Source of the DNA: Deltaproteobacteria bacterium
Lineage (GTDB): Bacteria > Desulfobacterota > Desulfobaccia > Desulfobaccales > 0-14-0-80-60-11
Direction of reading: 5' to 3'
DNA length: 64,000 nt
Assembly (NCBI GenBank): GCA_021813445.1
Contig: JAKAKP010000144.1
Coordinates: 30,447 to 94,446 of the forward strand
In this document: positions 1-64,000 of the stretch, in pieces
How positions within the stretch are numbered: the first letter of the stretch is position 1
Layout: each line of letters begins with the position of its first letter
Translations under genes and position numbers: made by a program
Notes under the pieces: model-generated
What the model was told of the DNA's origin: nothing
The model's input: only the letters and a program-made list of their open reading frames with translations
The model's database searches: none

Positions 1-1
1 C

Positions 2-622
2 GCCTGCAGCTGCTTTCTGCTACTGGCCCTGGGGCTGGCCGGCTGCGGCAAACCGCCGGTCATGGTCTACAAGCATCTCCTGGAATACCCCTCCCCGGAG
101 CTGCCCCGCCGGGCCCAGGTGCCGGAAGGCCTGAAGGTGGAGCTCTTCTCCGTGGCCCAGGCCTTCAATAGCCCGGATATGGTCTATCGCCCCAATTCTT
201 ACCAGAGTGAGACTTATCGCTACCACCGTTGGCGGGTCAATCCCGGGCAGATGGTCACCGACTTTCTCCTTCGGGACCTAAGGCATGCCCGCGTGTTTAA
301 GGCGATTTTCTCCTATGAAAATACGGCCAAAGCCCGCTTTCAGTTGGAAGGCGCGGTGGAAGAGTTCCAGGAGGTGGATACGGGAGATAACTGGACCGCG
401 GTGCTGGCGGTGAATATTACCCTCCTCGATACCTCCAGGGAGGAGATCACTCAGAGGGTCTTATTCCAGAAGAACTACCGCGCGGCTGAGCCCATTATTT
501 CCAGGACCCCCCAGGGACTGACCGCAGCCATGAGCCAGGCCATGCAAAAACTTTCGACGCACATCATTTCTGACATCCAGCAGGCGGCTTGGAACCGCTG
601 GTCTTCCAAGGAGAAGAATTAA
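2..622 (+). CDS. ABC-type transport auxiliary lipoprotein (PqiC/YmbA-like), 5'-partial
   Basis: The frame is open from the window edge. The upstream in-frame sequence reads LLALGLAGCG (lipobox), and the YRYHRWRVNPGQMVTDFLLRDL block is typical of this family. Confidence 0.6.
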   Translation, partial: ACSCFLLLALGLAGCGKPPVMVYKHLLEYPSPELPRRAQVPEGLKVELFSVAQAFNSPDMVYRPNSYQSETYRYHRWRVNPGQMVTDFLLRDLRHARVFKAIFSYENTAKARFQLEGAVEEFQEVDTGDNWTAVLAVNITLLDTSREEITQRVLFQKNYRAAEPIISRTPQGLTAAMSQAMQKLSTHIISDIQQAAWNRWSSKEKN

Positions 623-672
623 CTGTTAACTGGGGAATTTCTGCGCGCTGGCGGCGTTCCCCCGTCGCCGAG

Positions 673-3414
673 TCAAAAAGGCTGGCCGCCCTCCAGCACC
701 TCCCGCACCTTTTGCAGCAGACTGAGGACTTTCACGGGCTTTTGGACAAAGTTGATGCCTTCGTCCAGGACCCCGTAGTGGACAATGGCGTTGGTGGTAT
801 AGCCCGACATGAAGAGCACTTTCATCTCCGGACGCAGTAGGGCCATGCGTTCGGCCAGTTCCCCGCCGCCCATCTGCGGCATCACCACGTCCGTGAGCAG
901 CAGGTGGATGGGCCCTTTTTCCCTGTCACAGATGCTGATGGCTTCCTGGCCATTGGCTGCTTCCCAGACCTGGTAGCCATATCGCCGGAGGGCTTTGGAC
1001 ATCAACCCCCGCAGGGCCGCATCATCCTCCACCAGCAGGATGGTCTCCCAGCCGCCGGGGGCCTTGAGCAGTTCCCGGCTGGGCCGGAGCGCGGCGGGAC
1101 TCTGGCCTTCCGCCACCCGGGGGAAATAGACTTTGAAGGTGGTCCCCCGGCCCGGTTCGCTATAAACCCAGATATGGCCGCCGCTTTGTTTGACGATGCC
1201 ATAGACCATGGCCAGGCCCAGACCGGTGCCTTTGCCGCTCGCCTTAGTGGTGAAGAAGGGTTCGAAGATGTGGGCCAGCTTGTCCCCATCCATGCCCACC
1301 CCGTTATCGGTGACGGCAATCATCACATAGGGGCCGGGGGTGACCTCCGCATGGGTCTGGGCGTAAGCTTCGTCCAGAAAGACATCGGCCGTCTCAATTG
1401 TAAGTTTGCCGCCGTGGGGCATGGCGTCCCGGGCATTGACCGCCAGGTTCATGAGGATATGCTCCACCTGGCCGGGATCGGCCTTCACCAGGCCCAATTC
1501 TTCAGAACAGTAGGTAACCAGATCAATATCCTCGCCGATCAGACGCCGCAGCATCTTGTCCATACCCGTAACAATGGCGTTGAAATCGATCACCCGGGGC
1601 TGCAAAATCTGCTTGCGGCTGAAGGCCAGGAGCTGCTTGGTCAAGGACGCGCCGTGCTCCGCGGCGTTTAAAATCTCCTCCACATGATAGCGTAGCGGGT
1701 CTTTTTCAGGAAGGTCCAGCAGCATGATTTCGCTGTAGCCGGTGATGGCCGTGAGCAGGTTGTTGAAATCGTGGGCCATGCCGCCGGCTAGCAGGCCTAT
1801 GGCCTCCATCTTCTGGGCCTGAGCCAGTTGATCTTCCAGGGTTTTGCGCGCGGTGATATCGAAGAAAACGCCGCTGATATATTCCGTCTTGCCCGCGGCG
1901 TTGACGATGATTTGATTCCGGGCCTGGATCCAGCAGGCCTCGCCATTCTTTTTGCGGATGCGGTGTTCCGTAACGTACCGCCGATTGCCGCGGCGGGCCT
2001 CGGCAAAGAGCTTCTTGGCCGACTCCAGGTCTTCGGGAAAGATCAAGTCAAGCCAGGTTACCCGGCGGGAGTCGAAGTCCTCTTTGGCATAACCGGTGGT
2101 TTTTTCGATTTTGTCATCAAAGTAATCGATGCTCCAATCCAGGTACCCCTTATACACCACCACCGGGACCTGGTTCACCAGCAACCGGTATTTCTCTTCG
2201 CTTTCCCGGAGCGCCCTCTCCGTGCGGCGGCGGGTGGCGACATTGACTATTAAAAGAACGATGACGATCCCTTGGAGGACGATGAAACCCAGCACCAGCT
2301 GAATCAGCCCCTTATGCAGCCGGTAAAAGGAATAAGGCCGGTTAATGATCTTACTGCCTGCGGGCAACTGGGCCGGGAGGATTCCAAATTTCTGCATTTG
2401 CTGATAGTCGAACATGTAATGGTTGGGGCTTTGCCGGACCACCTCAATGGCAGACGGTTTTTCTCCCTTCAGGATACGGACGGCAATGCGGGCCGCCAGT
2501 TCCCCCTGGGCATAGCCGCTGGTCAACATGCCGCCCACGATGCCCCGCCCCAGATAAATATCCCAAAGACTGTAAATGGGAACCCGGGTCTGGGCCTTAA
2601 CCATCTGGAAACTCTGATCGTAAGAAAAGACCCTGCCAGTCTTATCCCGGAAAAAGATGAGAAAGAACATGAGGCCGTCCTCAGGTATCTGGGCGGCCTG
2701 CCGGGCTATTTCCTCAATTGACATATTTTCCAGAAAAACGAATTGCACCGCGCGGTAAAGTTGGGGCACCGTCTCCAGGACCTGGGCATGGAGCGCCCGG
2801 CCAACCTCGCTGGTATCCACGACCACATAGATCCGCCGGGCCTGCGGATGCAGCGTCAAGGCCGTATTCAGGGTCTCCCGGATGCTGACGTCTTCCAGCA
2901 CCCCGGTAAAGTCCTGCCGTTCCCGCATCGCTGCTGCGGAATAATTATTGATGCCGCAGAAGATTACCGGCGTATGGGGCCAGAGTTCCGGCTGGTAGCG
3001 CAGCATAAAGTTCAAGGCGTCGTCGTCGGAGACCAGGATCGCGGCAAAATGGATGCCCTGATATTTATGCTTGTAAAGACGGTAAAGGTTTTGCAGATGC
3101 TCGGGATCTTTAATCCTCTTGGTGTCCATATATTCGGTGTGGATTTCCGCGCCGGGGAAATCCGTATTTAACACCGCTTCCATGCCCTCGGCAATTTTAT
3201 CCGTCCAAATATAGCCGTGATTATAGGAATGGAGAATGAGGATGTGGGGTTTACTCTGTCCCTGGGCCGCGGCCGGTGGGGGGAAAAGCAGTAGTGCACA
3301 GCAGACGGCCAGGGGCCAGAAAAGCAAGTGTCTTTTTACCCCGTGGCTCATGGCGGGTCGCTCTCGGGACAAGGTCAAAGGAGGGTTGCGCCTCAATATT
3401 ATCCGTTTCTGCAT
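673..3414 (-). CDS. Hybrid sensor histidine kinase/response regulator with a periplasmic ABC-substrate-binding-like domain and a PAS domain
   Basis: Signal/TM segment, then the [18 protein letters not shown] periplasmic-binding-like domain and a TM segment. PAS follows, then HisKA (MAHDFNNLL), HATPase (DNGVGM, GTGLGL) and a receiver domain (ILLVEDD...[13 protein letters not shown]). An alternative start at Met22 (3351) is possible. Confidence 0.85.
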
Positions 3415-3530
3415 CTGCTAATTATTGCCGGAGTTTACCGGCACCGCCACTAATTCGTGCACTCATTATTACATCAGTACAATCATTTTCCCAAGAAAAT
3501 TTTCTTTTATACTTATGGAGGGAAAGAAAA

Positions 3531-3538
3531 TGTATAAT
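3531..3538 (+). promoter_or_regulatory. Candidate -10 element (TGTATAAT) in the AT-rich divergent intergenic region
   Basis: TATAAT at 3533-3538 is preceded by TG and lies 47-60 nt upstream of the DUF599 gene start. No convincing -35 element was found. Confidence 0.3.
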
Positions 3539-3584
3539 AATATCAATTAATCTCTTTATGAGATTGAAAAAATTTTTTTAACGG

Positions 3585-4316
3585 TTGGAATGGGCGATGG
3601 GTAGAATTCATTGGACGGAGCTCGTTTTCGGCGCGGCCACTTTCCTGGTCTTAACCACCTACCACGTGTACTGGCTGCACCAGGTGCGCCAGGCGCCGCT
3701 CCGCACCTACCGGGGCATCACCCGCTATCTCCGGCGCATCTGGGTGGAATCCGTGATGACGGAGAAACGGGACATCCTTTCCGTGCAGAGCCTGCGCAAC
3801 TGGATCATGGCCGCCAGTTTCCTGGCCTCCACCGCCATGATCATCGGCCTGGGGCTGCTCAGCTTTCTCTTCCGGCCCGAGCATGCCACCGAGATCCCCT
3901 TCGAATTCACCCTCATCTTTTCCCGGATGAAGACCCTCTTCCTGGCCAAGCTGATGCTCTTGATGGTGCACTTCTTCTTTGCCTTTTTCAGCTTCACCCT
4001 CTCCATCCGCTACCTGAACCAGGTCAACTTCATGATCAACGTGCCCATCGAATGCGACCCTATGCTGACCCCGGAATTCATCGCCCATACCCTGGATCTG
4101 GGCATGATGCACTACACCCTGGGGATGCGGGCCTATTATCTGTCGGTGGTCGCGGCGCTGTGGCTCTTCGGGCCGGTGTGGATGTTTTTAGGGAGCCTGA
4201 TTCTGACCTTTTTCCTCTATAAGCTCGATCATTGCTGTTCCCTGGATTATTCCACCGCCAGTTGCGATGTGCAGTTGCACACCCTCAAGGAGCCCCTCTC
4301 CGGGACCAAGGGCTAA
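3585..4316 (+). CDS. DUF599 family membrane protein
   Basis: The N-terminal TM segment followed by YHVYWLHQVRQAPLRTYRG...WVESVM is typical of DUF599, and there are several TM segments. The start is TTG at 3585 or ATG at 3597. Confidence 0.6.
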   Translation: MEWAMGRIHWTELVFGAATFLVLTTYHVYWLHQVRQAPLRTYRGITRYLRRIWVESVMTEKRDILSVQSLRNWIMAASFLASTAMIIGLGLLSFLFRPEHATEIPFEFTLIFSRMKTLFLAKLMLLMVHFFFAFFSFTLSIRYLNQVNFMINVPIECDPMLTPEFIAHTLDLGMMHYTLGMRAYYLSVVAALWLFGPVWMFLGSLILTFFLYKLDHCCSLDYSTASCDVQLHTLKEPLSGTKG

Positions 4317-4347
4317 GCGGCAGTTCTGTTTCAAAAAGATTGCCCGC

Positions 4348-4455
4348 ACGCAAAGACGCCAAGCCGCAAAGAAAGTCGCAAAAAATATTGTGTGGGGTGC
4401 GTCCCACGCGCACCATCCCATATTCTTGCGTCTTTGCGCCTTGGCGTCTTTGCGT
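4348..4455. repeat. Long imperfect inverted repeat (arms acgcaaagacgccaag.cgcaaaga) with a central GC hairpin
   Basis: The left arm from 4348 and the reverse complement of the right arm ending at 4455 match almost base for base. The central hairpin is ggtgcg...cgcacc. The repeat lies between convergent genes. Confidence 0.8.
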
Positions 4456-4470
4456 GAGATATTTTTTCGC

Positions 4471-5175
4471 TTAGTCTCTCCGGCTTCCCAGGATCCGCAG
4501 CAGCATCAAAAAGAGGTTGATAAAGTCCAGGTAGAGGGCCAGCGCGCCCAGCACCGCGGTTTTGCCCTCGGTTTCCGCATCGGCAAAACCCGCCATCGCC
4601 ATGGCCTTCAGCTTATTGGTGTCATACGCGGTCAGGCCCACAAAGACCAGAATCCCGGCGTAGGTCACCACCCAGTAAACCATGGGGCTGCGCAAAAAGA
4701 TGTTGACCACCGAGGCGATGATGATGCCGATCAGGCCCATGAAGAAAAAACTGCCCCAACTGCTCAGGTCCTTTTTGGTGGTATAGCCGTAAAGACTCAT
4801 GGCCCCGAAGGTGCCCGCGGTGACAAAAAAGGTGCTGGCAATGGAGGCCTGGGTGTAGGCGATGAAGATCACCGACAGAGTCAGGCCGTTTAAGGCCGCA
4901 TAGACAAAAAACATCAGGGTGGCGGTGGAATAGCTGAGGCGGTTGATGCCCGCGCTCAGGGCAAAGACCAGGATCAATTCCCCGATAATCAGCCCGAAAA
5001 ACACCAGGCTGTTGCCGAAGATCATCTTCAACAACTGGGGGTTGGACGCGGTGTACAGGGCCACCAGCGCCGTGGCCGCCAGTCCCAGCCCCATCCAGTT
5101 AAAGACCCGACGGATGAACTCCCCCTGGACCGCCGCGGCCCGTTCGCTTTGATATGATATTTGACCGTTAGACAT
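4471..5175 (-). CDS. Bax inhibitor-1/YccA family membrane protein
   Basis: About 234 aa with seven predicted TM segments. Both the N-terminal FIRRVFNWMGLGL and the C-terminal YLDFINLFLMLLRILG are typical of BI-1/YccA. Confidence 0.8.
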   Translation of the reverse strand: MSNGQISYQSERAAAVQGEFIRRVFNWMGLGLAATALVALYTASNPQLLKMIFGNSLVFFGLIIGELILVFALSAGINRLSYSTATLMFFVYAALNGLTLSVIFIAYTQASIASTFFVTAGTFGAMSLYGYTTKKDLSSWGSFFFMGLIGIIIASVVNIFLRSPMVYWVVTYAGILVFVGLTAYDTNKLKAMAMAGFADAETEGKTAVLGALALYLDFINLFLMLLRILGSRRD

Positions 5176-5274
5176 TTCTTGTTTCCTCCGTTAAGGTTCA
5201 CCAGGCCGGCAATCTGCCTGCCCGATTTCTTTCCTCATATATTCCTGGATTATTAAATAATATCTTTTTTGCCT

Positions 5275-5895
5275 TCAAGCAATGTCCTTATCAAAAAAGT
5301 AGTGATAGGTCCACAATGCCGTAAAAATGCCCACAAAGGCGCCAAGAAGCACATCGCTGGGGTAATGGGCGGTCACCAGCACCCGGCTGACGCCGATGAG
5401 TGCGGCCAGGGAGAGAAAGACCGCGGTCCCCCGCCGGTACAGCAGGGAGACCGCGGTCAACAGGGAAAAGGCCCTGATGGTGTGGCCGGAGGGGGTGGAG
5501 TTCAAGGCCCACGTGTGGGCAAAAAAGTGGAGCCCGTAGAGATGCTCTTCAAAGAGCATGGCCGGGCGGCAGCGTCCCAGGAGATATTTCAGGCCGTCCC
5601 CGATAATAATGGCGCAGGCCCCGGTGACGCAGACATAGAGCAGATTCCTGGTCCATTTTTTTTGTAAGCCGGAATCAACCGCGATGACGAGAATGAAGCC
5701 CAGGGCCAGCCCCAGCTTGATGACCTCACCCTGGCCCAGCAGCGAGATATACGCACCCCAGCGCGGCACCCAGGTCTGGGCCCAATTCGCTTGGATCCAC
5801 AGATCCACGGATCGATCGACAAAGAAAAACATGACCAGATAAACGATAAAAGTTATCGCGGCAGCAATTCCCGTCTTCTTCAAGAGATTGTCCAT
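5275..5895 (-). CDS. PAP2 superfamily phosphatase
   Basis: PAP2 motifs are present: KYLLGRCRP, PSGH, SRVLVTAHYPSDV. It is a multi-TM protein. Confidence 0.8.
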   Translation of the reverse strand: MDNLLKKTGIAAAITFIVYLVMFFFVDRSVDLWIQANWAQTWVPRWGAYISLLGQGEVIKLGLALGFILVIAVDSGLQKKWTRNLLYVCVTGACAIIIGDGLKYLLGRCRPAMLFEEHLYGLHFFAHTWALNSTPSGHTIRAFSLLTAVSLLYRRGTAVFLSLAALIGVSRVLVTAHYPSDVLLGAFVGIFTALWTYHYFFDKDIA

Positions 5896-5926
5896 GTCGT
5901 TCTTCGGTCGGAAATCCTTCCAGTAG

Positions 5927-6008
5927 GGTGCGTCTTACGCACCATCTTCTGTCCTGAAAAGTCTAAGTACCTGGTTCCAAATTGGTGGGGCGGGCCTCCG
6001 TGCCCGAT
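5927..6008. repeat. REP-like GC hairpins (ggtgcgt-ctt-acgcacc and ggggcgggcctccgtgcccg)
   Basis: Hairpin at 5927-5943. The 5984-6008 segment recurs as a reverse complement at 59060-59089, and ctgtcctgaaaagtc recurs at about 58836. Confidence 0.75.
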
Positions 6009-6111
6009 CTTCCTTCATGGTTCCCAAGCAATTGGGGTGGCTAACAACTATACTTTCCGTTACAAGTTCTTACCAAGGTATAGCTTGGGGACGATAAGAT
6101 AAAACCCAACT

Positions 6112-7020
6112 CTATATCCCATAGTATTTCGCAATCGCCTGAGCTAAAAGACTTCCAGCAGCCCCAAGACTAATCTTCCACCCCCCCTCTGCTGCTTTCC
6201 CCATCATTTTTGCGATCCAAGCTGATACCCGGGGGCCAAACTTGTCTTTGGCTATCGCTTTTGGTTCAGATTCTATGCTTTCCTTTAATTCAGCAATGTC
6301 CTCTGGGTGAATGCCGTGGTAAATAAGTACGCGTTCTAAAGACCCAAAGTCATTTGCTCCAATATGAAATGTTATTATTGAATCGTTCGCTGTGCCGATT
6401 ATATTGGCAGAACCACCATAAATAATAGTATTGAAAATATGAGTTACCATTTCAGATTCAAGTGGTGCGGTTAGGGCCTTTCCAACTTCGCCAGCATTAG
6501 GCGATTCTTTCCACAACGCAAGGACAAAATCCAATACACGATTGCGAACAGAATTGAGTAACTCGACTAGAGCGCCAGTTCCAAATTGAGCCTTGACCTC
6601 TATGCAGTTCATGCCTTGGTAAACGTTTTGACCTAATAAAAGCATAAGGTCCGCGGTGTCTATATACAATATATCTTCTTTAGCCTTACTTAACACTGCT
6701 TCAATCGCAGCTATACTTTGCCTGCACTTATAATTTTCATAACTTTCCATAGCCCTCTCTGGAAGGCTTGCAAAAGGTATAGTAACATTCCGCAAGCTTG
6801 AGCCACCCCACCCTGCAAAAGTTCCTCTAATTTCAAGTCGCCAAATGCGGTAATCTGGGACTTGCACATCATCAGGATAACCATTTGACTCCCATATAAG
6901 CCAGTCCTCTAATGGCTGGCTACCCAGACGTGCCGCCAGTATCTTACATTTCCGCAAGAGTGTCCCGAGGTCACTCTTTGCATCAACAGCAGATTTCTGA
7001 ATGTCTTCCAAGAGTGTCAT
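6112..7020 (-). CDS. AbiTii-like (abortive-infection-associated) protein, in a low-GC islet
   Basis: The N-terminus LLEDIQKSAVDAKSDLGTLLRKCKILAARLGSQPLEDWLIWESNGYP matches my recollection of the AbiTii N-terminal domain. Composition is clearly more AT-rich than both flanks. Confidence 0.5.
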   Translation of the reverse strand: MTLLEDIQKSAVDAKSDLGTLLRKCKILAARLGSQPLEDWLIWESNGYPDDVQVPDYRIWRLEIRGTFAGWGGSSLRNVTIPFASLPERAMESYENYKCRQSIAAIEAVLSKAKEDILYIDTADLMLLLGQNVYQGMNCIEVKAQFGTGALVELLNSVRNRVLDFVLALWKESPNAGEVGKALTAPLESEMVTHIFNTIIYGGSANIIGTANDSIITFHIGANDFGSLERVLIYHGIHPEDIAELKESIESEPKAIAKDKFGPRVSAWIAKMMGKAAEGGWKISLGAAGSLLAQAIAKYYGI

Positions 7021-7076
7021 AAGAACTCCTGCATTAAAACATTCTCTTAATATTATTACTGAAAACTGGATATATT

Positions 7077-7916
7077 TCAGGCTTCTGCGCCTGGAGAGTC
7101 ATTTTTGATAGGAAGGTCGGTGAGCGCGGAAGCCACCAAAAACGTCTGTAACGCCTCTTCCACCCTTTCTAAGTTCACCAGGGTGTCGTAGCAGGGGCCG
7201 TTGGGGCGGGAGTTGAGGATGCCGAAGACCGGCAGGGGGTAGCTGTCCTGGATGCCGCTGGAGAGGTCCCGTTCGCAGGCCACGGCGATGATCATCTTGG
7301 GCCGCCGCTCCACCACGATGCGCCGGGCCAACGTGCCGCCGGTGGCCACCGCCAGGCCCACCCCGTATTTCTCGGAGAGCTCCACCAGGCCCTTGATGGG
7401 GCACTTGCCGCATTTTTTGCAGTGGACCACGCTGCCGGTGATGCGGAACTGGCATTCGTGGAACTGGAGGCAATGGGGCATAAGCAGCAGGAGTTTATCC
7501 GGGGTGGTCTTGAGGTGCTGGGCCAGGACCAGTTGGTTGTTGATGGCGATGAAGGAGCGCCGCACCTGGTCCTTGGAGACGCCGCAGAGTTTGCCCACCC
7601 CGCTCATCAGGGGCAGCAGCAGCTTGATCACCACCCCCCGGAGCCTTTTGGAGAAGAACAGGTCCCGGCCCAGGACCACGGTGAACCCCAGCATGGCCAC
7701 CAACATGAACACCAGGACCAGGAGGGCCAGGAAGAATACGCCCAGGATCAGGGGCAGGCGCGGGCTCAGGTTGGAGAGGCCCACGTAAGGCACGTACCAG
7801 AGGACCGCCAGGATGGCGGTAAAGAGGACGCAGGTCACCGCCAGCAGGCCCAGGAAGATGCGCTTCTGGGGCCTGATGGAGTTGCCGCCGTTCAGGATTT
7901 TGGGAGGCTCGTCCAT
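7077..7916 (-). CDS. DUF116 domain-containing membrane protein
   Basis: N-terminal TM segments followed by the Cys-rich block MPHCLQFHECQFRITGSVVHCKKCGKCPI and ATGGTLARR, as in DUF116. Confidence 0.6.
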   Translation of the reverse strand: MDEPPKILNGGNSIRPQKRIFLGLLAVTCVLFTAILAVLWYVPYVGLSNLSPRLPLILGVFFLALLVLVFMLVAMLGFTVVLGRDLFFSKRLRGVVIKLLLPLMSGVGKLCGVSKDQVRRSFIAINNQLVLAQHLKTTPDKLLLLMPHCLQFHECQFRITGSVVHCKKCGKCPIKGLVELSEKYGVGLAVATGGTLARRIVVERRPKMIIAVACERDLSSGIQDSYPLPVFGILNSRPNGPCYDTLVNLERVEEALQTFLVASALTDLPIKNDSPGAEA

Positions 7917-8000
7917 TTAATCCTTGGGAAATTTCATAAATTCTCTCTCCCCCGGCAGGGGGAGAGGGTCAAGGTGGAGGGAATGCCATCGCCAGTTGTC

Positions 8001-8063
8001 AGTAATCAGGGATCTGTGATCAGAAGGTCTTTCCTGCCCCCTGGCCCCTGGCCCCCGATCCCT
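8001..8063. repeat. Heptamer tandem repeats (nnnGATC x3 and CCTGGCC/CCCCTGG-type units)
   Basis: The sequence reads agtaatc agggatc tgtgatc ... cccctgg cccctgg cccccga tccctg. Confidence 0.6.
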
Positions 8064-8070
8064 GTTTTTA

Positions 8071-9018
8071 TCACTCCCCCAGTACTTGCCCGATCAACCG
8101 GTGCCCCCGGAGAAACTCCGCTGCGGCCAGGCGCTTTTGCCCGCCCAGTTGCAGCTCGGCGATGGTGACGCTCCCCTGGCCGCAGGCGATCTCCAGCCCC
8201 TGGGGGGTGAGTCCCAGGGCGGTTCCGGCCGGGGCCGGGGACCCGGCGTTTTTCTTGACCCGGGCACCGAAGAGTTTTAACACTTTTCCCTGGCTGAGGG
8301 TATAGGCCCCGGGCCGGGGGTCCAGCCCCCGGATCCAGTTGGCCGCCTCGTTTGCAGGCAGATAAAAATTTATCCAGCGCATCTCCGGGGTGAGCCGGGG
8401 GGCGAAAGTAACCCCGGCCTCATCTTGAGCCTGGCGGATAACCTCCCCCCGGCGCAGCATCTCCAGGGACTGGACCAGCAGGGCTGCGCCCCGCTCCGCC
8501 AACTTGGCCGCCACACTGCCGGCGTTGTCCTCTTCCAGGAGCGGGAGCCGTTCCTGCAGGAAAACCTCCCCGGTGTCCACTTCGTATTTGAGCCACTGGA
8601 TGGTGACCCCGGTTTCCCGGTCGCCCCGGATCAGGGCCCAGTTGATGGGCGCCGGGCCCCGGTAGCGGGGCAGCAGCGAGGCGTGGACGTTCAAGCTCCC
8701 CACCGTGGGCAGCGCCAGCACTTCATGGGTGAGGATGCGGCCATAGGCCACGACGATCAGCAGTTCCGGCTGCACCGCCCGGAGTGCGGCCATGAAGTCC
8801 GGGGCTTTGAGGCTCCGGGGCTGTAAGACCGGCAGATGCCAGGCCAGGGCCAGTTCCTTCACCGGCGAAGGGCTGACCTTCTGCCCCCGGCCCCGGGGCT
8901 TATCCGGCTGGGTGACCACCGCGGCCACCTCTTCCCCCGCGGCCAGCAGGGCTTCCAGGGAAGGCAGGGCAAAGGCCGGCGTGCCCATGAAGATCAGGCG
9001 CCAGGGTCCTGTTTTCAT
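8071..9018 (-). CDS. fmt: Methionyl-tRNA formyltransferase
   Basis: The N-terminus IFMGTPAFALPSLEAL and the blocks PDKPRGRG and NVHASLLPRYRGPAPINWALI are present. The gene overlaps def by 4 nt. Confidence 0.95.
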   Translation of the reverse strand: MKTGPWRLIFMGTPAFALPSLEALLAAGEEVAAVVTQPDKPRGRGQKVSPSPVKELALAWHLPVLQPRSLKAPDFMAALRAVQPELLIVVAYGRILTHEVLALPTVGSLNVHASLLPRYRGPAPINWALIRGDRETGVTIQWLKYEVDTGEVFLQERLPLLEEDNAGSVAAKLAERGAALLVQSLEMLRRGEVIRQAQDEAGVTFAPRLTPEMRWINFYLPANEAANWIRGLDPRPGAYTLSQGKVLKLFGARVKKNAGSPAPAGTALGLTPQGLEIACGQGSVTIAELQLGGQKRLAAAEFLRGHRLIGQVLGE

Positions 9019-9524
9019 CGCCTATTTGCCGCCAGCTTTTTAAGCCGCCTTAGATAGAGCCCCCTTTTCAACCGGCCGATATGATCAATGAACAAAATGC
9101 CATCCAGATGGTCGATCTCATGCTGCAGCACCACCGCCAGGAGCCCTTCACCGCTGATCTCCAGGGGTTTGCCCTCCCGGTCCAGGCCGGTGACCGTCAC
9201 CCGGGCGTGCCGCCGCACCTCCGCGGAAAAATCCGCCACCGACAGACAACCTTCTTCCCGGACCGCCTCCCCTTCCCCGGACTTGATGCAGGGGTTGAGA
9301 ATGACTTTCAGGTCCTTGGCCCCGTCCTTATGGGCCACATCCAGGACGATGAGCCGCTGGAGCACCCCCACCTGGTTGGCAGCCAACCCCAGTCCTGGTG
9401 CGGCGTACATGGTCTCCGCCATGTCGTTGATCAGGCGCTGCAGCTCGCCGTTGATTTCCGTGATTTCTTGAGCCTTCTGCCGCAAAACCGGATCAGGCAA
9501 TTGAATAATCGGTAATTTAGCCAT
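9015..9524 (-). CDS. def: Peptide deformylase
   Basis: Motifs GLGLAANQVG, EGCLS and QHEIDHLDG are present. The start was chosen at MAKLPIIQLPDP (ATG at 9524) rather than the ORF-track start at 9650. Confidence 0.92.
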   Translation of the reverse strand: MAKLPIIQLPDPVLRQKAQEITEINGELQRLINDMAETMYAAPGLGLAANQVGVLQRLIVLDVAHKDGAKDLKVILNPCIKSGEGEAVREEGCLSVADFSAEVRRHARVTVTGLDREGKPLEISGEGLLAVVLQHEIDHLDGILFIDHIGRLKRGLYLRRLKKLAANRR

Positions 9525-9681
9525 AGCAATGTCTAACAACTGGTAATAATTATTGATTCTACGACAAATAGTGACGTTTTTCAAGGGATAGCTGCGTATT
9601 GGCAGCGAAATTTGCGGGGGGGTGGTTGGTTCACCGGGAGAGAGACCCATTCTTCCGGGAGATGATCCCCGGAAAAATTTC

Positions 9682-9813
9682 TAGAAGCCATCTGAAAACC
9701 TTTTTTTCTGTCATCCTGAAGGCTGTGAAGGATCTCAAGGCCTCGAAAATACCAGATTCTTCGCGGTGCTCAGAATGACAAATCAGGATAATTGAGGTTC
9801 TGAAACGGCTTCT
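9682..9813. repeat. Imperfect palindromic, MITE-like element of about 130 bp
   Basis: The outer arms are agaagccatctgaaaacc and ggttctgaaacggcttct. The inner arms are tgtcatcctgaaggctgtgaaggatc and gattcttcgcggtgctcagaatgaca. Confidence 0.7.
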
Positions 9814-10118
9814 AACCTTGCCTGTGCCGCTCCGGTATTTTCCCGCATAACGCCGCCAGGGGAGCCGGGGGATGACAGGCAGACGCCCGAATCAGTGACA
9901 TATGTCTTCGATATAACTACAATTAAAGTACAAAAGCGCTTTTTTTTGTTCCCTTTCAGAAATTTTTATGTTAAAAGCTTCACAATCTCTCACATAATCG
10001 CAAACCTTTTAGCAGGGCGACTAGATCAAGCACACCCTTCTGAACGCGGCAGCCCTCAATTTCCAGCGATAACCTAAACAAATCACCCCAAAGCCCAAAC
10101 CAAGGAGGTACTCTGGGT

Positions 10119-10631
10119 ATGAAAGCTCTAGGTATATTCTTAGTATTGACTACTGCGGCGACTACCGCGGCGGTGGCCCAACCCCCGCAGTTTTGGCCCA
10201 AGACCGCGCCCAGAATCGGCAACCTTTACCTGAAGCAGGAATACTGGAACTACATCAAGGAAGCAGCCCAACGCTATGACATTTCTCCCTTTCTCATCCA
10301 GGCGGTCTGCGCCATTGAATCTAGATATGACCCGGAGGCCAAGTCGGGGAAATGCTACGGCCTGATGCAGTTACATAAGGATACTGCCAAGAAATATGGG
10401 GTGGACGCGCATAATCCCCGGGAAAACATTATGGGGGGAGCCGCGGTCCTGGCCCACCTGCTGGAGAGGTTCCACGGCAACATCAGCAGGGTGCTGCATG
10501 TCTATAACGCCACCTGCGATGCTTCCTATGAGCGCGAGGTCCTCCGTGCCTATCATCAGGCGCAGCTCATGGAATCTCAGACTCCGTTCCTGGAAGCCTC
10601 ATCCCGGCTGTCCCATCACTATCGCAATTAG
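10119..10631 (+). CDS. Lytic transglycosylase (SLT domain) protein, secreted
   Basis: Signal peptide plus the SLT catalytic block AIESRYDPEAKSGKCYGLMQL. Confidence 0.8.
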   Translation: MKALGIFLVLTTAATTAAVAQPPQFWPKTAPRIGNLYLKQEYWNYIKEAAQRYDISPFLIQAVCAIESRYDPEAKSGKCYGLMQLHKDTAKKYGVDAHNPRENIMGGAAVLAHLLERFHGNISRVLHVYNATCDASYEREVLRAYHQAQLMESQTPFLEASSRLSHHYRN

Positions 10632-10664
10632 CGAGCCGCTGAAAAGCGGAGGTCGCCGAAAAAA

Positions 10665-10695
10665 GGAAAAGCCGCCTGGTCCAGGCGGCCTTTCC
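10665..10695. terminator. Candidate bidirectional terminator hairpin between convergent genes
   Basis: The hairpin is gaaaagccgcc-tggtcca-ggcggcctttc. The flanking A and T tracts are weak. Confidence 0.4.
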
Positions 10696-10731
10696 CCCAT
10701 CATTGACTCGGGCTGCTGTAGTCGCCCCGGA

Positions 10732-11961
10732 TTACTGATACTGGATATAAGTCGGTCTCGGGGTCAGCTTCAGCAGGTCCTGACAGGTCAGCAGCGGGTC
10801 ACCTTTTTTGGTGTCATTGTGATAGAAGAGCTTGAAGCCCGTATATTGGACCGGCTCCTTGATGATATAATCCCGGTACGAATCACGCTTCAGCCAAGGA
10901 GGGCCCCAGCCGTCCATATTCATGACGATCTGCACCTCGGGGCGGAGCACGATATTCTTGGCATTGGTGACCATGTTGCGGGTGAAGCGGTGGACAATAA
11001 ACACCTTGGGCGGCAGGTGATACTTTTTCACCAATTCCTGGAGAAAGCCTGAGGCGTAGTTGATGTCCGCGGCATCATAGGTGCCGATCTTCTTCCCCGG
11101 TATCTTGCCGCTCTTGATCATGTTGAACTCCGGGTCCATGGCCAGGTGCACGTCCGGATTCTTCAAGATCCACTCGAAGCGGGGCAGGATGGTGCGGATG
11201 TCGGAATGTCCCGTCTGGATGTCGATGAAGAGGATGGCCTTAATCTCTTTGGCCCAGCTGTAAACCTCGTTGACCACCGCGTCCGGCATAATCATCCGGT
11301 ATTTGCCGGCCTTGCCCGGCGCCCCCTGGGCCACCACCGTCACCAGGTGCAGGGCGGGTTGTACCGGGGTGGACGGGTCCGCTTTCTCCCATTTGGCCAC
11401 CTCGGCTTGCAGCCGGCGCAGCATCTCGTCCTTGGGGTACTCACCCAGGGCCCCCATTTTCTTGGATTTAGGGTTGCCATAGTAGGCGACAATCCGCTTA
11501 TAGGGCAGAATTGCACCCGGCAGCGGCTGGGCCAGTTTCAACGGCCAGCCGCACTTTTGGGCATACTCCGGGTTCTCGCCTGCCAGGTACTTGATCTTGG
11601 CCGGTTTACTCTCGGGGCCGGTGGCCTTGACCATTTTCATCGGGGGTCCGGCGGGAGGAGCAGGGGCGGCCTCGGCATTGGGGGGCGAGGTTTTCTCGCC
11701 TGCGGCTGGAGCCGCCGGCGTATCGGCTGGGGCCGCGGCCGGGGCCGGGGCAGTAGCCGGCGCTGGGACCGAGGGCGGGGTCTTTGCCGCGGCCGGGGCC
11801 GGGGAGGCAGCAGCGGCCTGATCATTTATCGCGGTGGTGGTCGCCGCGGCATCGTCAGGACCATCGCTGGCACAGCCGGCCAGGATGAACGCCAAAAATA
11901 GGGCAGCCGGCAGCAAATAAGCAAATTTCCGGATAGACCGATGTAAATGCGGGTGGGTCAC
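10732..11961 (-). CDS. Lipoprotein with an Ala/Pro-rich linker and an uncharacterised C-terminal domain
   Basis: Lipobox FILAGC, then about 90 aa of low-complexity AAPAPA sequence, then a conserved-looking globular domain of about 280 aa that I could not assign to a family. Confidence 0.55.
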   Translation of the reverse strand: MTHPHLHRSIRKFAYLLPAALFLAFILAGCASDGPDDAAATTTAINDQAAAASPAPAAAKTPPSVPAPATAPAPAAAPADTPAAPAAGEKTSPPNAEAAPAPPAGPPMKMVKATGPESKPAKIKYLAGENPEYAQKCGWPLKLAQPLPGAILPYKRIVAYYGNPKSKKMGALGEYPKDEMLRRLQAEVAKWEKADPSTPVQPALHLVTVVAQGAPGKAGKYRMIMPDAVVNEVYSWAKEIKAILFIDIQTGHSDIRTILPRFEWILKNPDVHLAMDPEFNMIKSGKIPGKKIGTYDAADINYASGFLQELVKKYHLPPKVFIVHRFTRNMVTNAKNIVLRPEVQIVMNMDGWGPPWLKRDSYRDYIIKEPVQYTGFKLFYHNDTKKGDPLLTCQDLLKLTPRPTYIQYQ

Positions 11962-12754
11962 AGACTACTCCTTGAATGAAATAGGCGGCGTCAGGGGGCT
12001 CAACCGGCTGGCAGGATAGTCTCGGGATTACCTCAGGATAACTTGGACCTCATTCCCCGCCTCCCTTGGGGGAAGGAGGAGGAGGAGTGGCCGTCTTCTG
12101 GGGTGGCTTCGGCTGCCTTGGCTGGCGGGTCCGGAGGCTTGCGTCCACCCCGAATTTCACCCCCCCGTCCCCGCACCCAGGCCCCGGCACGGGAGGGAGA
12201 ATAGGCCTTCAAGATCAACTACCGGTAATTTTCAGACTATAATCTATTGCCTCAAAAAATATCATTAATCACAGGTCTGCCCCACAGCAGCCTGAGCCAT
12301 CTTCCACGCCCTTTACCAGGACCTTCTTAGGTAAATTCATCTCTGTCAAGAGAGGTCATGGTGTTCATATAATAACAGTTACTCTAGAACATCGGCAAAA
12401 GTTTATCCAGAAAATTTTTCCAAGCAGAATTATTTTTTGGGGGAAAGAGTTCCCTACACTCCTTCCAGCCCCCGGAGGGCTCTCCCCAAAGACTAATCTT
12501 TGCCAACAATTTTTTTTTAACCGGCGGCGCAGCCTTTCAAGGCTGCGCCAAAAAACTGCGCAAGCCTGCGCTCCCAAAAAATACCTTAAATCAAGCACTT
12601 TCTTACTCCCCCTTTGAAAAAGGGGGCTGGGGGGATTTTGAGGCGCTCCAATCCTAAGACCCCGTGGTTCATAAGAATTTAGCCCTGGTAGCATCTGGAC
12701 ACAATCAGAAATGCTTTCCCGCCAAATTAAGACTTGTGGCTAATGATAAGCCCG

Positions 12755-12785
12755 AAAAAAAAGGGCGGCCCCAGAAGCGCCGCCC
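12755..12785 (-). terminator. Rho-independent terminator of the spy/cpxP-like gene
   Basis: On the minus strand the sequence is gggcggc-gcttctggg-gccgccc followed by T8. Confidence 0.8.
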
Positions 12786-12811
12786 TCCCCTGGTTTTAAT
12801 CTGGGGGTGGC

Positions 12812-13294
12812 TTATTGGTCTATCGGCCCCAGACCCGGGCAGTCACCAGGCATGGCCATGCCCATCTGCATGCCCATACCCATGCCGGGGCCCATACCCA
12901 TGCCCATGCCTCTACCCATGCCTTTACCGGGTCCGAAGGGGATAGGAGCAATCTTCCGGGCCTGAATCCGGAAGGCCACCATCTTTTCCTGCAACTGTTC
13001 CCTCAAAGCGCCGATCTCTTTCTGTTTGGCCGTAATCTTAGCCTGGTCCGGGTTTTCGGCCTTCCATAGGGCCGCCATCTCTGCCCGTTTGACCCACAGA
13101 CCCTTGCGGATGCTGGCAGTCTCATCCATAAATTTCTGCTTGAGGTCGAAAAGCTGCCCCGCCTGCTCCGGGGTGAGATTCATGCCCCGGAAGCCGCAGC
13201 GGAAAGGCTGGGCCCAGGCCGCGGTGCTCAGCCCCAGGACCAGGGCCAGCATCAGCAGCACCGGCAATCCTTTAGTCAACATTTGGTGTTTCAT
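12812..13294 (-). CDS. Spy/CpxP (LTXXQ) family periplasmic protein with a Met/Gly-rich C-terminal tail
   Basis: Signal peptide, an LTPEQAGQL (LTXXQ) motif and the C-terminal tail GKGMGRGMGMGMGPGMGMGMQMGMAMPG. Confidence 0.7.
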   Translation of the reverse strand: MKHQMLTKGLPVLLMLALVLGLSTAAWAQPFRCGFRGMNLTPEQAGQLFDLKQKFMDETASIRKGLWVKRAEMAALWKAENPDQAKITAKQKEIGALREQLQEKMVAFRIQARKIAPIPFGPGKGMGRGMGMGMGPGMGMGMQMGMAMPGDCPGLGPIDQ

Positions 13295-13481
13295 GTGCGA
13301 AATCTCCTCTTAATTTGCTCGCAAGATGGGGGAGCCGAGGTGCGGCTCTTACCCTATTAAACCCTGGACCCACCCCAATCCGGCGCGGGGGGAGAAAAAA
13401 AAGGGACCAGGGGTCAGGAAATGATAACTAGAGCCACTGCCCACTGATCACTGGAGATAAAGGGAGGAAAAATTACTGAGA

Positions 13482-14672
13482 TTACTTTTTCAGACGCAGG
13501 CGGCTGGTCAAACCCTCCAGGCGCTCGCGCCAATGAGGCCAGGAGACCGGCAGCACCGGCAGCTCCCGGACGGTGCGGTTCCAGAGGAAGAGGGCCACCC
13601 CGGCGAAAAGGAAATTGGAGATCCAGGGGGCCAAAAACGGGTTCAAGCGGGCACTGAAGGCCAAGCGCCAGGACGCGGTGAAGACTACATAATAAACCAG
13701 AAAAACCAGGAGGCCCAGGATCAGGCCCCAGGTGCGGCCGTGATGGCGGGGGCTCATCCCCAGGGGCATGGCGATGAGACACAGGAGGAGCGCACCGCAG
13801 GGCAGGGAAAATCTCCGGCTCAACTCCACCGCGTAGCGGATATGGTTATCCGAACCCGCGGGCGCCTGACGCAGGTTTTGCCATAATTCCCCCACATACA
13901 TCTCGTCTTCTGATTTCTTGCTCTTCATGCCAAAACTGAATAGGTTCAAAGGCAGCTGGTAGCTCTTAAATTCCACGGTTTGCCAGCGGGTCAGAGAAGT
14001 TCCCCAGCGCATCACCCGGCCATTCTCCAGATGGAGCACCAGGGTTTCCTGGGATTCATCGAAGGTCAATTGCCCCTTTTGGGCATAGACCGTGTTGGGA
14101 TTGTCCTTGTCCCGGGAGTCATAAATGAAGACGCCGTCCAATTGGCCGCCCTTGGGGGCCACATGGTTGACAAAGAGCATCAGCCCCTGGAAGTCCGTGT
14201 TAAAGACCTGCTCCTTAATGCCCAAATCAGCCCGGCGTTTGACCACTTCCATCATCAATTGCCGGGTGGCCTTTTGCCCCCAGGGACTGCCGTAAGCGGT
14301 GAAAAGCAGGGTCAGTATGGCAGTGGCCAGGGAAAAGATGAAAATCGGCGGCAGCAATTGGGTATAGCTCAGGCCCGCAGTCTTTAAGGCCACCACTTCC
14401 TGGTCCTCGGTTAGGCGCATGAGAGCCAGCAAGATCCCCACCGTCCCGGCCATGGGCAGAGTAAAGACCAGGAGATAGGGGAAAAGATAGGCGCAGGTTT
14501 TGAGCACCTCGATCAGGCCCACCCCCTTGACCACAATCATTTGGGTCACCCGCATCAGCCGGCCCAAAAAGACGATGGTGGTGAAAGCCAGCAGACTGGC
14601 GCCAAAGGGGGCCATAATCTCCTGGAGGAGATAACGGTAAATGATATAAGGCAGGGTCAAGGCGCGGCGCAT
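13482..14672 (-). CDS. LptF/LptG family LPS export permease
   Basis: The N-terminus IIYRYLLQEIMAPFGASLLAFT, the six-TM layout with a periplasmic beta-jellyroll insert, and the length all fit the YjgP/YjgQ family. Confidence 0.8.
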   Translation of the reverse strand: MRRALTLPYIIYRYLLQEIMAPFGASLLAFTTIVFLGRLMRVTQMIVVKGVGLIEVLKTCAYLFPYLLVFTLPMAGTVGILLALMRLTEDQEVVALKTAGLSYTQLLPPIFIFSLATAILTLLFTAYGSPWGQKATRQLMMEVVKRRADLGIKEQVFNTDFQGLMLFVNHVAPKGGQLDGVFIYDSRDKDNPNTVYAQKGQLTFDESQETLVLHLENGRVMRWGTSLTRWQTVEFKSYQLPLNLFSFGMKSKKSEDEMYVGELWQNLRQAPAGSDNHIRYAVELSRRFSLPCGALLLCLIAMPLGMSPRHHGRTWGLILGLLVFLVYYVVFTASWRLAFSARLNPFLAPWISNFLFAGVALFLWNRTVRELPVLPVSWPHWRERLEGLTSRLRLKK

Positions 14673-14679
14673 GGAGGTG

Positions 14680-16506
14680 TCAGTTGCTGTTAGTTAGCAT
14701 CGGACCTGCGGGAACCATTCGGTTCTCCGCATGCCAGGAGCTTCCTTCATAACTTACTAGAATACTATTTTTATACCAGCCCAGTAAGCGAAATTTTCCC
14801 GGCAATTCCTCCTGCAGGCGTCCCAGATCCCGGGGTTTCATGAAAAAGAAGACCATTGGCCGGGCCTTCGCCCAGGAGAGCATCTCCTCGGGGGTGCGAA
14901 AAAACAGAGAGTTCTGCGGAACCAACTTCCGGCCGTAATCCAGCTCCGTGGAAAACTCCAGGATGTGAAAAATCTGCCCGCTGTAAAACGAAATCCCCTG
15001 GGAATAGAGCCGGTAACCTACCAGCCCCGCGCCCGGCCGCCAGCGGGATTTCAAAATCAGGGCCAGGTCCCGGGGCGAGCGCTGTTCACTCACTTTTTCC
15101 ATCCCCCAGAACACCAGCGTGCCCAGCAAAAACGCGCCCACAAACAGCACCCCCACCCGCCGCAGGATCAGGGTGAAACTGGGGGTCAGGGCCAGAATGA
15201 CCACTCCCAGCAGGGCGCAAGGGGTCACCAGGGCCCCCTGGAGCACCAGGGGCTTCAAAAAAGCAGGAGGCCAGATATACAGGCCCAAGGCCACCCAGCA
15301 CAGTATTGCCCAGAGGCCCAAGGTGAGCCGCAAGCCGCGGCTGTCAGCCAGCCGCCGGCCGGCTACCTCCCACAGGGCCTGGCCCACCAGGAGGGCCAGG
15401 GGCAGCAAGGCCGGGAGGATATAAGGGGCCAGCTTGCCCCGGGACAGGGTAAAAAAGCAGAGAACCACCCCGGCCCAAATGAGCAGAAACACCCGGTCCG
15501 GATTGCCTCTGACCTTCTGCCGCCCCAAGGCCCAGGGCAGGAGCAGGCACCAGGGCAGCATGAAGGCCAGGAGGATGGGCAGGTAATAGAAAAAGGAGTG
15601 CTGGTGGTGGATGTAGGGAGTCAGGTAGCGCCCCAGATGCTGCTCCAGGATAAAAAACCGCCAGAAATCCGGATAGCGTATCGTTACCACCAGGAACCAG
15701 GGCAGGGAGACCGCGGCCAGGAGCGCCAGGGGCCAGGGATGGAGCCAGGAGCGGACCCAGGGACGCGACTGGGCCCAGGCCGTGGTGGTCCAGATGATGG
15801 CCGCCAAGACCAGGGCCACCGGCCCTTTGGTGAGGACCCCCAGGGCCAGGGCCAGATAAGCCCACCACCACAAATAGCGGCGCTCCCGGCTCATGGCCAG
15901 GTAACCCAGCCCCACCCCCAGGTTGAGGAAGAAAGTCAGGGCCATGTCCAGGGTCAGGAGCCGGCCCATGACCACATAGCCCCCGCAAGTGGCCAGGACC
16001 AGGGCGCTGAGCATGCCCGCGGCCGCTCCCCAGAAGGCCTTCCCCAGATAATATGCCAGAATGATGCCCCCCAAAGCGCACAGGGCCGAGGGCAGGCGCG
16101 CGGCCAACTCGGAAAACCCCAAAACCTTAAAACTCAGGGCCGTCAGCCAGTAGACCAAGGGGGGCTTTTCCAGATAAGGCAGGAGATTGAGGTGAGGGAT
16201 GAGCCAGTCCTTTAAGAGCAACATCTCCCGGGCAATTTCGGCATAGCGGCCCTCGTCCGGGTCCATCAGGCCGGGGACCTCCAGCCGGAAGAAGAAGAGG
16301 ACCAGCCCCACCAGCAACAGGGCCGGGACGGCATGCCTTATTCCCAGGGTCGGCCCCGGCCTTATGTCCCCTCCGGTCTCAGAGGTCAAGCTGCCTGCTC
16401 CGCTAAATAGGCAAATCTTGCCGGTTTTGCTCCCATCCGTCCCTCTTTTATCAATGAATTTAAATAGATTAGCCAATGGTCCATTTATTGCAAGATTGGG
16501 CTCCAT
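14680..16506 (-). CDS. GT-C fold glycosyltransferase (ArnT/PMT-like, GT39/GT83)
   Basis: DPDEGRYAEIAREML...LEKPPLVYWL is the typical first periplasmic loop, followed by many TM segments. The exact start is uncertain. Confidence 0.75.
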   Translation of the reverse strand: MEPNLAINGPLANLFKFIDKRGTDGSKTGKICLFSGAGSLTSETGGDIRPGPTLGIRHAVPALLLVGLVLFFFRLEVPGLMDPDEGRYAEIAREMLLLKDWLIPHLNLLPYLEKPPLVYWLTALSFKVLGFSELAARLPSALCALGGIILAYYLGKAFWGAAAGMLSALVLATCGGYVVMGRLLTLDMALTFFLNLGVGLGYLAMSRERRYLWWWAYLALALGVLTKGPVALVLAAIIWTTTAWAQSRPWVRSWLHPWPLALLAAVSLPWFLVVTIRYPDFWRFFILEQHLGRYLTPYIHHQHSFFYYLPILLAFMLPWCLLLPWALGRQKVRGNPDRVFLLIWAGVVLCFFTLSRGKLAPYILPALLPLALLVGQALWEVAGRRLADSRGLRLTLGLWAILCWVALGLYIWPPAFLKPLVLQGALVTPCALLGVVILALTPSFTLILRRVGVLFVGAFLLGTLVFWGMEKVSEQRSPRDLALILKSRWRPGAGLVGYRLYSQGISFYSGQIFHILEFSTELDYGRKLVPQNSLFFRTPEEMLSWAKARPMVFFFMKPRDLGRLQEELPGKFRLLGWYKNSILVSYEGSSWHAENRMVPAGPMLTNSN

Positions 16507-16642
16507 AAATAGAAATAATTCCAGAACCCTGGAGGGAATGTAGCATTTTTGCCAAGAATTTTCTCCTGATTTTCCTCTGGATTTTCATGGCGCCGCAAGG
16601 CGGCGCCGGGGGCAAGTTGAGCGCACCTGGAGGAGCGGGCAG

Positions 16643-17413
16643 ATGAAGGTGGTCATTTTAGCCGGTGGTCTCGGCACCCGGTTGGCAGAGGAGACCGAAG
16701 TCAAACCCAAGCCCATGGTAGAGATCGGCGGGCGCCCCATCTTGTGGCATATCATGAAGCTCTATGCCCATTACGGCTTCAACGAATTCCTCATTGCCCT
16801 GGGCTACAAAGGGGAGGTCATTAAGCGCTTCTTTCTGGACTACTACCGCATGAACGGCAGCATGACCATTAACCTCTGGAACGGCGATGCCCTCATGCAC
16901 CACAAAAAGGCGGAGGACTGGACGGTGCACCTTCACGACACCGGCATGAACGTCAACACCGGCGGCCGGGTCAAACGCCTGGAGTCCTGCCTGCGCAATG
17001 AGACCTTCATGGTGACCTACGGCGACGGCGTCAGCAACATTAATCTGGACGAACTGCTGAAATTTCACCACGCCCATGGCCGGTTGGCCACCGTCACCGC
17101 GGTGCGGCCCCCGGCCCGCTTCGGAGGCCTGATCTTCGACGGCGACATGGTGGCCCAGTTCACGGAAAAACCCCAGATCGGCGAAGGCTGGATCAACGGC
17201 GGTTTTCTGGTCTTCGAACCCGGGGTCTTCTCTTATTTGAAGGGAGATTTGGCCAGCCTGGAATCGGACGTCCTGGAGCAGTTGGCCGCGGAAGGGCAAC
17301 TGGCAGCCTATCGTCACGGCGACTTTTGGCAATGCATGGATACCCTGAGGGACAAGTTCCTGCTGGAAAACCTCTGGCAAAAGGGAGAACCCCCATGGCG
17401 GGTGTGGCAATGA
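16643..17413 (+). CDS. rfbF: Glucose-1-phosphate cytidylyltransferase
   Basis: [38 protein letters not shown] and overall colinearity with RfbF. There is an ATGA overlap with the next gene. Confidence 0.88.
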
Positions 17414-18432
17414 CCGCCGGGCAAACCCATTCCTTCTGGCAGGACCGCCCCACCCTGGTCACCGGGGCCACCGGTCTTTTAGGGGGCTGGCTGGTGCCGC
17501 GGCTGCTGGCTCAAGGTGCGGACGTGGTCTGCCTGGTGCGGGATTGGGTCCCCCAGAGCGCCTTAATTTCCGGCGACTGGCTCAATCGGGTCAAAACCGT
17601 CCGGGGGGAAATCGAGGATCAGGCGCTCCTGGAACGGGTGCTGGGGGAGTACGAGATCGACACCGTCTTCCATCTGGCCGCCCAGACCATAGTCGGCATC
17701 GCCAATCGCAACCCGGTGTCCACCTTTGCCTCTAATATCGGCGGCACCTGGGCCCTCCTGGAGGCCGCCCGGCGCAGCCCCGGGGTGCGGCAGATCGTCC
17801 TGGCCTCCTCCGATAAAGCTTACGGCGAGCACACCGGCGAGCCCTACCGGGAGGACAATCCCTTGCAGGGACGCCATCCCTACGATGTTTCCAAATCCTG
17901 CGCCGATCTCATTGCCCAGTCTTACGCGACCACTTACGGCCTGCCGGTAGCCGTCACCCGCTGCGGCAATTTTTTCGGCGGCGGCGACCTCAACTGGAAC
18001 CGCCTGGTGCCGGGGACCATTCGCGCCATTCTCCGGGGACAACCGCCGGTCATCCGTTCCGATGGCCGCTACGTGCGGGACTATTTCTACATCGAAGACG
18101 CCGCGGCCGCGTATATGCTCCTGGCCGAAAAGCTGGCGGCCCACCGGGAGCTCAAGGGTCAGGCCTTCAATTTTGCCCACGACACCACTTTGACGGTCCT
18201 GGAACTGGTGGAAGAGATCCTGCACCGCCTGGATTCCAGCCTGACCCCGGTGATCTTGAACGAGGTGCAAAGCGAAATCCTGTACCAGGCTTTGGATGCG
18301 GACAAGGCCCGCCGGGTGCTGGGCTGGCGGCCCAGGTTCTCCCTGGGGGAGGGCTTGACGCGGACCATCTCCTGGTACCGGGATTTTTTCGGGGCCGGGC
18401 AACCGCCGCTGCAGGCGGTTATGGGGAGTTAG
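17410..18432 (+). CDS. rfbG: CDP-glucose 4,6-dehydratase (SDR family)
   Basis: [20 protein letters not shown] and the YDVSKSCAD (YxxxK) motif are present, and the gene sits directly after rfbF. The start was placed at the ATGA overlap (17410). Confidence 0.7.
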
Positions 18433-18438
18433 AAACTG

Positions 18439-18500
18439 GTAGGGTGGGCGTCTCGCCCGCCCAGGCAATTCGCCCAGGCGGAAAGCCTGGGTCACCGGTA
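18439..18500 (+). repeat. Composite double-hairpin repeat of about 62 bp (copy 1 of 3)
   Basis: The sequence gtagggtgggcgtctcgcccgcccagg...cccaggcggaaagcctggg aligns with 39806-39866 and with the reverse complement of 58858-58918. Confidence 0.75.
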
Positions 18501-18538
18501 CAAATACTTCGAACTTTGGGCTTCTTAGAGAAGAAGAC

Positions 18539-19177
18539 ATGATAATTCGCCCCCTGCCAATAGACACCGCCACCTTGATTGAGGCCGAGCCCTTCGAGGA
18601 CCACCGGGGCCTCTTTGCCCGTTTTTTCTGCGCCCAGGAACTGGCCCAGATCTTGGGGGAGCGGCAGATCGTCAACGTCAATTTCTCCTGCACCCGCCAG
18701 GCCGGGGCGGTGCGGGGGATGCATTTCCAATTTGCCCCGCACCAGGAGATGAAGCTGGTGCGCTGTATCCGGGGGGCCGTCTTTGATGTGCTCGTGGACT
18801 TGCGGCCCTCGTCCCCCACTTTTCTTAAGTGGCACGGCGAAGTCCTGTCAGCCGCCAACTTGAGGATGCTCTGCGTGCCTGAGGGGTTTGCCCATGGGTT
18901 CCAGGCCCTGGAGCCCGACAGCGAGGTGCTTTACCTCACCACTGCGTTTTACCAGCCGGACGCGGAAGGGGGCCTCCGCTACGACGACCCGGCCCTGGGC
19001 ATTGAGTGGCCCCGGGAGGTCACGGATATCTCCCGGAAAGACGCGGCCCATCCGCTCCTGCAACCGGGGCAGCAGCCCTTGGAGAGGAATGGGGCGGAGC
19101 GCGGCCCCTGGACTTTAGGATCTAAGGAATCGGTGGGCAGTGCCCACCCTACATTAACTTTGAACTTTGAACCTTGA
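18539..19177 (+). CDS. RmlC-like NDP-4-keto-6-deoxyhexose 3,5-epimerase (cupin)
   Basis: Blocks FEDHRGLFARFF, RGMHFQ, FDVLVDLR and VPEGFAHGF are present. The last ~30 aa are a non-conserved extension that runs through a REP hairpin (VGSAHPTL). Confidence 0.8.
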   Translation: MIIRPLPIDTATLIEAEPFEDHRGLFARFFCAQELAQILGERQIVNVNFSCTRQAGAVRGMHFQFAPHQEMKLVRCIRGAVFDVLVDLRPSSPTFLKWHGEVLSAANLRMLCVPEGFAHGFQALEPDSEVLYLTTAFYQPDAEGGLRYDDPALGIEWPREVTDISRKDAAHPLLQPGQQPLERNGAERGPWTLGSKESVGSAHPTLTLNFEP

Positions 19178-19202
19178 ACTATTTGAAAGAACAGGAGCAA
19201 GC

Positions 19203-20072
19203 GTGAAAGTCTTGGTGAGCGGCGCCACGGGGTTCATTGGCCAGCAGGTCGTGCCCTTCCTGCAGGGCCTGGGCCGGTGCCGCATCCTCGCCAGCGCCAG
19301 GGATGAAGCCAAGCTCCAGGAACTGGGTGCGGATTATGTTGTCTATGACCTCAATCAAGAGCCCCATGATTGTTACGAGCGGCTGGGGCGGCCGGAGGTC
19401 TTGATCCACCTGGCCTGGGAGGGTCTGCCCCATTACCAGGAATCCTTTCACCTGGACCGCAACCTGGTGAACCATTACCGGTTTTTGCAAAGCATGATTG
19501 CGCAAGGGTTGCCCAGCCTGACAGTCACGGGCACCTGCTACGAATACGGGTTGCACAACGGCTGCTTGCCGGAAGAGACGGCTCCCAACCCCACCACCTG
19601 TTACGGCCTGGCCAAGGATGTCCTGCGCCGCCGCCTGGAGGCCCTGCAACAGCAGCATCCCTTCCGGCTGCGCTGGCTCCGCCTTTTCTTTCTTTATGGC
19701 CCAGGCCAGCCGGAACGGACCCTGATGGCCAAAGTGGACCAGGCCCTGGACACAGGGCAGGAGACCTTCGATATGTCCGGGGGCGAGCAGCTCCGGGACT
19801 ATCTCTCCGTGACGGAGGTCGCGGCCCTGATCGCCAAAGTGGCCCTGCAGCCGCGCTATGACGGGATTTTCAACATCTGTTCGGGGCAGCCCATTTCGGT
19901 GCGCCGCCTGGTAGAGGAGCATATCGCCGCCAGGGGCGGCCGGCTGCGCCTGAACCTGGGGGTCTTCCCCTACCCGGCCCATGAACCCCTGGCCTTCTGG
20001 GGCGACCCCAGCCGGCTGCGCCTCGCCGTAGCCGCATTTGAGGAGGAACAGCACCATGCCGCACACCCCTGA
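19203..20072 (+). CDS. NAD-dependent epimerase/dehydratase family 4-ketoreductase
   Basis: GTG start with an AGGAG RBS five nt upstream. VKVLVSGATGFIGQ is the Rossmann motif and the protein is of the RmlD/SDR type. Confidence 0.7.
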   Translation: MKVLVSGATGFIGQQVVPFLQGLGRCRILASARDEAKLQELGADYVVYDLNQEPHDCYERLGRPEVLIHLAWEGLPHYQESFHLDRNLVNHYRFLQSMIAQGLPSLTVTGTCYEYGLHNGCLPEETAPNPTTCYGLAKDVLRRRLEALQQQHPFRLRWLRLFFLYGPGQPERTLMAKVDQALDTGQETFDMSGGEQLRDYLSVTEVAALIAKVALQPRYDGIFNICSGQPISVRRLVEEHIAARGGRLRLNLGVFPYPAHEPLAFWGDPSRLRLAVAAFEEEQHHAAHP

Positions 20073-21324
20073 ATCGAGGCTAACAACCGTAACCGACCGC
20101 CTCCGGGACCGGGAGGTCTACCTCTGGGGAGCCCGTCAAGACGGCCTGAGCATGTGCCGGGTCCTGGAGCGCCAGGGGCGGCGGCCCGCAGGTTTCATCG
20201 ACAGCAGCGTCTCCCTCCAGGGGAAAACCGTCCTGGAGTATCCGGTCAAGGCACCGGCGGAGATCCTCAAGCATAACGGCCACCGGCCCTATATCATCAT
20301 CACCTCCGGCTTTTTCGCGGACGAAATCGCGCTCCAATGCCAGGACGCGGGTTTCACCACGCCCGAGGATTTCATCACCTTCTCGGAAATTCAGCGCTTC
20401 GACTACCAGATCGATATTTCCGGGGCCTGCAACCTCCGCTGCATCTCCTGCCCCCGGGGGAATTTTTCTCCCCAGCCCCGGGCCGGTTTCATGACCGCGG
20501 CCATCTTTGAGCAGGTCCTGGCCAAGATCCTCCGGGAAGACCCCTTTGTGGGCGCGGTCAGCCTCTATAACTGGGGCGAACCCTTGCTAAATCCGGATCT
20601 GGCCGCGATCATCCGCCACGCCAACGCCAAAGGGGTGCACACCGCGGTCTCCAGCAACCTCAATATCCGCAAGGACTTTGCCGAGGTCATCGCCGCCCGC
20701 CCCACCTGGTTCCGGGTCTCGGTGTCCGGCTCCGGGGCCAACTACGAAACCACCCATACCGGCGGTTCCTGGGACCTGTTTCTGAAAAATCTGTACCGGC
20801 TGCGGCAGTTGCAGACGGAACTCCACCCGGACCTCCAGGTGGAAGTCTTTTATCATATCTACCGCCATAACAATGGCGAGGATTTCCGGCTGCTGCAACG
20901 GCTCTGCGAGGAACTTGACTTTACCCTGCGCTTTCGCCACGCGGCCCTGGCCCCCCTGGAAAACATCGAAGCCGTCATCGACGGCAAGCCGCTCAATCCC
21001 CAGGTGCAGCGCACCATGGAGTTGCAGGCCCTGCCGGTCCCGGAAGCCATGGAGATCGCCCGCAGCCAAAAGGACCGGCCCTGCTTTTACGAGCGCTGCC
21101 TCTGGATCACCTGGGACCTCAAGGTGAGCCAGTGCATGGAATGGTTTGACCCCAAGCTCCTGCTGGTGCCGGGGGATTTTTTGTCCACCCCCATGGCAGA
21201 AATCGAAGCTGCCAGGAAGAACAACGCCTTTTGCCGCCACTGTAAGGAAAAGGCCATTCACCGCTGCTACGCGGTTTACGGCGACGAAAAGCTGGTGCAC
21301 GAGCGCCAAAGCGTGGCTTTGTAA
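20056..21324 (+). CDS. Radical SAM enzyme, paralog 1 (N-terminal Rossmann-like module, C-terminal Cys-rich auxiliary-cluster region)
   Basis: CNLRCISCP (CxxxCxxC), YNWGEPLLNP, SSNLN, YHIYRHN, and C-terminal Cys residues (PCFYERC, SQC, CRHC). [10 protein letters not shown] before the ATG at 20056. Confidence 0.8.
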   Translation: MPHTPESRLTTVTDRLRDREVYLWGARQDGLSMCRVLERQGRRPAGFIDSSVSLQGKTVLEYPVKAPAEILKHNGHRPYIIITSGFFADEIALQCQDAGFTTPEDFITFSEIQRFDYQIDISGACNLRCISCPRGNFSPQPRAGFMTAAIFEQVLAKILREDPFVGAVSLYNWGEPLLNPDLAAIIRHANAKGVHTAVSSNLNIRKDFAEVIAARPTWFRVSVSGSGANYETTHTGGSWDLFLKNLYRLRQLQTELHPDLQVEVFYHIYRHNNGEDFRLLQRLCEELDFTLRFRHAALAPLENIEAVIDGKPLNPQVQRTMELQALPVPEAMEIARSQKDRPCFYERCLWITWDLKVSQCMEWFDPKLLLVPGDFLSTPMAEIEAARKNNAFCRHCKEKAIHRCYAVYGDEKLVHERQSVAL

Positions 21325-21337
21325 GGGAGATGCCGTG

Positions 21338-22621
21338 ATGTCGGAATCGAGGCTGAGTTCCACCCCCTTGCAACACCTGAACGGCAGCCGCCCCATTTAT
21401 CTCTGGGGCGCCAGCCAGGCCGGCATGGGCATGCTCTACGCCCTGCGCCGCCAGGGTGTTGACATTACCGGTTTCATCGATAAGCGCAAGGCCCTCCAGG
21501 GCGGCGCCATTTACGACCAGCCGGTGTACAGTCCGGAAGAGGTCTTATACGGGCCGCGGCGGGCCTCCAGGCCTTTCATCATCAACACCACCTTCCAGCA
21601 TAAAAATGAAATCAGCGCGGTCTGTGAGGCCGCGGGCCTGCTCCCCGGTGAGGACTACCTCTATTATGAGGAATTGAGCCCCTTCGATTACCAGGTGGTG
21701 GTCTGCGGCATCTGCAACCTCCGCTGCATCTCCTGCCCCATGGGGAATATGCCGGCAAAGGAGCCCGCGGGCATGATGTCCGCGGCCACCTACGCCCGGG
21801 TCCTGGACAAAATCCTCCAGGAGAATCCTTACCTGGGCATCATCCAGCTCTACAACTGGGGGGAGCCCCTCCTTAATCCGGAGCTGCCGGAAATCATCCG
21901 CCTCACCAATGAGCGGCAGGTGCTTTGCGCGGTCTCCAGCAACCTGAGCCTGACCCGGGATTTCGAGGAAGTCATCCGAGCCCGGCCCGGCTGTTTCCGC
22001 ATTTCTTTGTCAGGTTGGGGCGAAACTTACGCCATCACCCATACCAAAGGCAATTGGAGCCTGGTGCTAAAAAACATGCGTCGCCTCAGTGAGCTGCGGG
22101 CCCGGCACTGCCCGGAGATGCCCGTGGAGGTCACCTACCATCTCTACCGGCACAACCAGAACGACGCCATGAAGATCGGGCTTTTATGCGCGGAGTTGGG
22201 TTTTGTCTTCCGGCCCCACATGGCCGCACTCCTGCCGTTGGATAATGTTGTCACCTATATTAACGGCGGCCAATTGACCCCGGCGGCGGAACAGACCCTG
22301 GAAATCCTGCTCCTCCCCATCGACCAGGCCGTGAAAATGGCGGCCGGGGAAAGACACCTGGCCTGTAATTTTGAGCACGCCATCAATATCGATTGGGACC
22401 TGACCGTCAAACACTGCGGCTTGTACTACAGCCGCGCCGATAACCAGGCTGCGGACTCTTATCTGGAGACCTCTCTGGCCGAGATTATAGCTCGGCGCCG
22501 GACCAGCCGGTTGTGCCGTACCTGTCGGGGGAAAGGCCTCCATCGGTTCTGCCGCCTCTATACCAGCGAGACCCCCGAACTCGAAGAACAAACTCATACC
22601 ATCAGGGAAGCTGCCTCATGA
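21338..22621 (+). CDS. Radical SAM enzyme, paralog 2
   Basis: The same architecture with CNLRCISCP, YNWGEPLLNP, YHLYRHN and CRTC. AAGGGAGA RBS before the ATG at 21338. Confidence 0.8.
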   Translation: MSESRLSSTPLQHLNGSRPIYLWGASQAGMGMLYALRRQGVDITGFIDKRKALQGGAIYDQPVYSPEEVLYGPRRASRPFIINTTFQHKNEISAVCEAAGLLPGEDYLYYEELSPFDYQVVVCGICNLRCISCPMGNMPAKEPAGMMSAATYARVLDKILQENPYLGIIQLYNWGEPLLNPELPEIIRLTNERQVLCAVSSNLSLTRDFEEVIRARPGCFRISLSGWGETYAITHTKGNWSLVLKNMRRLSELRARHCPEMPVEVTYHLYRHNQNDAMKIGLLCAELGFVFRPHMAALLPLDNVVTYINGGQLTPAAEQTLEILLLPIDQAVKMAAGERHLACNFEHAINIDWDLTVKHCGLYYSRADNQAADSYLETSLAEIIARRRTSRLCRTCRGKGLHRFCRLYTSETPELEEQTHTIREAAS

Positions 22622-23910
22622 CCACGGAAAGAACGGCTGCCATCAAGTGTATGGACCTTAACGACCTGGAGGCGCTGCGCCGGGGCCGCCCCGTGTATCT
22701 CTGGGGCGCGTCCATCGTCGGCCACGGCGTCTGCCGGGCTCTGGAGCGCAGCGGCCTGGCCCCGACGGCCTTTCTCGACCGCAGCCCCCGTCTGCGGGGC
22801 AAAAAGGCCCTGGACTACCCGGTCTGGCCCCCGGAGGCCCTGCTGGAGCAGGCCGACGCCCGGGAGAAAGCCTTCATCATCATCGCCTCGGGGCATTATG
22901 AGGATGAAATCGCGGGCAACTGCCGGGAGGCTGGCCTGGAACCGGGGCAGGACTTCATCTCCTCCCGGGCCCTGTCTCCCCTGGACCCCAGTGTGGACAT
23001 CGCCGGGATTTGCAACCTCCGCTGTATCAGTTGTCCCCGGGGCAATATGGCCGAAAAGCCTCCCAAGGGGTTCATGACTCCCGCCACCTTCGAGCTGGTG
23101 CTGGACAAGTTGCTCAAGGAGCTGCCTTTCTTGGGCAATATCCAGCTTTATGCCTGGGGGGAGCCTTTGTTGCACCCCCAGATAGCCGAGATCATCCGCC
23201 TGACTCGGAAGCGCCGGCTCCTGAGCGCCATTTCCACCAACCTGAACGTGCGCCGGGACCTCACCGAGGTGATCCAGGCGCAGCCCGACTGGCTGAAAAT
23301 TTCCGCGTCCGGCTTCGGGGCCAATTACGAGATGACCCATACCGGCGGCAAATGGGACCTGTTCTATAGCAACCTCTTCCGGCTCCAGGAGTTACGGGAA
23401 CGCCACCACCCCAGCATGTATGTGGAGATGAACTACCACCTCTACCGCCATAACCTGGGGGAGGACTACCGGCAAATGGCCCAACTCTGCCAGAAGCTGG
23501 GGTTCGCATTCCGTCCCAATTGGGCCTATCTCTATCCCCTGGACAACGTTCTGGCCTATTGCCAGGGACAGCCCCTGAGCCCGGAGGCCGAACGCACCCT
23601 GGACCTCTTGCTGTTGAGTCTGGATCACGGTCTGGCCCGGGCCCGCAGCCAGGCCCATCTGCCCTGTGCCGAGGCCCGCTGCTTTCCCATTGCCTGGAAT
23701 CTGAACGTGCGTTCCTGCGGCGCGTTTTTTCTCCCCACCGTGGTGGACAACTTTCTGGAAGTGCCTCTCCCGGAAATCCTCCGCCGCCGGGACGCCAGCG
23801 GTATTTGCCAGGAATGTCAGCGCCATGCCCTGCATCGCTTCACCAGCGTCTATCTGGAGGAGGCCATGCCCATTGCTGCCGGCGCCACCCAGCAAGGAGC
23901 CACAGGCTGA
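22618..23910 (+). CDS. Radical SAM enzyme, paralog 3
   Basis: The same architecture with CNLRCISCP, YAWGEPLLHP, YHLYRHN and CQEC. ATGA overlap with paralog 2. Confidence 0.8.
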   Translation: MTTERTAAIKCMDLNDLEALRRGRPVYLWGASIVGHGVCRALERSGLAPTAFLDRSPRLRGKKALDYPVWPPEALLEQADAREKAFIIIASGHYEDEIAGNCREAGLEPGQDFISSRALSPLDPSVDIAGICNLRCISCPRGNMAEKPPKGFMTPATFELVLDKLLKELPFLGNIQLYAWGEPLLHPQIAEIIRLTRKRRLLSAISTNLNVRRDLTEVIQAQPDWLKISASGFGANYEMTHTGGKWDLFYSNLFRLQELRERHHPSMYVEMNYHLYRHNLGEDYRQMAQLCQKLGFAFRPNWAYLYPLDNVLAYCQGQPLSPEAERTLDLLLLSLDHGLARARSQAHLPCAEARCFPIAWNLNVRSCGAFFLPTVVDNFLEVPLPEILRRRDASGICQECQRHALHRFTSVYLEEAMPIAAGATQQGATG

Positions 23911-25178
23911 TGCAGACCTTCCAGGCACATAGTCGGATTCGCCCGGTCCTGGAGCGCCTCTCCGGACGCCCGGTCTATATCTGGGGTGCAGGGCAGCAGG
24001 GCCGGGGCATGGGCCGGGTGCTGGAACGCCAGGGGGTAGAGCTCCGGGGCTACTTGGATTCCAGCCCGCAGTTGCACGGTCGCTCCGCCTTGGGCTATCC
24101 CATCTCCCCGCCCGAGGCGGTCCTGCAGCCCGCCGTCCCCAACGGCAAACCCTTCGTGATCATTGCCTCCTTTTTCTTTGAAAAGGACATCATGGAGCGC
24201 TGCCGCCTGGCCGGCCTGGAAGCAGAGCGCGATTTCATCTCCTACAAGGACCTGAAACCCTTCGATTATGCCATCGACGTCTCCGGGGCCTGCAACCTGC
24301 GCTGCCTCTCTTGCCCCCGGGCCACCCGCAGCCACCGCCACCCGCCGCCGGGGTTCATGACCCCCGGCGTTTTTACCCAGGTCCTGGATAAGATCCTGGA
24401 CGAAGACCCCCTGGTGGGCAATCTCCAGCTTTATCAATGGGGCGAGCCCCTGCTCAACCCCCAGCTGCCGGAAATCCTGGGCCTCGCCAACGCCAGGGGG
24501 CTCCCCTGCGCCCTGTCCAGCAACCTGAATTCCACGACCAACCTGGAGCCGGTCATTGCCGCAGGCCCGGCCTGGTTCCGTATCTCCGTCAGCGGCGTGG
24601 GCCGGGAATACGAGCGCACCCATACCGGGGCCACTTGGGCCAAGTTATTGAAAAACATGGAAAGCCTGGCCGAGTTGCGGGCCCGCCTGCGGCCGGACAT
24701 GAAGACCGAGGTCTACTACCATCTCTACCGCCACAATCGGGACGGCTCCCTGGACGAAGTGAAGCGGCTGTGCGAGCGCTTCGAGTTCGAGCTCCACCCG
24801 GTCTGGGCTTATCTCATCTCCCTGGACGACGTGCTGGAATATCTCGAAGGCGGCGAACTCACCCCCCAGGCCCAAGAGGCCGCAGAGATGCTGGCCCTGG
24901 GTCTGGAGCAAGGCATGGCCCTGGCCCGCAGGGAGATTCGGGAAAAGTGCCTGGTGGACCGGTGCATCCATGTCAATTGGAACCTCACGGTGAGTAACTG
25001 CATGATGTTCTTTTATCCCCAGGACAATATTGCCGCGGCCAATTTTCTGGAAACGCCCCTGGAAGAGATTTTGTCGACCCGGGTCAAAAGCAGCCTCTGC
25101 CGGCGCTGCCGGGCCCAGGCCCTGCACCGCTACTGCAACGTCTACAATACCGAACAGATCGAAGGAGCCGCCGCCTGA
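23910..25178 (+). CDS. Radical SAM enzyme, paralog 4
   Basis: The same architecture with CNLRCLSCP, YQWGEPLLNP, YHLYRHN and CRRC. TGATG overlap with paralog 3. Confidence 0.8.
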   Translation: MQTFQAHSRIRPVLERLSGRPVYIWGAGQQGRGMGRVLERQGVELRGYLDSSPQLHGRSALGYPISPPEAVLQPAVPNGKPFVIIASFFFEKDIMERCRLAGLEAERDFISYKDLKPFDYAIDVSGACNLRCLSCPRATRSHRHPPPGFMTPGVFTQVLDKILDEDPLVGNLQLYQWGEPLLNPQLPEILGLANARGLPCALSSNLNSTTNLEPVIAAGPAWFRISVSGVGREYERTHTGATWAKLLKNMESLAELRARLRPDMKTEVYYHLYRHNRDGSLDEVKRLCERFEFELHPVWAYLISLDDVLEYLEGGELTPQAQEAAEMLALGLEQGMALARREIREKCLVDRCIHVNWNLTVSNCMMFFYPQDNIAAANFLETPLEEILSTRVKSSLCRRCRAQALHRYCNVYNTEQIEGAAA

Positions 25179-25179
25179 A

Positions 25180-26649
25180 ATGAGCACGATCTTACATATC
25201 ACCCCCCACCTGGGGGGCGGGGTCGGCCGGGTCCTCCGGAATTTTTTGACCTACAGCCGGGATCATTCCGCGGATACTCACCGTCTGGCCTGCCTGGATT
25301 ACGCCAACGCCCCCTCCCAGGCCTGGGCCGCGGCCGCAGGGATCGACTTGAGCGACAACCTGGCCTGGCGTCTGCCGGCATTGCTGGAGATGGTGGCCGC
25401 CGCCGACCTGGCGGTGGTCAACTGGTGGAACCACCCCCTGCTCTTCGACCTGCTGGTGCGCCACCCCTTGCCGCCAGCCCGGGTGCTCCTGTGGTCCCAC
25501 GTTTCCGGGCATACGCCGCCCCAAAATTTTTCCCGGGCCTTGCTGGATTATCCGGACCTCTTCGTGGTGGCCACCCCTTACAGCTTCGAGGCCCCCGCCA
25601 TCCGCCGCCTGCCCCGGAAAAAACGGGAGGCCAAAGTGCGGCTGGTTTTCAGCTGTGCCGGGATCGACCACGTCGCCCAGGCCAGCCCCCGGCCCCATGC
25701 CGGTTTCCGCATCGGCTACATCGGCACGGTGGATTATGCCAAGATGCACCGGGATTTCCTGCAGATGAGCGCCGCGGCCCGGATTCCCGGGGTGCGCTTT
25801 GTGGTTTGCGGCGGCCCCAGTGAGGAGGCCATCCGCCGGGAAGCTCTAGCGGCCGGCATTGCCGAGAAATTTTATTTTCTGGGCCAGGTCGATGATGTCG
25901 CCCAGGTGCTGGCCGACCTGGACGTCTTCGGCTATCCCCTGGCCCCGGGCCATTACGGCACCGGCGAGCAGGTCCTGATCGAGGCCCTGGCCGTGGGAGT
26001 GCCGCCGGTGGTCCTGGATAACGGCCCGGAAGGCCACGTGGTTGCGGACGGCGTCACCGGTTTGGTGGTGCAAAATAGCCGGGAGTATACCGTAGCCCTG
26101 GAGCGGCTCTTCCGGGAACCGGCCTGGCGCCTGCGCCTGTCGGAAAACGCCCGGCGCCACGCCCGCCAGAGATTCACCATCGCCCAGACGGCCCAGGCCT
26201 GGCAGGCCCTTTTCCAGGAGGCCCTGGAGTTGCCCAAGAGCCCCCGGGCCTGGCCTCAAAAGAACGGCGGCGCCACCGCGGCCGAGGTCTTTGTAGCCGC
26301 ACTGGGGGAAGAAGCCAAAGAATTTGCCCGGAGCCTGGACCAGGACCAACTGAAGCGGGCCCTGGCCGCGGATCGGCGCATCGCCCGGAAGCCCGGTCTC
26401 TTCCGCAGCGCTACTCGGGGCAGCGTCTTCCATTACCAGTCGTTTTTTCCGGACGACCCGTATCTCAACCTCTGGGCGGGGCTCATGCTCCTGGCTGACG
26501 GCGACCCCGTCAAGGCCCGGGAGCGCTGCGCGGCCGCGCAAAGCCTTTTGCCGCCCTGGCGTCTCTCCCAGTATCTGCGGAAACTGGGCATCCCGGCGGG
26601 CGACACCCGGCCCCGGGAGAGCGCGGCCCCTTGCCGCGCCTCGGCCTGA
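25180..26649 (+). CDS. GT-B glycosyltransferase (GT4/Glycos_transf_1-like) with a C-terminal extension of about 130 aa
   Basis: MSTILHITPHLGGGVGRV at the N-terminus and the E-x7-E-type block GEQVLIEALAVGVPPVV...VTGLVV. The start is 1 nt after the upstream stop codon. Confidence 0.75.
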   Translation: MSTILHITPHLGGGVGRVLRNFLTYSRDHSADTHRLACLDYANAPSQAWAAAAGIDLSDNLAWRLPALLEMVAAADLAVVNWWNHPLLFDLLVRHPLPPARVLLWSHVSGHTPPQNFSRALLDYPDLFVVATPYSFEAPAIRRLPRKKREAKVRLVFSCAGIDHVAQASPRPHAGFRIGYIGTVDYAKMHRDFLQMSAAARIPGVRFVVCGGPSEEAIRREALAAGIAEKFYFLGQVDDVAQVLADLDVFGYPLAPGHYGTGEQVLIEALAVGVPPVVLDNGPEGHVVADGVTGLVVQNSREYTVALERLFREPAWRLRLSENARRHARQRFTIAQTAQAWQALFQEALELPKSPRAWPQKNGGATAAEVFVAALGEEAKEFARSLDQDQLKRALAADRRIARKPGLFRSATRGSVFHYQSFFPDDPYLNLWAGLMLLADGDPVKARERCAAAQSLLPPWRLSQYLRKLGIPAGDTRPRESAAPCRASA

Positions 26650-26712
26650 CCGCAGCTCTTGGGGGACGATTTTAGCAAGTATGCACCTGAACGACCGTAT
26701 AAGGGGAATAAT

Positions 26713-28155
26713 ATGAAAATCCTACTCATCCCGTCCTACACGCTGGATTCCGTTACCCGGGTGGGGCGCACCCCGCCCTTGTCTCTGCTTTTCCTGGCCG
26801 CGGTTTTGCGCCAGGCCGGGCACGAGCCCCGGATCCTGGACTTGGATTCGCTCCCCGCCCCCCGGAACCTGGACCGGGAAACCTTTTATCTGCAAACCGT
26901 GCTGGCAGCGGTGGCGGAGCAGCGTCCCGGGATGGTGGGGATCAATTGTCTGCTCACCACCCATTTCCCCTTTGTGCGGCGCACCGCCGAGGCCATCAAG
27001 GCCCGGCATCCCTCCCTGCCTCTGGCCATCGGCGGCATCCATCCCACCTTGTTCGCCCGGGAGATCCTGGAGCATTGTCCGGCCATCGACGCCATCGCCC
27101 TGGGGGAGGGGGAAGATCAGGCGGTGGCCCTGGCCCAGGCCTTTGCCCAGGGCAACCGGACCGCTCTAGGCCATATCGAGGCCCTGGCCTTCCGGGACCA
27201 AAACGGCGCGGTGCAGGTCACCCCCCGCCGGGGCTACATCAAAGATCTGGACCGGCTGCCGGCTCCGGCCTGGGACCTGATCCGCCTGGAGGACTACTAC
27301 ACCGATCATTCCACCTGGTACAACCCCCGGGGCCTGGAGATCAAGATGTCCATCCCCATCCTCTCCAGCCGGAGCTGCCCTTACAATTGCAGCTTCTGCT
27401 CCGCCCACAAGATGATGGGCCGGGGCCACCGCCTCCGCAGCCCGGAGCTGGTGGTGGACGAAATGCAGATGCTCTATGAGCGTCACGGCATCAATTATTT
27501 CGGCTTTGTGGACGACAATCTCACCCTGAATAAACCGCACATCCTGGCGATTTGCCGGGAGATCGTGCGCCGCGGCCTGGTCATCCAGTTCGAATCTTTC
27601 AACGGCTACAACCTCAACTCCCTGGATGAGGAGATCATGGAGGCCATGGTGGAGGCCGGCTGTGTTTACGTCATCCTCCCCATTGAACACGGCTCCGACC
27701 GCATGCGCCAGGAAATCATCGGCAAAAAGATCAGCCGGGGAAAAATCTTCCAGGTGGCGGAACTCTGCAAGCGCTATGACCTTCTGACCAGAGGGGTCTT
27801 CATCATGGGCTTTCCGGAGGAGACCCGGGAGACCCTGACCGACACCTATAATATGATCCACGACCTGCAGCTGGACATGAACCTGGTCTTCAATCTCATC
27901 CCCTATCCCGGGACCAGGATCTTTCAGCAGGCCCTGCGGGATAACCTCTTTTTAACTGAAATCGACGCCGGACGGCTCTGGGACGGCACCTGGGACCTGA
28001 ACGCCCTCCAGAGCCAATTCTATCTCCGGCCTTATCACCTGAGCCTGGAGGATTTGCAGGAGTTTCGGGAAAAGTTTGACGCCCTCAAGTTCTTTTCGCC
28101 CCGGGCCCAGGCGTTGCAGGCCCCCAGGACTCATGAGCATGTGCTCCAGACTTGA
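26713..28155 (+). CDS. B12-binding-domain radical SAM enzyme (class B)
   Basis: N-terminal B12-binding-like fold (MKILLIPSY...LSLLFLAAVLRQAGHEPRILDLD) and the SRSCPYNCSFCS radical SAM motif. AAGGGG RBS before the start. Confidence 0.8.
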   Translation: MKILLIPSYTLDSVTRVGRTPPLSLLFLAAVLRQAGHEPRILDLDSLPAPRNLDRETFYLQTVLAAVAEQRPGMVGINCLLTTHFPFVRRTAEAIKARHPSLPLAIGGIHPTLFAREILEHCPAIDAIALGEGEDQAVALAQAFAQGNRTALGHIEALAFRDQNGAVQVTPRRGYIKDLDRLPAPAWDLIRLEDYYTDHSTWYNPRGLEIKMSIPILSSRSCPYNCSFCSAHKMMGRGHRLRSPELVVDEMQMLYERHGINYFGFVDDNLTLNKPHILAICREIVRRGLVIQFESFNGYNLNSLDEEIMEAMVEAGCVYVILPIEHGSDRMRQEIIGKKISRGKIFQVAELCKRYDLLTRGVFIMGFPEETRETLTDTYNMIHDLQLDMNLVFNLIPYPGTRIFQQALRDNLFLTEIDAGRLWDGTWDLNALQSQFYLRPYHLSLEDLQEFREKFDALKFFSPRAQALQAPRTHEHVLQT

Positions 28156-29344
28156 AACCAGCCGCGCCTTAACCAGGCCCTGCCCGCAGTGCAGCGGCCG
28201 CCGGGGCCGGGAGCTCAGTCGGCTGCGCTTCCAGGGCTTCGACGACTCACCCCTGGCCGGGGCCTTCTCCCTGGCCGTCTGTGCGGAATGCGGCGCGGCT
28301 TTTTACGATACACCTTCGCAGCAAAGCGATTACGACCGGTATTACCGGGGCAACGCCTATTACTTCACTTCGGCCGCCAGCGGTAGCGGCGGTGCCACGC
28401 CCGCAGACCGGCGGCGTTTTGCAGAACTAGCCCGGCGTCTGGTCCCTTATCTGCCCCGGCAGGACGCGGCCATCTTTGACGTGGGCTGCGCCAAGGGCGG
28501 CCTCCTGGCAGTTCTGGCGGAGCACGGCCATACCCGTCTCTACGGCGTGGACCTGATGCCCGCCTGTATTGATTATGTCCGGAACCACCTGGGGCTGGCC
28601 GCGGACTTCGGCTCGGCCTTGGATCTCCCCTTTCCGGAAGTCCGGGCCGATGTCTTGATTTACTCCCATATCGTCGAGCACGTCATCGACTTGCCCGCGC
28701 TGCTGGCCGCGGCCCGGGAGAAGCTGAGTGACCAGGGGCTGGTCTATGTGGAAGTGCCGGACGCGTCCCGTTACGGGGAAAATTCCCGTTATCCCTACCG
28801 GGACCTGTACCTGGAGCACGTCAACCACTTCGACCGGGACACCCTGGTCGGCCAATTCCAGGCCGGGGGCTTCTCCCTGGTGAGCAGCGGCGGCTTTCTC
28901 CTGGAGCCTTTGCCCCAGGGTCCCGTGCCCTGTCTCTGGGCCATCTTCCGCCGGGGGGATGAGCAGAAACGAACCGCAAGCAACGGTCTGGAAGGGCGGC
29001 TCCGGGACTACCTGGCCTGGTCCCGGCAGCATCCGGCCCTGGGAAAAATCGCCCAACTGGCCTGGCAGCAAACCCCCCTTTACCTCTGGGGGCTCTCCCA
29101 ATACGCCATGCTCCTGCTGGGCCAAACCGACTTGGGCCGCTGCGCCCTCCAGGGGTTGGTGGACCAGGACCCTTACAAGCAGCAGCGGACGGTGGGCGGG
29201 AGGCCGATCCACGCCCCCGAGGTTTTACGGGAGGCCGATCCCCGGGCCGCGGTCCTGGTCACGGCCCTGGGGTACGAGGACCAGATCGCCGCGGCCCTGG
29301 AGGAGATGGGCTTTCGCGGCCTAGTGGTGACGACTGCGGGCTGA
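28133..29344 (+). CDS. Zn-ribbon class I SAM-dependent methyltransferase with a C-terminal Rossmann-like module
   Basis: CPQCSG...CAECG zinc ribbon, IFDVGCAKGG methyltransferase motif I, and a C-terminus (PLYLWGLSQYA...YEDQIAAALEEMGF) homologous to the N-termini of the four radical SAM paralogs. The layout resembles sugar C-methyltransferases. Confidence 0.7.
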   Translation: MSMCSRLETSRALTRPCPQCSGRRGRELSRLRFQGFDDSPLAGAFSLAVCAECGAAFYDTPSQQSDYDRYYRGNAYYFTSAASGSGGATPADRRRFAELARRLVPYLPRQDAAIFDVGCAKGGLLAVLAEHGHTRLYGVDLMPACIDYVRNHLGLAADFGSALDLPFPEVRADVLIYSHIVEHVIDLPALLAAAREKLSDQGLVYVEVPDASRYGENSRYPYRDLYLEHVNHFDRDTLVGQFQAGGFSLVSSGGFLLEPLPQGPVPCLWAIFRRGDEQKRTASNGLEGRLRDYLAWSRQHPALGKIAQLAWQQTPLYLWGLSQYAMLLLGQTDLGRCALQGLVDQDPYKQQRTVGGRPIHAPEVLREADPRAAVLVTALGYEDQIAAALEEMGFRGLVVTTAG

Positions 29345-29430
29345 ACTACGCAAGCATGGGAGACGCGAAACTAAAAGGTACAAATAAGGCCACCGCAGGT
29401 GAAGGACAATGACTAAATACCTCACGGCAG

Positions 29431-30222
29431 ATGGAGACAAATATGTCATATCATAACCAGATCATGGAAGATGCGGGCTTCGAGAAGCAAAAATGGCTGA
29501 TCAACCTGCTGCAACGGGAAAATGTCACCGTCGTCGACGTCGGCGGCCATGTCGGTGAAAGCATCGAAGAATATCGGACGCTATTTCCAGACTGCCGCGT
29601 CTATTCCTTTGAGCCCCATCCCGAATCTTTCATTACCCTGGAACAGCGCTGGGGCCGCTTAAACGGCGTCCACGTCGAGCGGCTGGCATTGGGCGCCAAG
29701 TCCGGAGCCGTGTCTTTTTACGCCACCAGATGTTCTTCCGCTTCCTCCTTGCTGCCCCCGGAAGGCTTCCTCCAGGAACGCAGCGCCAAAAGAAATTATG
29801 ATTATTTGAAAATGGAAGTGCCCATGGACACTTTGGACCACGTCGCCGCCCGCCTTTCTTTGAGCGGCATCGATATTTTGAAAATGGACGTCCAGGGCTC
29901 GGAACTGCAGGTTCTACAAGGCGCGGCAGGCCTCCTGCGGGCATCGCAGATCGACCTTATCTTCTCTGAAGCCCTGTTCGCTGAAACCTATGCGGGGCAG
30001 AGTGATTTTAATGAAATTTGGAGTTACCTAAAGAATTACGGGTATGTGCTTTGGGACCTGTTCCCCTTTGTCCATACGACCCTGGGCCGGTTGTGGACCG
30101 CCAACGCCATCTTTCTAAGCGCCCCCATTGCCGCCCAAATCGACCGCTGCCATCCGCCTGTCTCACCCAGGCCTGCGGACCAAATGGAGTATGGTGCCAA
30201 GAATCTTGCTGATCATTTCTAG
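29431..30222 (+). CDS. FkbM family methyltransferase
   Basis: VVDVGGHVGESIEEY...VYSFEPHPESF...LALGAKSG...LKMDVQGSE is the characteristic FkbM pattern. Confidence 0.8.
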   Translation: METNMSYHNQIMEDAGFEKQKWLINLLQRENVTVVDVGGHVGESIEEYRTLFPDCRVYSFEPHPESFITLEQRWGRLNGVHVERLALGAKSGAVSFYATRCSSASSLLPPEGFLQERSAKRNYDYLKMEVPMDTLDHVAARLSLSGIDILKMDVQGSELQVLQGAAGLLRASQIDLIFSEALFAETYAGQSDFNEIWSYLKNYGYVLWDLFPFVHTTLGRLWTANAIFLSAPIAAQIDRCHPPVSPRPADQMEYGAKNLADHF

Positions 30223-30245
30223 TTGCTCAAGGAGAACTTACCGCC

Positions 30246-33200
30246 ATGCAAGGCCATGAGATTAACCAACACCCCCTGGTCTCCATCGGCATGTTGGTTT
30301 ACAACGGCGAACGATTCCTGGCGCAATCACTCGAATCACTGCTTTCCCAAGAATATAAAAATTTTGAACTCATCATCTCGGACAATGCCTCGGAAGACCG
30401 CTCCGGGGAGATCTGTTTAAAATACCAGGCCCGGGACTCCCGCATTCAATACTCCCGCAATGAAACCAATATGGGGTCAATCTACAACGGCACCAAGGTC
30501 AGGGACCTGGCCCGGGGCAAATACTTCATGTGGGCCTCCGATCATGACCTCTGGCATCCCACCTTACTGACCAAGGCCGTGGCAGTTATGGAAAATGATC
30601 CAGAGGTAATCTTGTGCTATTCCCGGGCCCAGCGGATCGATAAAGAGGGCAATTTCCTCTGCCTGGGCCCCGACTATTTGGATACGCGAGGCATGTCGCC
30701 GCCGGCGCGCTTTCTCCATCTCATCGGTTACCATTGCGGCGGCGAATTGATTTATGGACTTTTCCGCCGGGAAAACCTCAGTCGTATCAAAACGAAAGCA
30801 ATTTGGGCCTCAGATATTTATATCTTATCGGCTTTAGCCCTGGAGGGCACTTTCGTCCACCTGCCCGAGGTGCTTTTTTCCTTGCGCAAGATCCGGGATG
30901 AAGAGATAGAAAGCCACAAGAAGACCCAGGCCCACAACCTGGACCCGGCCAGGACCAAGGAAATGCTGGCCATGGACCTGCATGCGCTCTGGCGGGAATT
31001 GGGGGAAGAATGCCTGTCCGTGGTACAAGGCAGTTCCTTCCCGGACCTGGAGAAAGAGGTTCTGCTGGAGGAAACCAAGAACTGTTTTACCACGCGTTTT
31101 GAGGTGCAATGGCCAGGCTCCCCGGAGGCTGCCGAAAACAAGGGCATCCGTGGCCAGGTTGACGCCCCCGCCCTCCTGACCGATACCGCCGCCAAAGAAG
31201 CCTGGAGAGAACGCCGCGCCGCCAGGCTGGCCCGCAAGGAGGCGAAACAAAGAATTGTGGAGGAGGCAATGCGGCGGCGGCAATATTGGGGGGGACAATG
31301 GCCCCTGGTCTCGGTGATCGTCCCCACTTACAACCGGCCGGATACCCTGGGGGCCGCCCTGCAAAGCATCCTCAATCAAACTTATAAGAACCACGAAGTC
31401 ATCGTGGTCAACGACGGCGGCCTGGACGTGAGCGGCATCGTGGGCTGGCTCAATCAGCAGGGCAACATCACCTACGTCCAGCATGACCGCCGCCGAGGCC
31501 GGGCCGCGGCCTGCAATACCGGCCTGAAACTGGCCCGGGGCCAATATATCGCTTACCTGGATGATGACTCCCTCTTCTACCCCGAGCACCTGGCGGTTCT
31601 GGCAACCGTGCTGGTGGACAGCGAGTACCGGGTGGCTTACACAGACGCGCTTCGGGCCCGTTTAGAGAATCAATGCGGCCGGAATGTGGTCGCCGCCAAA
31701 GACCTGCCTTATTCATATGAGTTTGATCAGGAGCGGTTGCTGGTGGCTAACCAGTTTCCGAGCCTCTGTCTCATGCACGAGAGATCCTGCCTGGAGCAAG
31801 CCGGCCTCTTCGATGAAAGCCTGAGTAGCCATGAGGATTGGGATTTATTGATCCGGCTTTCTTTCCGCGATAAATTTTTCCACATCAAACGGGTCACCTG
31901 CGAGTTCACCCAGGGCCAGGAAGACGACGCCACGGTCGGCCAGAAGCAGGCGGATCTCGTGCGCACCATGGAAATCGTCCATGGCAAGTATCAAGATCAC
32001 CTGCAGGACAAACCGCAGATTCAGGAGCAGCAACGGCAATTCTTGCAGCATCAAAAAGATGCCGCCCAAAGGACCTGCGCCGGATCCAGGCCTGAGACCC
32101 CCAACCCGGATCAACTGCTGCAATTGACCAATGAGGCCCTGGAGCGGGAGGACTGGGAAGCCGCGGAAACCTGTCTCCGGGACCTGATCCGCAGCCACCC
32201 GGACCTTCTGGATGGTTACCTCTCTTTGAGCGACGTCCTCACCTTGCAGGGGAAAGATCAGGACGCCAGGGAAGTCTTGCGGGCCGCCCGGGAGCTGGCC
32301 CCCGAGGCCCTGCCCCTGCTGAAGCGCCTGGGCGCCAATTGCCGGAAGCGGGGTGACTTCAGCGGCGCCTTGACCGCGTTTACCAAGGTTTTGGAGCACA
32401 CCCCCAGAGATACCGAGGCTCTCTGCCAATTAGGCGCCACTTACCTCGATCTGGGGCTCTTGCAGGAGGCCCAGACCCATTTAACCGCAGCGCTGCAGAT
32501 CAATCCCACGAATCTTGATGCCCGGAAGTTACTGGCCCAGGTGGCCCAATACCTGGCAAGTGGCGAGACCTCAGACCCGGTCTCCTCCCAGGCCCCCGCG
32601 CCTGATGCCGGGCACCGCGCTCCGGAAAAGACCGGGACCGGCCAAGCCGGGGAATTCGTCAATATCTGCATGGTTACTTATAACCGCTTGGATTTCACCA
32701 AACAGGCCATCGACGCCCTGGTCCGGCTTACCCACTATCCCTATGTGTTGACGGTGGTGGACAACGGCAGCACCGACGGCACTCCGGCGTATCTGGAAAG
32801 TCTCAAGGCCCGGGGAGTAATTAAAAACCTGATCCTGCTGGATGAAAACCTGGGAGTGGCCAAGGCCTCCAACCTGGCTTGGAGCCTGGAGCCGGAAGCC
32901 GCCTGCTATCTCAAGCTGGACAATGACATCATCCTGCAAAAGGATGGCTGGCTGGAAGACATGGTGGCGGTGATCAATCAGGTGCCTGAAATCGGCGTCC
33001 TGGCTTACAGTTTCGAGCCCCGCTCCTACCCGCTGGAAGTGTGGCACGACGTGACGATACGCATCAAAAAGGGCACCCTGGGGGGGGCCTGCCTGCTGAT
33101 CCCCAAACGCACCGAACGTCTCTTGGGGTATTTTTGCGAAGAATACGGGCTTTACGACGAAGAAGATGCGGATTACGGGGTGAGAGTCCTGGCTGCCAAC

Positions 33201-35873
33201 CTGTTGAACGCCTACATGGAGGATGAACACGTGGGCCTGGCGGAGCCCGGGGCGCCTAACCCCCAGGAAGCCTCCCCTGCCACGGGCGTCCAGGAGGAAA
33301 GCGCCTCCGGTAATTATAAGCAGTTCAAACACCAATCCAAGCGGGCCCACATGCCCTTGTTTATCCGCAATCGCAAGGCTTACTTAAATGGCAGCAAGCC
33401 CTTATTTATACCCAACCCTTATCTGCGGCCGCAGCAGCCCGCCGCGCCTGGCCCGGTGACTGCGCCCAGCCAACCGGAGTCTGATTGCCCCGCTCCTGCA
33501 GGTGAGTCGGACGGCACGCCGCCGCAGTCCCCTCTCTCCTCTGATTTTTCTGAATCTTTGGCGTCCATTATTATTCCGGTTTTCAACAACCTCTCCCTGA
33601 CCCGCCAATGTCTGGAGTCCATCGAGGCCAACACCGATGCCCCCCATGAAATCATCGTGGTGGACAACGGCTCCAGCGACGGCACCCGGGACTATCTGCT
33701 GCAGCTGGAGGCCCAGGGCCGGCTGCGGGTTATCAGCAACCGCCTGAATCTGGGCTTTGCCCGAGCCTCTAACCAGGGGGCCCAGGAGGCCCGGGGCCAT
33801 TTCCTGGTCTTCCTCAACAACGACACCATCGTCCAACCCGGCTGGCTGGAGGAATTGGTGGCCTGCGCCCGGAAAGAAGAGAAGGCCGGGGCCATCGGCG
33901 CCAAGTTGTTATATCTGGATGACACCATTCAGCATGCCGGAGTCGTCTTTAACGAAGAGATCACCCAAATCCTGCATATCTACCAGCATTATGATAAGGA
34001 CCATCCTGCGGTTAACCAAGGGAGGGAGTTCCAGGCCGTCACCGCGGCCTGCATGTTGGTCAGGAAGGACCGCTTCTTTGAAGTGGGCGGCTTCGAAGAG
34101 TGTTACCAGAACGGCTATGAGGACGTGGACCTCTGTTTCAAGCTCAGGGAGCAGGGCTACAAAGTCATTTATAATCCCCGGACCGCGGTCTATCACCTGG
34201 AGTGCCAGACCCAGGGAAGGCACGACCGGGATGCGGAAAACGGCCGCACCTTCAAGTTAAAATGGTCCGGCAAGATCCGGGGTGATGCCGCTAAATATTA
34301 TCAGGAAGACAACATTACCGTGGAAGTGATGGCGCCGCCGGACGCCGATCCCTATATCGTGGCCCATGACGGCAATGACAATGTTTTTTGGCAGGAAGCC
34401 CAAAGATACAGGCAGCAGGGCCTCTGGGATCAAGCCGAAGCCAGCTATCGCCGGGCCTTGGGGTTCAATCCCTTTGACCCCCGGAAGTTAACCATAGGCA
34501 GAGAACTGGTAAATTTGTACGAAACTCAGGGCAAACTTGACCAGGCGCAGAGATTACGCCAGATCATGGCGGCACAGGCCTCTCGCTTTAATCGTCAGCA
34601 ACAGGCGCAGGAGGCCAGCAGGCCCTCTGCCCCGGAGCAGGCAGACGGTGACCGGGCCTGCCGCCAGGGCGAGGCCCCTGCGGTCCAGCGGCCCCGGCCG
34701 CGGCCCCAGGGCCTAGCGCCCGGTAACGGGGGCGGCCCGCCACCGCCTCCGGAGGCAAGCCCCCAGGATTTTTCCTCCAACCCCATGGGGGGGCTATCCT
34801 CCATCATCATTCCGGTGTTCAACAACCTGGCCCTGACCAGACAATGCCTGGAATCCGTGTGGCGTGACACTAATGCCCCCTGTGAAATCATTGTGGTGGA
34901 TAATGCCTCCACCGACTGCACCCGGGACTACCTGCACCGCCTGGAAGCCGCGGGCCGGGTGCGGGTCATCACCAATCGCCGCAACCTGGGTTTTTCCCGG
35001 GCTTCCAACCAGGGCGCCCGGGCGGCCCGGGGCGAATACCTGCTGTTTCTCAATAACGACACCATCGTCCAACCCGGCTGGCTGGAGGCCATGGTGGCCT
35101 GCGCCCGGAAAGATGCCAAGATCGGGGTCGTGGGGGCCAAGCTACTATATCCGGACGACACCATCCAGCATGCCGGCGTGGCCTTCAATGACGAAAAACT
35201 GGTGCATCACATCTATCGCCAATATGACAAAGACCACCCGGCCGTCAATAAGGAAAGGGAATTTCAGGCGGTAACCGCGGCCTGCGCCCTGATCAAAAAA
35301 GACCTGTTTTTCCAGGCAGGCTGCTTCGACGAAAGCTACCAGAACGGCTTTGAAGATGTGGATCTCTGTTTCAGGCTGCGGCAACAGGGCTACAAAGTGG
35401 TCTATACTCCCCGGGCGGTAGTCTACCATCTGGAGAGCAAGACCATGGGCCGGCACGACCGGGATACAGAAAACTCCCGGGTCTTCCGCATGAAATGGCA
35501 GGACAAGATCGTCGGCGATGATCAGAAGTACTATGAAGAAGACCACATTACCATCGAAGTCCTGGGCAAGGAAGGCAATGTCACCATTATTTTTGCCCAT
35601 GACCGCAACGGCAACCCTTTTTGGCAGGACGCGGTGCGGTTCAAACAGCAGGGCCTCTTTAATCAGGCCGAGGCCTCCTATTACCGGGCCTTGAAGTTCA
35701 ATCCCTTCGATCCCCGAAAGGGCTACATTGCCGAGGAGCTGGCCGACCTTTATGAAGCCCAGGGCAAACATGCCCAGGCCGAGGAACTGCGCCAGCAAGC
35801 CGCGCCCCTGACTAATCGCCTGGGAATCCGGAAAGAAACAGGGAAAATCCAGGAGATGGCGGCAGCAGTTTGA
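30246..35873 (+). CDS. Giant multidomain glycosyltransferase: five GT2 domains plus TPR-like regions (1875 aa)
   Basis: GT2 N-terminal signatures lie at about aa 10 (VSIGMLVYNGERF...SDNAS), 352 (VSVIVPTYNRP...VVNDGG), 803 (NICMVTYNRLD...VVDNGSTDGT), 1106 (IIIPVFNNLSLTRQC...VVDNGSSDGT) and 1519 (IIIPVFNNLALTRQC...VVDNASTDCT). TPR-like helices span about aa 620-760, with more after domains 4 and 5. Confidence 0.85.
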   Translation: MQGHEINQHPLVSIGMLVYNGERFLAQSLESLLSQEYKNFELIISDNASEDRSGEICLKYQARDSRIQYSRNETNMGSIYNGTKVRDLARGKYFMWASDHDLWHPTLLTKAVAVMENDPEVILCYSRAQRIDKEGNFLCLGPDYLDTRGMSPPARFLHLIGYHCGGELIYGLFRRENLSRIKTKAIWASDIYILSALALEGTFVHLPEVLFSLRKIRDEEIESHKKTQAHNLDPARTKEMLAMDLHALWRELGEECLSVVQGSSFPDLEKEVLLEETKNCFTTRFEVQWPGSPEAAENKGIRGQVDAPALLTDTAAKEAWRERRAARLARKEAKQRIVEEAMRRRQYWGGQWPLVSVIVPTYNRPDTLGAALQSILNQTYKNHEVIVVNDGGLDVSGIVGWLNQQGNITYVQHDRRRGRAAACNTGLKLARGQYIAYLDDDSLFYPEHLAVLATVLVDSEYRVAYTDALRARLENQCGRNVVAAKDLPYSYEFDQERLLVANQFPSLCLMHERSCLEQAGLFDESLSSHEDWDLLIRLSFRDKFFHIKRVTCEFTQGQEDDATVGQKQADLVRTMEIVHGKYQDHLQDKPQIQEQQRQFLQHQKDAAQRTCAGSRPETPNPDQLLQLTNEALEREDWEAAETCLRDLIRSHPDLLDGYLSLSDVLTLQGKDQDAREVLRAARELAPEALPLLKRLGANCRKRGDFSGALTAFTKVLEHTPRDTEALCQLGATYLDLGLLQEAQTHLTAALQINPTNLDARKLLAQVAQYLASGETSDPVSSQAPAPDAGHRAPEKTGTGQAGEFVNICMVTYNRLDFTKQAIDALVRLTHYPYVLTVVDNGSTDGTPAYLESLKARGVIKNLILLDENLGVAKASNLAWSLEPEAACYLKLDNDIILQKDGWLEDMVAVINQVPEIGVLAYSFEPRSYPLEVWHDVTIRIKKGTLGGACLLIPKRTERLLGYFCEEYGLYDEEDADYGVRVLAANLLNAYMEDEHVGLAEPGAPNPQEASPATGVQEESASGNYKQFKHQSKRAHMPLFIRNRKAYLNGSKPLFIPNPYLRPQQPAAPGPVTAPSQPESDCPAPAGESDGTPPQSPLSSDFSESLASIIIPVFNNLSLTRQCLESIEANTDAPHEIIVVDNGSSDGTRDYLLQLEAQGRLRVISNRLNLGFARASNQGAQEARGHFLVFLNNDTIVQPGWLEELVACARKEEKAGAIGAKLLYLDDTIQHAGVVFNEEITQILHIYQHYDKDHPAVNQGREFQAVTAACMLVRKDRFFEVGGFEECYQNGYEDVDLCFKLREQGYKVIYNPRTAVYHLECQTQGRHDRDAENGRTFKLKWSGKIRGDAAKYYQEDNITVEVMAPPDADPYIVAHDGNDNVFWQEAQRYRQQGLWDQAEASYRRALGFNPFDPRKLTIGRELVNLYETQGKLDQAQRLRQIMAAQASRFNRQQQAQEASRPSAPEQADGDRACRQGEAPAVQRPRPRPQGLAPGNGGGPPPPPEASPQDFSSNPMGGLSSIIIPVFNNLALTRQCLESVWRDTNAPCEIIVVDNASTDCTRDYLHRLEAAGRVRVITNRRNLGFSRASNQGARAARGEYLLFLNNDTIVQPGWLEAMVACARKDAKIGVVGAKLLYPDDTIQHAGVAFNDEKLVHHIYRQYDKDHPAVNKEREFQAVTAACALIKKDLFFQAGCFDESYQNGFEDVDLCFRLRQQGYKVVYTPRAVVYHLESKTMGRHDRDTENSRVFRMKWQDKIVGDDQKYYEEDHITIEVLGKEGNVTIIFAHDRNGNPFWQDAVRFKQQGLFNQAEASYYRALKFNPFDPRKGYIAEELADLYEAQGKHAQAEELRQQAAPLTNRLGIRKETGKIQEMAAAV
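33555..35805 (+). repeat. In-frame tandem duplication of a GT2+TPR module inside the giant GT gene (period 1236 nt)
   Basis: The two modules (about 33555-34565 and 34795-35805) are colinear. They share an identical 34-nt run at 33819-33852 and 35055-35088, followed by an identical 22-nt run. Confidence 0.85.
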
Positions 35874-35990
35874 GGTAATGGTCCTGGCAGGCTGAGCCGG
35901 CGCCTGCTGGCCGGTGAGCCGGGACTTCATCCCCCCGCGCCATCAAAAGTCACGGAATTCCAGGGGCGCCCGCTCCCGGGCAGCCCCACA

Positions 35991-36026
35991 AAAAAGGCCG
36001 GCTCTTTGAGAGCCGGCCTTTTCTTT
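35991..36026. terminator. Bidirectional rho-independent terminator
   Basis: The sequence is aaaaa-ggccggctct-ttg-agagccggcc-ttttcttt, a perfect 10-bp GC stem with an A tract upstream and a T tract downstream. It sits between convergent genes. Confidence 0.85.
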
Positions 36027-36043
36027 AGCTGAAAATTACGCGC

Positions 36044-38113
36044 TTACTTGATGAGCAGAGGCACCAACAGCAGGGCCACGATGTTCACCACCTTGATCAT
36101 GGGGTTGATGGCCGGGCCAGCGGTGTCTTTGTAGGGGTCGCCCACGGTGTCGCCGGTGACCGCGGCTTTATGGGCATCGGAGCCCTTGCCGCCGTAGAGG
36201 CCGTCTTCGATGGCCTTCTTGGCGTTATCCCAGGCGCCGCCGCCGGAGGTCATGGCAATAGCCAGGAACAGACCGGTGACAATGGAGCCGATGAGCATGC
36301 CGCCCAGGGCCACGGGACCGAGACCGGGGCAGAAGCCCACGACGACCGGAGAAAGGACCGGGATCAGGGCCGGAACCATCATCTGGCGCAGTGCGCTCTT
36401 GGTGACGATGTCCACGCAGGTGCCGTATTCGGGCTTGGCGGTGCCTTCCATGATGCCGGGGATTTCCCGGAACTGCCGCCGCACTTCTTCCACCACGCCG
36501 CCCGCGGCCTTACCCACGGCCTCCATGCACAGGGCGCCGAAGAAGTAGGGCAGCAGGCCGCCGATGAACAGGCCGGCCAGGACCCGGGGGTCGGACAGGA
36601 AGAAGGTGACGTTCATGGATTCCGGGAAGGCCCGGGAGTACTCGGCGAAGAGCACCAACGCGGCCAGGGCCGCGGAGCCGATGGCGTAACCCTTGGTCAC
36701 CGCCTTGGTGGTGTTGCCCACTGCATCCAAGGGGTCGGTGATGTTGCGGATGTCTTCAGGCAGTTCCGCCATTTCGGCGATGCCGCCGGCGTTGTCGGTG
36801 ATGGGGCCGTAGGAGTCAATGGCCACCACGATGCCGGTCATGGAGAGCATGGCCACCGCGGTCAGGGCAATGGCGTAGAGGCCGGTGCCGGGGTGAGCCA
36901 GGCCGCCGCCCAGTTGGAAGGCCGCTAGGATGGCGCAGACGATGACGATAACCGGGGCGCCGGTGGACTTCATGGAGATGGCCAGGCCCTGGATGACGTT
37001 GGTGCCGTGGCCGGTGGTGGAGGCCAGGGCAATGGATTTCACCGGGGTGAAGCTCTTGGAGGTGAAGTACTCGGTGATGCCCACGATCAGACCGGTGAGG
37101 AGCACGCCGATCACCGCCAGCAAGAAGACGTTAAAGGTCGGAATGGCAAAGCCCGCCGAGCCCTTCAAAGCCTTGGAGGCCACGCCGGTCATGAACTTGC
37201 CGGCCAGGGGATAGAAGGCGATGATGGCCAGGACCGCGGCCACAATCAAGCCCTTATAGAGGGCGCCCATGACGTAGGCGGATTTGCCCAGGCGGACGAA
37301 ATAAGTGCCGATGACCGAAGCGATGATGGACACGCCGCCCACCACCAAGGGGAAGAGGATGGCCGGGGAGCCGGCGCCGTACACGGTGTAGGCCAGCAGC
37401 ATGGCGGCCACCATGGTGACGACGTAGGTCTCATAGAGGTCAGCGGCCATACCCGCGCAGTCGCCCACGTTGTCGCCCACGTTGTCGGCGATAACCGCGG
37501 GGTTCCGGGGGTCGTCCTCAGGGATGCCGGCTTCGACCTTACCTACCAGGTCGGCGCCCACGTCCGCAGCCTTGGTGTAGATGCCGCCGCCCAACCGGGC
37601 AAACACGGACACCAGGGAGCAGCCAAAGCCCAGGCCCACCAGGGCGTGCATGGCTGCATGGGGATCAACGTTCATCAGGAACTTGAAGTAGCCGGCCACG
37701 GACAGCAGGGCCAGGCCCACCACCAGCAGACCGGTAACGGAACCGCCCCGGAAAGCCACGGTCAGAGCATGGGCCATGCTGGTGAAGGCCGCCTGCGCAG
37801 TGCGCACGTTGCTGCGCACCGACACGTACATGCCCACGTACCCGGCCAGGGCCGAACCCGTGGCGCCAAGGGCGAAGCCCACCGCCACCCATTTGCCCAG
37901 GCCGAAGAAGAGCAGGACAAAGACCACCGCACCCACCATGGCTACGGTTTTATACTGCCGGTTCAAGAAGGCATTGGCCCCTTCCCGCACCGCCGCGGAG
38001 ATTTCCTGCATCCGGGCGCTCCCTGCATCCTGTTTCAGAACCCAGGTGGTGGTGAACAGGCCGTAGGCGACGCCGATCGCGCCGCACAACAACGCAAAAC
38101 TCATAATATCCAT
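36044..38113 (-). CDS. hppA: Membrane-bound H+-translocating pyrophosphatase, K+-independent type
   Basis: Full-length colinearity with H+-PPases ([28 protein letters not shown]). GNTTKA carries Lys at the K+-dependence position. Confidence 0.95.
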
Positions 38114-38419
38114 CCGCTACCCTCCTATGAGTAATAATTCCCTAAGGTTTTAAGGTTCTTAACGCCGGCAAAAAAAATCGATCACCTCCCCAGCCTATTT
38201 TTTCCTCCTGAAAATACTAGCTTTAGATGAATGACAATACATACCCTAGATTACCCCGCCCTGTAAAGGAAAAATTTCACAAGTCTAGAAGCTATTTTTC
38301 CCTCCCCTATTTTTCCCTGGCGAAGATTTGCTCTAAGCTTAATTTGTGGATATTATTACAAATCACCTGCGGCCTGGAAATTTTTCCTTGCGCCCGACGT
38401 GGAGGAACAATTTGAAAAA

Positions 38420-39112
38420 TTAATTGGATTCAGGTTCTTCCGGGGTTTTTTCCGGGGCTGGCAGGGATGGAGACCTCGGGGAGATAATTTTTTTTCCCTC
38501 CCCTGCGGGCCTCAGGCCCGGAGGCAGGGGCCGGTCCACCAAAAATACCCCGTGCCGTTCCGCCAGAGTGAGTAAGTACTGGTATTCCATGGCCTTTTTC
38601 TGCAACCGGTAGCGCAGCAAGAGGCGCAGGGGAAAATACAGCGCGGCCAGGGCCACGAGGGCAATCAGCAGATAGGTCCCGCCCAGGCCCAGGGTCTTGA
38701 TGGCGGCGGCGAGGTGGGGAAAAGCGAACACTCCTGCCAGGAGCAGCAATACCCCGCCCGAGACCAGCCCCAGCCACCAAAAGCAACGCCCCTTACGTTT
38801 CCGGCCCGGGGCCAGGCCTGCCTGGTCCCCGGCCGGGGAGGCCCCTTCCGGGGCCATCAGCTCAAAACCCCGCACCACCACGCCAAAGAGGAACAGCAGG
38901 ATGATGGGCGCGGTCACCGTGGCCAGCAGGTACTCTTTCCAGGGAAAGGGGACCGGGGGCCGGGCCTGCTCCAGAAAAATGCCGTCAAAATCGATCTTCC
39001 AGATGAGGGTGAAGATCAGGATGAGGACCTCCACCAGGGCCACAATCACCAGGAAGGAGTTGAAGACGTAGCGCTTTTCCAGCGGGTCGTAGAAGTTAAA
39101 GAATTTAGACAT
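38420..39112 (-). CDS. Hypothetical multi-TM membrane protein
   Basis: A 230-aa ORF with about five hydrophobic segments and genome-typical GC. No family was recognised. Confidence 0.5.
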   Translation of the reverse strand: MSKFFNFYDPLEKRYVFNSFLVIVALVEVLILIFTLIWKIDFDGIFLEQARPPVPFPWKEYLLATVTAPIILLFLFGVVVRGFELMAPEGASPAGDQAGLAPGRKRKGRCFWWLGLVSGGVLLLLAGVFAFPHLAAAIKTLGLGGTYLLIALVALAALYFPLRLLLRYRLQKKAMEYQYLLTLAERHGVFLVDRPLPPGLRPAGEGKKIISPRSPSLPAPEKTPEEPESN

Positions 39113-39265
39113 AAAAATATAAAAACTTCCTCACATCTGAAATATCAGATATTTCTTCTTACTATCTCTTGCAATTTATAAATAGATATTATAATCCAAA
39201 AAGACGCATTTATTATTGTTACCACTGATATTATAATCATAATTCCATATATAAATTCATGAACA

Positions 39266-39616
39266 CTATGCTTCAATCCAATAATTTTCGTCATTATCCG
39301 CCACATATTTTGCCATAACAGATATTATAAGTTGTATTGTTAGATATAAAAACCTATTACCCTGAATATTTAATTCTATTGAATCGCTTTCTTGTTTACA
39401 AACCTTGGAGGCACTATAACATAAAGATGATATCCCTATCGCAGAGCCTATTAATGCCAACAATACCGTTGTTAGATGTGCGTTTATATCTTTTGTAATA
39501 AATATTAATGCAATAATTAATACAAGAAAGAAAATAATTGGTAGAAATAAAAAAATCTGTAATTTTCTCAATATATTTTTTATCTTAAACATTAAGTTAT
39601 TCATAATCATTGTCAA
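39266..39616 (-). CDS. Hypothetical small membrane protein in an AT-rich islet
   Basis: A 116-aa ORF with two or three hydrophobic helices. Composition is very AT-rich relative to the surroundings. No family was recognised. Confidence 0.35.
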   Translation of the reverse strand: MTMIMNNLMFKIKNILRKLQIFLFLPIIFFLVLIIALIFITKDINAHLTTVLLALIGSAIGISSLCYSASKVCKQESDSIELNIQGNRFLYLTIQLIISVMAKYVADNDENYWIEA

Positions 39617-39631
39617 TTAATTTTTATTACT

Positions 39632-39716
39632 CATTCCCAAGCCCTACTTGGGAATGCAATTACCTGCCAAGCTAAGCTTGGCAACTATCTTCATTCCCAA
39701 GTATAACTTGGGAACG
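39632..39716. repeat. Three consecutive hairpins (cattcccaag-N5-cttgggaatg; tgccaagc-taa-gcttggca; ttcccaag-N5-cttgggaa)
   Basis: The stems were read directly at 39632-39656, 39665-39683 and 39695-39714. Confidence 0.8.
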
Positions 39717-39805
39717 AGATGTAAAGCTGGAGCTTTCTCCTCCAATTGGGATTCCAAAGCAGTTGAACATGAGCCTTTGCCTCACCCATGAACCATGAAA
39801 AGGTC

Positions 39806-39866
39806 GTAGCGGCGGGCGTCTCGCCCGCCCGGTAAGCCGCACAGGCTGGAAAGCCTGTGCTACCGC
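39806..39866 (+). repeat. Composite double-hairpin repeat of about 62 bp (copy 2 of 3)
   Basis: The sequence is gtagcggcgggcgtctcgcccgcccggtaagccgcacaggctggaaagcctgtgctaccgc. The two internal hairpins are closed by gtagc/gctac ends. Confidence 0.8.
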
Positions 39867-39940
39867 TCAGGAACTTTTCGGACAGAAACAGCCTTGATTA
39901 ATCAACCTGCCAAGGTGGCGGGCAATGCCCGCCCTACCAC

Positions 39941-39967
39941 CCCTGGCCCCTGACCCCTGGCCCCTGC

Positions 39968-39989
<22 letters not shown>
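39941..39989. repeat. Heptamer tandem array (CCCCTGN x7)
   Basis: The sequence reads ccctggc ccctgac ccctggc ccctgct tactgcc ccctgct cactgtt. It overlaps the last codons of the DoxX-like ORF. Confidence 0.75.
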
Positions 39990-40453
<464 letters not shown>

Positions 40454-40536
40454 AAACTGTTTCCTTTTGTCCCCAATCTCAACGTTAGAACAATTATCCG
40501 TGACCCTATGCTCCGTGGTGAATCTCTTCCTTGCGC

Positions 40537-41046
40537 TTACATACTCGTATCCACCGGGTAGCCGGCCTCATCCCAGGCCTTGAATCCTCCCAGGAACGCC
40601 GATACCCGGGTGAATCCCAGGGATTGTAGCTTCTCGGCTACCTTCAGGGCAATATCGCAATGGGCCTCCGCGCAATAAACCACGATTTGCCGGTCTTTGG
40701 CGATGTCGGCAACGGCCTGGTTACCTACCTTTTCCACCTTCGGCAGCGGCAGATTCACGGCGCCGGTGATATGCAGCTCTGCGTATTCCTCGGGTTGGCG
40801 GGCATCGATGAACAGGCTCTGGCCCTTTTGAAACAACGCATAAGCCTGGGCTAAGTTCAGGGTTTTGACCCCCTGGAACTGGACCTGGCGGCGGTGGGTC
40901 CGCATTTCCTCCAGATGCGCGGCTAGGTTCCCTTGGAAGGAAAGGGTCACCACCTGCCAGTGCTTAGCCAGGCCAAATACTGTGGCCAGGAATAGCAAAA
41001 AAAAGGCCCAAGCCAGGTCTTCTCTGAGTAAGCCGCGCCCTCTCAA
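40537..41046 (-). CDS. Rhodanese-like domain protein with an N-terminal TM anchor
   Basis: FIDARQPEEYAELHITGAVNLP and VVYCAEAHCD (active-site loop Cys) are present. Confidence 0.8.
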   Translation of the reverse strand: MRGRGLLREDLAWAFFLLFLATVFGLAKHWQVVTLSFQGNLAAHLEEMRTHRRQVQFQGVKTLNLAQAYALFQKGQSLFIDARQPEEYAELHITGAVNLPLPKVEKVGNQAVADIAKDRQIVVYCAEAHCDIALKVAEKLQSLGFTRVSAFLGGFKAWDEAGYPVDTSM

Positions 41047-41058
41047 CAGCTCCTCTCC

Positions 41059-41460
41059 TTACTCCGACTCTGGGGTTTGCACTGCCCCGGCGCTGTCGTA
41101 CTTCTTGCCGCCAAAGTAAAAAGGCAGGGGCAGGAAACCTTCTTCTTCCTTCAAGTGGCCGTCTTCCCGGGTGTAATGGTAGTAGCGCCAAACCCGCCCT
41201 TCTTTGAGGTCCGCCAGGAAGGTCTGCTTGCCGTCGGACACTAACTGAAACCGGCCCCCCGGCCCCAGGGGACCAAGAGCCTTCATATCCGGCTTGGTCT
41301 TGTCCACCTCCGCGATCTTGCGGGGCTGGGCTTTTTCGCCCTCCCCGATTTGGCGACTCACCTCCTGCTGCAGAGATGGCCCGTAAAGGAAAAAAGCTGT
41401 CGTCCCGGCGACACCCAGTAATAAAGCCCCAATGATGCGCCAACCTTGATTTCTAGCCAC
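41059..41460 (-). CDS. Hypothetical protein with an N-terminal TM or signal anchor
   Basis: A 133-aa ORF 12 nt upstream of the rhodanese gene on the same strand. No family was recognised. Confidence 0.45.
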   Translation of the reverse strand: MARNQGWRIIGALLLGVAGTTAFFLYGPSLQQEVSRQIGEGEKAQPRKIAEVDKTKPDMKALGPLGPGGRFQLVSDGKQTFLADLKEGRVWRYYHYTREDGHLKEEEGFLPLPFYFGGKKYDSAGAVQTPESE

Positions 41461-41689
41461 CTGCCACCCCCAATATGAGTTAGATGCCCCGGGTGTGGAA
41501 GGAAGAGGGGCCGGAGCTGCGTCCCTGCCCTCTCCCCATGTTTCTTTCCCCCCGCCATGGCGGGAAAAAGATTTTTATAGGCTGCTGATCCTAATTAATA
41601 ATTATCGTCTCCAATGTTGCTATGATTTAATAAATCTCTGTTAATATTTATTATAGCCTTTATTTCCATGAGGATTCCAGGGGTCAGTC

Positions 41690-42310
41690 ATGAGCACAGT
41701 CGCCGGTTCAGCCATCGCGGCCATCACCTTCGATCTGGGCAACGTCCTGGTAGCCGTGGATCACTTCCGTTTCTGCCGCCCTTTTGCGGCCTTGGCGGGT
41801 CTAACGCCGGAAGCAGTTTACCGCGCGGTCTTCGATTCCGACCTGGAGCCCGGCTATGACACCGGCCATCTTTCCTCTGAAGAATTTTACCGGCAGGTCA
41901 TGGAACGCTTCCGCCTCAATCTCCCCTACCCCCAATTCTGCCATCTCTGGAGTGATATTTTCTCGCCCCTGGAGGATATGGAACAAACCGTGGCGCGCCT
42001 AGCTGGCCGTTATCCCCTCTACCTGCTTTCCAATACCAATGCCTTGCATTTTCAGTATATCCGGGAGCGCTATCCCCTGCTCCGCCACTTCCGGCGTTTC
42101 ATCCTCTCCTTCGAGGTGGGCAGCCGCAAGCCGGAACCCGGCATTTTTCAGGCCCTGATCCGGCAACTGGGCCTGCCCCCGGCCCACTGTCTCTATCTGG
42201 ATGACAAGCCGCCCTTCGTGGAGGCCGCCCGCACCCAGGGCCTGATGGCCTGGCACTTCACCACGCCCGCTGATTTTCACCGGAGACTCACGCAATACGG
42301 CCTCTGGTAA
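41690..42310 (+). CDS. HAD superfamily hydrolase (subfamily IA)
   Basis: AITFDLGNVL (DxG variant of motif I), LLSNTN (motif II) and YLDDKPPFVEAA (motif IV). Confidence 0.75.
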   Translation: MSTVAGSAIAAITFDLGNVLVAVDHFRFCRPFAALAGLTPEAVYRAVFDSDLEPGYDTGHLSSEEFYRQVMERFRLNLPYPQFCHLWSDIFSPLEDMEQTVARLAGRYPLYLLSNTNALHFQYIRERYPLLRHFRRFILSFEVGSRKPEPGIFQALIRQLGLPPAHCLYLDDKPPFVEAARTQGLMAWHFTTPADFHRRLTQYGLW

Positions 42311-42314
42311 GGAT

Positions 42315-42443
42315 GGTCTTCGGTCCGCAGTCTTCGGTCTCCGGTTTCCCAGCTTTTGGTTTCTTCAGATTTTATGTCAAAACTCGCAATTTGAGTCTTT
42401 TATTCCCTAAACACTGAAGACCGTTGACCGAAGACCGAAGACC
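42315..42443. repeat. Inverted pair of heptamer arrays (GGTCTTC-type x5 and CCGAAGA-type x4) flanking a 64-nt AT-rich spacer
   Basis: The left array is at 42315-42349 and the right array at 42414-42443. They are mutually reverse-complementary and fill the gap between the convergent HAD and TolC genes. Confidence 0.8.
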
Positions 42444-43783
42444 TAAAAAGGCTTCCCAATGGCTTTATCCAACTGCGCCTCCGCCACCCGGTAGTCGTAC
42501 AGGGCCTGGACGAACTTCAGGTCCGCCTGGAAAAACTGCACCTGGGCGTCGGTGACTTCGATGATGGAGCCCACGCCCACCTGGTAGCGCCCCTGGGCCA
42601 GGCGGTAATTCTCCCGGGCCGCTTCCAGGGCCTTTTTAGTGGCCCGGATCAACTCCCAGGCCGAGGTTAGATCCAGATAGCGCTGCTCTACTTCCTTAGT
42701 AATATTTTGGCTGAGCACCTCGGCGTCGGCCAGGGTGGCGCGGGTATTGGCGCTGGCAGTGCGCACGTTATTTAAGGTGAGCAGGCCGTCAAACAGAGGC
42801 AGCGTCACCCCCGCACCCACCCACCAGGACTTATTGTCAAACGAATTGTTGCCGAAAGGGGCATCGGGGGCCGACCAGCCGTACGCCGCCAGGGAACTCA
42901 CCGTCGGGAACCAGCCCGCCCGGGCCACCCGGTAGGAGGCCTTGTTGTAGTCCTGCTGGTAGCGGTTCTTGACGATCTCGGGACGCCGGTTCAGGGCCTG
43001 GGCCTTTAATTCCGTCAGGGACTGGGGCTGCGGGGTCACTTCCAGCACGTCCTCCACCCCGGAGAAAGGAAACTTTTTCAGCCCCATGGCCGTCATCAGG
43101 GTGACCTTGGCCAGGTCCACCGCGTTCTTGGCCTTGATCAGATCGGCCTCGGCATTATACAGGTTGGCTTCCGCCTTGGTGACGTCGATCTTGGCCTTCA
43201 GGCCCACCTGATAAAAACCCTGGGCCTGCTTCACCAGTTCCTGGTTCTGACGCACCGTCTCTTCGGTGACCTTTCTGGCCCGCTGGGCCGCCAGATAACC
43301 GAAATAGGCGGTGCGCGCCTCCAGGACCACTTGCTGGCGGCTGCCCGCGTAATCCTCTTCGCTCTGATGGAACGTCGCCCGGGACTGGTCGATCTGCCCC
43401 GGAGTCTTGCCGAAATCGTAGATCAGCTGGCTCAAAGAGAAGCGGTTGACATAGTAGTCCGTGGTGGCGCCGCCGACGCTGCTGCCCAAGCCGGGGGGCC
43501 CCCCGCTGACCGCGCCGGAGGTGGCGGGAAACGCGTTTCCCCAATAGGCGTTATAAGTATAGGTGACCTGCGGCAGGTACGCGGCCCGGGCGGAGCCGAT
43601 CTGGTACTTGGCCGCGCTCACTTTCTCCCTGGATTCCTTCAATATGGGATGTTCCTTCAGGGCAATCGCCGTGGCCTCCTGCAGGGACAAGCGCCCGCCG
43701 GTCTCTCCGGCCGCCACCGCAGCCGGAGTCAAGGCCAGAAGGGCCAGGAAGATCAGTGCCGCCTTCGCTTTTCCCAGTTTCAC
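42443..43783 (-). CDS. TolC family outer membrane efflux protein
   Basis: Signal peptide and two repeated OEP halves. Typical blocks include LSLQEATAIAL, AAYLPQV and QALYDYRVAEAQLDKAIG. Confidence 0.85.
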   Translation of the reverse strand: MKLGKAKAALIFLALLALTPAAVAAGETGGRLSLQEATAIALKEHPILKESREKVSAAKYQIGSARAAYLPQVTYTYNAYWGNAFPATSGAVSGGPPGLGSSVGGATTDYYVNRFSLSQLIYDFGKTPGQIDQSRATFHQSEEDYAGSRQQVVLEARTAYFGYLAAQRARKVTEETVRQNQELVKQAQGFYQVGLKAKIDVTKAEANLYNAEADLIKAKNAVDLAKVTLMTAMGLKKFPFSGVEDVLEVTPQPQSLTELKAQALNRRPEIVKNRYQQDYNKASYRVARAGWFPTVSSLAAYGWSAPDAPFGNNSFDNKSWWVGAGVTLPLFDGLLTLNNVRTASANTRATLADAEVLSQNITKEVEQRYLDLTSAWELIRATKKALEAARENYRLAQGRYQVGVGSIIEVTDAQVQFFQADLKFVQALYDYRVAEAQLDKAIGKPF

Positions 43784-43829
43784 CCAAAACTCCTGATCAC
43801 CAAGCCGTCATCCACGAATTTTTTTGTAG

Positions 43830-43879
43830 GGGCGAACCTTGTGTTTGCCCAGCACGCCCAGGGCGAACACAAGGTTCGC
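43830..43879. repeat. REP-like long hairpin (15-bp perfect stem ggcgaaccttgtgtt / aacacaaggttcgcc)
   Basis: Read directly, with a 20-nt loop. It lies between gatA and the TolC gene. Confidence 0.8.
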
Positions 43880-43970
43880 CTAATACCTTTATGAGGGAAA
43901 TTTGGTAGGAAAGATTCTCAAACGGCATCTTTTCTTTGGGTTTGCAAACCAGTTCTTAACCATCATTATT

Positions 43971-43994
43971 CCGAAAACCGGAAACCGAAAACCC
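43971..43994. repeat. Heptamer tandem array (CCGAAAA / CCGGAAA x3)
   Basis: The sequence reads ccgaaaa ccggaaa ccgaaaa ccc, immediately downstream of gatA. Confidence 0.8.
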
Positions 43995-43996
43995 TT

Positions 43997-45457
43997 TTAT
44001 AGTTGCGGCTTGCGCTTATGCCAGTCCGTGGCCTGCTCAAAGGCGTAGGCCGCCTGGAACAGCGCGGCCTCCCCCAGGGGCGGCCCCATGAGCTGCAGGC
44101 CGATGGGCAGGCCCCCGGAGCTGAAGCCGCAGGGCACCGAGATGCCTGGGATACCCCCCAGGTTGGCGGAGATGGTGAAAATGTCCGACAGGTACATGGT
44201 CAGGGGGTCGGCCATCTTCTCCCCCAGGCGGAACGCCGGCGTGGGGGAAATCGGGGTGGCCACGACCTCACATTTTTTGTAAGCCGCATCAAAATCCCCC
44301 CTAATTAAAGAGCGCACCTGGGAGCCCTTGCGGTAGTAGGCGTCGTAGTAGCCCGCGGACAGGGCGTAGGTGCCCAGCATGATGCGCCGCCGCACTTCCG
44401 CGCCGAATCCCTGGGTGCGGGTGGCCCCGTACATCTCCAGGAGGCTGCGGCCCTCCCCCCGGAAGCCGTACTTCACGCCGTCGTAGCGGGCAAGGTTGGA
44501 GGAGGCCTCGGCCACCGCCACCAGGTAATACACGGCCACCGCGTATTCGGTGTGGGGGAGGCTCACTTCCACCAGTTCCGCGCCCAGCCCCTCCAGGGTC
44601 TTCAGCGCCTGGCGCACCGCCGCGTCCACGTCCGGGTCCAGGCCGCCGCCGAAGTATTCCCGGGGCACGCCGATTTTTAAGCCCTTGATCTCCCGGCCCA
44701 GGCTCTCCAGGTAATCCGGCACGGCCGCGTCCAGGGAGGTGGAGTCCCGGCGGTCGTGGCCGGCGATGCAATTGAGCAGCAGGGCTGCGTCCCGCACCTC
44801 CTTGGTCAACGGCCCGATCTGGTCCAGGGAGGAGGCATAGGCCACCAGGCCGTAGCGGGAGACCCGCCCATAGGTGGGCTTTAACCCCACCACGCCGCAG
44901 TGGCTCGCAGGCTGGCGGATGGAGCCCCCGGTGTCCGACCCCAGGGAGGCGCTGCACAGATCCGCGGCCACCGCCGCGGCGGAGCCGCCGCTGGAACCCC
45001 CGGGGATGCAGTCCCGGTTCCAGGGATTGTGGGTGGGGCCGAAGGCCGAATTCTCCGTGGACGAGCCCATGGCGAACTCGTCCATGTTCACCTTGCCCAA
45101 AAAGACCGCGCCCGCCTGCCGCAACCGGGCGCACACCGTGGCGTCATAGGGGGGGACGAAATTCTCCAGGATGCGGGACCCGCAGGTGGTCCGCAAGCCC
45201 CGGGTGACTAGGACGTCTTTCAAAGCCAGGGGAATGCCGGTGAGAGGCGTGGCTTCGCCCTTAGCCAGGCGGCCCTCTGCTTCCCGGGCCTGGGCCCGGG
45301 CCCCGTCCGCGTCCACGGTGAGATAGGTGTGGAGCTGCCCGTCCAGCCCCTCGATGCGCTCCAGGAGCTGGTCCGTGACCTCCAGGGGCGACACCTCCCG
45401 CCGGGCCAACAGCGGCCCCAGTTGACTGATGCTCAGGCTGTATAATGCGTCTGTCAT
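43997..45457 (-). CDS. gatA: Asp-tRNA(Asn)/Glu-tRNA(Gln) amidotransferase subunit A
   Basis: Amidase signature [13 protein letters not shown]...[13 protein letters not shown] and full-length GatA colinearity, directly downstream of gatC. Confidence 0.95.
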
Positions 45458-45473
45458 TTATTTAAAACCGTCT

Positions 45474-45758
45474 TTAAATAATCCGGGGCACCACGAAATT
45501 GCCTTCTTCCCCCTCCGGCGCGTTCTCCAGGGCTTCGTCCCGGGGCAGGCCGGTCTTGACCTCGTCTGCCCGGAAGGCGTTAAAGACCGGGATGACGTGG
45601 GCCATGGGCGCTATCCCCGCGGTGTCCAATTCCTGCAATTTTTCCACGTAAGCCAAAATATCATTGAGCTGCCGGGTGAACAGCTCCACTTCCGCCGGCT
45701 CCAGGCTGAGCCGCGCCAGTTGCGCCACGTGCAGCACTTCTTCCCGGGTCAGGGCCAT
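45474..45758 (-). CDS. gatC: Asp-tRNA(Asn)/Glu-tRNA(Gln) amidotransferase subunit C
   Basis: A 94-aa protein with LTREEVLHVAQLARLSL...LNDILAYVEKL, typical of GatC. Confidence 0.9.
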   Translation of the reverse strand: MALTREEVLHVAQLARLSLEPAEVELFTRQLNDILAYVEKLQELDTAGIAPMAHVIPVFNAFRADEVKTGLPRDEALENAPEGEEGNFVVPRII

Positions 45759-46094
45759 GTTTGCCTCTCCTCAGCCGGCCCTGGACCCCAGGGCCGCAGC
45801 TATCAACAAATTATTATATAACCCCGCTGCCGTTAAGAATAAAAGATAATTTTCTCCGGCAAGCCGGATCTCCGCCTTCTCCCCTGGATATCCAGGTGGA
45901 TCAGCCTCCCCAGACCCTCCCACGCCTCTCCCCACCCTTCCGAAAAAGGAGACAAAGAGGCTGGCGGCGCAACGAGTATTGAAAACGGTAAATAATTATG
46001 GAATTATGGGTCTTGACTAGTGAAACCGCAGTTTTTTTTGGGTTATGGTGGCAAATAATTCAATAATTTATTATATTAATTTTGGGACCATTAA

Positions 46095-46937
46095 ATGGTG
46101 AAGAATTCCAAAGAAATTCCGGATATTGCCCGCTTGCGGGAGACGGCCCGGCTGGTCCGGCTCGATATTGTGGAAATGCTGCACCGAGCCAACTCGGGTC
46201 ATACGGGTGGGTCGCTGTCGGCCACCGATATCCTGGTGGCCTTATTTTTCGCGCAAATGCGCCATAACCCCCAGGATCCCTGTTGGCCCTTGCGGGACCG
46301 CTTTGTCCTCTCCAAAGGCCATGCCGCGCCGGCCCTCTACGCGGTGCTCTCCCGGCTGGGCTATTTCCCCCGGGAGGAACTGGGCACCCTGCGCCAGTTC
46401 GGCAGTTCCTTGCAGGGCCACCCGGATTCCAGCTGCACCCCGGGAGTGGAGGTGCCCACCGGCTCCCTGGGCCAGGGTCTGTCCATTGCCAACGGCATGG
46501 CCATGGCGGCCCGCCTCAACGGCAACGGCGTGCGGGTCTATGCCTTGTTGGGTGACGGCGAAGTCCAGGAGGGGCAAATTTGGGAGGCGGCCATGTCCGC
46601 GGCCCATTACCGCCTGGATAACCTGACTGCCATCCTGGACCGGAACCGCCTGCAGATTGACGGCCGCACGGGAGAGGTGATGGGCATCGAGCCCCTGGCC
46701 CGCAAATGGGAAGCCTTCGGCTGGCATACCCTCGAAGTCGATGGCCACAGTTTTCCGGAATTGCTGGACGCGCTCGAGGACGCGGTGCAGTTCAAGGGCC
46801 GTCCCACCATGATCATTGCCCACACGATTAAGGGCAAAGGGGTGTCCATCTTCGAAAACCAGGTAAAATACCATGGAATGGCCCCCAATAAAGAGGAATA
46901 TGAGCAGGCCTTGAAGGAGTTGCAGGTTGTCCGCTAA
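46095..46937 (+). CDS. Transketolase, N-terminal (TPP-binding) subunit
   Basis: SGHTGGSLS, DRFVLSKGHAAPALYA and GDGEVQEGQIWEA are present. This is the split-tkt arrangement. Confidence 0.9.
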   Translation: MVKNSKEIPDIARLRETARLVRLDIVEMLHRANSGHTGGSLSATDILVALFFAQMRHNPQDPCWPLRDRFVLSKGHAAPALYAVLSRLGYFPREELGTLRQFGSSLQGHPDSSCTPGVEVPTGSLGQGLSIANGMAMAARLNGNGVRVYALLGDGEVQEGQIWEAAMSAAHYRLDNLTAILDRNRLQIDGRTGEVMGIEPLARKWEAFGWHTLEVDGHSFPELLDALEDAVQFKGRPTMIIAHTIKGKGVSIFENQVKYHGMAPNKEEYEQALKELQVVR

Positions 46938-47874
46938 AGAAAGCACCCGGGTCGAATACGGCAAGGCCCTGCTGCAATTGGGAGAAGAAAACTCGGATAT
47001 CGTGGCCCTGGACGCGGATCTGTCCGGCTCCACGCAGACGAAGCATTTTGCCAAGGCCTACCCCGATCGCTTCTTTAATATGGGGGTGGCCGAGCAGGAC
47101 CTGCTGGGCACCGCCGCCGGGCTGGCCCTGGGGGGGAAGATTCCCTTCGCCAGCACCTTCGCCATGTTTGCCACCGGCCGGGCCTGGGAGCAGATCCGCC
47201 AGAGCATTGCCTACGCCAAGCTCAACGTCAAGATCGTGGCCAGCCACGGGGGCGTCAGCGTCGGCGAAGACGGCGGCTCCCACCAGGCCGTGGAAGACCT
47301 GGCACTGATGCGCATCCTCCCCAATATGGTGGTCCTGGTGCCGGCGGACGGTCCGGAAACCCGGGCCATGGTGCGTTGGGCCGCTGCTTATCAGGGGCCG
47401 GTGTACATCCGCACCGGGCGCATGGCCTTTCCCGTGATTTTTCCGGAGAGCCATCGCTTTGAGCTGGGCCGGGGCCAGATCTTGCGGGAAGGAGAGGACG
47501 TCACCCTGGCGGGTATCGGCCTGATGGTGCATCATTGCCTGGAAGCCGCCGACTTGCTGGCCCAGGAGGGGGTCTCCGCCCGGGTCCTCAACCTCTCCTG
47601 CTTGAAACCTTTGGACTGGCAGGTGGTGGTAGACTCCGCTAAGCGCACCGGGGCCCTGGTCACCGCCGAAGAGCACATGGCCACCGGCGGGTTGGGCAGC
47701 GCGGTGAGTGAAGTGTTGGCCGAACACCATCCCGCGCCCCTGCAACGCGTCGGTCTCCGGGACATCTTCGGCACCTCCGGCACCGCGGGTGAACTTTTGA
47801 AGCATTACGGCCTGATGCCCGATGATATTAAAAAAGCCGCTCTCAAGGCGATGGGGCGTAAGAGCGGCCACTGA
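46927..47874 (+). CDS. Transketolase, C-terminal (pyrimidine-binding) subunit
   Basis: FFNMGVAEQDLLGTAAGLA and HGGVSVGEDGGSHQAVEDLALMR are present. The TTG start overlaps the upstream gene. Confidence 0.9.
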   Translation: MSAKESTRVEYGKALLQLGEENSDIVALDADLSGSTQTKHFAKAYPDRFFNMGVAEQDLLGTAAGLALGGKIPFASTFAMFATGRAWEQIRQSIAYAKLNVKIVASHGGVSVGEDGGSHQAVEDLALMRILPNMVVLVPADGPETRAMVRWAAAYQGPVYIRTGRMAFPVIFPESHRFELGRGQILREGEDVTLAGIGLMVHHCLEAADLLAQEGVSARVLNLSCLKPLDWQVVVDSAKRTGALVTAEEHMATGGLGSAVSEVLAEHHPAPLQRVGLRDIFGTSGTAGELLKHYGLMPDDIKKAALKAMGRKSGH

Positions 47875-47954
47875 AAAATCTTAGCTGGGCTCGTGATTCC
47901 GGTCACCTCCATGACCTGGTTTTTCCGGCCTGCAAACGCAGAAGGGTCAGTCGA

Positions 47955-49211
47955 GTGAAACTTTCTAAGAACCAAAACCTCCGGACCAGCCGTGGTCGGC
48001 TCTCTTACCGGATATTTGCCATCTTCTTGGCCCTTTTCCTGGTTACTTCCTGGAGCGGGCCGGTGGCCGCGGCTTCCGCCCAGGACTATGAATACCTGCG
48101 GTTGCTCTCGGAAGCTTTCAACGAAATCTCTACGAAATACGTCTGGAAAAAGAGTGAAGAAGAAATGATCTACGGGTCTCTCCGGGGGCTGATGAATTCC
48201 CTGGACCCCGATTCTTCCTTTCTCACTCCCCAGGAATACCAGCAGACTTTGAGCGGGCAGAAGGGACTGGGCGCCTCAGCCGGCGTTGATTTGGTCTACA
48301 AAGACACCCTGCTCACCGTGGTCGCGGTGATGGAGGGCGGACCGGCGTGGAAGGCCGGACTGCGGCCGGGGGATCACATCCTCAAGATCGATGGGCACCT
48401 GGTCCGCAATCTCACCACCCAGGAAGCCAACCGCCGCTTCCAGGGCAAGGCGGGGACCTCGCTCAATGTGCAAGTTTTGCGCAACGGCCTGCTCAAGCCT
48501 CTGGAGTTAAAGGTTATCCTGGAGCCCCTGACTCCGCAGCAGGTAACCCATAAGATTCTGAAGGATTCTTACGCATATATCCGTATGCCTTGCTTCACTC
48601 CGGAGACGGTGATGGAATTGTCGAAGACGTTGAAGGCGCTGCAGCGGCAACGCCCGGCGCTCAAGGGCTACGTCCTCGATCTGCGCAATGATGCCTGGGG
48701 CAATATCGACCTGGCGGTACGCGCGGCTTCCCTGTTCCTGGGGGATAAAGAGGTGCTCTCCACCCGGGGGCGGCCGCCGGAGCCGAACCAGACTTATAAC
48801 GGCGTAGCCCGGGAAGAAGTCCTAAAGCCCGGCGTGCCCCTGGTAGTGCTGGTGGACGGCGGTACGGCCCGGGCTGCCGAAGTCCTGGCCGGGGCCCTCA
48901 GGGACCAGTTCCAGGCGGTGCTTCTGGGAAGCAAGACCGTGGGGCTGTGCGGGGTCACCAAGACTCTGCCCCTCCAGGACGGCTCAGCGGTGATTATGAC
49001 CGTGGCCCAATGTTACACGCCCAGCGGCCAGAAGATCCACGGCAAAGGCCTGGAACCGGAGGTCGCCGGCCAAACGCCGGTTGCCGCCAGTACCGGCGTC
49101 ACCCCGGCGGCCAAAATTCCTCCGGAGCAGGACCCCTGGGTGAACCAGGCAATTGAGATCTTGAAAAGCGGTAAGCCTCGCAAGGTAGCGGAAAAGGTGG
49201 AAAAACCATGA
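47955..49211 (+). CDS. S41 (C-terminal processing peptidase) family paralog lacking the Ser/Lys catalytic dyad
   Basis: A PDZ domain and S41 core are present. Where the intact neighbour has GSASASE and FGKGSVQ, this protein has GTARAAE (Arg codon at 48870-48872) and VGLCGVT (Leu codon at 48945-48947). Confidence 0.75.
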   Translation: MKLSKNQNLRTSRGRLSYRIFAIFLALFLVTSWSGPVAAASAQDYEYLRLLSEAFNEISTKYVWKKSEEEMIYGSLRGLMNSLDPDSSFLTPQEYQQTLSGQKGLGASAGVDLVYKDTLLTVVAVMEGGPAWKAGLRPGDHILKIDGHLVRNLTTQEANRRFQGKAGTSLNVQVLRNGLLKPLELKVILEPLTPQQVTHKILKDSYAYIRMPCFTPETVMELSKTLKALQRQRPALKGYVLDLRNDAWGNIDLAVRAASLFLGDKEVLSTRGRPPEPNQTYNGVAREEVLKPGVPLVVLVDGGTARAAEVLAGALRDQFQAVLLGSKTVGLCGVTKTLPLQDGSAVIMTVAQCYTPSGQKIHGKGLEPEVAGQTPVAASTGVTPAAKIPPEQDPWVNQAIEILKSGKPRKVAEKVEKP

Positions 49212-50584
49212 TGTGGTTCAGGAGGCGGAGAAGCACCCCGGTAACCGCCAAAACAATCTTGGGGCTCGCCTCGGGCCTGTTACTGATTTTGGTCCTCTGC
49301 GGGGGCCTGTTCCTGGCGGGTCCGGCGGCGAACGCCGGGTCCGGGTCCGCCTTCTTAAAATTGGCCTCTCTGCCGGATGCCATTTCCCCGGCTGCCGACG
49401 CCAAACTCAAGGTCCTGGCCCAGGCCCTGGCCCTGGTGGAAGAGCAGTATGTAGAGCCCAAGTCCCCCAAGGATTTGATCTACGGGACTATCCAGGGCGC
49501 AGTGAGCACTCTGGATTCCCACTCCTCTTTCATGACCCCGGAAGAATACCGGGAATTGCAGATCGAAACCAAGGGCAAGTTCAGCGGCATCGGTATCGAA
49601 ATCACCCTGAAAGACCGGATTCTGACGGTGGTCTCCCCCATTGAAGGCACTCCGGCTTACCGGGCCGGCCTCCTGGCCGGGGATCAGATCGTCAAGATCA
49701 ACGGCGCCACCACCAAGAACATGACCCTCACCGAGGCGGTGAAATCCATCCGGGGCCCCAAAGGCAGCAAGGTGGTCCTGACCATTAACCGGCACGGATT
49801 CACCCAGCCCAAGGACTTTGCCATCGTCCGGGAAATCATTCCCATCCGCAGCGTCAAAGCCCGGGTCGTCGACGGCGGCATCGGTTACGTCCGGGTGACC
49901 AACTTCCAGGACCAGACCGACTCCGACCTGCATGCCTACCTGGTCAAGATGCACCAGCGCCTCACTCCCTTTAAAGGCCTGATCCTGGACCTGCGCAACG
50001 ATCCCGGGGGCCTGCTGGAGCAAGCGGTGCGGGTGGCGGATGAATTCCTCAACTCCGGCCTGATCGTCTATACGGAAGGGCGCAGCGCCCATCAGAGCAT
50101 GCGTTTTTACGCCCACCCCGGGGAAAAAACCGGGGTGCCCATCCCCATGGTGGTCTTGATTAATGAAGGCAGCGCCTCGGCCTCGGAAATCGTAGCCGGT
50201 GCGCTCAAGGATCAGAAACGGGCCTATATCGTCGGCTCGAAGAGCTTCGGCAAGGGGTCGGTGCAAACCATCATCCCCCTGGAAGACGGCTCGGCCCTGC
50301 GCCTGACCACGGCCCTGTATTACACACCCAGCGGCATCACCATCCAGGACAAGGGCATTATCCCGGATGAAGTGGTGAAGGAGCCGGAACCCCCTGCGGG
50401 CGGCAAGGCCCTCCAGAAATTCCGGGAAGAGACTCTGACCAAGCACATGCGCAGAGAGGGACTCACGGATAAGCCCTGGACCCAGCCCATCACCGATGCG
50501 GAGCTGAATCAGGATCCCCAGCTGAAGCGGGCCGTGGAAATTCTTAAAAACTGGCCTCCCAAGAAGATGGCCCAGGCTAAGTGA
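49208..50584 (+). CDS. S41 family C-terminal processing peptidase (intact)
   Basis: PDZ domain, LDLRNDPGG, EGSASASEIVAGAL and SFGKGSVQ are present. ATGA overlap with the upstream paralog. Confidence 0.88.
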   Translation: MMWFRRRRSTPVTAKTILGLASGLLLILVLCGGLFLAGPAANAGSGSAFLKLASLPDAISPAADAKLKVLAQALALVEEQYVEPKSPKDLIYGTIQGAVSTLDSHSSFMTPEEYRELQIETKGKFSGIGIEITLKDRILTVVSPIEGTPAYRAGLLAGDQIVKINGATTKNMTLTEAVKSIRGPKGSKVVLTINRHGFTQPKDFAIVREIIPIRSVKARVVDGGIGYVRVTNFQDQTDSDLHAYLVKMHQRLTPFKGLILDLRNDPGGLLEQAVRVADEFLNSGLIVYTEGRSAHQSMRFYAHPGEKTGVPIPMVVLINEGSASASEIVAGALKDQKRAYIVGSKSFGKGSVQTIIPLEDGSALRLTTALYYTPSGITIQDKGIIPDEVVKEPEPPAGGKALQKFREETLTKHMRREGLTDKPWTQPITDAELNQDPQLKRAVEILKNWPPKKMAQAK

Positions 50585-50585
50585 G

Positions 50586-50827
50586 GGTTTTCGGTTTTCG
50601 GTAAAAACCAAGGACCTTTTGGATAATTTGAGGGGGAATGATCTAATCATTCCCCTTTTTCATAAAGAAGGCGAGGGCATTTTTTCAAGAAGTTTTCATC
50701 CTTGGTATCCTCTTCCCTCTTAAGCATCCTTAACTTATTATTAATAAATACAACCCCATTATTCACCCTTCGGAATTTACATGTCCGCTTCTTTTCACCG
50801 AAAACCGAAAACCGAAAACCGGAAACC
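50586..50827. repeat. Inverted pair of heptamer arrays (GGTTTTC x2-3 at 50586-50606; CCGAAAA x3 plus CCGGAAA at 50798-50827) flanking an AT-rich spacer
   Basis: Read directly. The arrays are reverse-complementary to each other. Confidence 0.8.
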
Positions 50828-52154
50828 ATCAAGCCCGCAAGGCCTGGTGGCCATCATCGGCCGGGCCAATGTGGGGAAGTCCACCCTCTTTAACCGCCTG
50901 ACCCGCACTTCCCAGGCCCTGGTGGCGGATTTTCCCGGGGTGACCCGGGATCGCCTCTATGGGACCGTGGACTGGGAAGACCACGCCTTCCTGCTGGTGG
51001 ACACCGGCGGCCTGGTGGGAGGTGAGGAGGAACTGGGGGAATTGGTGCGCCGCCAGGCCGCGGCCGCAGTGGCCGAAGCCGACGTCATCCTCCTGGTGAT
51101 GGACGGCAAAGAGGGCCCCCAGGCCGGGGACAGCGAGGTGATCGATTATCTGCGGCGCACCGGCAAGCCCTTTCTGCTGGTGGTCAATAAGATCGACCAC
51201 CTGGGTAGGGAGGAGCGGCTGCCGGAATTCTACCGCTTCGGCATCGACCCCTTGTTCCCCGTAGCCGCCGCCCACGGGCTGGGCCTCGAAACCCTGCTGG
51301 CGGCCCTGGTCCGGAAACTCCCCGGTCCCGAAGAAACCGCGGCTCCGCCCCTGCCGGGCATCCGGGTGGCCATCCTGGGCCGGCCCAATGTGGGGAAATC
51401 CTCCCTGGTCAATCGTTTATTGGGAGAAGAGCGTCTCCTGGTCAGTCCCCTGCCGGGAACCACCCGGGATATCGTGGACACGCCTTTAACCTGGCAGGGC
51501 CAGGATTATGTCCTGGTGGACACCGCGGGGCTCCGCCGACCCAGTCAGGTTGCAGCCGGACTGGAGCGGCAAATGGCGCTGAAGGCCATCAAAACCATAG
51601 CCCGGGCGGAAGTGGCACTGCTGCTGCTGGACGCCCAGAAGGGGCTGACTCAACAAGACCTGCGCATCGCCCGGCTCATAGAGGAGCAGGGCAAGGGTTG
51701 CCTGATTCTGATCAATAAATGGGACCTGATGCAACCGGACCCCCGGCAGGCTCAAAAGGTCCGGGAACAGGTGGCCGCGGACCTGGAGTTCATGGCCCAC
51801 GTCCCGGTGCTGCCAATCTCCGCTAAAACCGGCTATCACCTGGCCCGGATTTTTCCCCTGGTCAACGCTATCCACGACCAGAGCCAACGCCGGGTGGCCA
51901 CCCGGGAACTAAATCTGCTCCTGAAAGAGATCACCGACCGGGTTGCTCCGCCTCGCTACCGGGACCGGCCGGTAAAATTCCTTTACCTGACCCAGGCCGA
52001 AATCCAGCCCCCCACCTTCATCGCCTTTGTGAACCAGCCCGCCGGAGTCAAGGACTCCTACCGCCGCTATCTGCTGAAACAATTACGGGAAAGGCTAAAA
52101 CTGCCCTACACGCCGCTGCGGCTCTACCTGAAAGGCAGAAAACGCCGGGATTAA
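50781..52154 (+). CDS. der: Ribosome-biogenesis GTPase Der (EngA)
   Basis: Two G domains (GRANVGKSTLFN and GRPNVGKSSLVN) plus a KH-like C-terminus. The ORF-track N-terminus (KPKTENRKP) is heptamer-encoded, and the in-frame GTG at 50847 gives a more canonical start. Confidence 0.9.
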   Translation: MSASFHRKPKTENRKPSSPQGLVAIIGRANVGKSTLFNRLTRTSQALVADFPGVTRDRLYGTVDWEDHAFLLVDTGGLVGGEEELGELVRRQAAAAVAEADVILLVMDGKEGPQAGDSEVIDYLRRTGKPFLLVVNKIDHLGREERLPEFYRFGIDPLFPVAAAHGLGLETLLAALVRKLPGPEETAAPPLPGIRVAILGRPNVGKSSLVNRLLGEERLLVSPLPGTTRDIVDTPLTWQGQDYVLVDTAGLRRPSQVAAGLERQMALKAIKTIARAEVALLLLDAQKGLTQQDLRIARLIEEQGKGCLILINKWDLMQPDPRQAQKVREQVAADLEFMAHVPVLPISAKTGYHLARIFPLVNAIHDQSQRRVATRELNLLLKEITDRVAPPRYRDRPVKFLYLTQAEIQPPTFIAFVNQPAGVKDSYRRYLLKQLRERLKLPYTPLRLYLKGRKRRD

Positions 52155-52357
52155 GATTAACCACAGAGACACGGAGAGCACAAAGGTTCACAGAGAAAAA
52201 TATCCTCTGTCCTCTGCCTCCCAGCTAATGCAGATGTGAATTCAAAGAGATAAAAAAATGAGGGAAAAACAGGATAATGAAATAGTGATCCCTGCCCCTT
52301 CCCTCTGCTGCCGGTAAAGAGGCCATTTGGGAAATAGCCGAGTTTTGCCAGGGAGTT

Positions 52358-52609
52358 TTAAACTTTTACCAGTCTTAGTGTGGGGCGTCCGCCCTGTTGG
52401 CGCTCCGTCTTGGCCGTATTTCCTCGTTTCAGGGCGTTTTTGACCCGGACCCCGTTAATCAGGAAGTAGGCGATCACCGCCCGTTCCCAGGCGGGAGAGA
52501 TCTCCAACTGCTCCATGCGGGATTTGAAATAATTAAGCAATTCATTGAGGTCCGGTTCATCGTAGGCTAGTACTCGGTCAGCTAAGCGTTCAATGGCTTC
52601 AGCGATCAT
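52358..52609 (-). CDS. Hypothetical small protein
   Basis: The ORF is open to 52681. The internal Met at 52609 gives an 83-aa helical protein. No family was recognised. Confidence 0.35.
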   Translation of the reverse strand: MIAEAIERLADRVLAYDEPDLNELLNYFKSRMEQLEISPAWERAVIAYFLINGVRVKNALKRGNTAKTERQQGGRPTLRLVKV

Positions 52610-52706
52610 GAATGCGGTTTTTTTCCTCCAACTATTTTCTGTCCCATCGCGCACCCTAAAACACATGGGACAAAAAGTCAAGCAAAAGTGTTATAAGAAA
52701 AAATGT

Positions 52707-53441
52707 TCAGGTTCCTTCTTCCTGTTCCAGGGCGGCGATCACCTGGAGCAAACGCTGCACCTCCGCCTGTAAAATCTCCTCCCCCTGGGCCCCGGTGGCC
52801 CGGGCAGGATTGCCCCACACCCCTCCGGGCCAGAAGCGCCGTTTATCCCGGACCAGGATATATTTGGGAAAGGTGGGCCATTCCTCCGGGGCCGTGCCCT
52901 TAACCAGACGGGGGTACGCGGCCAGCATCAGCGCGGTCTCCACTTCCCCGGCGTGGGAGTCGCCTTTGGTGCGCACCAGATGGGGGTTGGCCGTGAGCAC
53001 CTCCCGGAGCAGATCCAGGACGTTGACCACCGCCACCCGGATTTCCGGCAGCTCAGCCAGCAAGGTCTCCCCCGCCTCCAGGAGTGCGGCCATATGGGTG
53101 CCGCCGGCATGGCCGCTGATGATGATCAGGTTACGGAAGCCATGGCGGCAAAACTCCCGGCCCAGGTCCTTAACCAGAGCCCGCAGGGTATCCCCGGAAA
53201 TACTCACCGTGCCCGGGTGCTCCCGGGTGGAGCGGCAGATCCCGTAAAACAGCAGCGGCGCCACCACCACCGGGAGTTCCTGAGCTACCCGCCGGGCCAC
53301 CTCCAGAGCGTGGAACGCGTCCGTGCCCAGGGGCAGATGCGGCCCATGCTCCTCCAGGGAGCCCACGGGCAGGATCACCGTCCGGCTTTTCTCCCGGGCC
53401 GCCTCGAACTCTGGCATGGTCAGGTCTTGCCAGTTAGCCAT
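52707..53441 (-). CDS. Creatininase family amidohydrolase
   Basis: ILPVGSLEEHGPHLPLGTD, ISGHAGG and GDSHAGEVETA are the metal-ligand blocks of the creatininase/ArfB/MftE family. Confidence 0.8.
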   Translation of the reverse strand: MANWQDLTMPEFEAAREKSRTVILPVGSLEEHGPHLPLGTDAFHALEVARRVAQELPVVVAPLLFYGICRSTREHPGTVSISGDTLRALVKDLGREFCRHGFRNLIIISGHAGGTHMAALLEAGETLLAELPEIRVAVVNVLDLLREVLTANPHLVRTKGDSHAGEVETALMLAAYPRLVKGTAPEEWPTFPKYILVRDKRRFWPGGVWGNPARATGAQGEEILQAEVQRLLQVIAALEQEEGT

Positions 53442-53523
53442 ATACCGACAATTTCCTTATTTAATTGTAGGGCTTCGTCTTACCGGAGCCTCGGTGGTTT
53501 GAGGAATCCGCTGTCAGATCTCC

Positions 53524-54708
53524 TTAGTTACCCACGAGCAATAAATTCAAGGAACTCAGAGGATTAATCCAGCGACCCAACCTCCCGGTGTGTCCGGGGT
53601 CATGACGGAACATCGGCCAGGACGTTTCGGCCGGCCCTGCGGAACTGCCATTGATGGCGTACAAGTACCCATCCTCTGAGCCTACATAGATGGTGCCATC
53701 CCCGGCAATGACCGGAGAGGAAAAAATAATCCCCCCGGTTTTATACTGCCACCTTAGAGATCTGTCGGTATTGTAAGCATAGAGGTAAGTATCCTCGCAG
53801 CCCACATAGATGATGCCATCCTTGCCGACGGCCGGGGAGGAGGCGATCATTCCTCCCAAGAAAACATACCATAAATTGCTGCCGTTGCTCTTGTAGGCAT
53901 GGAGGGTCTTTTCATCATCGCCCACGTAGATAGTGTTATTCAAGCCAATTGCCGGGGAGGAGCGCAGGGTCAGCCGGCCCGTATTAAGCCACTTCCTAGT
54001 GCCATCGGCATTGAGGGCATAGAAGTGATTATCCGCCGAGCCCACATAGATGATGCCGTCTGCGCCAATGGCGGGGGAGGAAAACACCCCACTCGAGGTT
54101 TGATATCTCCACTTCAGGCTGCCGTCGCTCTTGAGGGCATAGAGGTACCAATCGCTCGAGCCTACATAGATGGTGCCGTCCAGGGCGATGGCTGGGGAGG
54201 AGCTTATGCTGCTGCCTGTTTGATACTTCCACTTCAGGGTGCCGCCGGGATTGAGGGCATAGAGGTACCCATCCGCCGAGCCCACGTAGATGGTACCGCC
54301 CGCGCCAATGCCCGGGGAGGAGAAAATAATACCGCCGGTTTGATACTTCCACTTCAGAGTGCCAGTAGGATTTAAGGCGTAAAGGTAAGTATCGTTAGAA
54401 CCCACATAGATGGTGCCGTCCCTGCCGATGGCCGGGGAGGAGTCTACAATACCGCCGGTTTGATATCTCCACTTCAAGTTGCCGGAGGAATCTAGGGCAT
54501 AGAGGTAAGCATCATTGGAGCCTACATAAATGGCGCCATCCCGGCCAAGGGCCGGGGAAGATCTGACCGCGGCTCCGGTTTGATACCTCCACTTCAGAGT
54601 GCCTTCGGCTGCCCCCAGGGCGGTCCCGGAGGACATCACTGCCAGAAGCGGGAGCGCCAGCAAAACACCCAAAAAGCCCTTTATCAGGAACCGGAAGATC
54701 TGTTTCAT
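53524..54708 (-). CDS. Secreted 8-bladed PQQ-like beta-propeller repeat protein
   Basis: Signal peptide after a strong [16 protein letters not shown]. There are eight ~40-aa repeats of the form G.LKW.YQTGG.I.SSPAIG.DGTIYVGS.D.YLYAL. Confidence 0.85.
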   Translation of the reverse strand: MKQIFRFLIKGFLGVLLALPLLAVMSSGTALGAAEGTLKWRYQTGAAVRSSPALGRDGAIYVGSNDAYLYALDSSGNLKWRYQTGGIVDSSPAIGRDGTIYVGSNDTYLYALNPTGTLKWKYQTGGIIFSSPGIGAGGTIYVGSADGYLYALNPGGTLKWKYQTGSSISSSPAIALDGTIYVGSSDWYLYALKSDGSLKWRYQTSSGVFSSPAIGADGIIYVGSADNHFYALNADGTRKWLNTGRLTLRSSPAIGLNNTIYVGDDEKTLHAYKSNGSNLWYVFLGGMIASSPAVGKDGIIYVGCEDTYLYAYNTDRSLRWQYKTGGIIFSSPVIAGDGTIYVGSEDGYLYAINGSSAGPAETSWPMFRHDPGHTGRLGRWINPLSSLNLLLVGN

Positions 54709-54831
54709 AACCTCCTCACCTCCAGTGACGGAAATACCAGATTGGTCAGTGGGCCAGGTCATCTGACTTCCTTAGATCATACATCCCGGGCAGTTGCCCT
54801 CAAACTTATTTCGATTCCACAACCTTTTATC

Positions 54832-56445
54832 TCAATCTTCCTCTTCATCCTCGTTGAGGAGCATATGCAAAACCCCGGGAAGGGATCTAATTTCTCCCGT
54901 AAAATCTACCCCCCACAGATTACCGATGGTATTTTCCTTGGTATCCGATGTATCGGTGGTTACTTCCTGCGATTTGAACTTATATCCGGCCTTGGTGACC
55001 TGAAGGGTATAGGAGGAATCGGAGGGCACATTGACCAGGGCGTAAATGCCCCGGTCATTGGTTTTGCCGGTATAGGTCCCGCCACCGTCCCTGGTGGCTT
55101 CCACCTTGGCATTGCTAACAGGCCGGCGCCCCGCCAGGACTCGCCCGCTGATAATCTCCCCGGTGCCGCTTTTATAAACATTATAAACACACTCCTCCAC
55201 CAGATTATAATAATCTTTGGGCAGGTCATAATCGATATTGGGCAAATTGTACCAGGCATCATATAAACCACTCCAACCCATGTTGAGATGATGGTACAAA
55301 GTCGATAAATTGTAGCCGTAGCCGTCGGCCACCACGAGATGCGCCTCGTCTTTGGCGCCTTGTTTGTCCAACCCTAATAGCACCGGCAGGGAGGCATCCA
55401 GGTTGGAGTTGATTATCCGCTTCAGGTTGGCGATGGGCATTGTGGTTTGGGTATTTGACAAGCTCGCCAGGATGGCGTTGCTATATTTGAAGGTTTTTGT
55501 TAAAGCGGGAATCGCATCTGAGGTATTGGCCTCAGACCAATCCTTGGTATATGACGTCTTCATCGCCACCCCGGCGTCATGGGTCAGGGCGCCGATGGCC
55601 TGCAGTTGCACGGGATCGGTGTCCTTGTTCGGAACCGCCGCCATATTTTTCCAATCATATGGCCCTCCTTTACCATCCCCGCCCCTGAGTTTTTCCTGTT
55701 GTTCTCTGCCATTCACCTTGATGGTGAATTCTGGCGTTCCTACCTTGTCCTCGGGGTATTCATGGTAGCGCATCAGCTGGGCCACGGCAGTGGCTGGACA
55801 ACCGCAATAATAATTGTTGGGGGTATAAAAATTGTAGCAGTTTTTTCCAGCTACTGTGGACTGATCCCATTTGCTTTTGACCATGGGATCTACCCTTAGG
55901 TCCGAAATCGTGTCAAGACCGGCCTCCTGCCCCTGGTTTTCCCGCGGGCCGGCCTCCGCCCCCAGGTTTTGCAAAGCTTGCCATTTGCTTAAGGCCTGGG
56001 CCTGCGCTCCTTCAGGCCGGAACGGAGTCCCTTCCCCCCGGGCCCGGGCTTCCGCGGCCCGGACCAGGGCCACCCGCTGGGGCACATCCTTGGTGACCCA
56101 AGCCCCCAGGGGGTTGGCGCTGGAAGGGTCATATTGTCCCTGGGGGGCGAAGGCGATAATCGGCTCCACCAGGTCGTCCCCGGGCACGATGACCAAACCC
56201 TGGGGCTCCAGGGAAACGACATAGTAGGCGACTCCCGTTTGCCCCTGAAAGGCTTGGACCTCCTTCACCTGCTGGCCCATTACGGCCCCCAGGGGTCTGC
56301 TATCCCGGGCCAACCAGCCCTGCACCACCCGTTGGGCCTGATCGGCAGTGGTGGGCGCAGCCAGCGCCGACGCCGGGAAAAACCAGAGGACCAATACAAA
56401 AACAGCCCAAGCCTTGGGAGACATCTTATTCAGAAGCTGCCGCAT
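54832..56445 (-). CDS. Peptidase C10 (streptopain-like cysteine protease) with a C-terminal carboxypeptidase-regulatory-like domain
   Basis: Signal peptide and propeptide. The catalytic Cys block CGCPATAVAQLMRYHEYP resembles SpeB GHCVATATAQIMKYH, and the His block is AHLVVADGYGY. The C-terminus ISGRVL...NDRGIYALVNVP...TLQVTKAGY is CarboxypepD_reg-like. Confidence 0.8.
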   Translation of the reverse strand: MRQLLNKMSPKAWAVFVLVLWFFPASALAAPTTADQAQRVVQGWLARDSRPLGAVMGQQVKEVQAFQGQTGVAYYVVSLEPQGLVIVPGDDLVEPIIAFAPQGQYDPSSANPLGAWVTKDVPQRVALVRAAEARARGEGTPFRPEGAQAQALSKWQALQNLGAEAGPRENQGQEAGLDTISDLRVDPMVKSKWDQSTVAGKNCYNFYTPNNYYCGCPATAVAQLMRYHEYPEDKVGTPEFTIKVNGREQQEKLRGGDGKGGPYDWKNMAAVPNKDTDPVQLQAIGALTHDAGVAMKTSYTKDWSEANTSDAIPALTKTFKYSNAILASLSNTQTTMPIANLKRIINSNLDASLPVLLGLDKQGAKDEAHLVVADGYGYNLSTLYHHLNMGWSGLYDAWYNLPNIDYDLPKDYYNLVEECVYNVYKSGTGEIISGRVLAGRRPVSNAKVEATRDGGGTYTGKTNDRGIYALVNVPSDSSYTLQVTKAGYKFKSQEVTTDTSDTKENTIGNLWGVDFTGEIRSLPGVLHMLLNEDEEED

Positions 56446-56491
56446 AGCACTTATCCCTCTATGCTTATCCTGAAAACTAAAGAACTAATTT

Positions 56492-56529
56492 AGAGTTGGC
56501 CTCCGGGGGAAGAGCTGGAGGCCAACTCT
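56492..56529 (-). terminator. Candidate terminator of the cyclase gene (13-bp perfect stem)
   Basis: The hairpin is agagttggcctcc-N12-ggaggccaactct. On the minus strand it is followed by a U-rich but interrupted tract. Confidence 0.45.
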
Positions 56530-56751
56530 GGTTGGGAGAATATGATGGGTTTATAAAGTAGTTACGGTCATATTGTCAATATCTGAAGTGGCATCTTCAA
56601 GATCAAAAGAAGTTGTTAGCTTGGGGAAATGGGTTTTAAGAAGACAATTGGGGACACTAAAATAGGGACTTCTTTGGTTTAGCCTCTACTGATGGCAGGT
56701 GCCAAAATTAATTTTCACCTGCACCAGCCAAGACTGCAGCACAATCTCAGT

Positions 56752-58722
56752 TTAGACCTCGCTCCGGGAATTCCCCATGAGCCGTCGGATGCCGGACTCG
56801 GCCTCAGGGGACACGGAGGTAAAGCGGATCAGGGCCTCCTGCCCTGCCTCACCGCCGGGGTTGATCTCCGCCACTTTGCCGTAAATCTTGCCGCTCAGGG
56901 GCCGGGGGCCTTCCTCCACCGGCAGTAGGAGCACATCTTGCCATTGATGCAGCTCCCCTGCTGCGATCACGACGGCGGAGTTGCGGCATAGTTGGGTGAT
57001 CCAGGCCCGAGCCGCATCGCCGGCAACGATCTTGTCACTGATCCACAGAATTTGCACCGGAATCCTCTCCGGCAGCGGCCGCAGGTCTTCCACCTTTCTT
57101 CCCGCCCGTAAATTGTAGGGCGCCCCGATGGCCAGGACCTCATAGATAGTCACCGGCCCTGGCACGCCTTTCATCTGCGCTTCGATTTGGGCGCCCACTT
57201 CCACCACCTGTTTTACCCGGTCATAGGTGGCGGCGCTGATAAGCACCTGTCCCCCCGTGGCATAAGACTCAATGCGGCTGGTGAAATTTACATGGGAACC
57301 CACTACGCTGTATTTGGCCCGCTTCTCCGAGCCGATGTTGCCCACCACCACCGCGCCGGTGTTGACGGCAATGCCCATCTCCAGATTAGGAAGCCCGTCC
57401 GCGACGTTCAAGGCGTTGATCTCCTCCATGGCCGCCTGCATTGCCAGGGCGCAGGCCACGGCCCGGACCGGATGGTCCGCCAGGGGCTCCGGCGCGCCGA
57501 AAAAGGCCAAAATCCCGTCGCCCACGATCTCGTCGATGATGGCATGATAATCCACCAGAATTTCGATCATCTTGCCCAGATAGCGGTTGAGGAAAGTGAT
57601 GACCTTTTCCGGATGCATATCCGCGGTCAAAGCCGTAAAGCCTCGGAGATCGGACATGATCACCGACACATCCCGCATCTCGCCCCCCAATTCCAGGGCT
57701 TCTTTATCCTCCAGGAGCTTCTTTACCACCTCCTGGGTGACATAGCGGCTGAAGGTGTCCCGGATAAAATCCCGCTTCTCCATATAATCCGTGAGCTGCT
57801 GGCCCAATTGGTTGAAAGACTGGGCCAGCTGGACTACTTCCCGGGCGCCTTTCTCCGGCACCGCCACCTCAAAATTGCCTTCCCCCACCTCCTTGACCCC
57901 GTCCCGCAGCCCGAGGATAGGGCGAGAAATATGAGTGGCAAACCACAGCCCTGAGAAGGCCCCAACAATGCAGAAAAATACGCCCCCCATCAAGGTCACC
58001 CGGTAAACCTGCCGGACAATTCCCTTGGAAGACTCCGTGAAACGTTTCCGGGACTCAGCCATCACCTGCTCACTGGCCAGCTTCAGCTTCTTCTGGGCCG
58101 GCAGGAAGAATTCGTCGACATTGACTGACCCGGAGACGATGAACGGGGTTCCGGGAACGTGGATCCGCACCGAGAACCTTTGCCTCTCCTTATTTTTCGC
58201 CTGATCGAAGAAGGTAAAGTAGCCCTTGACGGTATCTTCAGTCAGGGAGCGCTCGATTAGAGCATGAGTTTGGGCATAGTCTGTCTGCCACTGCAAGACA
58301 TTGCGGCCCTCGGCCGCCCGGTTGCGGGCGAAGACGATGACCCCCCGGTTGTCGTAAACCAACAGATTTCCGGCCACGCCCTCGGGGGTCTCGATATCCC
58401 TGGTGGCAATACGCCGCAAGGATTCATCTTCCCGCAGCTTCCCATAATCGGTGAAATCCCGCCCTTTAAGCCGAAAAGCCAGGGCCTTGGCCGCGCCTTC
58501 CACGTCTCTCTCCACCAGCCGCTGCCCATATACGGAAAGCACGTTTTCGGCGATCTTGTAGGAAGCTTCGATGTTTTTCCGGGAGCCCCGCTCGGCGTTG
58601 GCCAGGCTTTGTTTGGTGAGGCGCTGGGAGAGCTGCTCGGCCATGCCCAACATGCCGAATATCAGCAGAACAATCAGCACCAGATTGGACAGGATCAAAT
58701 ATGTGCGAATACCCATAACCAT
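56752..58722 (-). CDS. Membrane adenylate/guanylate cyclase with a periplasmic sensor, HAMP domain and an extra C-terminal domain
   Basis: TM segment, a ~230-aa periplasmic domain, TM segment and HAMP (ISRPILGLRDGVKEVGEGNF). The class III cyclase core is VSVIMSDLRGFTAL...IVGDGILAFFGAP...GSHVNFTSRIE. About 130 aa at the C-terminus are unassigned. Confidence 0.85.
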   Translation of the reverse strand: MVMGIRTYLILSNLVLIVLLIFGMLGMAEQLSQRLTKQSLANAERGSRKNIEASYKIAENVLSVYGQRLVERDVEGAAKALAFRLKGRDFTDYGKLREDESLRRIATRDIETPEGVAGNLLVYDNRGVIVFARNRAAEGRNVLQWQTDYAQTHALIERSLTEDTVKGYFTFFDQAKNKERQRFSVRIHVPGTPFIVSGSVNVDEFFLPAQKKLKLASEQVMAESRKRFTESSKGIVRQVYRVTLMGGVFFCIVGAFSGLWFATHISRPILGLRDGVKEVGEGNFEVAVPEKGAREVVQLAQSFNQLGQQLTDYMEKRDFIRDTFSRYVTQEVVKKLLEDKEALELGGEMRDVSVIMSDLRGFTALTADMHPEKVITFLNRYLGKMIEILVDYHAIIDEIVGDGILAFFGAPEPLADHPVRAVACALAMQAAMEEINALNVADGLPNLEMGIAVNTGAVVVGNIGSEKRAKYSVVGSHVNFTSRIESYATGGQVLISAATYDRVKQVVEVGAQIEAQMKGVPGPVTIYEVLAIGAPYNLRAGRKVEDLRPLPERIPVQILWISDKIVAGDAARAWITQLCRNSAVVIAAGELHQWQDVLLLPVEEGPRPLSGKIYGKVAEINPGGEAGQEALIRFTSVSPEAESGIRRLMGNSRSEV

Positions 58723-58799
58723 CTCCAGGACGGCGAAAGATATCCTACTTCTACCATATCGCTTGATCTTTTAAAATTAACTAGGCTTTTGCAAAAGTC

Positions 58800-59200
58800 T
58801 TTTTCTCTGCGCATCCTCTCCTGCGCTCTCTGCGCCTCTGTCCTGAAAAGTCCCGGGCGGTGGCACAGGCTTTCCAGCCTGTGCGGTTACCCGGGCGGGC
58901 GGGGACGCCCGCCCCTACGTTCCCTTTTCATGCTTTACGGGTGGGCCATACGGCCCATGGATAACTGCTTCGAAAAGTTCATTCTGTAGGGTGGGCACTG
59001 CCCACTTAGCTTCTCCGGAAAGAGGGAATGGGTGGGGCGGGCGTCCCTGCCCGCCAGACGCGCGGCGGGCACGGAGGCCCGCCCCACCAGAACTTTTCAT
59101 GCTTTACGGGTGGGCCAATGGCCCATGAATAACTGCGGTGAAAAACAGGGAAATTCACCGCGGAGACGCAGAGGACGCAGAGAATTCGCGGAGAGTCTTT
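58800..59200. repeat. Dense nested repeat cluster (BIME-like): inverted CTCTGCG/CGCAGAG heptamer arms, copy 3 of the 62-bp element, a ~50-bp direct repeat x2 and several GC hairpins
   Basis: 58858-58918 is the reverse complement of the 39806 element. The ttttcatgctttacgggtgggcca..ggcccatg.ataactgc repeat occurs at about 58925 and about 59093. Hairpins lie at 58986-59006, 59033-59055 and 59060-59089. Confidence 0.8.
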
Positions 59201-59439
59201 ACGATTAAATAAGCATTTTGCAAAAGGCTCATTAACCTTTTCTCTCCCCCGGCGGCAAGCTTCGGTCAAAAATAGCCCTAAAATTTCCATGAACGGTCTC
59301 TGGAGAAGGAGGTATTCTTCCCAAGAAAGAACCCCTGTACCCGACTCGTTCACCCTCGGGGACGGGACTTTCTCCTCCGGCTATTCTGTATGATTTTCCG
59401 ACTATCCTATACGATTTTTCCTCCAGAAGAAAAAAACCC

Positions 59440-59469
59440 TTGACTAAGTTTTTCCCAACTAGGTATAAC
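59440..59469 (+). promoter_or_regulatory. Candidate sigma70-type promoter of the nuo operon (TTGACT-N18-TATAAC)
   Basis: TTGACT at 59440-59445 and TATAAC at 59464-59469, about 40 nt upstream of the proposed nuoA start. Confidence 0.5.
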
Positions 59470-59509
59470 AACATAGTTTTTGTTAAAAAATGCACAAGGA
59501 GAATGGGCT

Positions 59510-59902
59510 TTGGAAATCCCTGAGGCCTTGAGCGATTTTTCCTTCGTTCTGGTGTACCTGCTGGCCGGGGGCCTCTTTGCCATGGGCCCCATCATTATCG
59601 CTTACCTGATCGCGCCCAAAAGCTTCGGCGCCACCCGGGACGCGGTGTATGAGTGCGGCATGCCGGCCATCGGCAGCGCCTGGATCCAAGTAGCCGTCAT
59701 CTACTACCTCTTTGCCTTGCTGTTCCTGGCTTTCGACGTCGACGTGCTCTTCCTCTTCCCGGTGCTGCTGGCCTACGGCAAAGGCTACGTCTGGCGGGAC
59801 TTCGTGGAAATTACCATTTTCATAGGCATTCTCTCCCTGGTCATCGTCTATGCCTGGTGCAGAGGAGTATTCAGTTGGAAGCGAAAACAGGTGAACCCTT
59901 AA
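59510..59902 (+). CDS. nuoA: NADH-quinone oxidoreductase subunit A
   Basis: Three TM segments with YECGMP...[10 protein letters not shown]. The start was set at the TTG 9 nt after the AAGGAG at 59495-59500. The ORF track extends to the TTG at 59480. Confidence 0.85.
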
Positions 59903-59907
59903 TCCAT

Positions 59908-60375
59908 TTGGCCCTCCTGGAAGAGGCCCTGAATCTGGCCCGGGCCAATTCCTTATGGCCCCTGACCTTCGGCCTGGCCTGCTGCGCCATCGAGATGATG
60001 GCCGTGGGTATGGCCCGGTTTGATCTGGCCCGCTTCGGGGCTGAGGTCTTCCGGCCCTCGCCCCGGCAGGCGGACCTGATGATCGTGGCCGGGACCATTT
60101 CTAAAAAGATGGCCCCCGCAGTGGTGCGCCTCTACGAGCAGATGCCCGCGCCCAAGTGGGTCATCGCCATGGGCAACTGCGCCATCTCCGGCGGGCCTTT
60201 CTATTATGAAAACCAGTATGCCATTGTGCCGGGAGCCGACCTGATCATCCCCGTGGACGTCTATGTGCCCGGTTGCCCGCCCCGGCCCGAAGGGTTGATC
60301 GAAGGCATCTTGAAGCTGGAAGAAAAAATCACCAAACGGGGCCGTTTAAGGAAGTTCCGCGATGTTGCTAGATAG
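59908..60375 (+). CDS. nuoB: NADH-quinone oxidoreductase subunit B
   Basis: [28 protein letters not shown] and VPGCPPRPE are present. The start (TTG at 59908) is inferred, and the long ORF-track N-terminus overlaps nuoA. Confidence 0.85.
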
Positions 60376-60826
60376 CATCTCCAAGGCCCTGGCGCCTCTG
60401 AACCTGGAAAAGGTGGCCCCCGGGGATTACGCCAAGACGGGCTATCACCTGGAAGTCGCCGCCACCCCCGCGCAAATGCCGGCGGTAGCTGAGGCCATGC
60501 TCAAGGAGGCCTGCTTCCTGGAGTCCCTCACCGCGGTGGACGCGTCCCGGGAGGCCTTCACCCTGGTCTATCATTTCGCCAATTTCAGCGAACTCTGCCG
60601 CACCGTGGTCCACGCCTCCCTGGCTAAGGACACCGAGGCCCCCACCATCAGCCACATCTATCCCGGGGCCGACTGGTACGAGCGGGAGGTCTACGACCTC
60701 TTCGGCATCAAGTTCGCGGGGCATCCCAACCTGAAGCGCCTGCTGCTTCCCGAGGATGCCACCATCCACCCCTTGCGGAAGGAATTCCCCGCAGAGGCGG
60801 AAGCAAAAGCGGAAGCGCCCAAATGA
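60362..60826 (+). CDS. nuoC: NADH-quinone oxidoreductase subunit C
   Basis: LTAVD...YHF...[30 protein letters not shown] is the NuoC signature. Confidence 0.9.
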
Positions 60827-61935
60827 TCACCTCCGGAATCGAAGAAAAGACCTTTGTCCTCAATCTGGGTCCCCAACATCCCAGCACCCACGGGGTCTTG
60901 CGGGTCCTGCTGGAGATGGATGGCGAATATATCGTCACCGCGGAGCCGGTCATCGGCTACGGCCACCGGGCTCATGAGCATATGGCCGAAAACCGCAGCT
61001 ATCTGCAGTTTCTCCCCAACCTGGCCCGGGTGGACTACCTCCACGCCCTGGCCTACAACCATGGCTATTGCATGGCCGTGGAGAAGCTCATCGGCGTGGA
61101 AGTGCCGGAGCGGGCCGAGTTCATCCGGGTCATCACCAACGAACTCAACCGCATCACCTCCCACCTGCTGTGGTTCGGGGCCTACCTCCTGGATCTGGGG
61201 GCCTTCACCCCCATCATGTATTGCTTTGATGACCGGGAACATATCCTGGACCTGCTGGACCGCATCACCGGTTCCCGCCTCACTTATTGCTTTTACCGTT
61301 TCGGCGGCGTGCCCGTGGACCTGGACGACGATTTCATCTTCGGGGTCCGGGCCTTTATCAAGCGCCTCCGCAGCCGCTGGGTGGACTATCACAACCTGGT
61401 GACCAAAAACGTCATCTTTATCAACCGCACCAAAGGGGTGGGGGTCTTCACCAAGGAGCAGTGCCTGCTCTACGGCATCACCGGCCCCAGCCTCCGGGGC
61501 AGCGGCACCGCTTACGATATCCGCAAGAGCGAGCCTTACTCCGCCTATCCCTTGTTCGATTTCGACATTCCCACCGGGGCCAACGGCGATATCTTCGACC
61601 GCTATCTGGTGCGCCTGGAGGAGATGGAGCAAAGCTGCCGCATCATCGAGCAGGCCCTGGATAAGCTGCCCAACGGCCCCATCATGGCGGAGAAGGTGCC
61701 CAAGCGGATCAAGCCCGCAGCCGGCGAGGTCTACCAGGCCGTGGAGACCGCCCGGGGCGAATTCGGCTGTTACATCGTCAGCCAGGGAGATATCAAACCT
61801 TACCGGGTCAAGCTGCGGGTGCCGTCTTTCGCCAATTTGAGCCTCATGGTGGAAAGCTTTAAGGACAACCTGGTAGCCGACGTGGTGGCCATCCTGGGGT
61901 CCATCGACGTGGTGATCCCGGAGATCGACCGCTAA
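60823..61935 (+). CDS. nuoD: NADH-quinone oxidoreductase subunit D
   Basis: LNLGPQHPSTHGVLR, GYGHRAHEH and VVIPEIDR at the C-terminus. ATGA overlap with nuoC. Confidence 0.93.
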   Translation: MITSGIEEKTFVLNLGPQHPSTHGVLRVLLEMDGEYIVTAEPVIGYGHRAHEHMAENRSYLQFLPNLARVDYLHALAYNHGYCMAVEKLIGVEVPERAEFIRVITNELNRITSHLLWFGAYLLDLGAFTPIMYCFDDREHILDLLDRITGSRLTYCFYRFGGVPVDLDDDFIFGVRAFIKRLRSRWVDYHNLVTKNVIFINRTKGVGVFTKEQCLLYGITGPSLRGSGTAYDIRKSEPYSAYPLFDFDIPTGANGDIFDRYLVRLEEMEQSCRIIEQALDKLPNGPIMAEKVPKRIKPAAGEVYQAVETARGEFGCYIVSQGDIKPYRVKLRVPSFANLSLMVESFKDNLVADVVAILGSIDVVIPEIDR

Positions 61936-61956
61936 GGACCTTTACGAGCGCGAATT

Positions 61957-62931
61957 ATGGAAATGCTGGCGTCATATTTGGGAACGGAAGTGGCCCGGAT
62001 GGTCGTGGGCCTGATCGGGGTTATCGCCCTGGTGTCGGTGAACGCCTTGTTTCTTATCTGGATGGAGCGCAAGGTCTCGGCCCATATTATGCTGCGGCCC
62101 GGCCCCATGGAAGTGGGCTGGCACGGTTCCGTCCAGACCATCTGCGATGCCGTGAAACTCATGGCCAAGGAACTCATCACCCCGGAGGAAGTGGACCGGC
62201 CCGTTTATTACCTGGCGCCGGTGGTGGTCTTTCTTCCGGTGCTCCTCACCTTCCTGGTGATTCCTTTCTCCCAGAGCCTGATCATCAAAGACCTGAACGT
62301 GGGCATTGTCCTGATCCTGGCCTTCTCCACCCTCACGGTCCTGGCCATCCTCATGGCCGGTTGGTCGTCCAACAACAAGTACTCGGTCTTCGGGGCCATC
62401 CGCTCCGTGGCCCAGAACATCGCTTATGAAATTCCCCTGCTGGTGACGGTGATGAGCATCCTCCTCATGGTGGGCTCCTTCAAACTCAGCGACATCGTCG
62501 CCGCCCAGGGCCGGTACTGGTTCATCCTGGTGCAGCCCTTAGCTTTTATTCTTTACATCATTTGCGCCACCGCGGAGACCAATCGGACCCCATTCGATCT
62601 ACCTGAAGCTGAATCCGAGTTGGTTGCCGGTTTCCATACGGAATATAGCGGCATGCGCTTCGCCCTCTTCTTTCTCGCGGAATACACCAACATGTTCATT
62701 GTCTCCGCGGTGGCCACCGTGCTTTTCCTGGGTGGCTGGCGAGGCCCCATCCTCCCCGGGGTGGTCTGGTTCCTGCTCAAGGTCTACGCCCTGATCTTCC
62801 TGATCATGTGGTTCCGCTGGACCTTCCCCCGGGTGCGTTTCGACCAGTTGGTCACCTTTGCCTGGAAGATTTTGATCCCCTTATCTTTTGCCAACTTGCT
62901 GATTACCGCCTTTCTGATGAAACTCTTTTGA
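61957..62931 (+). CDS. nuoH: NADH-quinone oxidoreductase subunit H
   Basis: [54 protein letters not shown]. Confidence 0.93.
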
Positions 62932-62954
62932 GGGCCCTTGAAGGTTAAACTGCA

Positions 62955-63539
62955 ATGATAGCTTACTTCAAAGAGATTCTGGTGGGTTTCTGGAGCCTGT
63001 TGGCGGGCATGGCGGTCACCATCCGCTATTTCACCAAACCCATCGTCACCGTCCAATATCCTCGGGAAAAAATTGCCATGAGCCCGAAGTACCGGGGTTA
63101 TCCCCAGCTCGTCATCGATCCCGAGACCCAAACGCATCGCTGCATTGCCTGCGAGATGTGCTCCCGCACCTGCCCCTCCCAGCTCATCACCGTGGAAGGG
63201 GCCAAGTTCCCGGGCGAAAAACAGAAACGGGCCACCAGGTACATCCACGAGCACTATTACTGCAGCCTCTGCGGCCTGTGCACCGAGGTCTGCCCCACCT
63301 CCGCCCTGGAATACTCCCAGGAATACCGCCTGGCGGGCTTTTCCCGGGAGGACGCGGTCATCGACCATCTGCTGCTCCTGCAGCAGCGGCAGAAGGCCGC
63401 GGGCCTGCCCGTCACCCCGGTGCCCACGGACGCGGATATCGCGGCGGCTGCTGCTGCCGAAGCCGCGGCCAAAGAAGCCAAAGCCAAGGCCGCCGCGGCT
63501 GCGAAAAAACCGGCGGAAGGCAGCGAGGTGAAAGAATGA
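62955..63539 (+). CDS. nuoI: NADH-quinone oxidoreductase subunit I with an Ala/Lys-rich C-terminal tail
   Basis: Two 4Fe-4S motifs (CIACEMCSRTCP and CSLCGLCTEVCP). The tail reads AAAAAEAAAKEAKAKAAAAAKKPAEG. Confidence 0.9.
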   Translation: MIAYFKEILVGFWSLLAGMAVTIRYFTKPIVTVQYPREKIAMSPKYRGYPQLVIDPETQTHRCIACEMCSRTCPSQLITVEGAKFPGEKQKRATRYIHEHYYCSLCGLCTEVCPTSALEYSQEYRLAGFSREDAVIDHLLLLQQRQKAAGLPVTPVPTDADIAAAAAAEAAAKEAKAKAAAAAKKPAEGSEVKE

Positions 63540-64000
63540 GCCTCCTTTCTCTTTCCCCCCAGGCAGTGGCCACCGTCGCCTTCTTTATGGTGATGGCGGT
63601 GACTCTCATCGGCGCGCTCATCGCCGTGGCCGCCCGCAACATCTTCCACAACGTGCTGGGGCTGGCCCTGTGCCTGTTCGGGGTGGCCGGGCTGTTCCTC
63701 TATCTCAACAGCCCCTTTGTGGCCCTGATGGAGATTCTCATTTACGTGGGGGCCATCTGCATCGCCATCTGCTTTGCCATTATGCTCTCCGAGCCCCTGT
63801 ATCTGCCCCGCCCCCCCCGGAGCGCCTCGAAAATCCTGGGCGGCGTGGTGGGCGCCGGTTTAGTCCTGGTATTCCTGGGCCTTCTCACCAGAAAGACCCA
63901 GTGGGTCCCTGCGGCCCAGCGGAGCACGGATTGGTCCGTCACCACTTTGGGCCACTACCTGCTCACCAATTACGCCTTGATCTTTGAAGTGATCTCTTTA
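63536..64000 (+). CDS. nuoJ: NADH-quinone oxidoreductase subunit J, 3'-partial
   Basis: This gene is not in the ORF track because no stop occurs before the window end. My own translation from the ATG at 63536 (ATGA overlap with nuoI) gives MSLLSLSPQAVATVAFFMVMAVTLIGALIAV...MEILIYVGAI...YALIFEVISL, typical of NuoJ. Confidence 0.85.
   Translation, partial: MSLLSLSPQAVATVAFFMVMAVTLIGALIAVAARNIFHNVLGLALCLFGVAGLFLYLNSPFVALMEILIYVGAICIAICFAIMLSEPLYLPRPPRSASKILGGVVGAGLVLVFLGLLTRKTQWVPAAQRSTDWSVTTLGHYLLTNYALIFEVISL

Follow-up and report, generated by a model that had tools for sequence, protein, structure and literature searches.

A putative cytoplasmic protein O-glycosylation island of the flagellin type, with a novel radical SAM family, in a Deltaproteobacteria bacterium

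On what acceptor, and in which compartment, is a glycan built by a gene cluster rich in sugar-activating, radical and methyl-transferring enzymes that shows no recognisable export or priming machinery? The question is raised by a 19-kb cluster (16643–35873) in the window analysed here, 64,000 nt of contig JAKAKP010000144.1 (assembly GCA_021813445.1), in which 13 tightly packed genes share a single strand (+, for all cluster genes given below). ORF calls and Pfam/NCBIfam profile matches confirmed the gene order and coordinates given in a preliminary description of this DNA, and the spacing it had called tiny or overlapping was likewise borne out: taking the most plausible start codons, the junctions are overlaps or gaps of at most 63 nt, the only wider gaps measuring 106 nt (18433–18538) and 86 nt (29345–29430). 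Judged by domain content and gene neighbourhood, the cluster is probably a flagellin-type island for O-glycosylation of protein in the cytoplasm without an oligosaccharyltransferase, its product most likely being an unusual, heavily modified 6-deoxy sugar that is placed on protein inside the cell.

The first four genes would supply the activated sugar. RfbF/DdhA (16643–17413), a glucose-1-phosphate cytidylyltransferase whose ATG is preceded by the ribosome-binding site GGAGGAG, matches Pfam NTP_transferase and the equivalog model TIGR02623 (366.5 bits, cutoff 300.25), and by this family assignment would make CDP-glucose. Its stop codon is overlapped by the ATG of an NDP-glucose 4,6-dehydratase (17410–18432; Pfam Epimerase, GDP_Man_Dehyd), most likely of the rfbG-like CDP-glucose type: the top NCBIfam model is the CDP-glucose 4,6-dehydratase TIGR02622, at 217.5 bits under its cutoff of 278, followed by the dTDP-glucose dehydratase at 177 bits. 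An RmlC-type NDP-4-keto-6-deoxyhexose 3,5-epimerase (18539–19177; TIGR01221, 163.1 bits, cutoff 155.75; Pfam dTDP_sugar_isom E = 2e-59) precedes, here as in nearly all related loci, an SDR of the NAD-dependent epimerase/dehydratase family (19203–20072; Pfam Epimerase E = 4e-24). The SDR had been described as a reductase; its family assignment holds, but its role as a 4-ketoreductase is inferred only, its closest solved structures being the 4-epimerases MoeE5 and UDP-glucose 4-epimerase, and it could be an epimerase instead. Of the CDP-6-deoxyhexose pathway proposed at the outset, the rfbF and rmlC assignments, both above their NCBIfam cutoffs, are supported, while those of the dehydratase and SDR are plausible; together, dehydratase, epimerase and SDR would yield an L-series CDP-6-deoxyhexose resembling rhamnose or talose. 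The 106-nt spacer before the epimerase gene (18433–18538, +) folds into two GC-rich hairpins (minimum free energy −48.3 kcal/mol, z = −4.46), and the label of REP element previously given to it is not corroborated: the spacer occurs only once in the 64-kb window and matches nothing in Rfam.

The four radical SAM paralogs that follow belong to a family that is the novel part of the cluster: a SPASM/twitch-class core akin to BtrN, BlsE and DesII is preceded by a small N-terminal domain that resembles ones found in nucleotide-sugar enzymes. In paralog 1 (20056–21324) a small Rossmann-like N-terminal domain is followed by the CxxxCxxC core, and four Cys of the C-terminal region are invariant; paralogs 2–4 share 43–45% identity with this protein. 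Paralog 2 (21338–22621) is an optional member: many related loci lack it or carry it elsewhere, and the closest relative (locus L002) has a partial deletion of it, window positions 21807–22577 being missing there. All seven cluster-ligand Cys of paralog 3 (22618–23910) are invariant, and paralog 4 (23910–25178) weakly matches NeuD_NnaD (E = 2e-4) and DesII (E = 2e-4); every NCBIfam equivalog score of the paralogs lies far under its cutoff. The AlphaFold model of paralog 1 (pLDDT 92) has BlsE, anSME, SkfB, BtrN and DesII as its best Foldseek matches. The sugar- or nucleoside-modifying BlsE, BtrN and DesII among these support a role in sugar tailoring; SPASM-type enzymes also include the peptide maturases anSME, SkfB and SuiB, so the radical enzymes may act on protein. 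The paralogs share with BtrN, BlsE and DesII the CxxxCxxC core and a Cys-rich C-terminal auxiliary-cluster region, yet these three, among the best matches in both sequence and structure, show only 15–18% identity, and the window enzymes differ from them in adding the Rossmann-like domain of about 115 aa and in forming three to four conserved paralog groups in tandem. The added domain resembles 3nkl and the small domain of VioB, PglB/PglD, PerB, TcaB9 and KijD1, its likeness to nucleotide-sugar enzymes being marginal (E = 8e-4 to 5e-2, TM about 0.55–0.6). A literature search found no paper tying this radical SAM family to flagellin glycosylation.

Always directly 3′ of the radical SAM genes in related loci, with the order rSAM-rSAM-rSAM-GT4 kept in about 30 of them, stands a GT4 glycosyltransferase of GT-B fold (25180–26649; Pfam Glycos_transf_1 E = 5e-20). 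Next come a cobalamin-binding (class B) radical SAM enzyme (26713–28155; Pfam B12-binding and Radical_SAM), nearest in solved structure to AprD4, TsrM and TokK and predicted to be a methylase or an AprD4-like dehydratase with a sugar substrate, and a SAM methyltransferase with an N-terminal CxxC...CxxC zinc-ribbon-like segment (28133–29344; Methyltransf_23 E = 6e-22). For the latter no close solved structure was found, and its C-terminal match to NDP-hexose C-methyltransferases is weak (Methyltransf_14 E = 9e-4, below cutoff). An FkbM-family methyltransferase (29431–30222; Pfam Methyltransf_21 E = 2e-26, TIGR01444) completes this set. Radical SAM and B12-radical SAM enzymes and multiple methyltransferases are typical tailoring enzymes of natural products, and the closest solved relatives BtrN, BlsE, DesII and AprD4 all come from antibiotic pathways, so that one could picture a soluble or lipid-anchored small glycoconjugate, either cytoplasmic or leaving by an unrelated exporter, such as a glycosylated natural product, a glycolipid or an intracellular polymethylated polysaccharide. 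We regard this as very improbable: the module is not accompanied by conserved genes for an aglycone (PKS, NRPS, cyclitol, lipid), its linkage to flagellin, described below, speaks otherwise, and the last gene of the cluster suggests an oligosaccharide built on protein.

This last gene (30246–35873) encodes a soluble protein of 1875 aa with five GT2 stretches, starting at residues ~16, 356, 808, 1107 and 1519, and TPR blocks at residues ~620–770, ~1390 and 1800–1855 (Pfam Glycos_transf_2 and several TPR families). The final GT2+TPR unit of about 350 aa is a tandem duplicate, the units being 67% identical, and among homologs of the giant B12-radical SAM domains are often found joined to GT2/TPR proteins. 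The strong bidirectional terminator proposed beyond it was corroborated: a terminator-like hairpin at 35991–36026, common to the cluster and a convergent H+-pyrophosphatase gene, consists of a GC-rich stem of 9 bp flanked by an A-run and, opposite, a T-run, and folds with −28.9 kcal/mol (z = −3.9). It is not among the hits of a terminator consensus scan, probably because the A/T runs lengthen the stem.

The feature that makes the cluster puzzling, namely the lack of export, polymerase and priming genes within it and elsewhere in the 64 kb, is upheld by Pfam scans of the large ORFs, in which no Wzx, Wzy, Wzm/Wzt, synthase or WbaP/WecA-type protein was recognised; ORFs 10732–11961 and 38420–39112 gave no family match in these scans. 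CDP-6-deoxyhexose genes are classic O-antigen genes, the cluster is immediately preceded by genes for a GT-C enzyme (14680–16506) and an LptF/G permease, and one source labels a homolog of the giant glycosyltransferase 'O-antigen biosynthesis protein'. These observations fit the decoration of a lipid-linked surface polysaccharide or LPS, for which the priming transferase, flippase or ABC exporter and ligase would be encoded elsewhere, or in which the GT-C would perform the transfer. Such a scheme was the primary idea of the preliminary description. It now appears improbable, since none of the 13 cluster proteins has a membrane segment (the neighbouring GT-C has 12), no export or priming family occurs among the 25 most frequent flank families of about 25 related loci, and the TPR repeats and flagellin adjacency would be left without a role. 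In particular, the suggested hand-off of the glycan to the divergent ArnT/PMT-like GT-C is unsupported, as none of the ~30 related loci carries a homolog of this enzyme alongside the module. The fallback suggestion of a protein or lipid glycosylation system is favoured instead by the soluble nature of the proteins, the TPR of the giant and the flagellin adjacency.

The related loci also point to a protein acceptor. The order rfbF-dehydratase-rmlC-SDR-rSAM(3–4)-GT4 recurs in about 30 loci or genomes from several phyla, with carriers in the Desulfobacterota, Chromatiales, Competibacteraceae, Methylococcaceae, Mariprofundus, Planctomycetota and Fibrobacterota, and the B12-radical SAM, methyltransferase and FkbM genes recur along with this core. 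Flanks are enriched in GT2, TPR, TPR-GT41, RMNT_CmcI (rhamnosyl-O-methyltransferase-like), FkbM and C-methyltransferase genes, TPR-bearing GT2 or GT41 enzymes being recurrent companions. Four unrelated genomes have flagellar filament genes immediately upstream of the module and on its strand: flgK, a flagellin-like gene, fliT and a TPR protein stand upstream in Thiorhodococcus minor; the order in Syntrophus SW.010 is GT2-TPR, fliC, flaG, fliD, fliS and then rfbF; a flagellin directly precedes rfbF in a Methylococcaceae MAG; and in Ga0307423, a close relative on a long contig (71% identity, four radical SAM paralogs), two flagellins lie ~4 kb upstream of the first, rmlC-like sugar gene. Flagellar adjacency is thus found in 4 of the ~20 loci having at least 4 kb of upstream sequence, compared with ~1% expected for a random 20-kb window by our rough estimate. 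In addition, Geobacter sulfurreducens KN400 carries a 2597-aa homolog of the giant inside an rfbF-dehydratase-rmlC-C-methyltransferase cluster, followed on the same strand by two glycosyltransferase genes and then flbD-motA-motB.

Several observations count against flagellin as the acceptor. No flagellar gene occurs in the 64-kb window or in the sequence to its right, nor within 10 kb of ~16 of the 20 related loci, TPR-bearing GT2/GT41 enzymes can have targets other than flagellin, and the module is also found in MAGs labelled Sandaracinaceae and Fibrobacteria, which we presume not to be flagellated, MAG labels being unreliable. The module contexts vary, including a plasmid location and positions beside plasmid Rep, GGDEF/EAL or PilZ genes; TPR-GT41 enzymes are generic protein glycosyltransferases; and the Geobacter cluster contains a GT9, a family that also takes in protein heptosyltransferases. 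Soluble, TPR-guided O-glycosylation from a CDP-sugar might therefore modify a different protein here, candidates being adhesins, autotransporters, S-layer or pilin-like proteins, and proteins of the cytoplasm. We consider this unlikely, albeit the most credible of the alternatives, because flagellins are the only conserved protein-coding neighbours able to serve as acceptors and no other acceptor candidate recurs in the flank census.

In the favoured flagellin-type pathway, the CDP-6-deoxyhexose would be tailored at unactivated positions by the three to four radical SAM enzymes, and further modified by the cobalamin radical SAM enzyme and the two SAM methyltransferases. GT4 and the five-GT2 giant would then transfer and extend the sugars straight onto acceptor Ser/Thr residues in the cytoplasm, the giant's TPR blocks possibly docking the protein as in FlmG. 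The acceptor, most likely flagellin, would leave the cell via the flagellar export apparatus, and such a route would dispense with any flippase, polymerase, ABC exporter, priming phosphoglycosyl transferase or ligase. Flagellins are known to be glycosylated in the cytoplasm, with neither lipid carriers nor oligosaccharyltransferases involved, and the TPR domain of FlmG is its flagellin-binding part (PMC7591256). For such a pathway the missing Wzx/Wzy and priming genes are therefore expected rather than anomalous.

Among known systems, the cluster shares with the CDP-6-deoxy/3,6-dideoxyhexose O-antigen pathways of Salmonella and Yersinia (DdhA/RfbF, DdhB/RfbG) the route from Glc-1-P through CDP-glucose to CDP-4-keto-6-deoxyglucose, but has an RmlC-type epimerase instead of the RfbH/RfbI (E1/E3) 3-deoxygenation genes, and no Wzx, Wzy or WbaP. 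The CDP-vinelose of Azotobacter vinelandii is 6-deoxy-3-C-methyl-2-O-methyl-L-talose, and a similar sugar (CDP-activated, L-series, C-/O-methylated) is what we would presume to arise from rfbF, dehydratase, rmlC, reductase and methyltransferases; we take this as a lead only, knowing of no vinelose gene cluster or tie to the module, and it leaves the radical SAM enzymes unexplained. The rhamnose- or viosamine-based flagellin islands of Pseudomonas syringae and P. aeruginosa produce 6-deoxyhexose, partly methylated O-glycans, as proposed here, and like the window encode large soluble glycosyltransferases by sugar-nucleotide genes; they differ in drawing on dTDP-sugars, in lacking radical SAM enzymes and in their position beside fliC. 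A further comparison is offered by the KN400 cluster around ADI85775.2 (CP002031.1, ~3.20–3.23 Mb), a 'multiple glycosyl transferase domain and TPR domain protein', for which no characterisation was found. It likewise combines rfbF, dehydratase, rmlC, methyltransferases and the homologous giant soluble GT2/TPR protein on one strand, but it adjoins flbD-motA-motB, and the SDR and radical SAM paralogs are replaced there by an amino-sugar branch comprising an aminotransferase, WbqC and ATP-grasp. The Caulobacter crescentus FlmG system offers a soluble cytoplasmic pathway combining nucleotide-sugar genes with a TPR-bearing, flagellin-docking glycosyltransferase and dispensing with lipid carrier, flippase and oligosaccharyltransferase (PMC7591256). 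The likeness is one of pathway and domain make-up: FlmG is a single TPR and GT-B protein using CMP-pseudaminic acid, whereas the window would use a CDP-6-deoxyhexose derivative as donor and employs GT4, a five-GT2 giant and radical SAM enzymes.

The 13 genes on the plus strand at 16643–35873, running from rfbF to a giant glycosyltransferase (GT) gene, were reassessed by Pfam and NCBIfam scans, and their families agree with those listed in the preliminary description. The layout is compact and operon-like, with stop/start overlaps of the ATGA/TGATG style at four junctions upon inspection of start codons, and the tight spacing originally reported holds, sizeable gaps being limited to 106 nt (18433–18538), 63 nt and 86 nt. 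The hairpin at 35991–36026, taken to be a strong bidirectional terminator, folds well, with a 9-bp GC-rich stem and A- and T-runs on either side. The 106-nt spacer, which folds strongly (z = −4.5), had been labelled a REP element, a term that requires dispersed copies. A search of the 64-kb window for both of its hairpins, allowing up to 3 mismatches, recovered one copy only and no convincing second, and Rfam gave no match anywhere in the window at the gathering threshold, so that the label is unverified. Upstream of rfbF, in the 136-nt divergent intergenic region, TGGAGGGAATGTAGCA at 16531–16546 displays a sigma-54-like GG-N10-GC spacing; this motif is loose, fits the sigma-54 consensus poorly and was not counted as evidence, and exact sigma-54 and sigma-28 consensus sequences are absent from the 64-kb window.

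The first four genes point to supply of a nucleotide sugar. RfbF is a glucose-1-phosphate cytidylyltransferase (TIGR02623, 366.5 bits vs a cutoff of 300.25), the 4,6-dehydratase has the CDP-glucose enzyme model TIGR02622 as its best match at 217.5 bits, under the 278.45 cutoff, and the rmlC product is an RmlC 3,5-epimerase scoring above the model cutoff. The following gene (19203–20072) had been called a reductase; its product belongs to the epimerase/dehydratase family of SDR proteins, and a reductase role is presumptive. Family assignment is sufficient to establish the predicted formation of CDP-glucose and an RmlC-type epimerase; the product sugar is presumably a 6-deoxyhexose. No DegT/aminotransferase-fold or E3-type protein corresponding to RfbH (E1, the PMP-dependent dehydrase) or RfbI (the E3 reductase) is encoded in the cluster, which in the absence of these two does not appear to specify a CDP-3,6-dideoxyhexose pathway.

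Downstream lie four tandem radical SAM genes (rSAM1–4, at 20056–21324, 21338–22621, 22618–23910 and 23910–25178) whose products are true paralogs, the other three being 43–45% identical to rSAM1 over their full length. The CxxxCxxC triad (C125/C129/C132) is invariant in 43 members of the family, as are four C-terminal cysteines (C343/C360/C393/C396), the pattern anticipated for an auxiliary cluster of the SPASM or twitch type. A profile search against PDB sequences returned BtrN as top match (E = 1e-7), and a confident AlphaFold model (pLDDT 92.3) had as its Foldseek neighbours BlsE, anSME, SkfB, CteB, SuiB, BtrN and DesII, with a probability of 1.0 for BlsE, anSME, SkfB, BtrN and DesII, a set in which enzymes that tailor sugars or nucleosides are mixed with peptide maturases. 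With their CxxxCxxC motif, Cys-rich C-terminal domain and partial TIM-barrel fold the paralogs belong to the SPASM/twitch class. Identity to solved structures is 13–18%, and none of the curated NCBIfam equivalogs is approached (DesII, for example, scores 20 bits vs a cutoff of 450), so that the paralogs neither exceed a curated cutoff for, nor come close in identity to, the characterised sugar enzymes BtrN, DesII, BlsE and AprD4. Preceding the radical domain is a small Rossmann-like fold of ~115 residues, whose best matches, all marginal, are to a UDP-quinovosamine dehydrogenase fragment (3nkl), to the N-terminal domains of VioB, PglB/PglD and PerB, which are nucleotide-sugar acyltransferases, to Rex, and to the dTDP-sugar C-methyltransferases TcaB9 and KijD1. 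Pfam at relaxed thresholds gave a marginal PglD_N match only, and PF22674 (C2185-like_N), recorded for relatives, was not recovered in the copies of the window. These resemblances, while falling short of proof, favour a nucleotide-sugar substrate, and the radical enzymes would presumably act on the sugar. In a library of 1.8 billion proteins the family comprises 478 representative clusters (50% identity, E ≤ 1e-30), all bearing generic source names.

Following the four paralogs and a GT4 glycosyltransferase (25180–26649) is a second type of radical enzyme, combining an N-terminal B12-binding domain (PF02310, E = 2e-24) with a radical SAM domain (PF04055, E = 3e-23) as in class B cobalamin-dependent enzymes, and reaching no specific NCBIfam equivalog. 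For this B12 radical SAM enzyme and for the four paralogs, assignment to families establishes the predicted cofactor-binding motifs. The next protein (28133–29344) contains a CxxC...CxxC motif and a class I methyltransferase domain, and matches Methyltransf_14 only at E = 9e-4, below cutoff; C-methyltransferases of the TylC3/TcaB9 type combine a Zn-binding N-terminal domain and a class I methyltransferase with a C-terminal sugar-nucleotide domain (Methyltransf_13/_14). Its assignment as a TcaB9-like C-methyltransferase gained no support from a sequence search against solved structures, which recovered neither TcaB9 nor KijD1. An FkbM methyltransferase is encoded next (29431–30222).

A profile of the four paralogs identified 64 related loci among contigs representing one genome per species. 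The novel element is a predicted CDP-6-deoxyhexose island, widespread across phyla and uncharacterised, which has three to four radical SAM orthogroups of its own alongside a cobalamin radical SAM enzyme. About 30 loci share the core order rfbF, dehydratase, rmlC, SDR, rSAM1, (rSAM2), rSAM3, rSAM4, GT4, in which rSAM2 is optional and the other three orthogroups keep a fixed order ahead of GT4 in several phyla, the B12 enzyme, Methyltransf_23 and FkbM usually coming after GT4. Carriers include Desulfobacterota, Chromatiales (Thiorhodococcus, Allochromatium), Competibacteraceae, Methylococcaceae, Mariprofundus, Pirellulaceae/Thermoguttaceae and Fibrobacterota. Genomic contexts vary widely and include a plasmid and a locus adjoining a Rep gene: in a Competibacter MAG the module adjoins a Rep3-type replication initiator (locus L015, 1265–2776), and in Deltaproteobacteria bacterium Smac51 (CP026658.1, loci L016/L026) a 65-kb plasmid carries two copies of the radical SAM blocks. 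The Rep3 neighbour and the plasmid location point to horizontal mobility of the island.

The closest relative, locus L002 from Deltaproteobacteria MAG WY2.bin14, is collinear from rmlC to GT4 at 87–89% nucleotide identity, with a ~770-bp deletion in rSAM2 (window 21807–22577), which may be dispensable. Past GT4 it carries different genes, lacking the B12 enzyme and FkbM and having other methyltransferases, and the N-terminus of its giant GT is 74% identical to that of the window. The core is therefore stable and the tailoring end a variable, swappable cassette. This fits a drop in G+C to ~0.56 at 29000–31000 (covering FkbM and the beginning of the giant GT gene) from 0.62–0.65 in the radical SAM genes, which suggests a mosaic origin for the 3′ part of the cluster.

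The preliminary description had also remarked on the absence of export, polymerase and priming genes and considered a hand-off of the product to a divergently encoded ArnT/PMT-like protein (GT-C, 14680–16506). The former point is borne out by Pfam scans of the large ORFs of the 64 kb, which detected no Wzx, Wzy, Wzm/Wzt, synthase or WbaP/WecA-type protein; judged from sequence, the scanned ORFs do not appear to constitute a Wzx/Wzy-, ABC- or synthase-dependent polysaccharide locus. The latter finds no backing, since a GT-C homolog stands beside the module in none of the related loci, and GT-C was accordingly rejected as part of the system. In the flanks of 24 loci, 137 ORFs were classified by Pfam, with counts that included GT2 (12 ORFs), the rhamnosyl O-methyltransferase-like RMNT_CmcI (11), radical SAM (7), TPR (6), a C-methyltransferase C-terminal domain (6), FkbM (5) and GT41 (4), and no export family appeared among the 25 most frequent flank families. 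By hydropathy, none of the 13 cluster proteins has a membrane-like segment, against 12 such segments in GT-C. Thus, the encoded pathway is wholly cytoplasmic, and the giant GT is not a membrane synthase.

This 1875-residue protein (30246–35873) carries five stretches that match Glycos_transf_2, together with several TPR families, and its GT2 and TPR domains, like the GT4 domain of its neighbour, are established as predictions by family assignment. Its last ~350 residues, a GT2 domain with a short TPR tail, tandemly duplicate the preceding unit at 67% amino acid identity (33543–35870). Many of its 582 homologs (E ≤ 1e-20) are single polypeptides of 1500–3200 residues in which GT2 and TPR are fused with domains of B12 radical SAM enzymes, class I methyltransferases or GT4. 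By Rosetta-stone reasoning, such fusions hint that radical SAM chemistry of the cobalamin type works alongside glycan assembly. Additional related loci encode GT2-TPR proteins, or three TPR-GT41 proteins.

Flagellin glycosylation is a cytoplasmic process in which soluble glycosyltransferases act in sequence on soluble nucleotide sugars, with no lipid carrier or oligosaccharyltransferase, and in FlmG a TPR domain serves as the flagellin-binding module (PMC7591256). The window combines soluble glycosyltransferases and nucleotide-sugar genes with no priming enzyme, flippase or oligosaccharyltransferase, a composition that would characterise a flagellin-type island, and the TPR blocks of the giant GT, together with the TPR-GT2 or TPR-GT41 proteins that accompany related modules, provide candidate docking modules that by analogy would dock on the acceptor. 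We consider it reasonably probable that the cluster is a flagellin-type protein O-glycosylation island, in which a CDP-6-deoxyhexose would be made, tailored, and then moved by GT4 and the TPR-bearing multi-GT2 protein onto flagellin in the cytoplasm. Under such a mechanism Wzx, Wzy and priming functions would therefore be unnecessary rather than missing, and their lack, in a cluster that is itself real, is explained by a known principle. Decoration of a lipid-linked polysaccharide or LPS, with its machinery elsewhere or via GT-C, is improbable in view of the all-soluble proteins, the TPR repeats, the linkage to flagellin and the lack of conservation of GT-C. A small-molecule or intracellular glycan is more improbable still, as no aglycone genes are conserved and the architecture is one of multiple GT and TPR domains.

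The linkage to flagellin is seen in four of the ~20 loci having at least 4 kb of upstream sequence, a tally to be set beside a baseline of ~1% for a random 20-kb window that is our rough estimate, not a computed value. In Thiorhodococcus minor, flgK, a flagellin-like gene, fliT and a TPR protein precede the module; in Syntrophus sp. SW.010, GT2-TPR, fliC, flaG, fliD and fliS lead into rfbF and onward on one strand; and in a Methylococcaceae MAG a 451-residue flagellin lies directly before rfbF. The long JGI contig Ga0307423_1000088, a close relative (71% identity) with all four paralogs, has two flagellin genes ending about 2.9 kb upstream of its first sugar gene (rmlC-like). In the remaining loci with a full module, a phmmer search with these flagellar proteins returned no others at distances of up to 10 kb. 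In addition, G. sulfurreducens KN400 encodes a 2597-residue homolog of the giant GT, annotated 'multiple glycosyl transferase domain and TPR domain protein', in a cluster of rfbF-dehydratase-rmlC-C-methyltransferase-aminotransferase, and it is followed on the same strand by two more GTs and then flbD-motA-motB. The same mechanism might serve a protein other than flagellin, an alternative that we regard as unlikely but that draws on the window and most related loci not adjoining flagellar genes, and on some carriers possibly being non-flagellated. A scan of ORFs detected no flagellar genes in the 64-kb window, and to its right are the nuo operon and unrelated genes only; on the left, the first large gene of the window matched no exact database record. 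In our preferred assignment the acceptor in this organism would presumably be flagellin.

Other large ORFs of the 64 kb are housekeeping and miscellaneous by Pfam, including a histidine kinase, fmt/def, LptF/G, an H+-PPase, a split transketolase, Ctp proteases, Der and nuo genes. The transketolase, 10 kb downstream of the cluster (46095–47874), has its N-terminal and pyrimidine/C-terminal halves encoded by two genes; among related loci, one has a similar split version inside its block of sugar genes and another is bordered by a full-length gene (L069, 1549–3307; L072, 1–508), a recurrence that is possibly coincidental or possibly reflects a two-carbon branching function in some islands. A low-G+C segment (~0.50) at 5000–7100, where an AbiTii-family abortive infection gene (6112–7020) adjoins a PAP2 phosphatase, may be a small defence islet. 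A second such segment (0.47–0.48, 38000–41500) holds an ORF with no family match (38420–39112) along with MauE/DoxX-like and rhodanese genes. At 54832–56445 a streptopain-like Peptidase_C10 protein carries an N-terminal Spi inhibitor-like domain and a CarboxypepD_reg domain, an occurrence unusual except in host-associated bacteria.

If the flagellin assignment is correct, the apparent puzzle of a large glycan cluster that lacks an exit route from the cell is simply resolved, and the same solution could serve in annotating similar 'orphan' glycan clusters of environmental genomes. No literature linking radical SAM enzymes or CDP-sugars with flagellin glycosylation was found, and queries on cytidylyltransferase and flagellin, CDP-glucose and radical SAM, and Geobacter flagellin glycosylation gave nothing relevant. 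We propose, more tentatively, that the paralogs form a new, widespread nucleotide-sugar-tailoring family that together with the B12 enzyme yields a chemically unprecedented 6-deoxyhexose derivative on flagellar filaments, for example one whose unactivated carbons have undergone multiple epimerisations, deoxygenations or C-alkylations. It would then be the first radical SAM-dependent and first CDP-sugar-based flagellin glycan pathway. With its conserved orthogroups, confident structural model and defined likely substrate class, the family is a clear enzymology target, and two carriers, Thiorhodococcus minor and Allochromatium warmingii, are cultured. Glycoengineering, too, could find soluble systems attractive that need no oligosaccharyltransferase and use modular multi-GT proteins. 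If the flagellin assignment holds, flagellin glycosylation would extend far past nonulosonic acids and dTDP-rhamnose chemistry, its new elements being CDP-sugars and both cobalamin-dependent and SPASM/twitch-class radical chemistry. The cluster fits the established logic of flagellin glycosylation, with its predicted supply of a CDP-6-deoxyhexose, its tailoring enzymes, its GT4 and a multi-GT2 protein that bears TPR repeats.

Follow-up and report, generated by a model that had tools for sequence, protein, structure and literature searches.

The nearest characterised relatives of the proteins described here are BtrN, DesII, BlsE, anSME and the viperin-like enzymes, which abstract hydrogen from a carbon of a sugar, a cyclitol, Ser/Cys or a nucleotide. 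BtrN, the 2-deoxy-scyllo-inosamine dehydrogenase of the butirosin pathway, acts on a sugar-like substrate and carries a twitch domain with one fully Cys-ligated auxiliary cluster; for the radical-SAM enzymes DesII (TDP-4-amino-4,6-dideoxyglucose deaminase/dehydrogenase) and BlsE (cytosylglucuronate decarboxylase), the direct substrates are a nucleotide sugar and a cytosine nucleoside sugar, respectively. NeoN and AviX12, radical-SAM sugar epimerases encoded by single genes and acting on finished oligosaccharide antibiotics, provide a precedent for radical inversion at an unactivated sugar carbon. Besides, CDP-glucose-derived 6-deoxyhexoses are made by the CDP-cillose/CDP-cereose operon of Bacillus cereus and by the CDP-vinelose pathway of Azotobacter, with a cytidylyltransferase, a 4,6-dehydratase, a methyltransferase and an epimerase/reductase; to our knowledge none of these three pathways includes a radical-SAM step. 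PMC7725333 names both the CDP-cillose and the CDP-cereose pathway.

The window, i.e. the whole stretch of 64,000 nucleotides that we analysed, holds a cassette in which four radical-SAM genes, A to D, follow each other (Table 1). Their products are 42.5–46.3% identical in the family alignment (up to 47.5% by BLASTP local identity) over about 400–418 aligned residues, with mutual BLASTP E-values of 1e-120 to 1e-134, a similarity far beyond chance; together with the ORFs and junctions, this bears out the claim of an earlier sequence-only reading that the four genes are full-length, co-directional paralogs. The same reading had described two overlaps, and a 14-nt gap with its own ribosome-binding site. 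The overlaps and the site (GGGAG, inside the A–B gap) are there, but the gap after the TAA of A is 13 nt, its start having been placed one base off. Overlapping stops and starts of this kind point to co-transcription and perhaps to coupled translation; the stoichiometric co-expression that had been read from them does not follow.

Table 1. Features of the cassette in the window (positions of the window).
Feature	Position	Strand	Remarks
RfbF, glucose-1-phosphate cytidylyltransferase	16643..17413	+	TIGR02623 366.5 bits (equivalog cut-off 300.25); Pfam NTP_transferase; first cassette gene
RfbG-like NDP-hexose 4,6-dehydratase	17407..18432	+	best NCBIfam match TIGR02622 (CDP-glucose 4,6-dehydratase), 217.5 bits, below the cut-off of 278.45
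RmlC-type NDP-4-keto-6-deoxyhexose 3,5-epimerase	18539..19177	+	TIGR01221 163.1 bits (cut-off 155.75); PF00908 E = 2e-59
Extended SDR, putative 4-ketoreductase or epimerase	19167..20072	+	Pfam Epimerase E = 3.8e-24; PDB relatives MoeE5 and GalE-type enzymes
Radical SAM paralog A	20056-21324	+	422 aa; GAGGAGG upstream of ATG
Parts of paralog A			anchor domain, residues ~19-110; radical-SAM core, ~113-300; twitch-like domain with C343/C360/C393/C396
Radical SAM paralog B	21338-22621	+	427 aa; minor fourth clade; every motif intact in the window
Radical SAM paralog C	22618-23910	+	430 aa; ATGA overlap with B
Radical SAM paralog D	23910-25178	+	422 aa; TGATG overlap with C
GT4-family glycosyltransferase (GT1)	25180..26649	+	Pfam Glycos_transf_1; C-terminal extension of ~140 aa; directly after D
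B12-binding radical SAM enzyme, putative C-methyltransferase	26659..28155	+	Pfam B12-binding and Radical_SAM; start uncertain; in 16 neighbourhoods
Class I SAM methyltransferase	28136..29344	+	Pfam Methyltransf_23, weak Methyltransf_14; N-terminal Cys4 ribbon, C-terminal anchor domain
FkbM-family methyltransferase	29431..30222	+	PF05050 and TIGR01444; in 12 neighbourhoods
1875-aa protein, five GT2 domains and TPR repeats	30246..35873	+	Pfam; window-specific operon end

The CDP-sugar setting proposed for these genes holds: RfbF passes its equivalog cut-off, the next gene finds its best match in CDP-glucose 4,6-dehydratase, below cut-off, and the RmlC-type epimerase and the SDR follow. The adjoining cytidylyltransferase and 4,6-dehydratase, the latter scoring under its cut-off, mark this as a CDP-hexose cluster. 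The RfbG-like gene also matches Pfam Epimerase and GDP_Man_Dehyd and its start codon is uncertain, the ORF opening at 17326; the public gene call for the SDR begins at 19203 (289 aa on the source contig). The B12-binding radical-SAM gene reaches no NCBIfam equivalog cut-off. The large GT2/TPR protein at the end of the operon, which contains an internal 1.2-kb tandem duplication, lies outside the conserved cassette. The enzyme set of the CDP-cillose, CDP-cereose and CDP-vinelose pathways matches the non-radical half of this cassette, which adds to it three to four twitch radical-SAM enzymes, a B12 radical-SAM enzyme and several more methyltransferases.

Each of the four proteins was proposed to consist of a Rossmann-like N-domain, a radical-SAM core and a twitch-like C-domain with four cysteines, and profile and structure searches support this architecture. 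In the core, CNLRC[IL]SCP (C125/C129/C132), LYxWGEPLL[NH]P, S[ST]NL, SxSG, THT and YH[IL]YRHN are invariant across A–D, as is every other motif quoted in the sequence-only reading; the family WGEP aligns with the YGEP of BtrN as a GGE-type SAM-binding motif. Pfam Radical_SAM (PF04055, gathering cut-off 29.5 bits) is matched by A, B and D with 40.1, 35.3 and 37.5 bits; C, with 29.1, is marginally short of it. The AlphaFold2 model of A (pLDDT 94.1, pTM 0.92) displays the partial TIM-barrel of radical-SAM enzymes, with Foldseek E-values of 1e-10 to 1e-7 against many structures of this class.

The four C-terminal cysteines (C343, C360, C393 and C396) are also invariant in A–D, the dotted spacing first given for them being schematic only: it is in fact Cx16Cx32Cx2C. 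In the model, the first two ligands flank a beta-hairpin of predicted strands 348–351 and 356–358, and the CxxC sits on a predicted helix (391–398). This layout is that of the twitch subclass, with one predicted auxiliary-cluster site and four predicted cysteine ligands. A–D have no match at E ≤ 1 to the SPASM model PF13186 and conserve only these four cysteines, against the seven-cysteine motif, and they fall outside the SPASM subclass (PF13186, TIGR04085), which has two auxiliary clusters; some distant family members (P0179, P0203) do match SPASM. No clear candidate for a hydrogen-donor cysteine was found: C284 is about 95% conserved, yet lies inside a predicted helix. In the 109 family members from 36 loci, CX3CX2C is kept by all, C343, C360 and C393 are conserved throughout all clades, and C396 is missing from a single clade-C sequence. 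Because both cluster sites are retained family-wide, no copy looks like a degenerate scaffold.

The N-domain is a small Rossmann-like domain of PglD_N/VioB/KijD1 type, with GAxxxG and an Asp ending strand 2. Its profile matches 3nkl (the N-domain of a WbpM/PglF-type enzyme) at 3.3e-8, VioB at 5.5e-5 and PglD at 0.009, and its model superposes on VioB (Foldseek 2.5e-4, rmsd 2.9 Å over 88 columns) as well as on PerB, PglB-ATD, WbaP and the KijD1 C3-methyltransferase. Of 47 members, 10 match Pfam PglD_N, at E ≥ 5e-4, and 3 match Methyltransf_14. By fold and sequence relatedness the domain belongs with the PglD_N/NeuD type. In VioB/PglD-type acetyltransferases and KijD1-type C-methyltransferases the homologous domain is in contact with the nucleotide moiety of the NDP-sugar. 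The same anchor domain occurs at the C-terminus of MT_C methyltransferases (21 matches with the N-domain profile, down to 2e-10), at the N-terminus of FkbM methyltransferases (1e-13) and at the C-terminus of a B12 radical-SAM enzyme; in the window, it is found in residues 332–414 of the class I methyltransferase (E = 9.5e-10). Being joined to other catalytic domains of the same cassettes is what is expected of a shared substrate handle. From these homologs and this sharing we infer that the nucleotide of an NDP-sugar is the probable ligand. However, the NAD(H)-binding domain of Rex and CoA-binding domains resemble the N-domain just as closely in fold, so that the ligand might not be CDP.

No entry in Pfam, NCBIfam or the PDB assigns A–D a function, and we found no paper describing this radical-SAM family, in agreement with the earlier claim that no characterised family accounts for them. 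Their best NCBIfam match of any kind, TIGR04317, scores 39–56 bits against a cut-off of 380; the DesII model TIGR04426 is matched by D only (20 bits against 450), and in the NCBIfam search none of the four matched the AprD4 model. Judged at full length and curated cut-offs, A–D are not BtrN, DesII or AprD4 equivalogs. BtrN (PDB 4m7t) is the top sequence match among solved structures (E = 6e-8), over query residues 119–193 only (about 75), and DesII comes at 1.7e-5. By Foldseek, BlsE (7vob) is the top match (2.6e-10) and DesII (8hzv) follows at 3.6e-8, with TM-scores of 0.42–0.47; no Foldseek match exceeds 0.47. The relationship of BtrN, DesII and BlsE to A–D is only a distant one. The C-terminal CxxC of BtrN corresponds to C393/C396 of the family (a sub-threshold second domain in HMMER) and its hairpin-plus-helix layout is also predicted in the family model; by contrast BtrN has 250 residues, no N-terminal docking domain, a single-copy gene and an aminocyclitol substrate where a nucleotide sugar is proposed for A–D. 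DesII and BlsE also lack a PglD_N-like domain and have no tandem paralogs. The PglD, VioB and PerB N-acetyltransferases and the TcaB9 and KijD1 C-3 methyltransferases share the small Rossmann-like domain, but there its partner is a left-handed beta-helix or a class I methyltransferase, instead of radical-SAM/twitch; we found no described example of the latter fusion.

The sequence-only reading had taken the four copies as the unit. The conserved number is three: orthologs of A, C and D occur in fixed order in 27 loci of several phyla, whereas clade B was found in 6 of the loci examined (5 in the NJ tree, the sixth by tblastn) and, in the closest relative (L001, 94% identical), B is cut to 171 aa by a large internal deletion while A, C and D remain. 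The number of copies per locus varies from 1 to 6 in relatives. An apparent fusion of two members in another locus (L016) proved to be an ORF-calling error. The order RfbF-RfbG-RmlC-SDR-A-C-D-GT4-(B12)-MT-FkbM-RMNT is conserved, with varying flanking genes, in Desulfobacterota, Chromatiaceae, Competibacter, Methylococcaceae, Mariprofundus, Planctomycetota, Fibrobacterota and Myxococcota. Neighbourhood clustering covered 37 neighbourhoods (the 36 loci and the window): within 10 kb, RfbF is present in at least 21 and RfbG in at least 17, contigs being cut; homologs of the GT4 gene, which directly follows D in the complete cassettes compared, occur in 25. That homologs are mostly multi-copy and linked to rfbF/rfbG agrees with what had been anticipated; since, moreover, no curated function covers them, neither a single-copy, unlinked distribution nor membership of a known family describes A–D.

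Paralogs of a same locus are 33–47% identical, and the mean identity within a clade is 50–56%. A, C and D are separate, old orthologous clades; each has fixed residues of its own, located on predicted core strands or beside them (positions 117, 220, 265, 292, 297 and 299), which together with the age of the clades fits differing specificities. The variable copy number, and the truncation of B in the closest relative with A, C and D kept, argue for independent enzymes.

We see an even chance that A, C and D, joined in this lineage by the additional copy B, are separate, competent twitch-class enzymes that would successively tailor the nucleotide sugar of the cassette, each at a different ring position. 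RfbF, RfbG, the RmlC-like epimerase and the SDR would supply a CDP-6-deoxyhexose, probably of the L-series, whose CDP handle would dock on the PglD_N/VioB-like domain of each paralog. SAM would be cleaved at the CX3CX2C cluster and the 5'-deoxyadenosyl radical would remove a hydrogen from one sugar carbon; a fully Cys-ligated auxiliary [4Fe-4S] cluster may take care of the electron, as in BtrN, and the substrate radical would give a keto, epimerised or eliminated product. Each paralog might, for instance, invert its carbon by radical chemistry, as NeoN and AviX12 do. Methyl groups would come from the docking-domain methyltransferases and the B12 radical-SAM enzyme, and the GT4 enzyme encoded directly after D would transfer the finished sugar. 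In this scheme we infer by analogy the CDP-sugar substrate, the assignment of one position to each paralog, the order of the steps and their chemistry. The need for three radical steps is left unexplained by it, because conventional enzymes can already oxidise or epimerise next to a 4-keto group.

The same proteins might instead be subunits (A, C and D, with or without B) of one hetero-oligomeric radical-SAM machine carrying out a single or tightly channelled transformation. The strict co-occurrence of A, C and D in fixed order in 27 loci, the overlapping stops and starts in the window and the correlation of their distance matrices in a mirror-tree analysis (r = 0.90–0.92) go in this direction. 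Co-inheritance of the cassette is enough to explain the mirror-tree signal, and co-occurrence and r ~0.9 fit a complex as well as sequential enzymes; on the other hand every copy retains both cluster sites, related loci have 1, 2, 4 or 6 copies, B is truncated in L001 where the other copies are not lost, and no two family members were found naturally fused. We judge a single machine quite unlikely.

The enzymes might also act after transfer, on a lipid-, protein- or polymer-linked glycan, with an N-domain that, for example, senses the nucleotide or binds a partner. Indeed the wider family includes cores that have no anchor domain and are joined to GT4+GT2 (P0178), to a pair of GT2 domains (P0237) or to TPR repeats (P0263, P0264, P0269 and P0222), so that the core chemistry could be directed at a glycan, not a free NDP-sugar; the GT4 gene lies directly 3' of D in complete cassettes, and in WbaP and WbpM/PglF-type enzymes the homologous domain is not the catalytic substrate site. 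Nevertheless the domain is the NDP-sugar-binding part in VioB, PerB, PglD and KijD1 and is common to methyltransferases of TcaB9/KijD1 architecture in the same cassettes, and among the 37 neighbourhoods the cassette has no conserved flippase, polymerase or acceptor gene beside it. This possibility appears to us unlikely. As to redundant isozymes born from a recent duplication, tandem duplicates are common, but the clades here are old and common to different phyla; and if peptides are the substrates of most characterised SPASM/twitch enzymes, and SuiB, SkfB, CteB and EpeE are among the Foldseek matches, RiPP maturases merely adjoining sugar genes would hardly sit so consistently with nucleotide-sugar and methyltransferase genes (21–25 of 37 neighbourhoods), with no conserved small precursor ORF or RiPP recognition element seen in the cassette and no RiPP-maturase NCBIfam model near its cut-off. 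Isozymes or peptide maturases are very improbable.

Tandem radical-SAM enzymes in a sugar cassette common to several phyla suggest that an undescribed, heavily modified sugar is made through radical chemistry. More tentatively, and less likely than not, the A-C-D triad (joined in some lineages by B or further copies) may be a new radical route in which each paralog attacks a different carbon of one CDP-6-deoxyhexose and, with four to five methyltransferases, builds a hyper-modified undescribed sugar, the cassette being self-contained and horizontally spread over at least 8 bacterial lineages. If so, several ring positions of this sugar could, for example, be inverted, oxidised or C-branched. 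Outside antibiotic pathways, such a route would be the first case of a nucleotide sugar tailored iteratively by radical-SAM enzymes, and these enzymes would be a new fusion class joining an NDP-sugar anchor to a twitch radical-SAM enzyme.

Four intact twitch-type radical-SAM paralogs with a PglD_N-like N-terminal domain, A to D, lie in the window within a conserved CDP-6-deoxyhexose cassette, and three of them belong to old orthologous clades. The four proteins align end to end with 42.5-46.3% identity (BLASTP E 1e-120 to 1e-134); the motifs quoted for them in the sequence-only reading are all invariant in this alignment, as are the four C-terminal cysteines that it announced (C343, C360, C393 and C396). 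The tandem, possibly translationally coupled arrangement also stands, with its ATGA and TGATG overlaps, but the gap between A and B, put at 14 nt, measures 13 nt. Antisense ORFs are abundant over this stretch (GC 60-64%) and are the usual high-GC artefacts.

A to D are part of a run in which every gene is co-directional and the gaps are short or overlapping. RfbF, an RfbG-like 4,6-dehydratase, an RmlC-type 3,5-epimerase and an extended SDR precede A. D is followed by a glycosyltransferase (GT4), a B12-binding radical-SAM enzyme, two methyltransferases, the first of class I with a Cys4 ribbon and the second of the FkbM family, and a large protein combining GT2 domains and TPR repeats. RfbF passes its equivalog cut-off and the epimerase passes its own. 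Between 16.4 and 36.2 kb no convincing internal promoter was found (6 sites for 5.1 expected, i.e. chance level), nor any convincing internal terminator (34 weak hairpins for 21.4 expected in shuffles); the terminator-like hairpins of 16.6-35.9 kb are all inside coding sequence. The genes on either side are of housekeeping type or unrelated: upstream, fmt, def, an LptG-like permease and an ArnT/PMT-like GT-C in divergent orientation; downstream, an H+-pyrophosphatase. The window is part of an 88.8-kb metagenome contig (ENA ERZ27237541). Rfam and tRNA scans of the window for non-coding RNAs came back empty, the low-GC stretch beyond the operon included.

Several features of the window are recorded in their own right. 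Within the multi-GT2/TPR protein, a module of about 1.2 kb is duplicated in tandem. A gene of the AbiTii family (abortive-infection type), unrelated to A-D, has a PAP2 phosphatase on one side and a DUF116 gene on the other. Small predicted membrane ORFs occupy the stretch of low GC, and a C10 (streptopain-like) cysteine peptidase adjoins an adenylate cyclase.

Coordinates of the features discussed, in the window unless a locus of another genome (L) is given
Feature	Coordinates	Strand	Remarks
A	20056-21324	+	422 aa; GAGGAGG 9 nt before ATG
B	21338-22621	+	427 aa; start 13 nt past TAA of A; GGGAG within gap
C	22618-23910	+	430 aa; B/C overlap ATGA
D	23910-25178	+	422 aa; C/D overlap TGATG
Co-directional run	16643-35873		RfbF to multi-GT2/TPR gene
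MT_C methyltransferase	28136-29344		N-domain match 9.5e-10
Multi-GT2/TPR protein	30246-35873		1875 aa; five GT2 domains
Tandem duplication in the latter	33564-35795		copies 71-80% identical (nucleotide); start-to-start spacing 1233-1236 nt
AbiTii-family gene	6112-7020	-	Pfam E = 9e-40
Low-GC stretch	38100-41500		GC falls to 0.47 at 38-40 kb
Small membrane ORFs	38420-39112, 39266-39616, 39968-40453		no Pfam match
C10 peptidase	54832-56445	-	N-terminal Spi inhibitor-like propeptide; CarboxypepD_reg domain
Adenylate cyclase	56752-58722		HAMP domain
Remnant of B	L001:3098-3613		171 aa; homolog of 21338-22621
Distant family member	L013:14970-16451, L020:15104-16261, L022:1765-3015		32-39% identity to A-D
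PF04989 gene (example)	L019:13808-14548		E = 1e-102
N-domain on other cassette enzymes	L004:18807-19934, L003:3304-5109, L025:8722-9963		also MT_C of the window

In a neighbour-joining tree of 109 copies, A, C and D fall into three large orthologous clades of about 30 loci each, with a similar internal topology, besides more distant copies. Paralogs of the same locus are 33-47% identical, against a mean identity of 50-56% within clades. The triplication is thus ancient, and the copy number conserved is three. Clade B is small: five loci in the tree and a sixth found by tblastn. Thus the four diverged copies in series proposed from the sequence do exist in the window, but as a conserved count four gives way to three. 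In the closest genome, a Deltaproteobacteria MAG (L001) whose A copy is 94% identical, B is reduced to a remnant whose N-domain and CX3CX2C motif run straight into the last ~15 codons. About 270 codons seem to have been lost from the interior by an in-frame deletion; this could also be an assembly artefact, the coverage of this MAG being ~1.8x. A natural B-C fusion considered at another locus (L016) was ruled out, a TAA separating the two genes. A further, distant member of the family occurs in two cultured Chromatiaceae, directly 3' of the GT4 gene in both, and in a Thermoguttaceae MAG; these loci therefore also total four copies, the fourth not being orthologous to B.

A scan over one genome per species gave 64 loci, where full-length relatives, located by tblastn and ORF clustering, are almost always in tandem sets. 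The cassette has a fixed order, RfbF-RfbG-RmlC-SDR-A-(B)-C-D-GT4-(B12 rSAM)-MT_C-FkbM-RMNT/CmcI methyltransferase. Because contigs end, the gene counts over the 37 clustered neighbourhoods (36 loci plus the window) are lower bounds: GT4 is present in at least 25, MT_C and SDR in at least 23 each, RfbF in at least 21, RmlC-like in at least 19, RfbG in at least 17, the B12 radical-SAM enzyme in at least 16, RMNT and FkbM in at least 12 each. The neighbourhood mining that had been called for thus finds the relatives of A-D in tandem and linked to RfbF and RfbG. Genes outside the cassette differ at each locus, and no conserved transporter or exporter, polymerase, acceptor, flagellin or S-layer gene accompanies it among the neighbourhoods compared. 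Conserved cassette and variable flanks are the pattern of a self-contained, horizontally spread module. Its carriers are found, among others, in Desulfobacterota, Chromatiaceae, Competibacter, Methylococcaceae, Mariprofundus, Pirellulaceae, Thermoguttaceae, Fibrobacteria, Chitinispirillaceae and Sandaracinaceae, and include cultured strains: Allochromatium warmingii DSM 173 and Thiorhodococcus minor DSM 11518, both Chromatiaceae, and the isolate Smac51, a pure culture from cockroach hindgut. The 65-kb plasmid of the latter (L066, CP026658.1) has six family members, all annotated hypothetical, next to a perosamine synthetase-like gene, an asparagine synthase, methyltransferases and a CmcI-like gene. 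At 12 loci (L009, L012, L014, L022, L023, L026, L028 and others) the cassette contains a Rhamnosyl O-methyltransferase/CmcI family gene (PF04989), absent from the window, which hints at a rhamnose-like and O-methylated sugar.

The only Pfam match of A-D is Radical_SAM (29-40 bits), and all NCBIfam models stay far below their cut-offs, TIGR04317 scoring highest with 39-56 bits for 380 required. No curated function was found: Pfam, NCBIfam and PDB sequence matches are superfamily-level or sub-threshold only. The confident AlphaFold2 model of A (102 sequences; pLDDT 94.1, pTM 0.92) retrieves from the PDB, by Foldseek, the SPASM/twitch group, namely BlsE (2.6e-10), anSME, SuiB, SkfB, CteB, BtrN (TM 0.64, target-normalised), DesII, MoaA, EpeE and viperin-like enzymes, the query-normalised TM being at most 0.47 for every match. 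A-D belong to the radical-SAM superfamily and fit its twitch subclass. The spacing Cx16Cx32Cx2C from C343 to C396, the β-hairpin predicted between C343 and C360 (348-351/356-358), the predicted helix 391-398 over the CxxC, and the HMMER alignment of this CxxC (C393/C396) with the C-terminal one of BtrN agree with the twitch/SPASM-type region proposed earlier, in its twitch form, with one predicted auxiliary cluster fully ligated by cysteines. The seven-cysteine motif of SPASM is absent from A-D and the PF13186 model does not match them. Both cluster sites are retained in all clades of the family. That A-D match none of the characterised sugar radical-SAM enzymes is upheld as well: they fail the curated model of DesII and every other one named, and BtrN, the nearest solved protein by sequence (6e-8), resembles them over about 75 core residues only (119-193).

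A profile of the N-domain, built from residues 14-112 of 47 diverse family members, matches the N-terminal domain of a WbpM/PglF-type enzyme (3nkl, 3.3e-8), VioB (5.5e-5), Rex (1.3e-4) and PglD (0.009); PglD_N, CoA_binding and Methyltransf_14 recur as weak Pfam matches. Modelled separately (pLDDT 87), the domain has its best superposition with VioB (2.5e-4; rmsd 2.9 Å over 88 columns), followed by Rex, 3nkl, WbaP, PerB, PglB-ATD and the KijD1 C3-methyltransferase. In VioB, PerB, PglD and TcaB9/KijD1 the homologous domain holds the nucleotide of the NDP-sugar; as the likeness extends to NAD(H)- and CoA-binding domains, the ligand in A-D can only be inferred. The same profile also matches the C-terminus of MT_C methyltransferases (21 matches, down to 2e-10), the N-terminus of a group of FkbM methyltransferases (1e-13) and of other radical-SAM proteins in the same cassettes, and the C-terminus of the B12 radical-SAM enzyme of one locus (L003), a protein with a Methyltransf_14 match at 9e-7. 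A docking module common to five kinds of catalyst in one cassette finds its best explanation in a common substrate handle, here presumably the CDP moiety. MT_C was considered as a TcaB9/KijD1-type C-methyltransferase, which its sequence does not support: its PDB sequence matches are generic class I methyltransferases and its resemblance to C-methyltransferases is limited to the architecture and the C-terminal domain, so that we claim no C-methyl branch.

We propose, with middling confidence, that A-D are separate enzymes acting successively on the CDP-6-deoxyhexose of the cassette. The four upstream enzymes (RfbF, RfbG, RmlC-like, SDR) would make this substrate from CDP-glucose; each paralog would dock its nucleotide and attack a sugar carbon of its own by hydrogen abstraction. 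If BtrN, DesII, BlsE and anSME are a guide, the radical formed on the substrate might yield a ketone by oxidation through the auxiliary cluster, undergo elimination, or regain a hydrogen on the opposite face; each of these outcomes, taken singly, is doubtful at best. The three conserved paralogs equal in number the secondary carbinol carbons, exactly three, of a 6-deoxyhexose linked through C1; for the present this agreement is a numerical coincidence only.

Other readings were weighed against successive action on the CDP-sugar. The family is not small: among 8,000 candidate proteins that were scored, 434 match A at E <= 1e-5, under generic names ("radical SAM protein", "hypothetical protein", "MoaA/NifB/PqqE/SkfB family"), and an exhaustive search of 1.84 billion representatives (50% clustering) gave 254 at E <= 1e-30 and 936 at E <= 1e-10. 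The N-domain is missing from about 44% of the top 150 representatives, and some of these anchor-less members are fused to GT4 and GT2 (P0178), to a pair of GT2 domains (P0237) or to TPR repeats (P0263, P0264, P0269, P0222); a distant one, in a Nitrospirae MAG, neighbours three methyltransferases, a GT2, an SDR, a DegT aminotransferase and an ABC transporter. The radical-SAM core is therefore tied to glycan assembly in general, and the substrate of anchor-less members may be a glycan and not a free NDP-sugar. That A-D, which do carry the anchor, act likewise on a transferred glycan seems unlikely to us. The distance matrices of A, C and D are correlated (r = 0.90-0.92 over 27 loci), and ten positions are fixed differently in the three clades; several of these (117, 220, 265, 292, 297, 299) fall within predicted core strands or directly behind them, and may lie at the active site. 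A single hetero-oligomeric machine formed by A-D appears rather improbable, and we give hardly any credence to redundant copies or to RiPP maturation enzymes.

Uncharacterised radical-SAM families are numerous. To our knowledge, known nucleotide-sugar pathways use one radical-SAM step at most, and those with one are almost all antibiotic pathways. In the openly searchable literature we found nothing on the family of A-D; neither there nor in the curated libraries did we find a described NDP-sugar anchor fused to a twitch radical-SAM enzyme, or a nucleotide-sugar pathway in which three or four of these enzymes stand in tandem. In its non-radical half, the cassette resembles pathways of the CDP-cillose/cereose and CDP-vinelose type. 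The CDP-cillose and CDP-cereose pathways are on record (PMC7725333). The cassette differs from known pathways by its three or four radical-SAM enzymes in series, each with a built-in predicted nucleotide-sugar handle, and its conservation extends over sulfate reducers, purple sulfur bacteria and planctomycetes; this points to a surface or secreted sugar of undescribed structure and chemistry. The logic of the anchor domain could aid substrate prediction for other orphan radical-SAM enzymes, and A-D are themselves a good target for enzymology, the cultured carriers and the upstream substrate enzymes making the system directly testable.

Follow-up and report, generated by a model that had tools for sequence, protein, structure and literature searches.

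A shared Rossmann-like module on four radical SAM paralogs and a sugar C-methyltransferase in a conserved cassette downstream of CDP-glucose genes

We sought to understand why one small protein module recurs on two mechanistically unrelated kinds of SAM enzyme within a single operon, and what it might do there. The window analysed was a stretch of 64,000 nucleotides from contig JAKAKP010000144.1 (Deltaproteobacteria bacterium, GCA_021813445.1), in which all features described below lie on the + strand. The initial annotation had reported five copies of the module, N-terminal on four radical SAM enzymes and C-terminal on a methyltransferase, and had suggested for them a role in common substrate recognition. 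A permissive HMM scan of all window ORFs agreed with this count, returning exactly five copies of about 85-98 aa at 88-118 bits, with the next ORF at 4 bits and no further hidden copies found. The N-terminal copies belong to a tandem block of radical SAM paralogs (20056..25178): rS1 (20056-21324; copy 1 at 20107..20385, 102.0 bits, with the CX3CX2C motif next), rS2 (21338-22621; copy 2 at 21386..21673, 87.9 bits), rS3 (22618-23910; copy 3 at 22681..22971, 118.1 bits), and rS4 (23910-25178; copy 4 at 23964..24251, 98.7 bits). The fifth copy (29069..29335, 108.4 bits) forms the C-terminal domain of a Zn-ribbon class I C-methyltransferase, hereafter MT (28133..29344).

The homology of the copies was examined from several directions. 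Both peptides that the initial annotation had aligned were found unchanged, at MT aa 314-393 and at rS3 aa 24-107, and MT was 27-30% identical to each radical SAM paralog over 80-99 aa (BLASTP). An HMM built from the four radical SAM N-termini only matched MT residues 312-395 at 29.8 bits (E 1.3e-7), while the maximum among 5000 shuffled MT sequences was 7.5 bits. Two sets of homologs, comprising 124 radical SAM N-termini and 61 MT C-termini, were each turned into a profile of their own, and these two profiles aligned over 85 columns with a probability of 98.9% (hhalign; E 3.8e-17). An insignificant profile comparison had been named beforehand as the result that would speak against homology, and the opposite was obtained. 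Chance or compositional similarity was ruled out by the shuffles together with the independent profile-profile alignment.

The AlphaFold2 model of the rS3 module (pLDDT 96.3) was an alternating strand/helix domain, and its best fold matches were Rossmann-like nucleotide-binding domains, including VioB, Rex, 3nkl, 2g6t, PglB-ATD, and PerB (Foldseek). Model and matches thus agreed with the label of Rossmann-like given to the module at the outset. VioB in complex with its dTDP-sugar ranked first (E 1e-4, TMq 0.67), ahead of 3nkl, PglB-ATD, and PerB; the highest query TM-score (0.73) was that of 3nkl, a WbpM/CapD-type, CoA_binding_3-like N-domain. The same 3nkl was also the best hit of the sequence profile A2 against the PDB (2.9e-6; VioB 8.2e-4), and a radical-SAM-only profile scored VioB at 17.5 bits and 3nkl at 16.9 bits, compared to shuffle maxima of 7.7 and 5.7. 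Family scans, the PDB profile search, and Foldseek concurred that the comparators suggested earlier, namely the NeuD/PglD N-domain, CoA_binding_3, and Methyltransf_14, are the nearest relatives. We conclude that the module belongs, as a divergent member scoring below family thresholds, to the Rossmann-like superfamily of PglD_N/NeuD-N, CoA_binding_3 (3nkl), Methyltransf_14, and C2185-like_N. Because this superfamily is annotated, the novelty of the module itself is largely gone. It was noted that Rex and DapB-like NAD(P)-binding domains scored about equal to VioB in both sequence profile and fold searches, which, like the sub-threshold family scores, counts against nucleotide-sugar binding as the role of the module.

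No Pfam or NCBIfam model reached its curated threshold on any of the five window copies. The MT copy matched Methyltransf_14 (PF08484) at 19.6 bits (E 8.6e-4; profile positions 62-149 of 160), below the gathering cut-off of 23.5, and at E 1.2e-4 when the module was scanned alone, and no Methyltransf_14 match was found when the four radical SAM copies were scanned. Relatives did exceed this cut-off, such as the protein P0184 (42.4 bits) and a B12-radical SAM enzyme of a related locus (L008; 29.2 bits), and 44 of the 103 closest module-bearing proteins carried a match at E<=1e-3 (best 2.8e-18). All four radical SAM N-termini were matched weakly by TIGR03570 (17.9-21.4 bits vs a cut-off of 160.8; aa 21-85 in copy 1), a whole-protein model of which only the N-terminal positions 2-85 were matched, and PglD_N (PF17836) reached E 0.059, not at its family threshold. 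The radical SAM-type profile scored the C-domains of MtmC and KijD1 no higher than shuffles (0.5 and -1.2 bits) and so missed them, and the MT-type profile detected them only marginally. PF22674 (C2185-like_N) is a weak precomputed annotation on homologs of either enzyme type, radical SAM and methyltransferase alike; its name was taken from those annotations, since the model was absent from our own Pfam scans even at E<=10. The structure 2g6t (Foldseek rank 20) may be the 'C2185' protein. Compared to the NeuD/PglD/VioB/PerB family, the window proteins have the small fold in common but differ in what adjoins it: a left-handed beta-helix acyltransferase follows in that family, whereas here a radical SAM core follows the module or a methyltransferase precedes it. 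Window scores against that family also fell far short of the cut-offs, and glycines two and three of its GxGxxG-like loop are retained incompletely.

Conserved residues offered a more direct view of a putative nucleotide pocket. Across 71 diverse modules the invariant columns were W8, G9, and D33, so that the only residues invariant in both subtypes are a Trp-Gly pair after strand 1 and an Asp ending strand 2. In the alignment of profile A2 to the PDB, G9 corresponds to VioB Gly8 and D33 to VioB Asp32, and Lys38 of the MT type corresponds to VioB Lys37. In VioB, a distance of 3.8 A separates Gly8 from the ring oxygen of the dTDP ribose, and that ribose is hydrogen-bonded by Asp32 and Lys37 (PMC9271549). 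Both a VioB-like fold and the conserved nucleotide-ribose contact positions are therefore present in the module as modelled and aligned. The subtypes differ in their loop, which reads G-A-x-x-x-G-x-G in the radical SAM type and keeps only the first Gly in the MT type. The absence of a glycine-rich loop from the MT type, and of a Lys37 equivalent from the radical SAM type, is at odds with a nucleotide-binding role.

From these positions and the modelled fold, we consider it probable, with considerable reservation, that the module binds the nucleotide handle of CDP-sugar intermediates. The nucleotide moiety, probably CDP, of an activated 6-deoxyhexose would be held by the Gly that follows strand 1 and the Asp that ends strand 2, and the sugar would thereby be presented to the attached catalytic domain; five different catalysts would then work on intermediates sharing one handle, and all five enzymes may act on one scaffold. 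Of the initial interpretation, common substrate recognition, probably of a nucleotide sugar, is retained as our favoured reading on the strength of the VioB ribose Gly/Asp positions, the neighbouring CDP-glucose genes, and the varied fusions. The module itself is not a new domain.

The methyltransferase provided the clearest link to sugar metabolism. Its full-length model matched MtmC (2.4e-23), KijD1, and TcaB9 (to 1.5e-20) over 422-437 aligned columns at TM 0.65-0.69, and the next fold matches (~1e-10) covered the methyltransferase core only (Foldseek); profile matches were ordered likewise (MtmC 4.2e-18, KijD1 5e-14, TcaB9 8.7e-14). The model, which superposes along its entire length, comprises a zinc domain, a class I SAM domain, and a C-terminal alpha/beta domain, and the four Zn-ribbon cysteines C17/C20/C50/C53 are invariant. 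The catalytic His and Tyr-x-Glu-His are retained: H183 and Y226-L-E228-H229 align with KijD1 H183 and Y224-D-E226-H227, and E182, H183, E228, and H229 are invariant in 55 MT homologs, the reference residues being TcaB9 H181, Y222, E224, and H225, which are mutated in PDB entries 4e2w/4e2x/4e2y/4e2z. Sequence and model together identify MT as a full three-domain NDP-sugar C3-methyltransferase of the TcaB9/KijD1/MtmC type, and its module is therefore the standard C-terminal domain of that family, covered by Methyltransf_14 positions ~60-149. That domain is C-terminal in the family, unlike its N-terminal placement in the window radical SAM enzymes, whose copies Methyltransf_14 misses. The TcaB9 C-domain probably helps to hold dTDP. 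The predicted reaction of MT is C-methylation of an NDP-4-keto sugar, with the CDP-glucose pathway supplied by context; under the handle proposal, this would be C3-methylation by enolate chemistry.

The radical SAM paralogs each combine the module with a BtrN-like core and a Cys-rich C-terminal region. Pfam Radical_SAM matched the four at 29.1-40.1 bits, and the CX3CX2C cluster motif was present in 4/4 as CNLRC[IL]SCP, with C132/C136/C139 invariant. Beyond this motif, C291, C350, C367, C397, C400, and H406 are invariant and C355 is nearly so, and the radical SAM-type module has an invariant Cys of its own (C102) in its last helix; no match to the Pfam SPASM domain was found in the paralogs. 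The nearest solved enzyme to the catalytic core was BtrN (E 1.9e-8), the twitch-domain radical SAM dehydrogenase of butirosin biosynthesis, to whose twitch CxxC C397/C400 align in a weak alignment. Like the substrate proposed here, that of BtrN is carbohydrate-like, but it is a free aminocyclitol, and BtrN lacks the N-terminal Rossmann-like module, has low identity to the paralogs, and differs in Cys pattern, the paralogs having 7 extra conserved Cys and one His. If the module does bind a nucleotide handle, three or four distinct BtrN-like enzymes would act on intermediates sharing it.

We also assessed the history of these genes. Identity between a paralog type and its counterparts in other species was 45-74%, against only 44-46% between neighbours; because counterparts are closer than neighbours and gene order is conserved, a recent tandem duplication was rejected. 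Sister genes with the same radical SAM core form a clade without the module, in which the core stands by itself or follows a TPR N-terminal region. The module is thus an add-on and not an integral part of the catalytic core, and the sequence relationships indicate that it was gained by the BtrN-like core in one clade.

Upstream of the block lie a glucose-1-phosphate cytidylyltransferase (16643-17413; TIGR02623 366.5 bits, above the cut-off of 300.25), a probable CDP-glucose 4,6-dehydratase (ORF 17326-18432, true start uncertain; best match TIGR02622 at 217.5, below the cut-off of 278.45), an RmlC-type 3,5-epimerase (18539-19177; TIGR01221 163.1, above 155.75), and an SDR reductase/epimerase (19167-20072), all four also supported by Pfam. 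Between rS4 and MT are a GT4 glycosyltransferase (25180-26649; Glycos_transf_1) and a B12-binding radical SAM enzyme (26713-28155; B12-binding and Radical_SAM), and MT is followed by an FkbM methyltransferase (29431-30222; Methyltransf_21) and, from the ORF list, a 1875-aa multi-GT2/TPR protein (30246-35873). The module HMM scan of all window ORFs found no module in the GT4, B12-radical SAM, and FkbM enzymes; for the latter two, this absence weighs against a general handle-binding role. The order rS4, GT4, B12-radical SAM enzyme, MT recurred in three related loci (L001, L003, and L004). More broadly, the order rS1-(rS2)-rS3-rS4, with rS2 an optional fourth type present in only some loci, followed by GT4 and usually a C-methyltransferase, was conserved in at least 41 species-level loci of many phyla, from Desulfobacterota to Planctomycetota, Chromatiales, and Thermotogota. 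These cassettes sit downstream of CDP-glucose genes, and the comparison indicates that the radical SAM triad or tetrad is an ancient, order-conserved set.

This conservation bears on whether the module might instead be mainly a docking or oligomerisation domain that joins the module-bearing enzymes in one tailoring complex, nucleotide binding being lost or secondary. The 3-7 module-bearing proteins that co-occur per cassette would suit such a complex, as would the retention of rS1-rS3-rS4 as a fixed set, which is expected of a hetero-complex, and Rex-type proteins, among the relatives of the module, are dimers. Nevertheless, the only invariants across subtypes, the Trp-Gly and the Asp, are the VioB nucleotide-ribose positions (PMC9271549), and a pure interface would not be expected to keep exactly those positions across 20-25% identity. 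We therefore judge docking as the main role to be improbable.

Relatives of the module were found in about 9,800 representative clusters at E<=1e-3. Fusion partners in related cassettes included FkbM methyltransferases, B12-radical SAM enzymes, a second radical SAM family, GT2, GT4, and HAD, and overall at least seven catalytic domain types have acquired the module, at either terminus, in repeated independent fusions. This abundance and repeated fusion at both termini indicate a portable, selected function, and the range of partners fits a substrate-handle domain that is independent of the catalyst. The same evidence makes it quite unlikely that the module is a structural relic, kept only to stabilise the attached catalytic fold and having no ligand or docking role of its own, even though all copies score below curated thresholds and C102 could tie the radical SAM-type module to an Fe-S site. 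Proteins made of two tandem modules alone and glycosyltransferases with 3-4 tandem copies also exist; simple substrate binding does not obviously explain them, and they could serve as scaffolds in a docked complex.

Another nucleotide, such as NAD(P)H, SAM/SAH, or 5'-deoxyadenosine, could be the ligand, and the module would then have a cofactor-related, redox, or regulatory function. The leading sequence and fold matches include Rossmann domains of the Rex, DapB-like, and amine dehydrogenase kinds, most fusion partners in the 103 closest module-bearing proteins are SAM-dependent (63/103 class I methyltransferase, 9/103 radical SAM, 7/103 FkbM), and MtmC, a structural relative of MT, takes either SAM or NADPH (PMC10269268). 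We nonetheless find this improbable, as MT already has a complete SAM-binding domain, the GxGxxG-like loop is lost in its module, the GT2, GT4, and HAD partners use neither SAM nor NAD, and the closest sugar-pathway relatives bind the substrate NDP with this domain (PMC9271549).

Under the favoured reading of the module as a handle binder, an intriguing question is what the cassette as a whole produces. It is possible, and offered tentatively by analogy, that rS1-(rS2)-rS3-rS4 constitute an unrecognised pathway of successive radical reactions on a CDP-sugar before GT4 transfer, with the module as a general nucleotide-sugar recognition element. The analogy is to the RRE (PqqD-like), a small accessory domain that binds a common substrate handle within one cluster and is carried by tailoring enzymes of unrelated mechanism, radical SAM enzymes and methyltransferases among them. 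The likeness is functional and not one of homology, the RRE being a winged helix that binds a leader peptide, as opposed to a Rossmann-like fold and a presumed nucleotide here. To our knowledge, radical SAM chemistry on nucleotide-activated sugars is rare, DesII being the classic case, and here a whole radical SAM set, each member apparently equipped with an NDP handle-binding domain, has been kept together with a C-methyltransferase, a B12-radical SAM enzyme, and glycosyltransferases. The module is ordinary, and its fusion to this conserved set appears to be undescribed: the link was not found in the literature searched on its domain families and on TcaB9/KijD1/MtmC. The cassette points to a heavily modified envelope sugar. 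If the handle model holds, presence of the module predicts an NDP-sugar substrate, a rule by which thousands of tailoring enzymes that lack annotation could be matched to substrates. The question is testable since cultured carriers of the cassette exist, including Thiorhodococcus minor DSM 11518, Allochromatium warmingii DSM 173, and Marinitoga lauensis.

The initial annotation held that one Rossmann-like module recurs five times in the window, at the N-termini of four tandem radical SAM paralogs (rS1 to rS4) and at the C-terminus of a Zn-ribbon class I methyltransferase (MT), and both peptides it quoted were found exactly as given. An HMM built from the four radical SAM N-termini alone matched MT residues 312-395 at 29.8 bits (E 1.3e-7), compared to a top score of 7.5 bits among shuffled MT sequences (n = 5000), and BLASTP aligned MT to the paralogs at 27-30% identity over 80-99 residues. 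Homologs were gathered separately for each enzyme class, and the independent profiles of 124 radical SAM N-termini and 61 MT C-termini were aligned by hhalign over 85 columns (98.9% probability; E 3.8e-17). A permissive module scan of all window ORFs returned exactly five copies at 88-118 bits, with the next-best ORF at 4 bits; the module was not found in the window's own B12-radical SAM and FkbM genes. The homology of the five copies was borne out.

These genes lie in a cassette whose first gene encodes a glucose-1-phosphate cytidylyltransferase (TIGR02623, 366.5 bits against a cut-off of 300.25). The second encodes a dehydratase, for which the best model was CDP-glucose 4,6-dehydratase (217.5, under the cut-off of 278.45), and the third an RmlC-type epimerase (163.1, over the cut-off of 155.75), with an SDR gene next. 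The four radical SAM genes are located on the + strand at 20056-21324 (rS1), 21338-22621 (rS2), 22618-23910 (rS3) and 23910-25178 (rS4). Next on the same strand come genes for a glycosyltransferase of family GT4 (25180-26649), a radical SAM enzyme of the B12-binding type (26713-28155) and the 403-residue MT (28133-29344). It was noted that the stop codon of rS2 and the start codon of rS3 overlap (22618-22621), that rS4 begins directly at the end of rS3 (23907-23912), and that MT starts 23 nt within the B12-radical SAM gene (28133-28155), which suggests translational coupling along the cassette.

We modeled the rS3 copy of the module with AlphaFold2 from an alignment of 71 sequences spanning both the radical SAM-type and MT-type modules. 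The model (pLDDT 96.3, pTM 0.88) has alternating strands and helices, and together with the Foldseek matches it confirmed the Rossmann-like label. Among PDB structures, Foldseek ranked first the dTDP-sugar N-acetyltransferase VioB with bound dTDP-sugar (E 1e-4, TMq 0.67); other matches were the WbpM-type N-terminal domain 3nkl (TMq 0.73), the PglB acetyltransferase domain, PerB, Rex-family NADH-binding domains and 2g6t, an uncharacterised Clostridium protein. The module sequence profile matched PDB chains of 3nkl (2.9e-6), a DapB-like reductase (2.7e-4), VioB (8.2e-4) and Rex (8.8e-4). Curated libraries reached the window copies below threshold only, including Pfam Methyltransf_14 on the MT copy (19.6 bits, cut-off 23.5; profile positions 62-149 of 160), the NeuD N-terminus of TIGR03570 on every radical SAM copy (E 1.6e-4 to 1.8e-3) and PglD_N (E 0.059), while PF22674 (C2185-like_N) had weak precomputed matches on homologs of both the radical SAM enzymes and MT. 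From these sub-threshold and fold matches, the module belongs, as a divergent member, to an already annotated superfamily and is not a new domain. The comparators that the initial annotation named are thus the module's actual relatives, and the novelty, which it had tied to the module not being a well-known annotated domain of defined function, is largely lost; the homology of the five copies stands.

The full-length model of MT (METHYLTRANSFERASE; pLDDT 93.6) superposes over approximately 425 columns on the NDP-sugar C3-methyltransferases MtmC (E 2.4e-23), KijD1 and TcaB9 (TM 0.65-0.69), and the next-best structural matches (~1e-10) cover the methyltransferase core alone. By sequence, the MT family profile matched MtmC (4.2e-18), KijD1 (5e-14) and TcaB9 (8.7e-14), with alignments extending through the module. 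Zinc-ribbon residues C17, C20, C50 and C53 were invariant in 55 MT homologs, as were E182-H183 and E228-H229. In the alignment, MT H183 pairs with KijD1 H183, and MT Y226-x-E228-H229 with KijD1 Y224-x-E226-H227; the TcaB9 counterparts of the MT catalytic residues are H181, Y222, E224 and H225, named in PDB mutant titles. Judged from superposition, profile matches and retained residues, MT is predicted to be a distant yet complete TcaB9-type NDP-sugar C3-methyltransferase, and the module is the ordinary C-terminal domain of this family. The module itself and its place on MT are known biology.

Direct profile tests with shuffles (shuffle maxima 4.6-7.7) placed both module subtypes nearer in sequence to VioB and 3nkl than to the C-domains of those actinomycete C-methyltransferases that have been crystallised. 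With the radical SAM-type profile, VioB scored 17.5 bits, 3nkl 16.9, MtmC 0.5 and KijD1 -1.2; with the MT-type profile, 3nkl scored 24.5, VioB 13.1, MtmC 9.9 and KijD1 5.7. It was also noted that a Pirellulaceae locus (L003) encodes, besides its module-bearing methyltransferase, a canonical Methyltransf_13 plus Methyltransf_14 C-methyltransferase (15629-16897, - strand). The module HMM gave no match to this enzyme at E<1e-4, indicating wide divergence of the two C-domain types.

Only W8, G9 and D33 were invariant across 71 diverse modules, with P51 and I77 nearly so. Profile alignment to VioB placed G9 at Gly8 and D33 at Asp32, and the Lys of the MT-type D-x-D-P-x-K-Q motif at Lys37. The N-terminal domain of VioB holds dTDP, with Gly8 3.8 Å from the ribose ring oxygen, Gly11 adjoining the beta-phosphate, Asp32 and Lys37 hydrogen-bonded to the ribose, and the Asn33 backbone binding thymine (PMC9271549). 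The part kept between both subtypes is thus the nucleotide-ribose site. We lean towards a reading in which the module would grip activated 6-deoxyhexose intermediates by their nucleotide, probably CDP, and offer the sugar to whichever catalytic domain carries it, by analogy with the PglD and VioB N-domains. The C-domain of TcaB9 has a similar nucleotide-holding role. The analysis establishes the homology and fold of the module, its conserved ribose-site residues, what kind of methyltransferase MT is and the conservation of the cassette; from these we infer the ligand, the identity of its nucleotide and the radical SAM chemistry. That the module persists as a structural relic appears the most doubtful of the alternatives.

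An exhaustive module profile search returned 9,802 representative clusters at E<=1e-3, including 1,136 at E<=1e-10. Domain partners were counted in the 103 top-scoring proteins with a length of 170 residues or more, among which a class I methyltransferase domain was present in 63 and a Methyltransf_14 match in 44 (best 2.8e-18); the other partners were radical SAM (9), FkbM (7), GT2 (6-7) and GT4 (5). This predominance of SAM-dependent partners, like the Rex and DapB matches, would fit a module that binds a different nucleotide, for instance NAD(P)H or SAM, an alternative that we consider unlikely. Two to four tandem modules were encountered in 30 of 140 proteins, some consisting of two modules and nothing else (P0183, P0186, P0187, P0204) and others carrying three or four on GT4/GT2 or HAD proteins (P0205, P0225, P0299). 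These are poorly accounted for by simple substrate binding. The tandem-only proteins, along with the fixed paralog set, would favor a docking or oligomerisation domain, which we likewise hold to be improbable.

In related cassettes, the module was found C-terminal on B12-binding radical SAM enzymes (L008 3283-5106; L018 15823-17766) and N-terminal both on FkbM methyltransferases (L023 7493-8638; L007 17515-18663) and on a second, unrelated radical SAM family (L021 19604-20860; L017 11390-12649; L032 19608-20873). Relatives were sought in one genome per species, with 504 found, and the fetched loci were re-scanned with separate HMMs for the module, radical SAM core and methyltransferase core. 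Of the 41 non-redundant loci with module-bearing radical SAM genes, 18 have three of these genes, 10 have four, 2 have five, 2 have two and 9 have one. A module-bearing methyltransferase lay within 10 kb in 28 of the 41, many contigs being incomplete. The conserved order is NDP-sugar genes, radical SAM set, GT4, often a B12-radical SAM gene, and methyltransferase. Carriers include Desulfobacterota, Chromatiales (Thiorhodococcus, Allochromatium), Competibacter, Planctomycetota, Fibrobacterota, Mariprofundus, Methylococcaceae, Marinitoga, Patescibacteria and Bacteroidia, and the nearest match to the window was a Deltaproteobacteria MAG (91%). More distant relatives (L045-L072; 33-35% identity) have this radical SAM core in a single gene that lacks the module; in some, a TPR-like N-terminus replaces it, and others begin right at the CX3CX2C motif (examples without the module: L045 9932-11086; L061 9476-10903; L069 8504-10903). 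This sister clade is present in Thioploca, Beggiatoa, Methylococcales, Rhodospirillales and others.

In each of rS1-rS4 the module precedes a CNLRCxSCP motif, and C291, C350, C367, C397, C400 and H406 are invariant in the C-terminal half. The nearest solved enzyme is BtrN (E 1.9e-8), whose twitch CxxC weakly matches C397/C400, and no NCBIfam family reached cut-off on the four. An invariant Cys was observed in the last helix of radical SAM-type modules (rS3 Cys102, window 22921-22923, with equivalents in rS1, rS2 and rS4), where the MT-type has Ala. The additional conserved residues, seven Cys (C102, C291, C350, C367, C397, C400 and the near-invariant C355) and H406, would be sufficient for one or two auxiliary Fe-S clusters, and the module may contribute a cluster ligand. 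Each paralog type shares 45-74% identity across species compared to 44-46% with neighboring paralogs, and the order rS1-(rS2)-rS3-rS4, with rS2 optional, recurs in approximately 25 loci; as read from sequence, each paralog type is an orthologue group of ancient origin. The N-terminal fusion of the module to a BtrN-like radical SAM core looks undescribed, and so does the conservation of three or four such enzymes as a set within a CDP-sugar cassette. The fusion is not covered by any curated family, and no paper in the literature searched connected the module domain with radical SAM enzymes.

The GT4, always 3' of the radical SAM set, ends in a ~140-residue extension without a Pfam match (26230-26646, residues ~350-489). 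A 1875-residue GT2 gene (30246-35873) contains an internal duplication of ~0.93 kb (33564-34487 vs 34800-35720; 75% DNA identity), giving two similar GT2 plus TPR-like units in a giant protein. The 5' neighbors on the - strand (8071-16503) encode a formyltransferase, an LptF/LptG permease and an ArnT/PMT-like glycosyltransferase, which places the cassette in an envelope/LPS-related neighborhood. No tRNA genes were found in the whole window, and GC content is 0.47 at 38001-40000 compared to ~0.60 in the rest.
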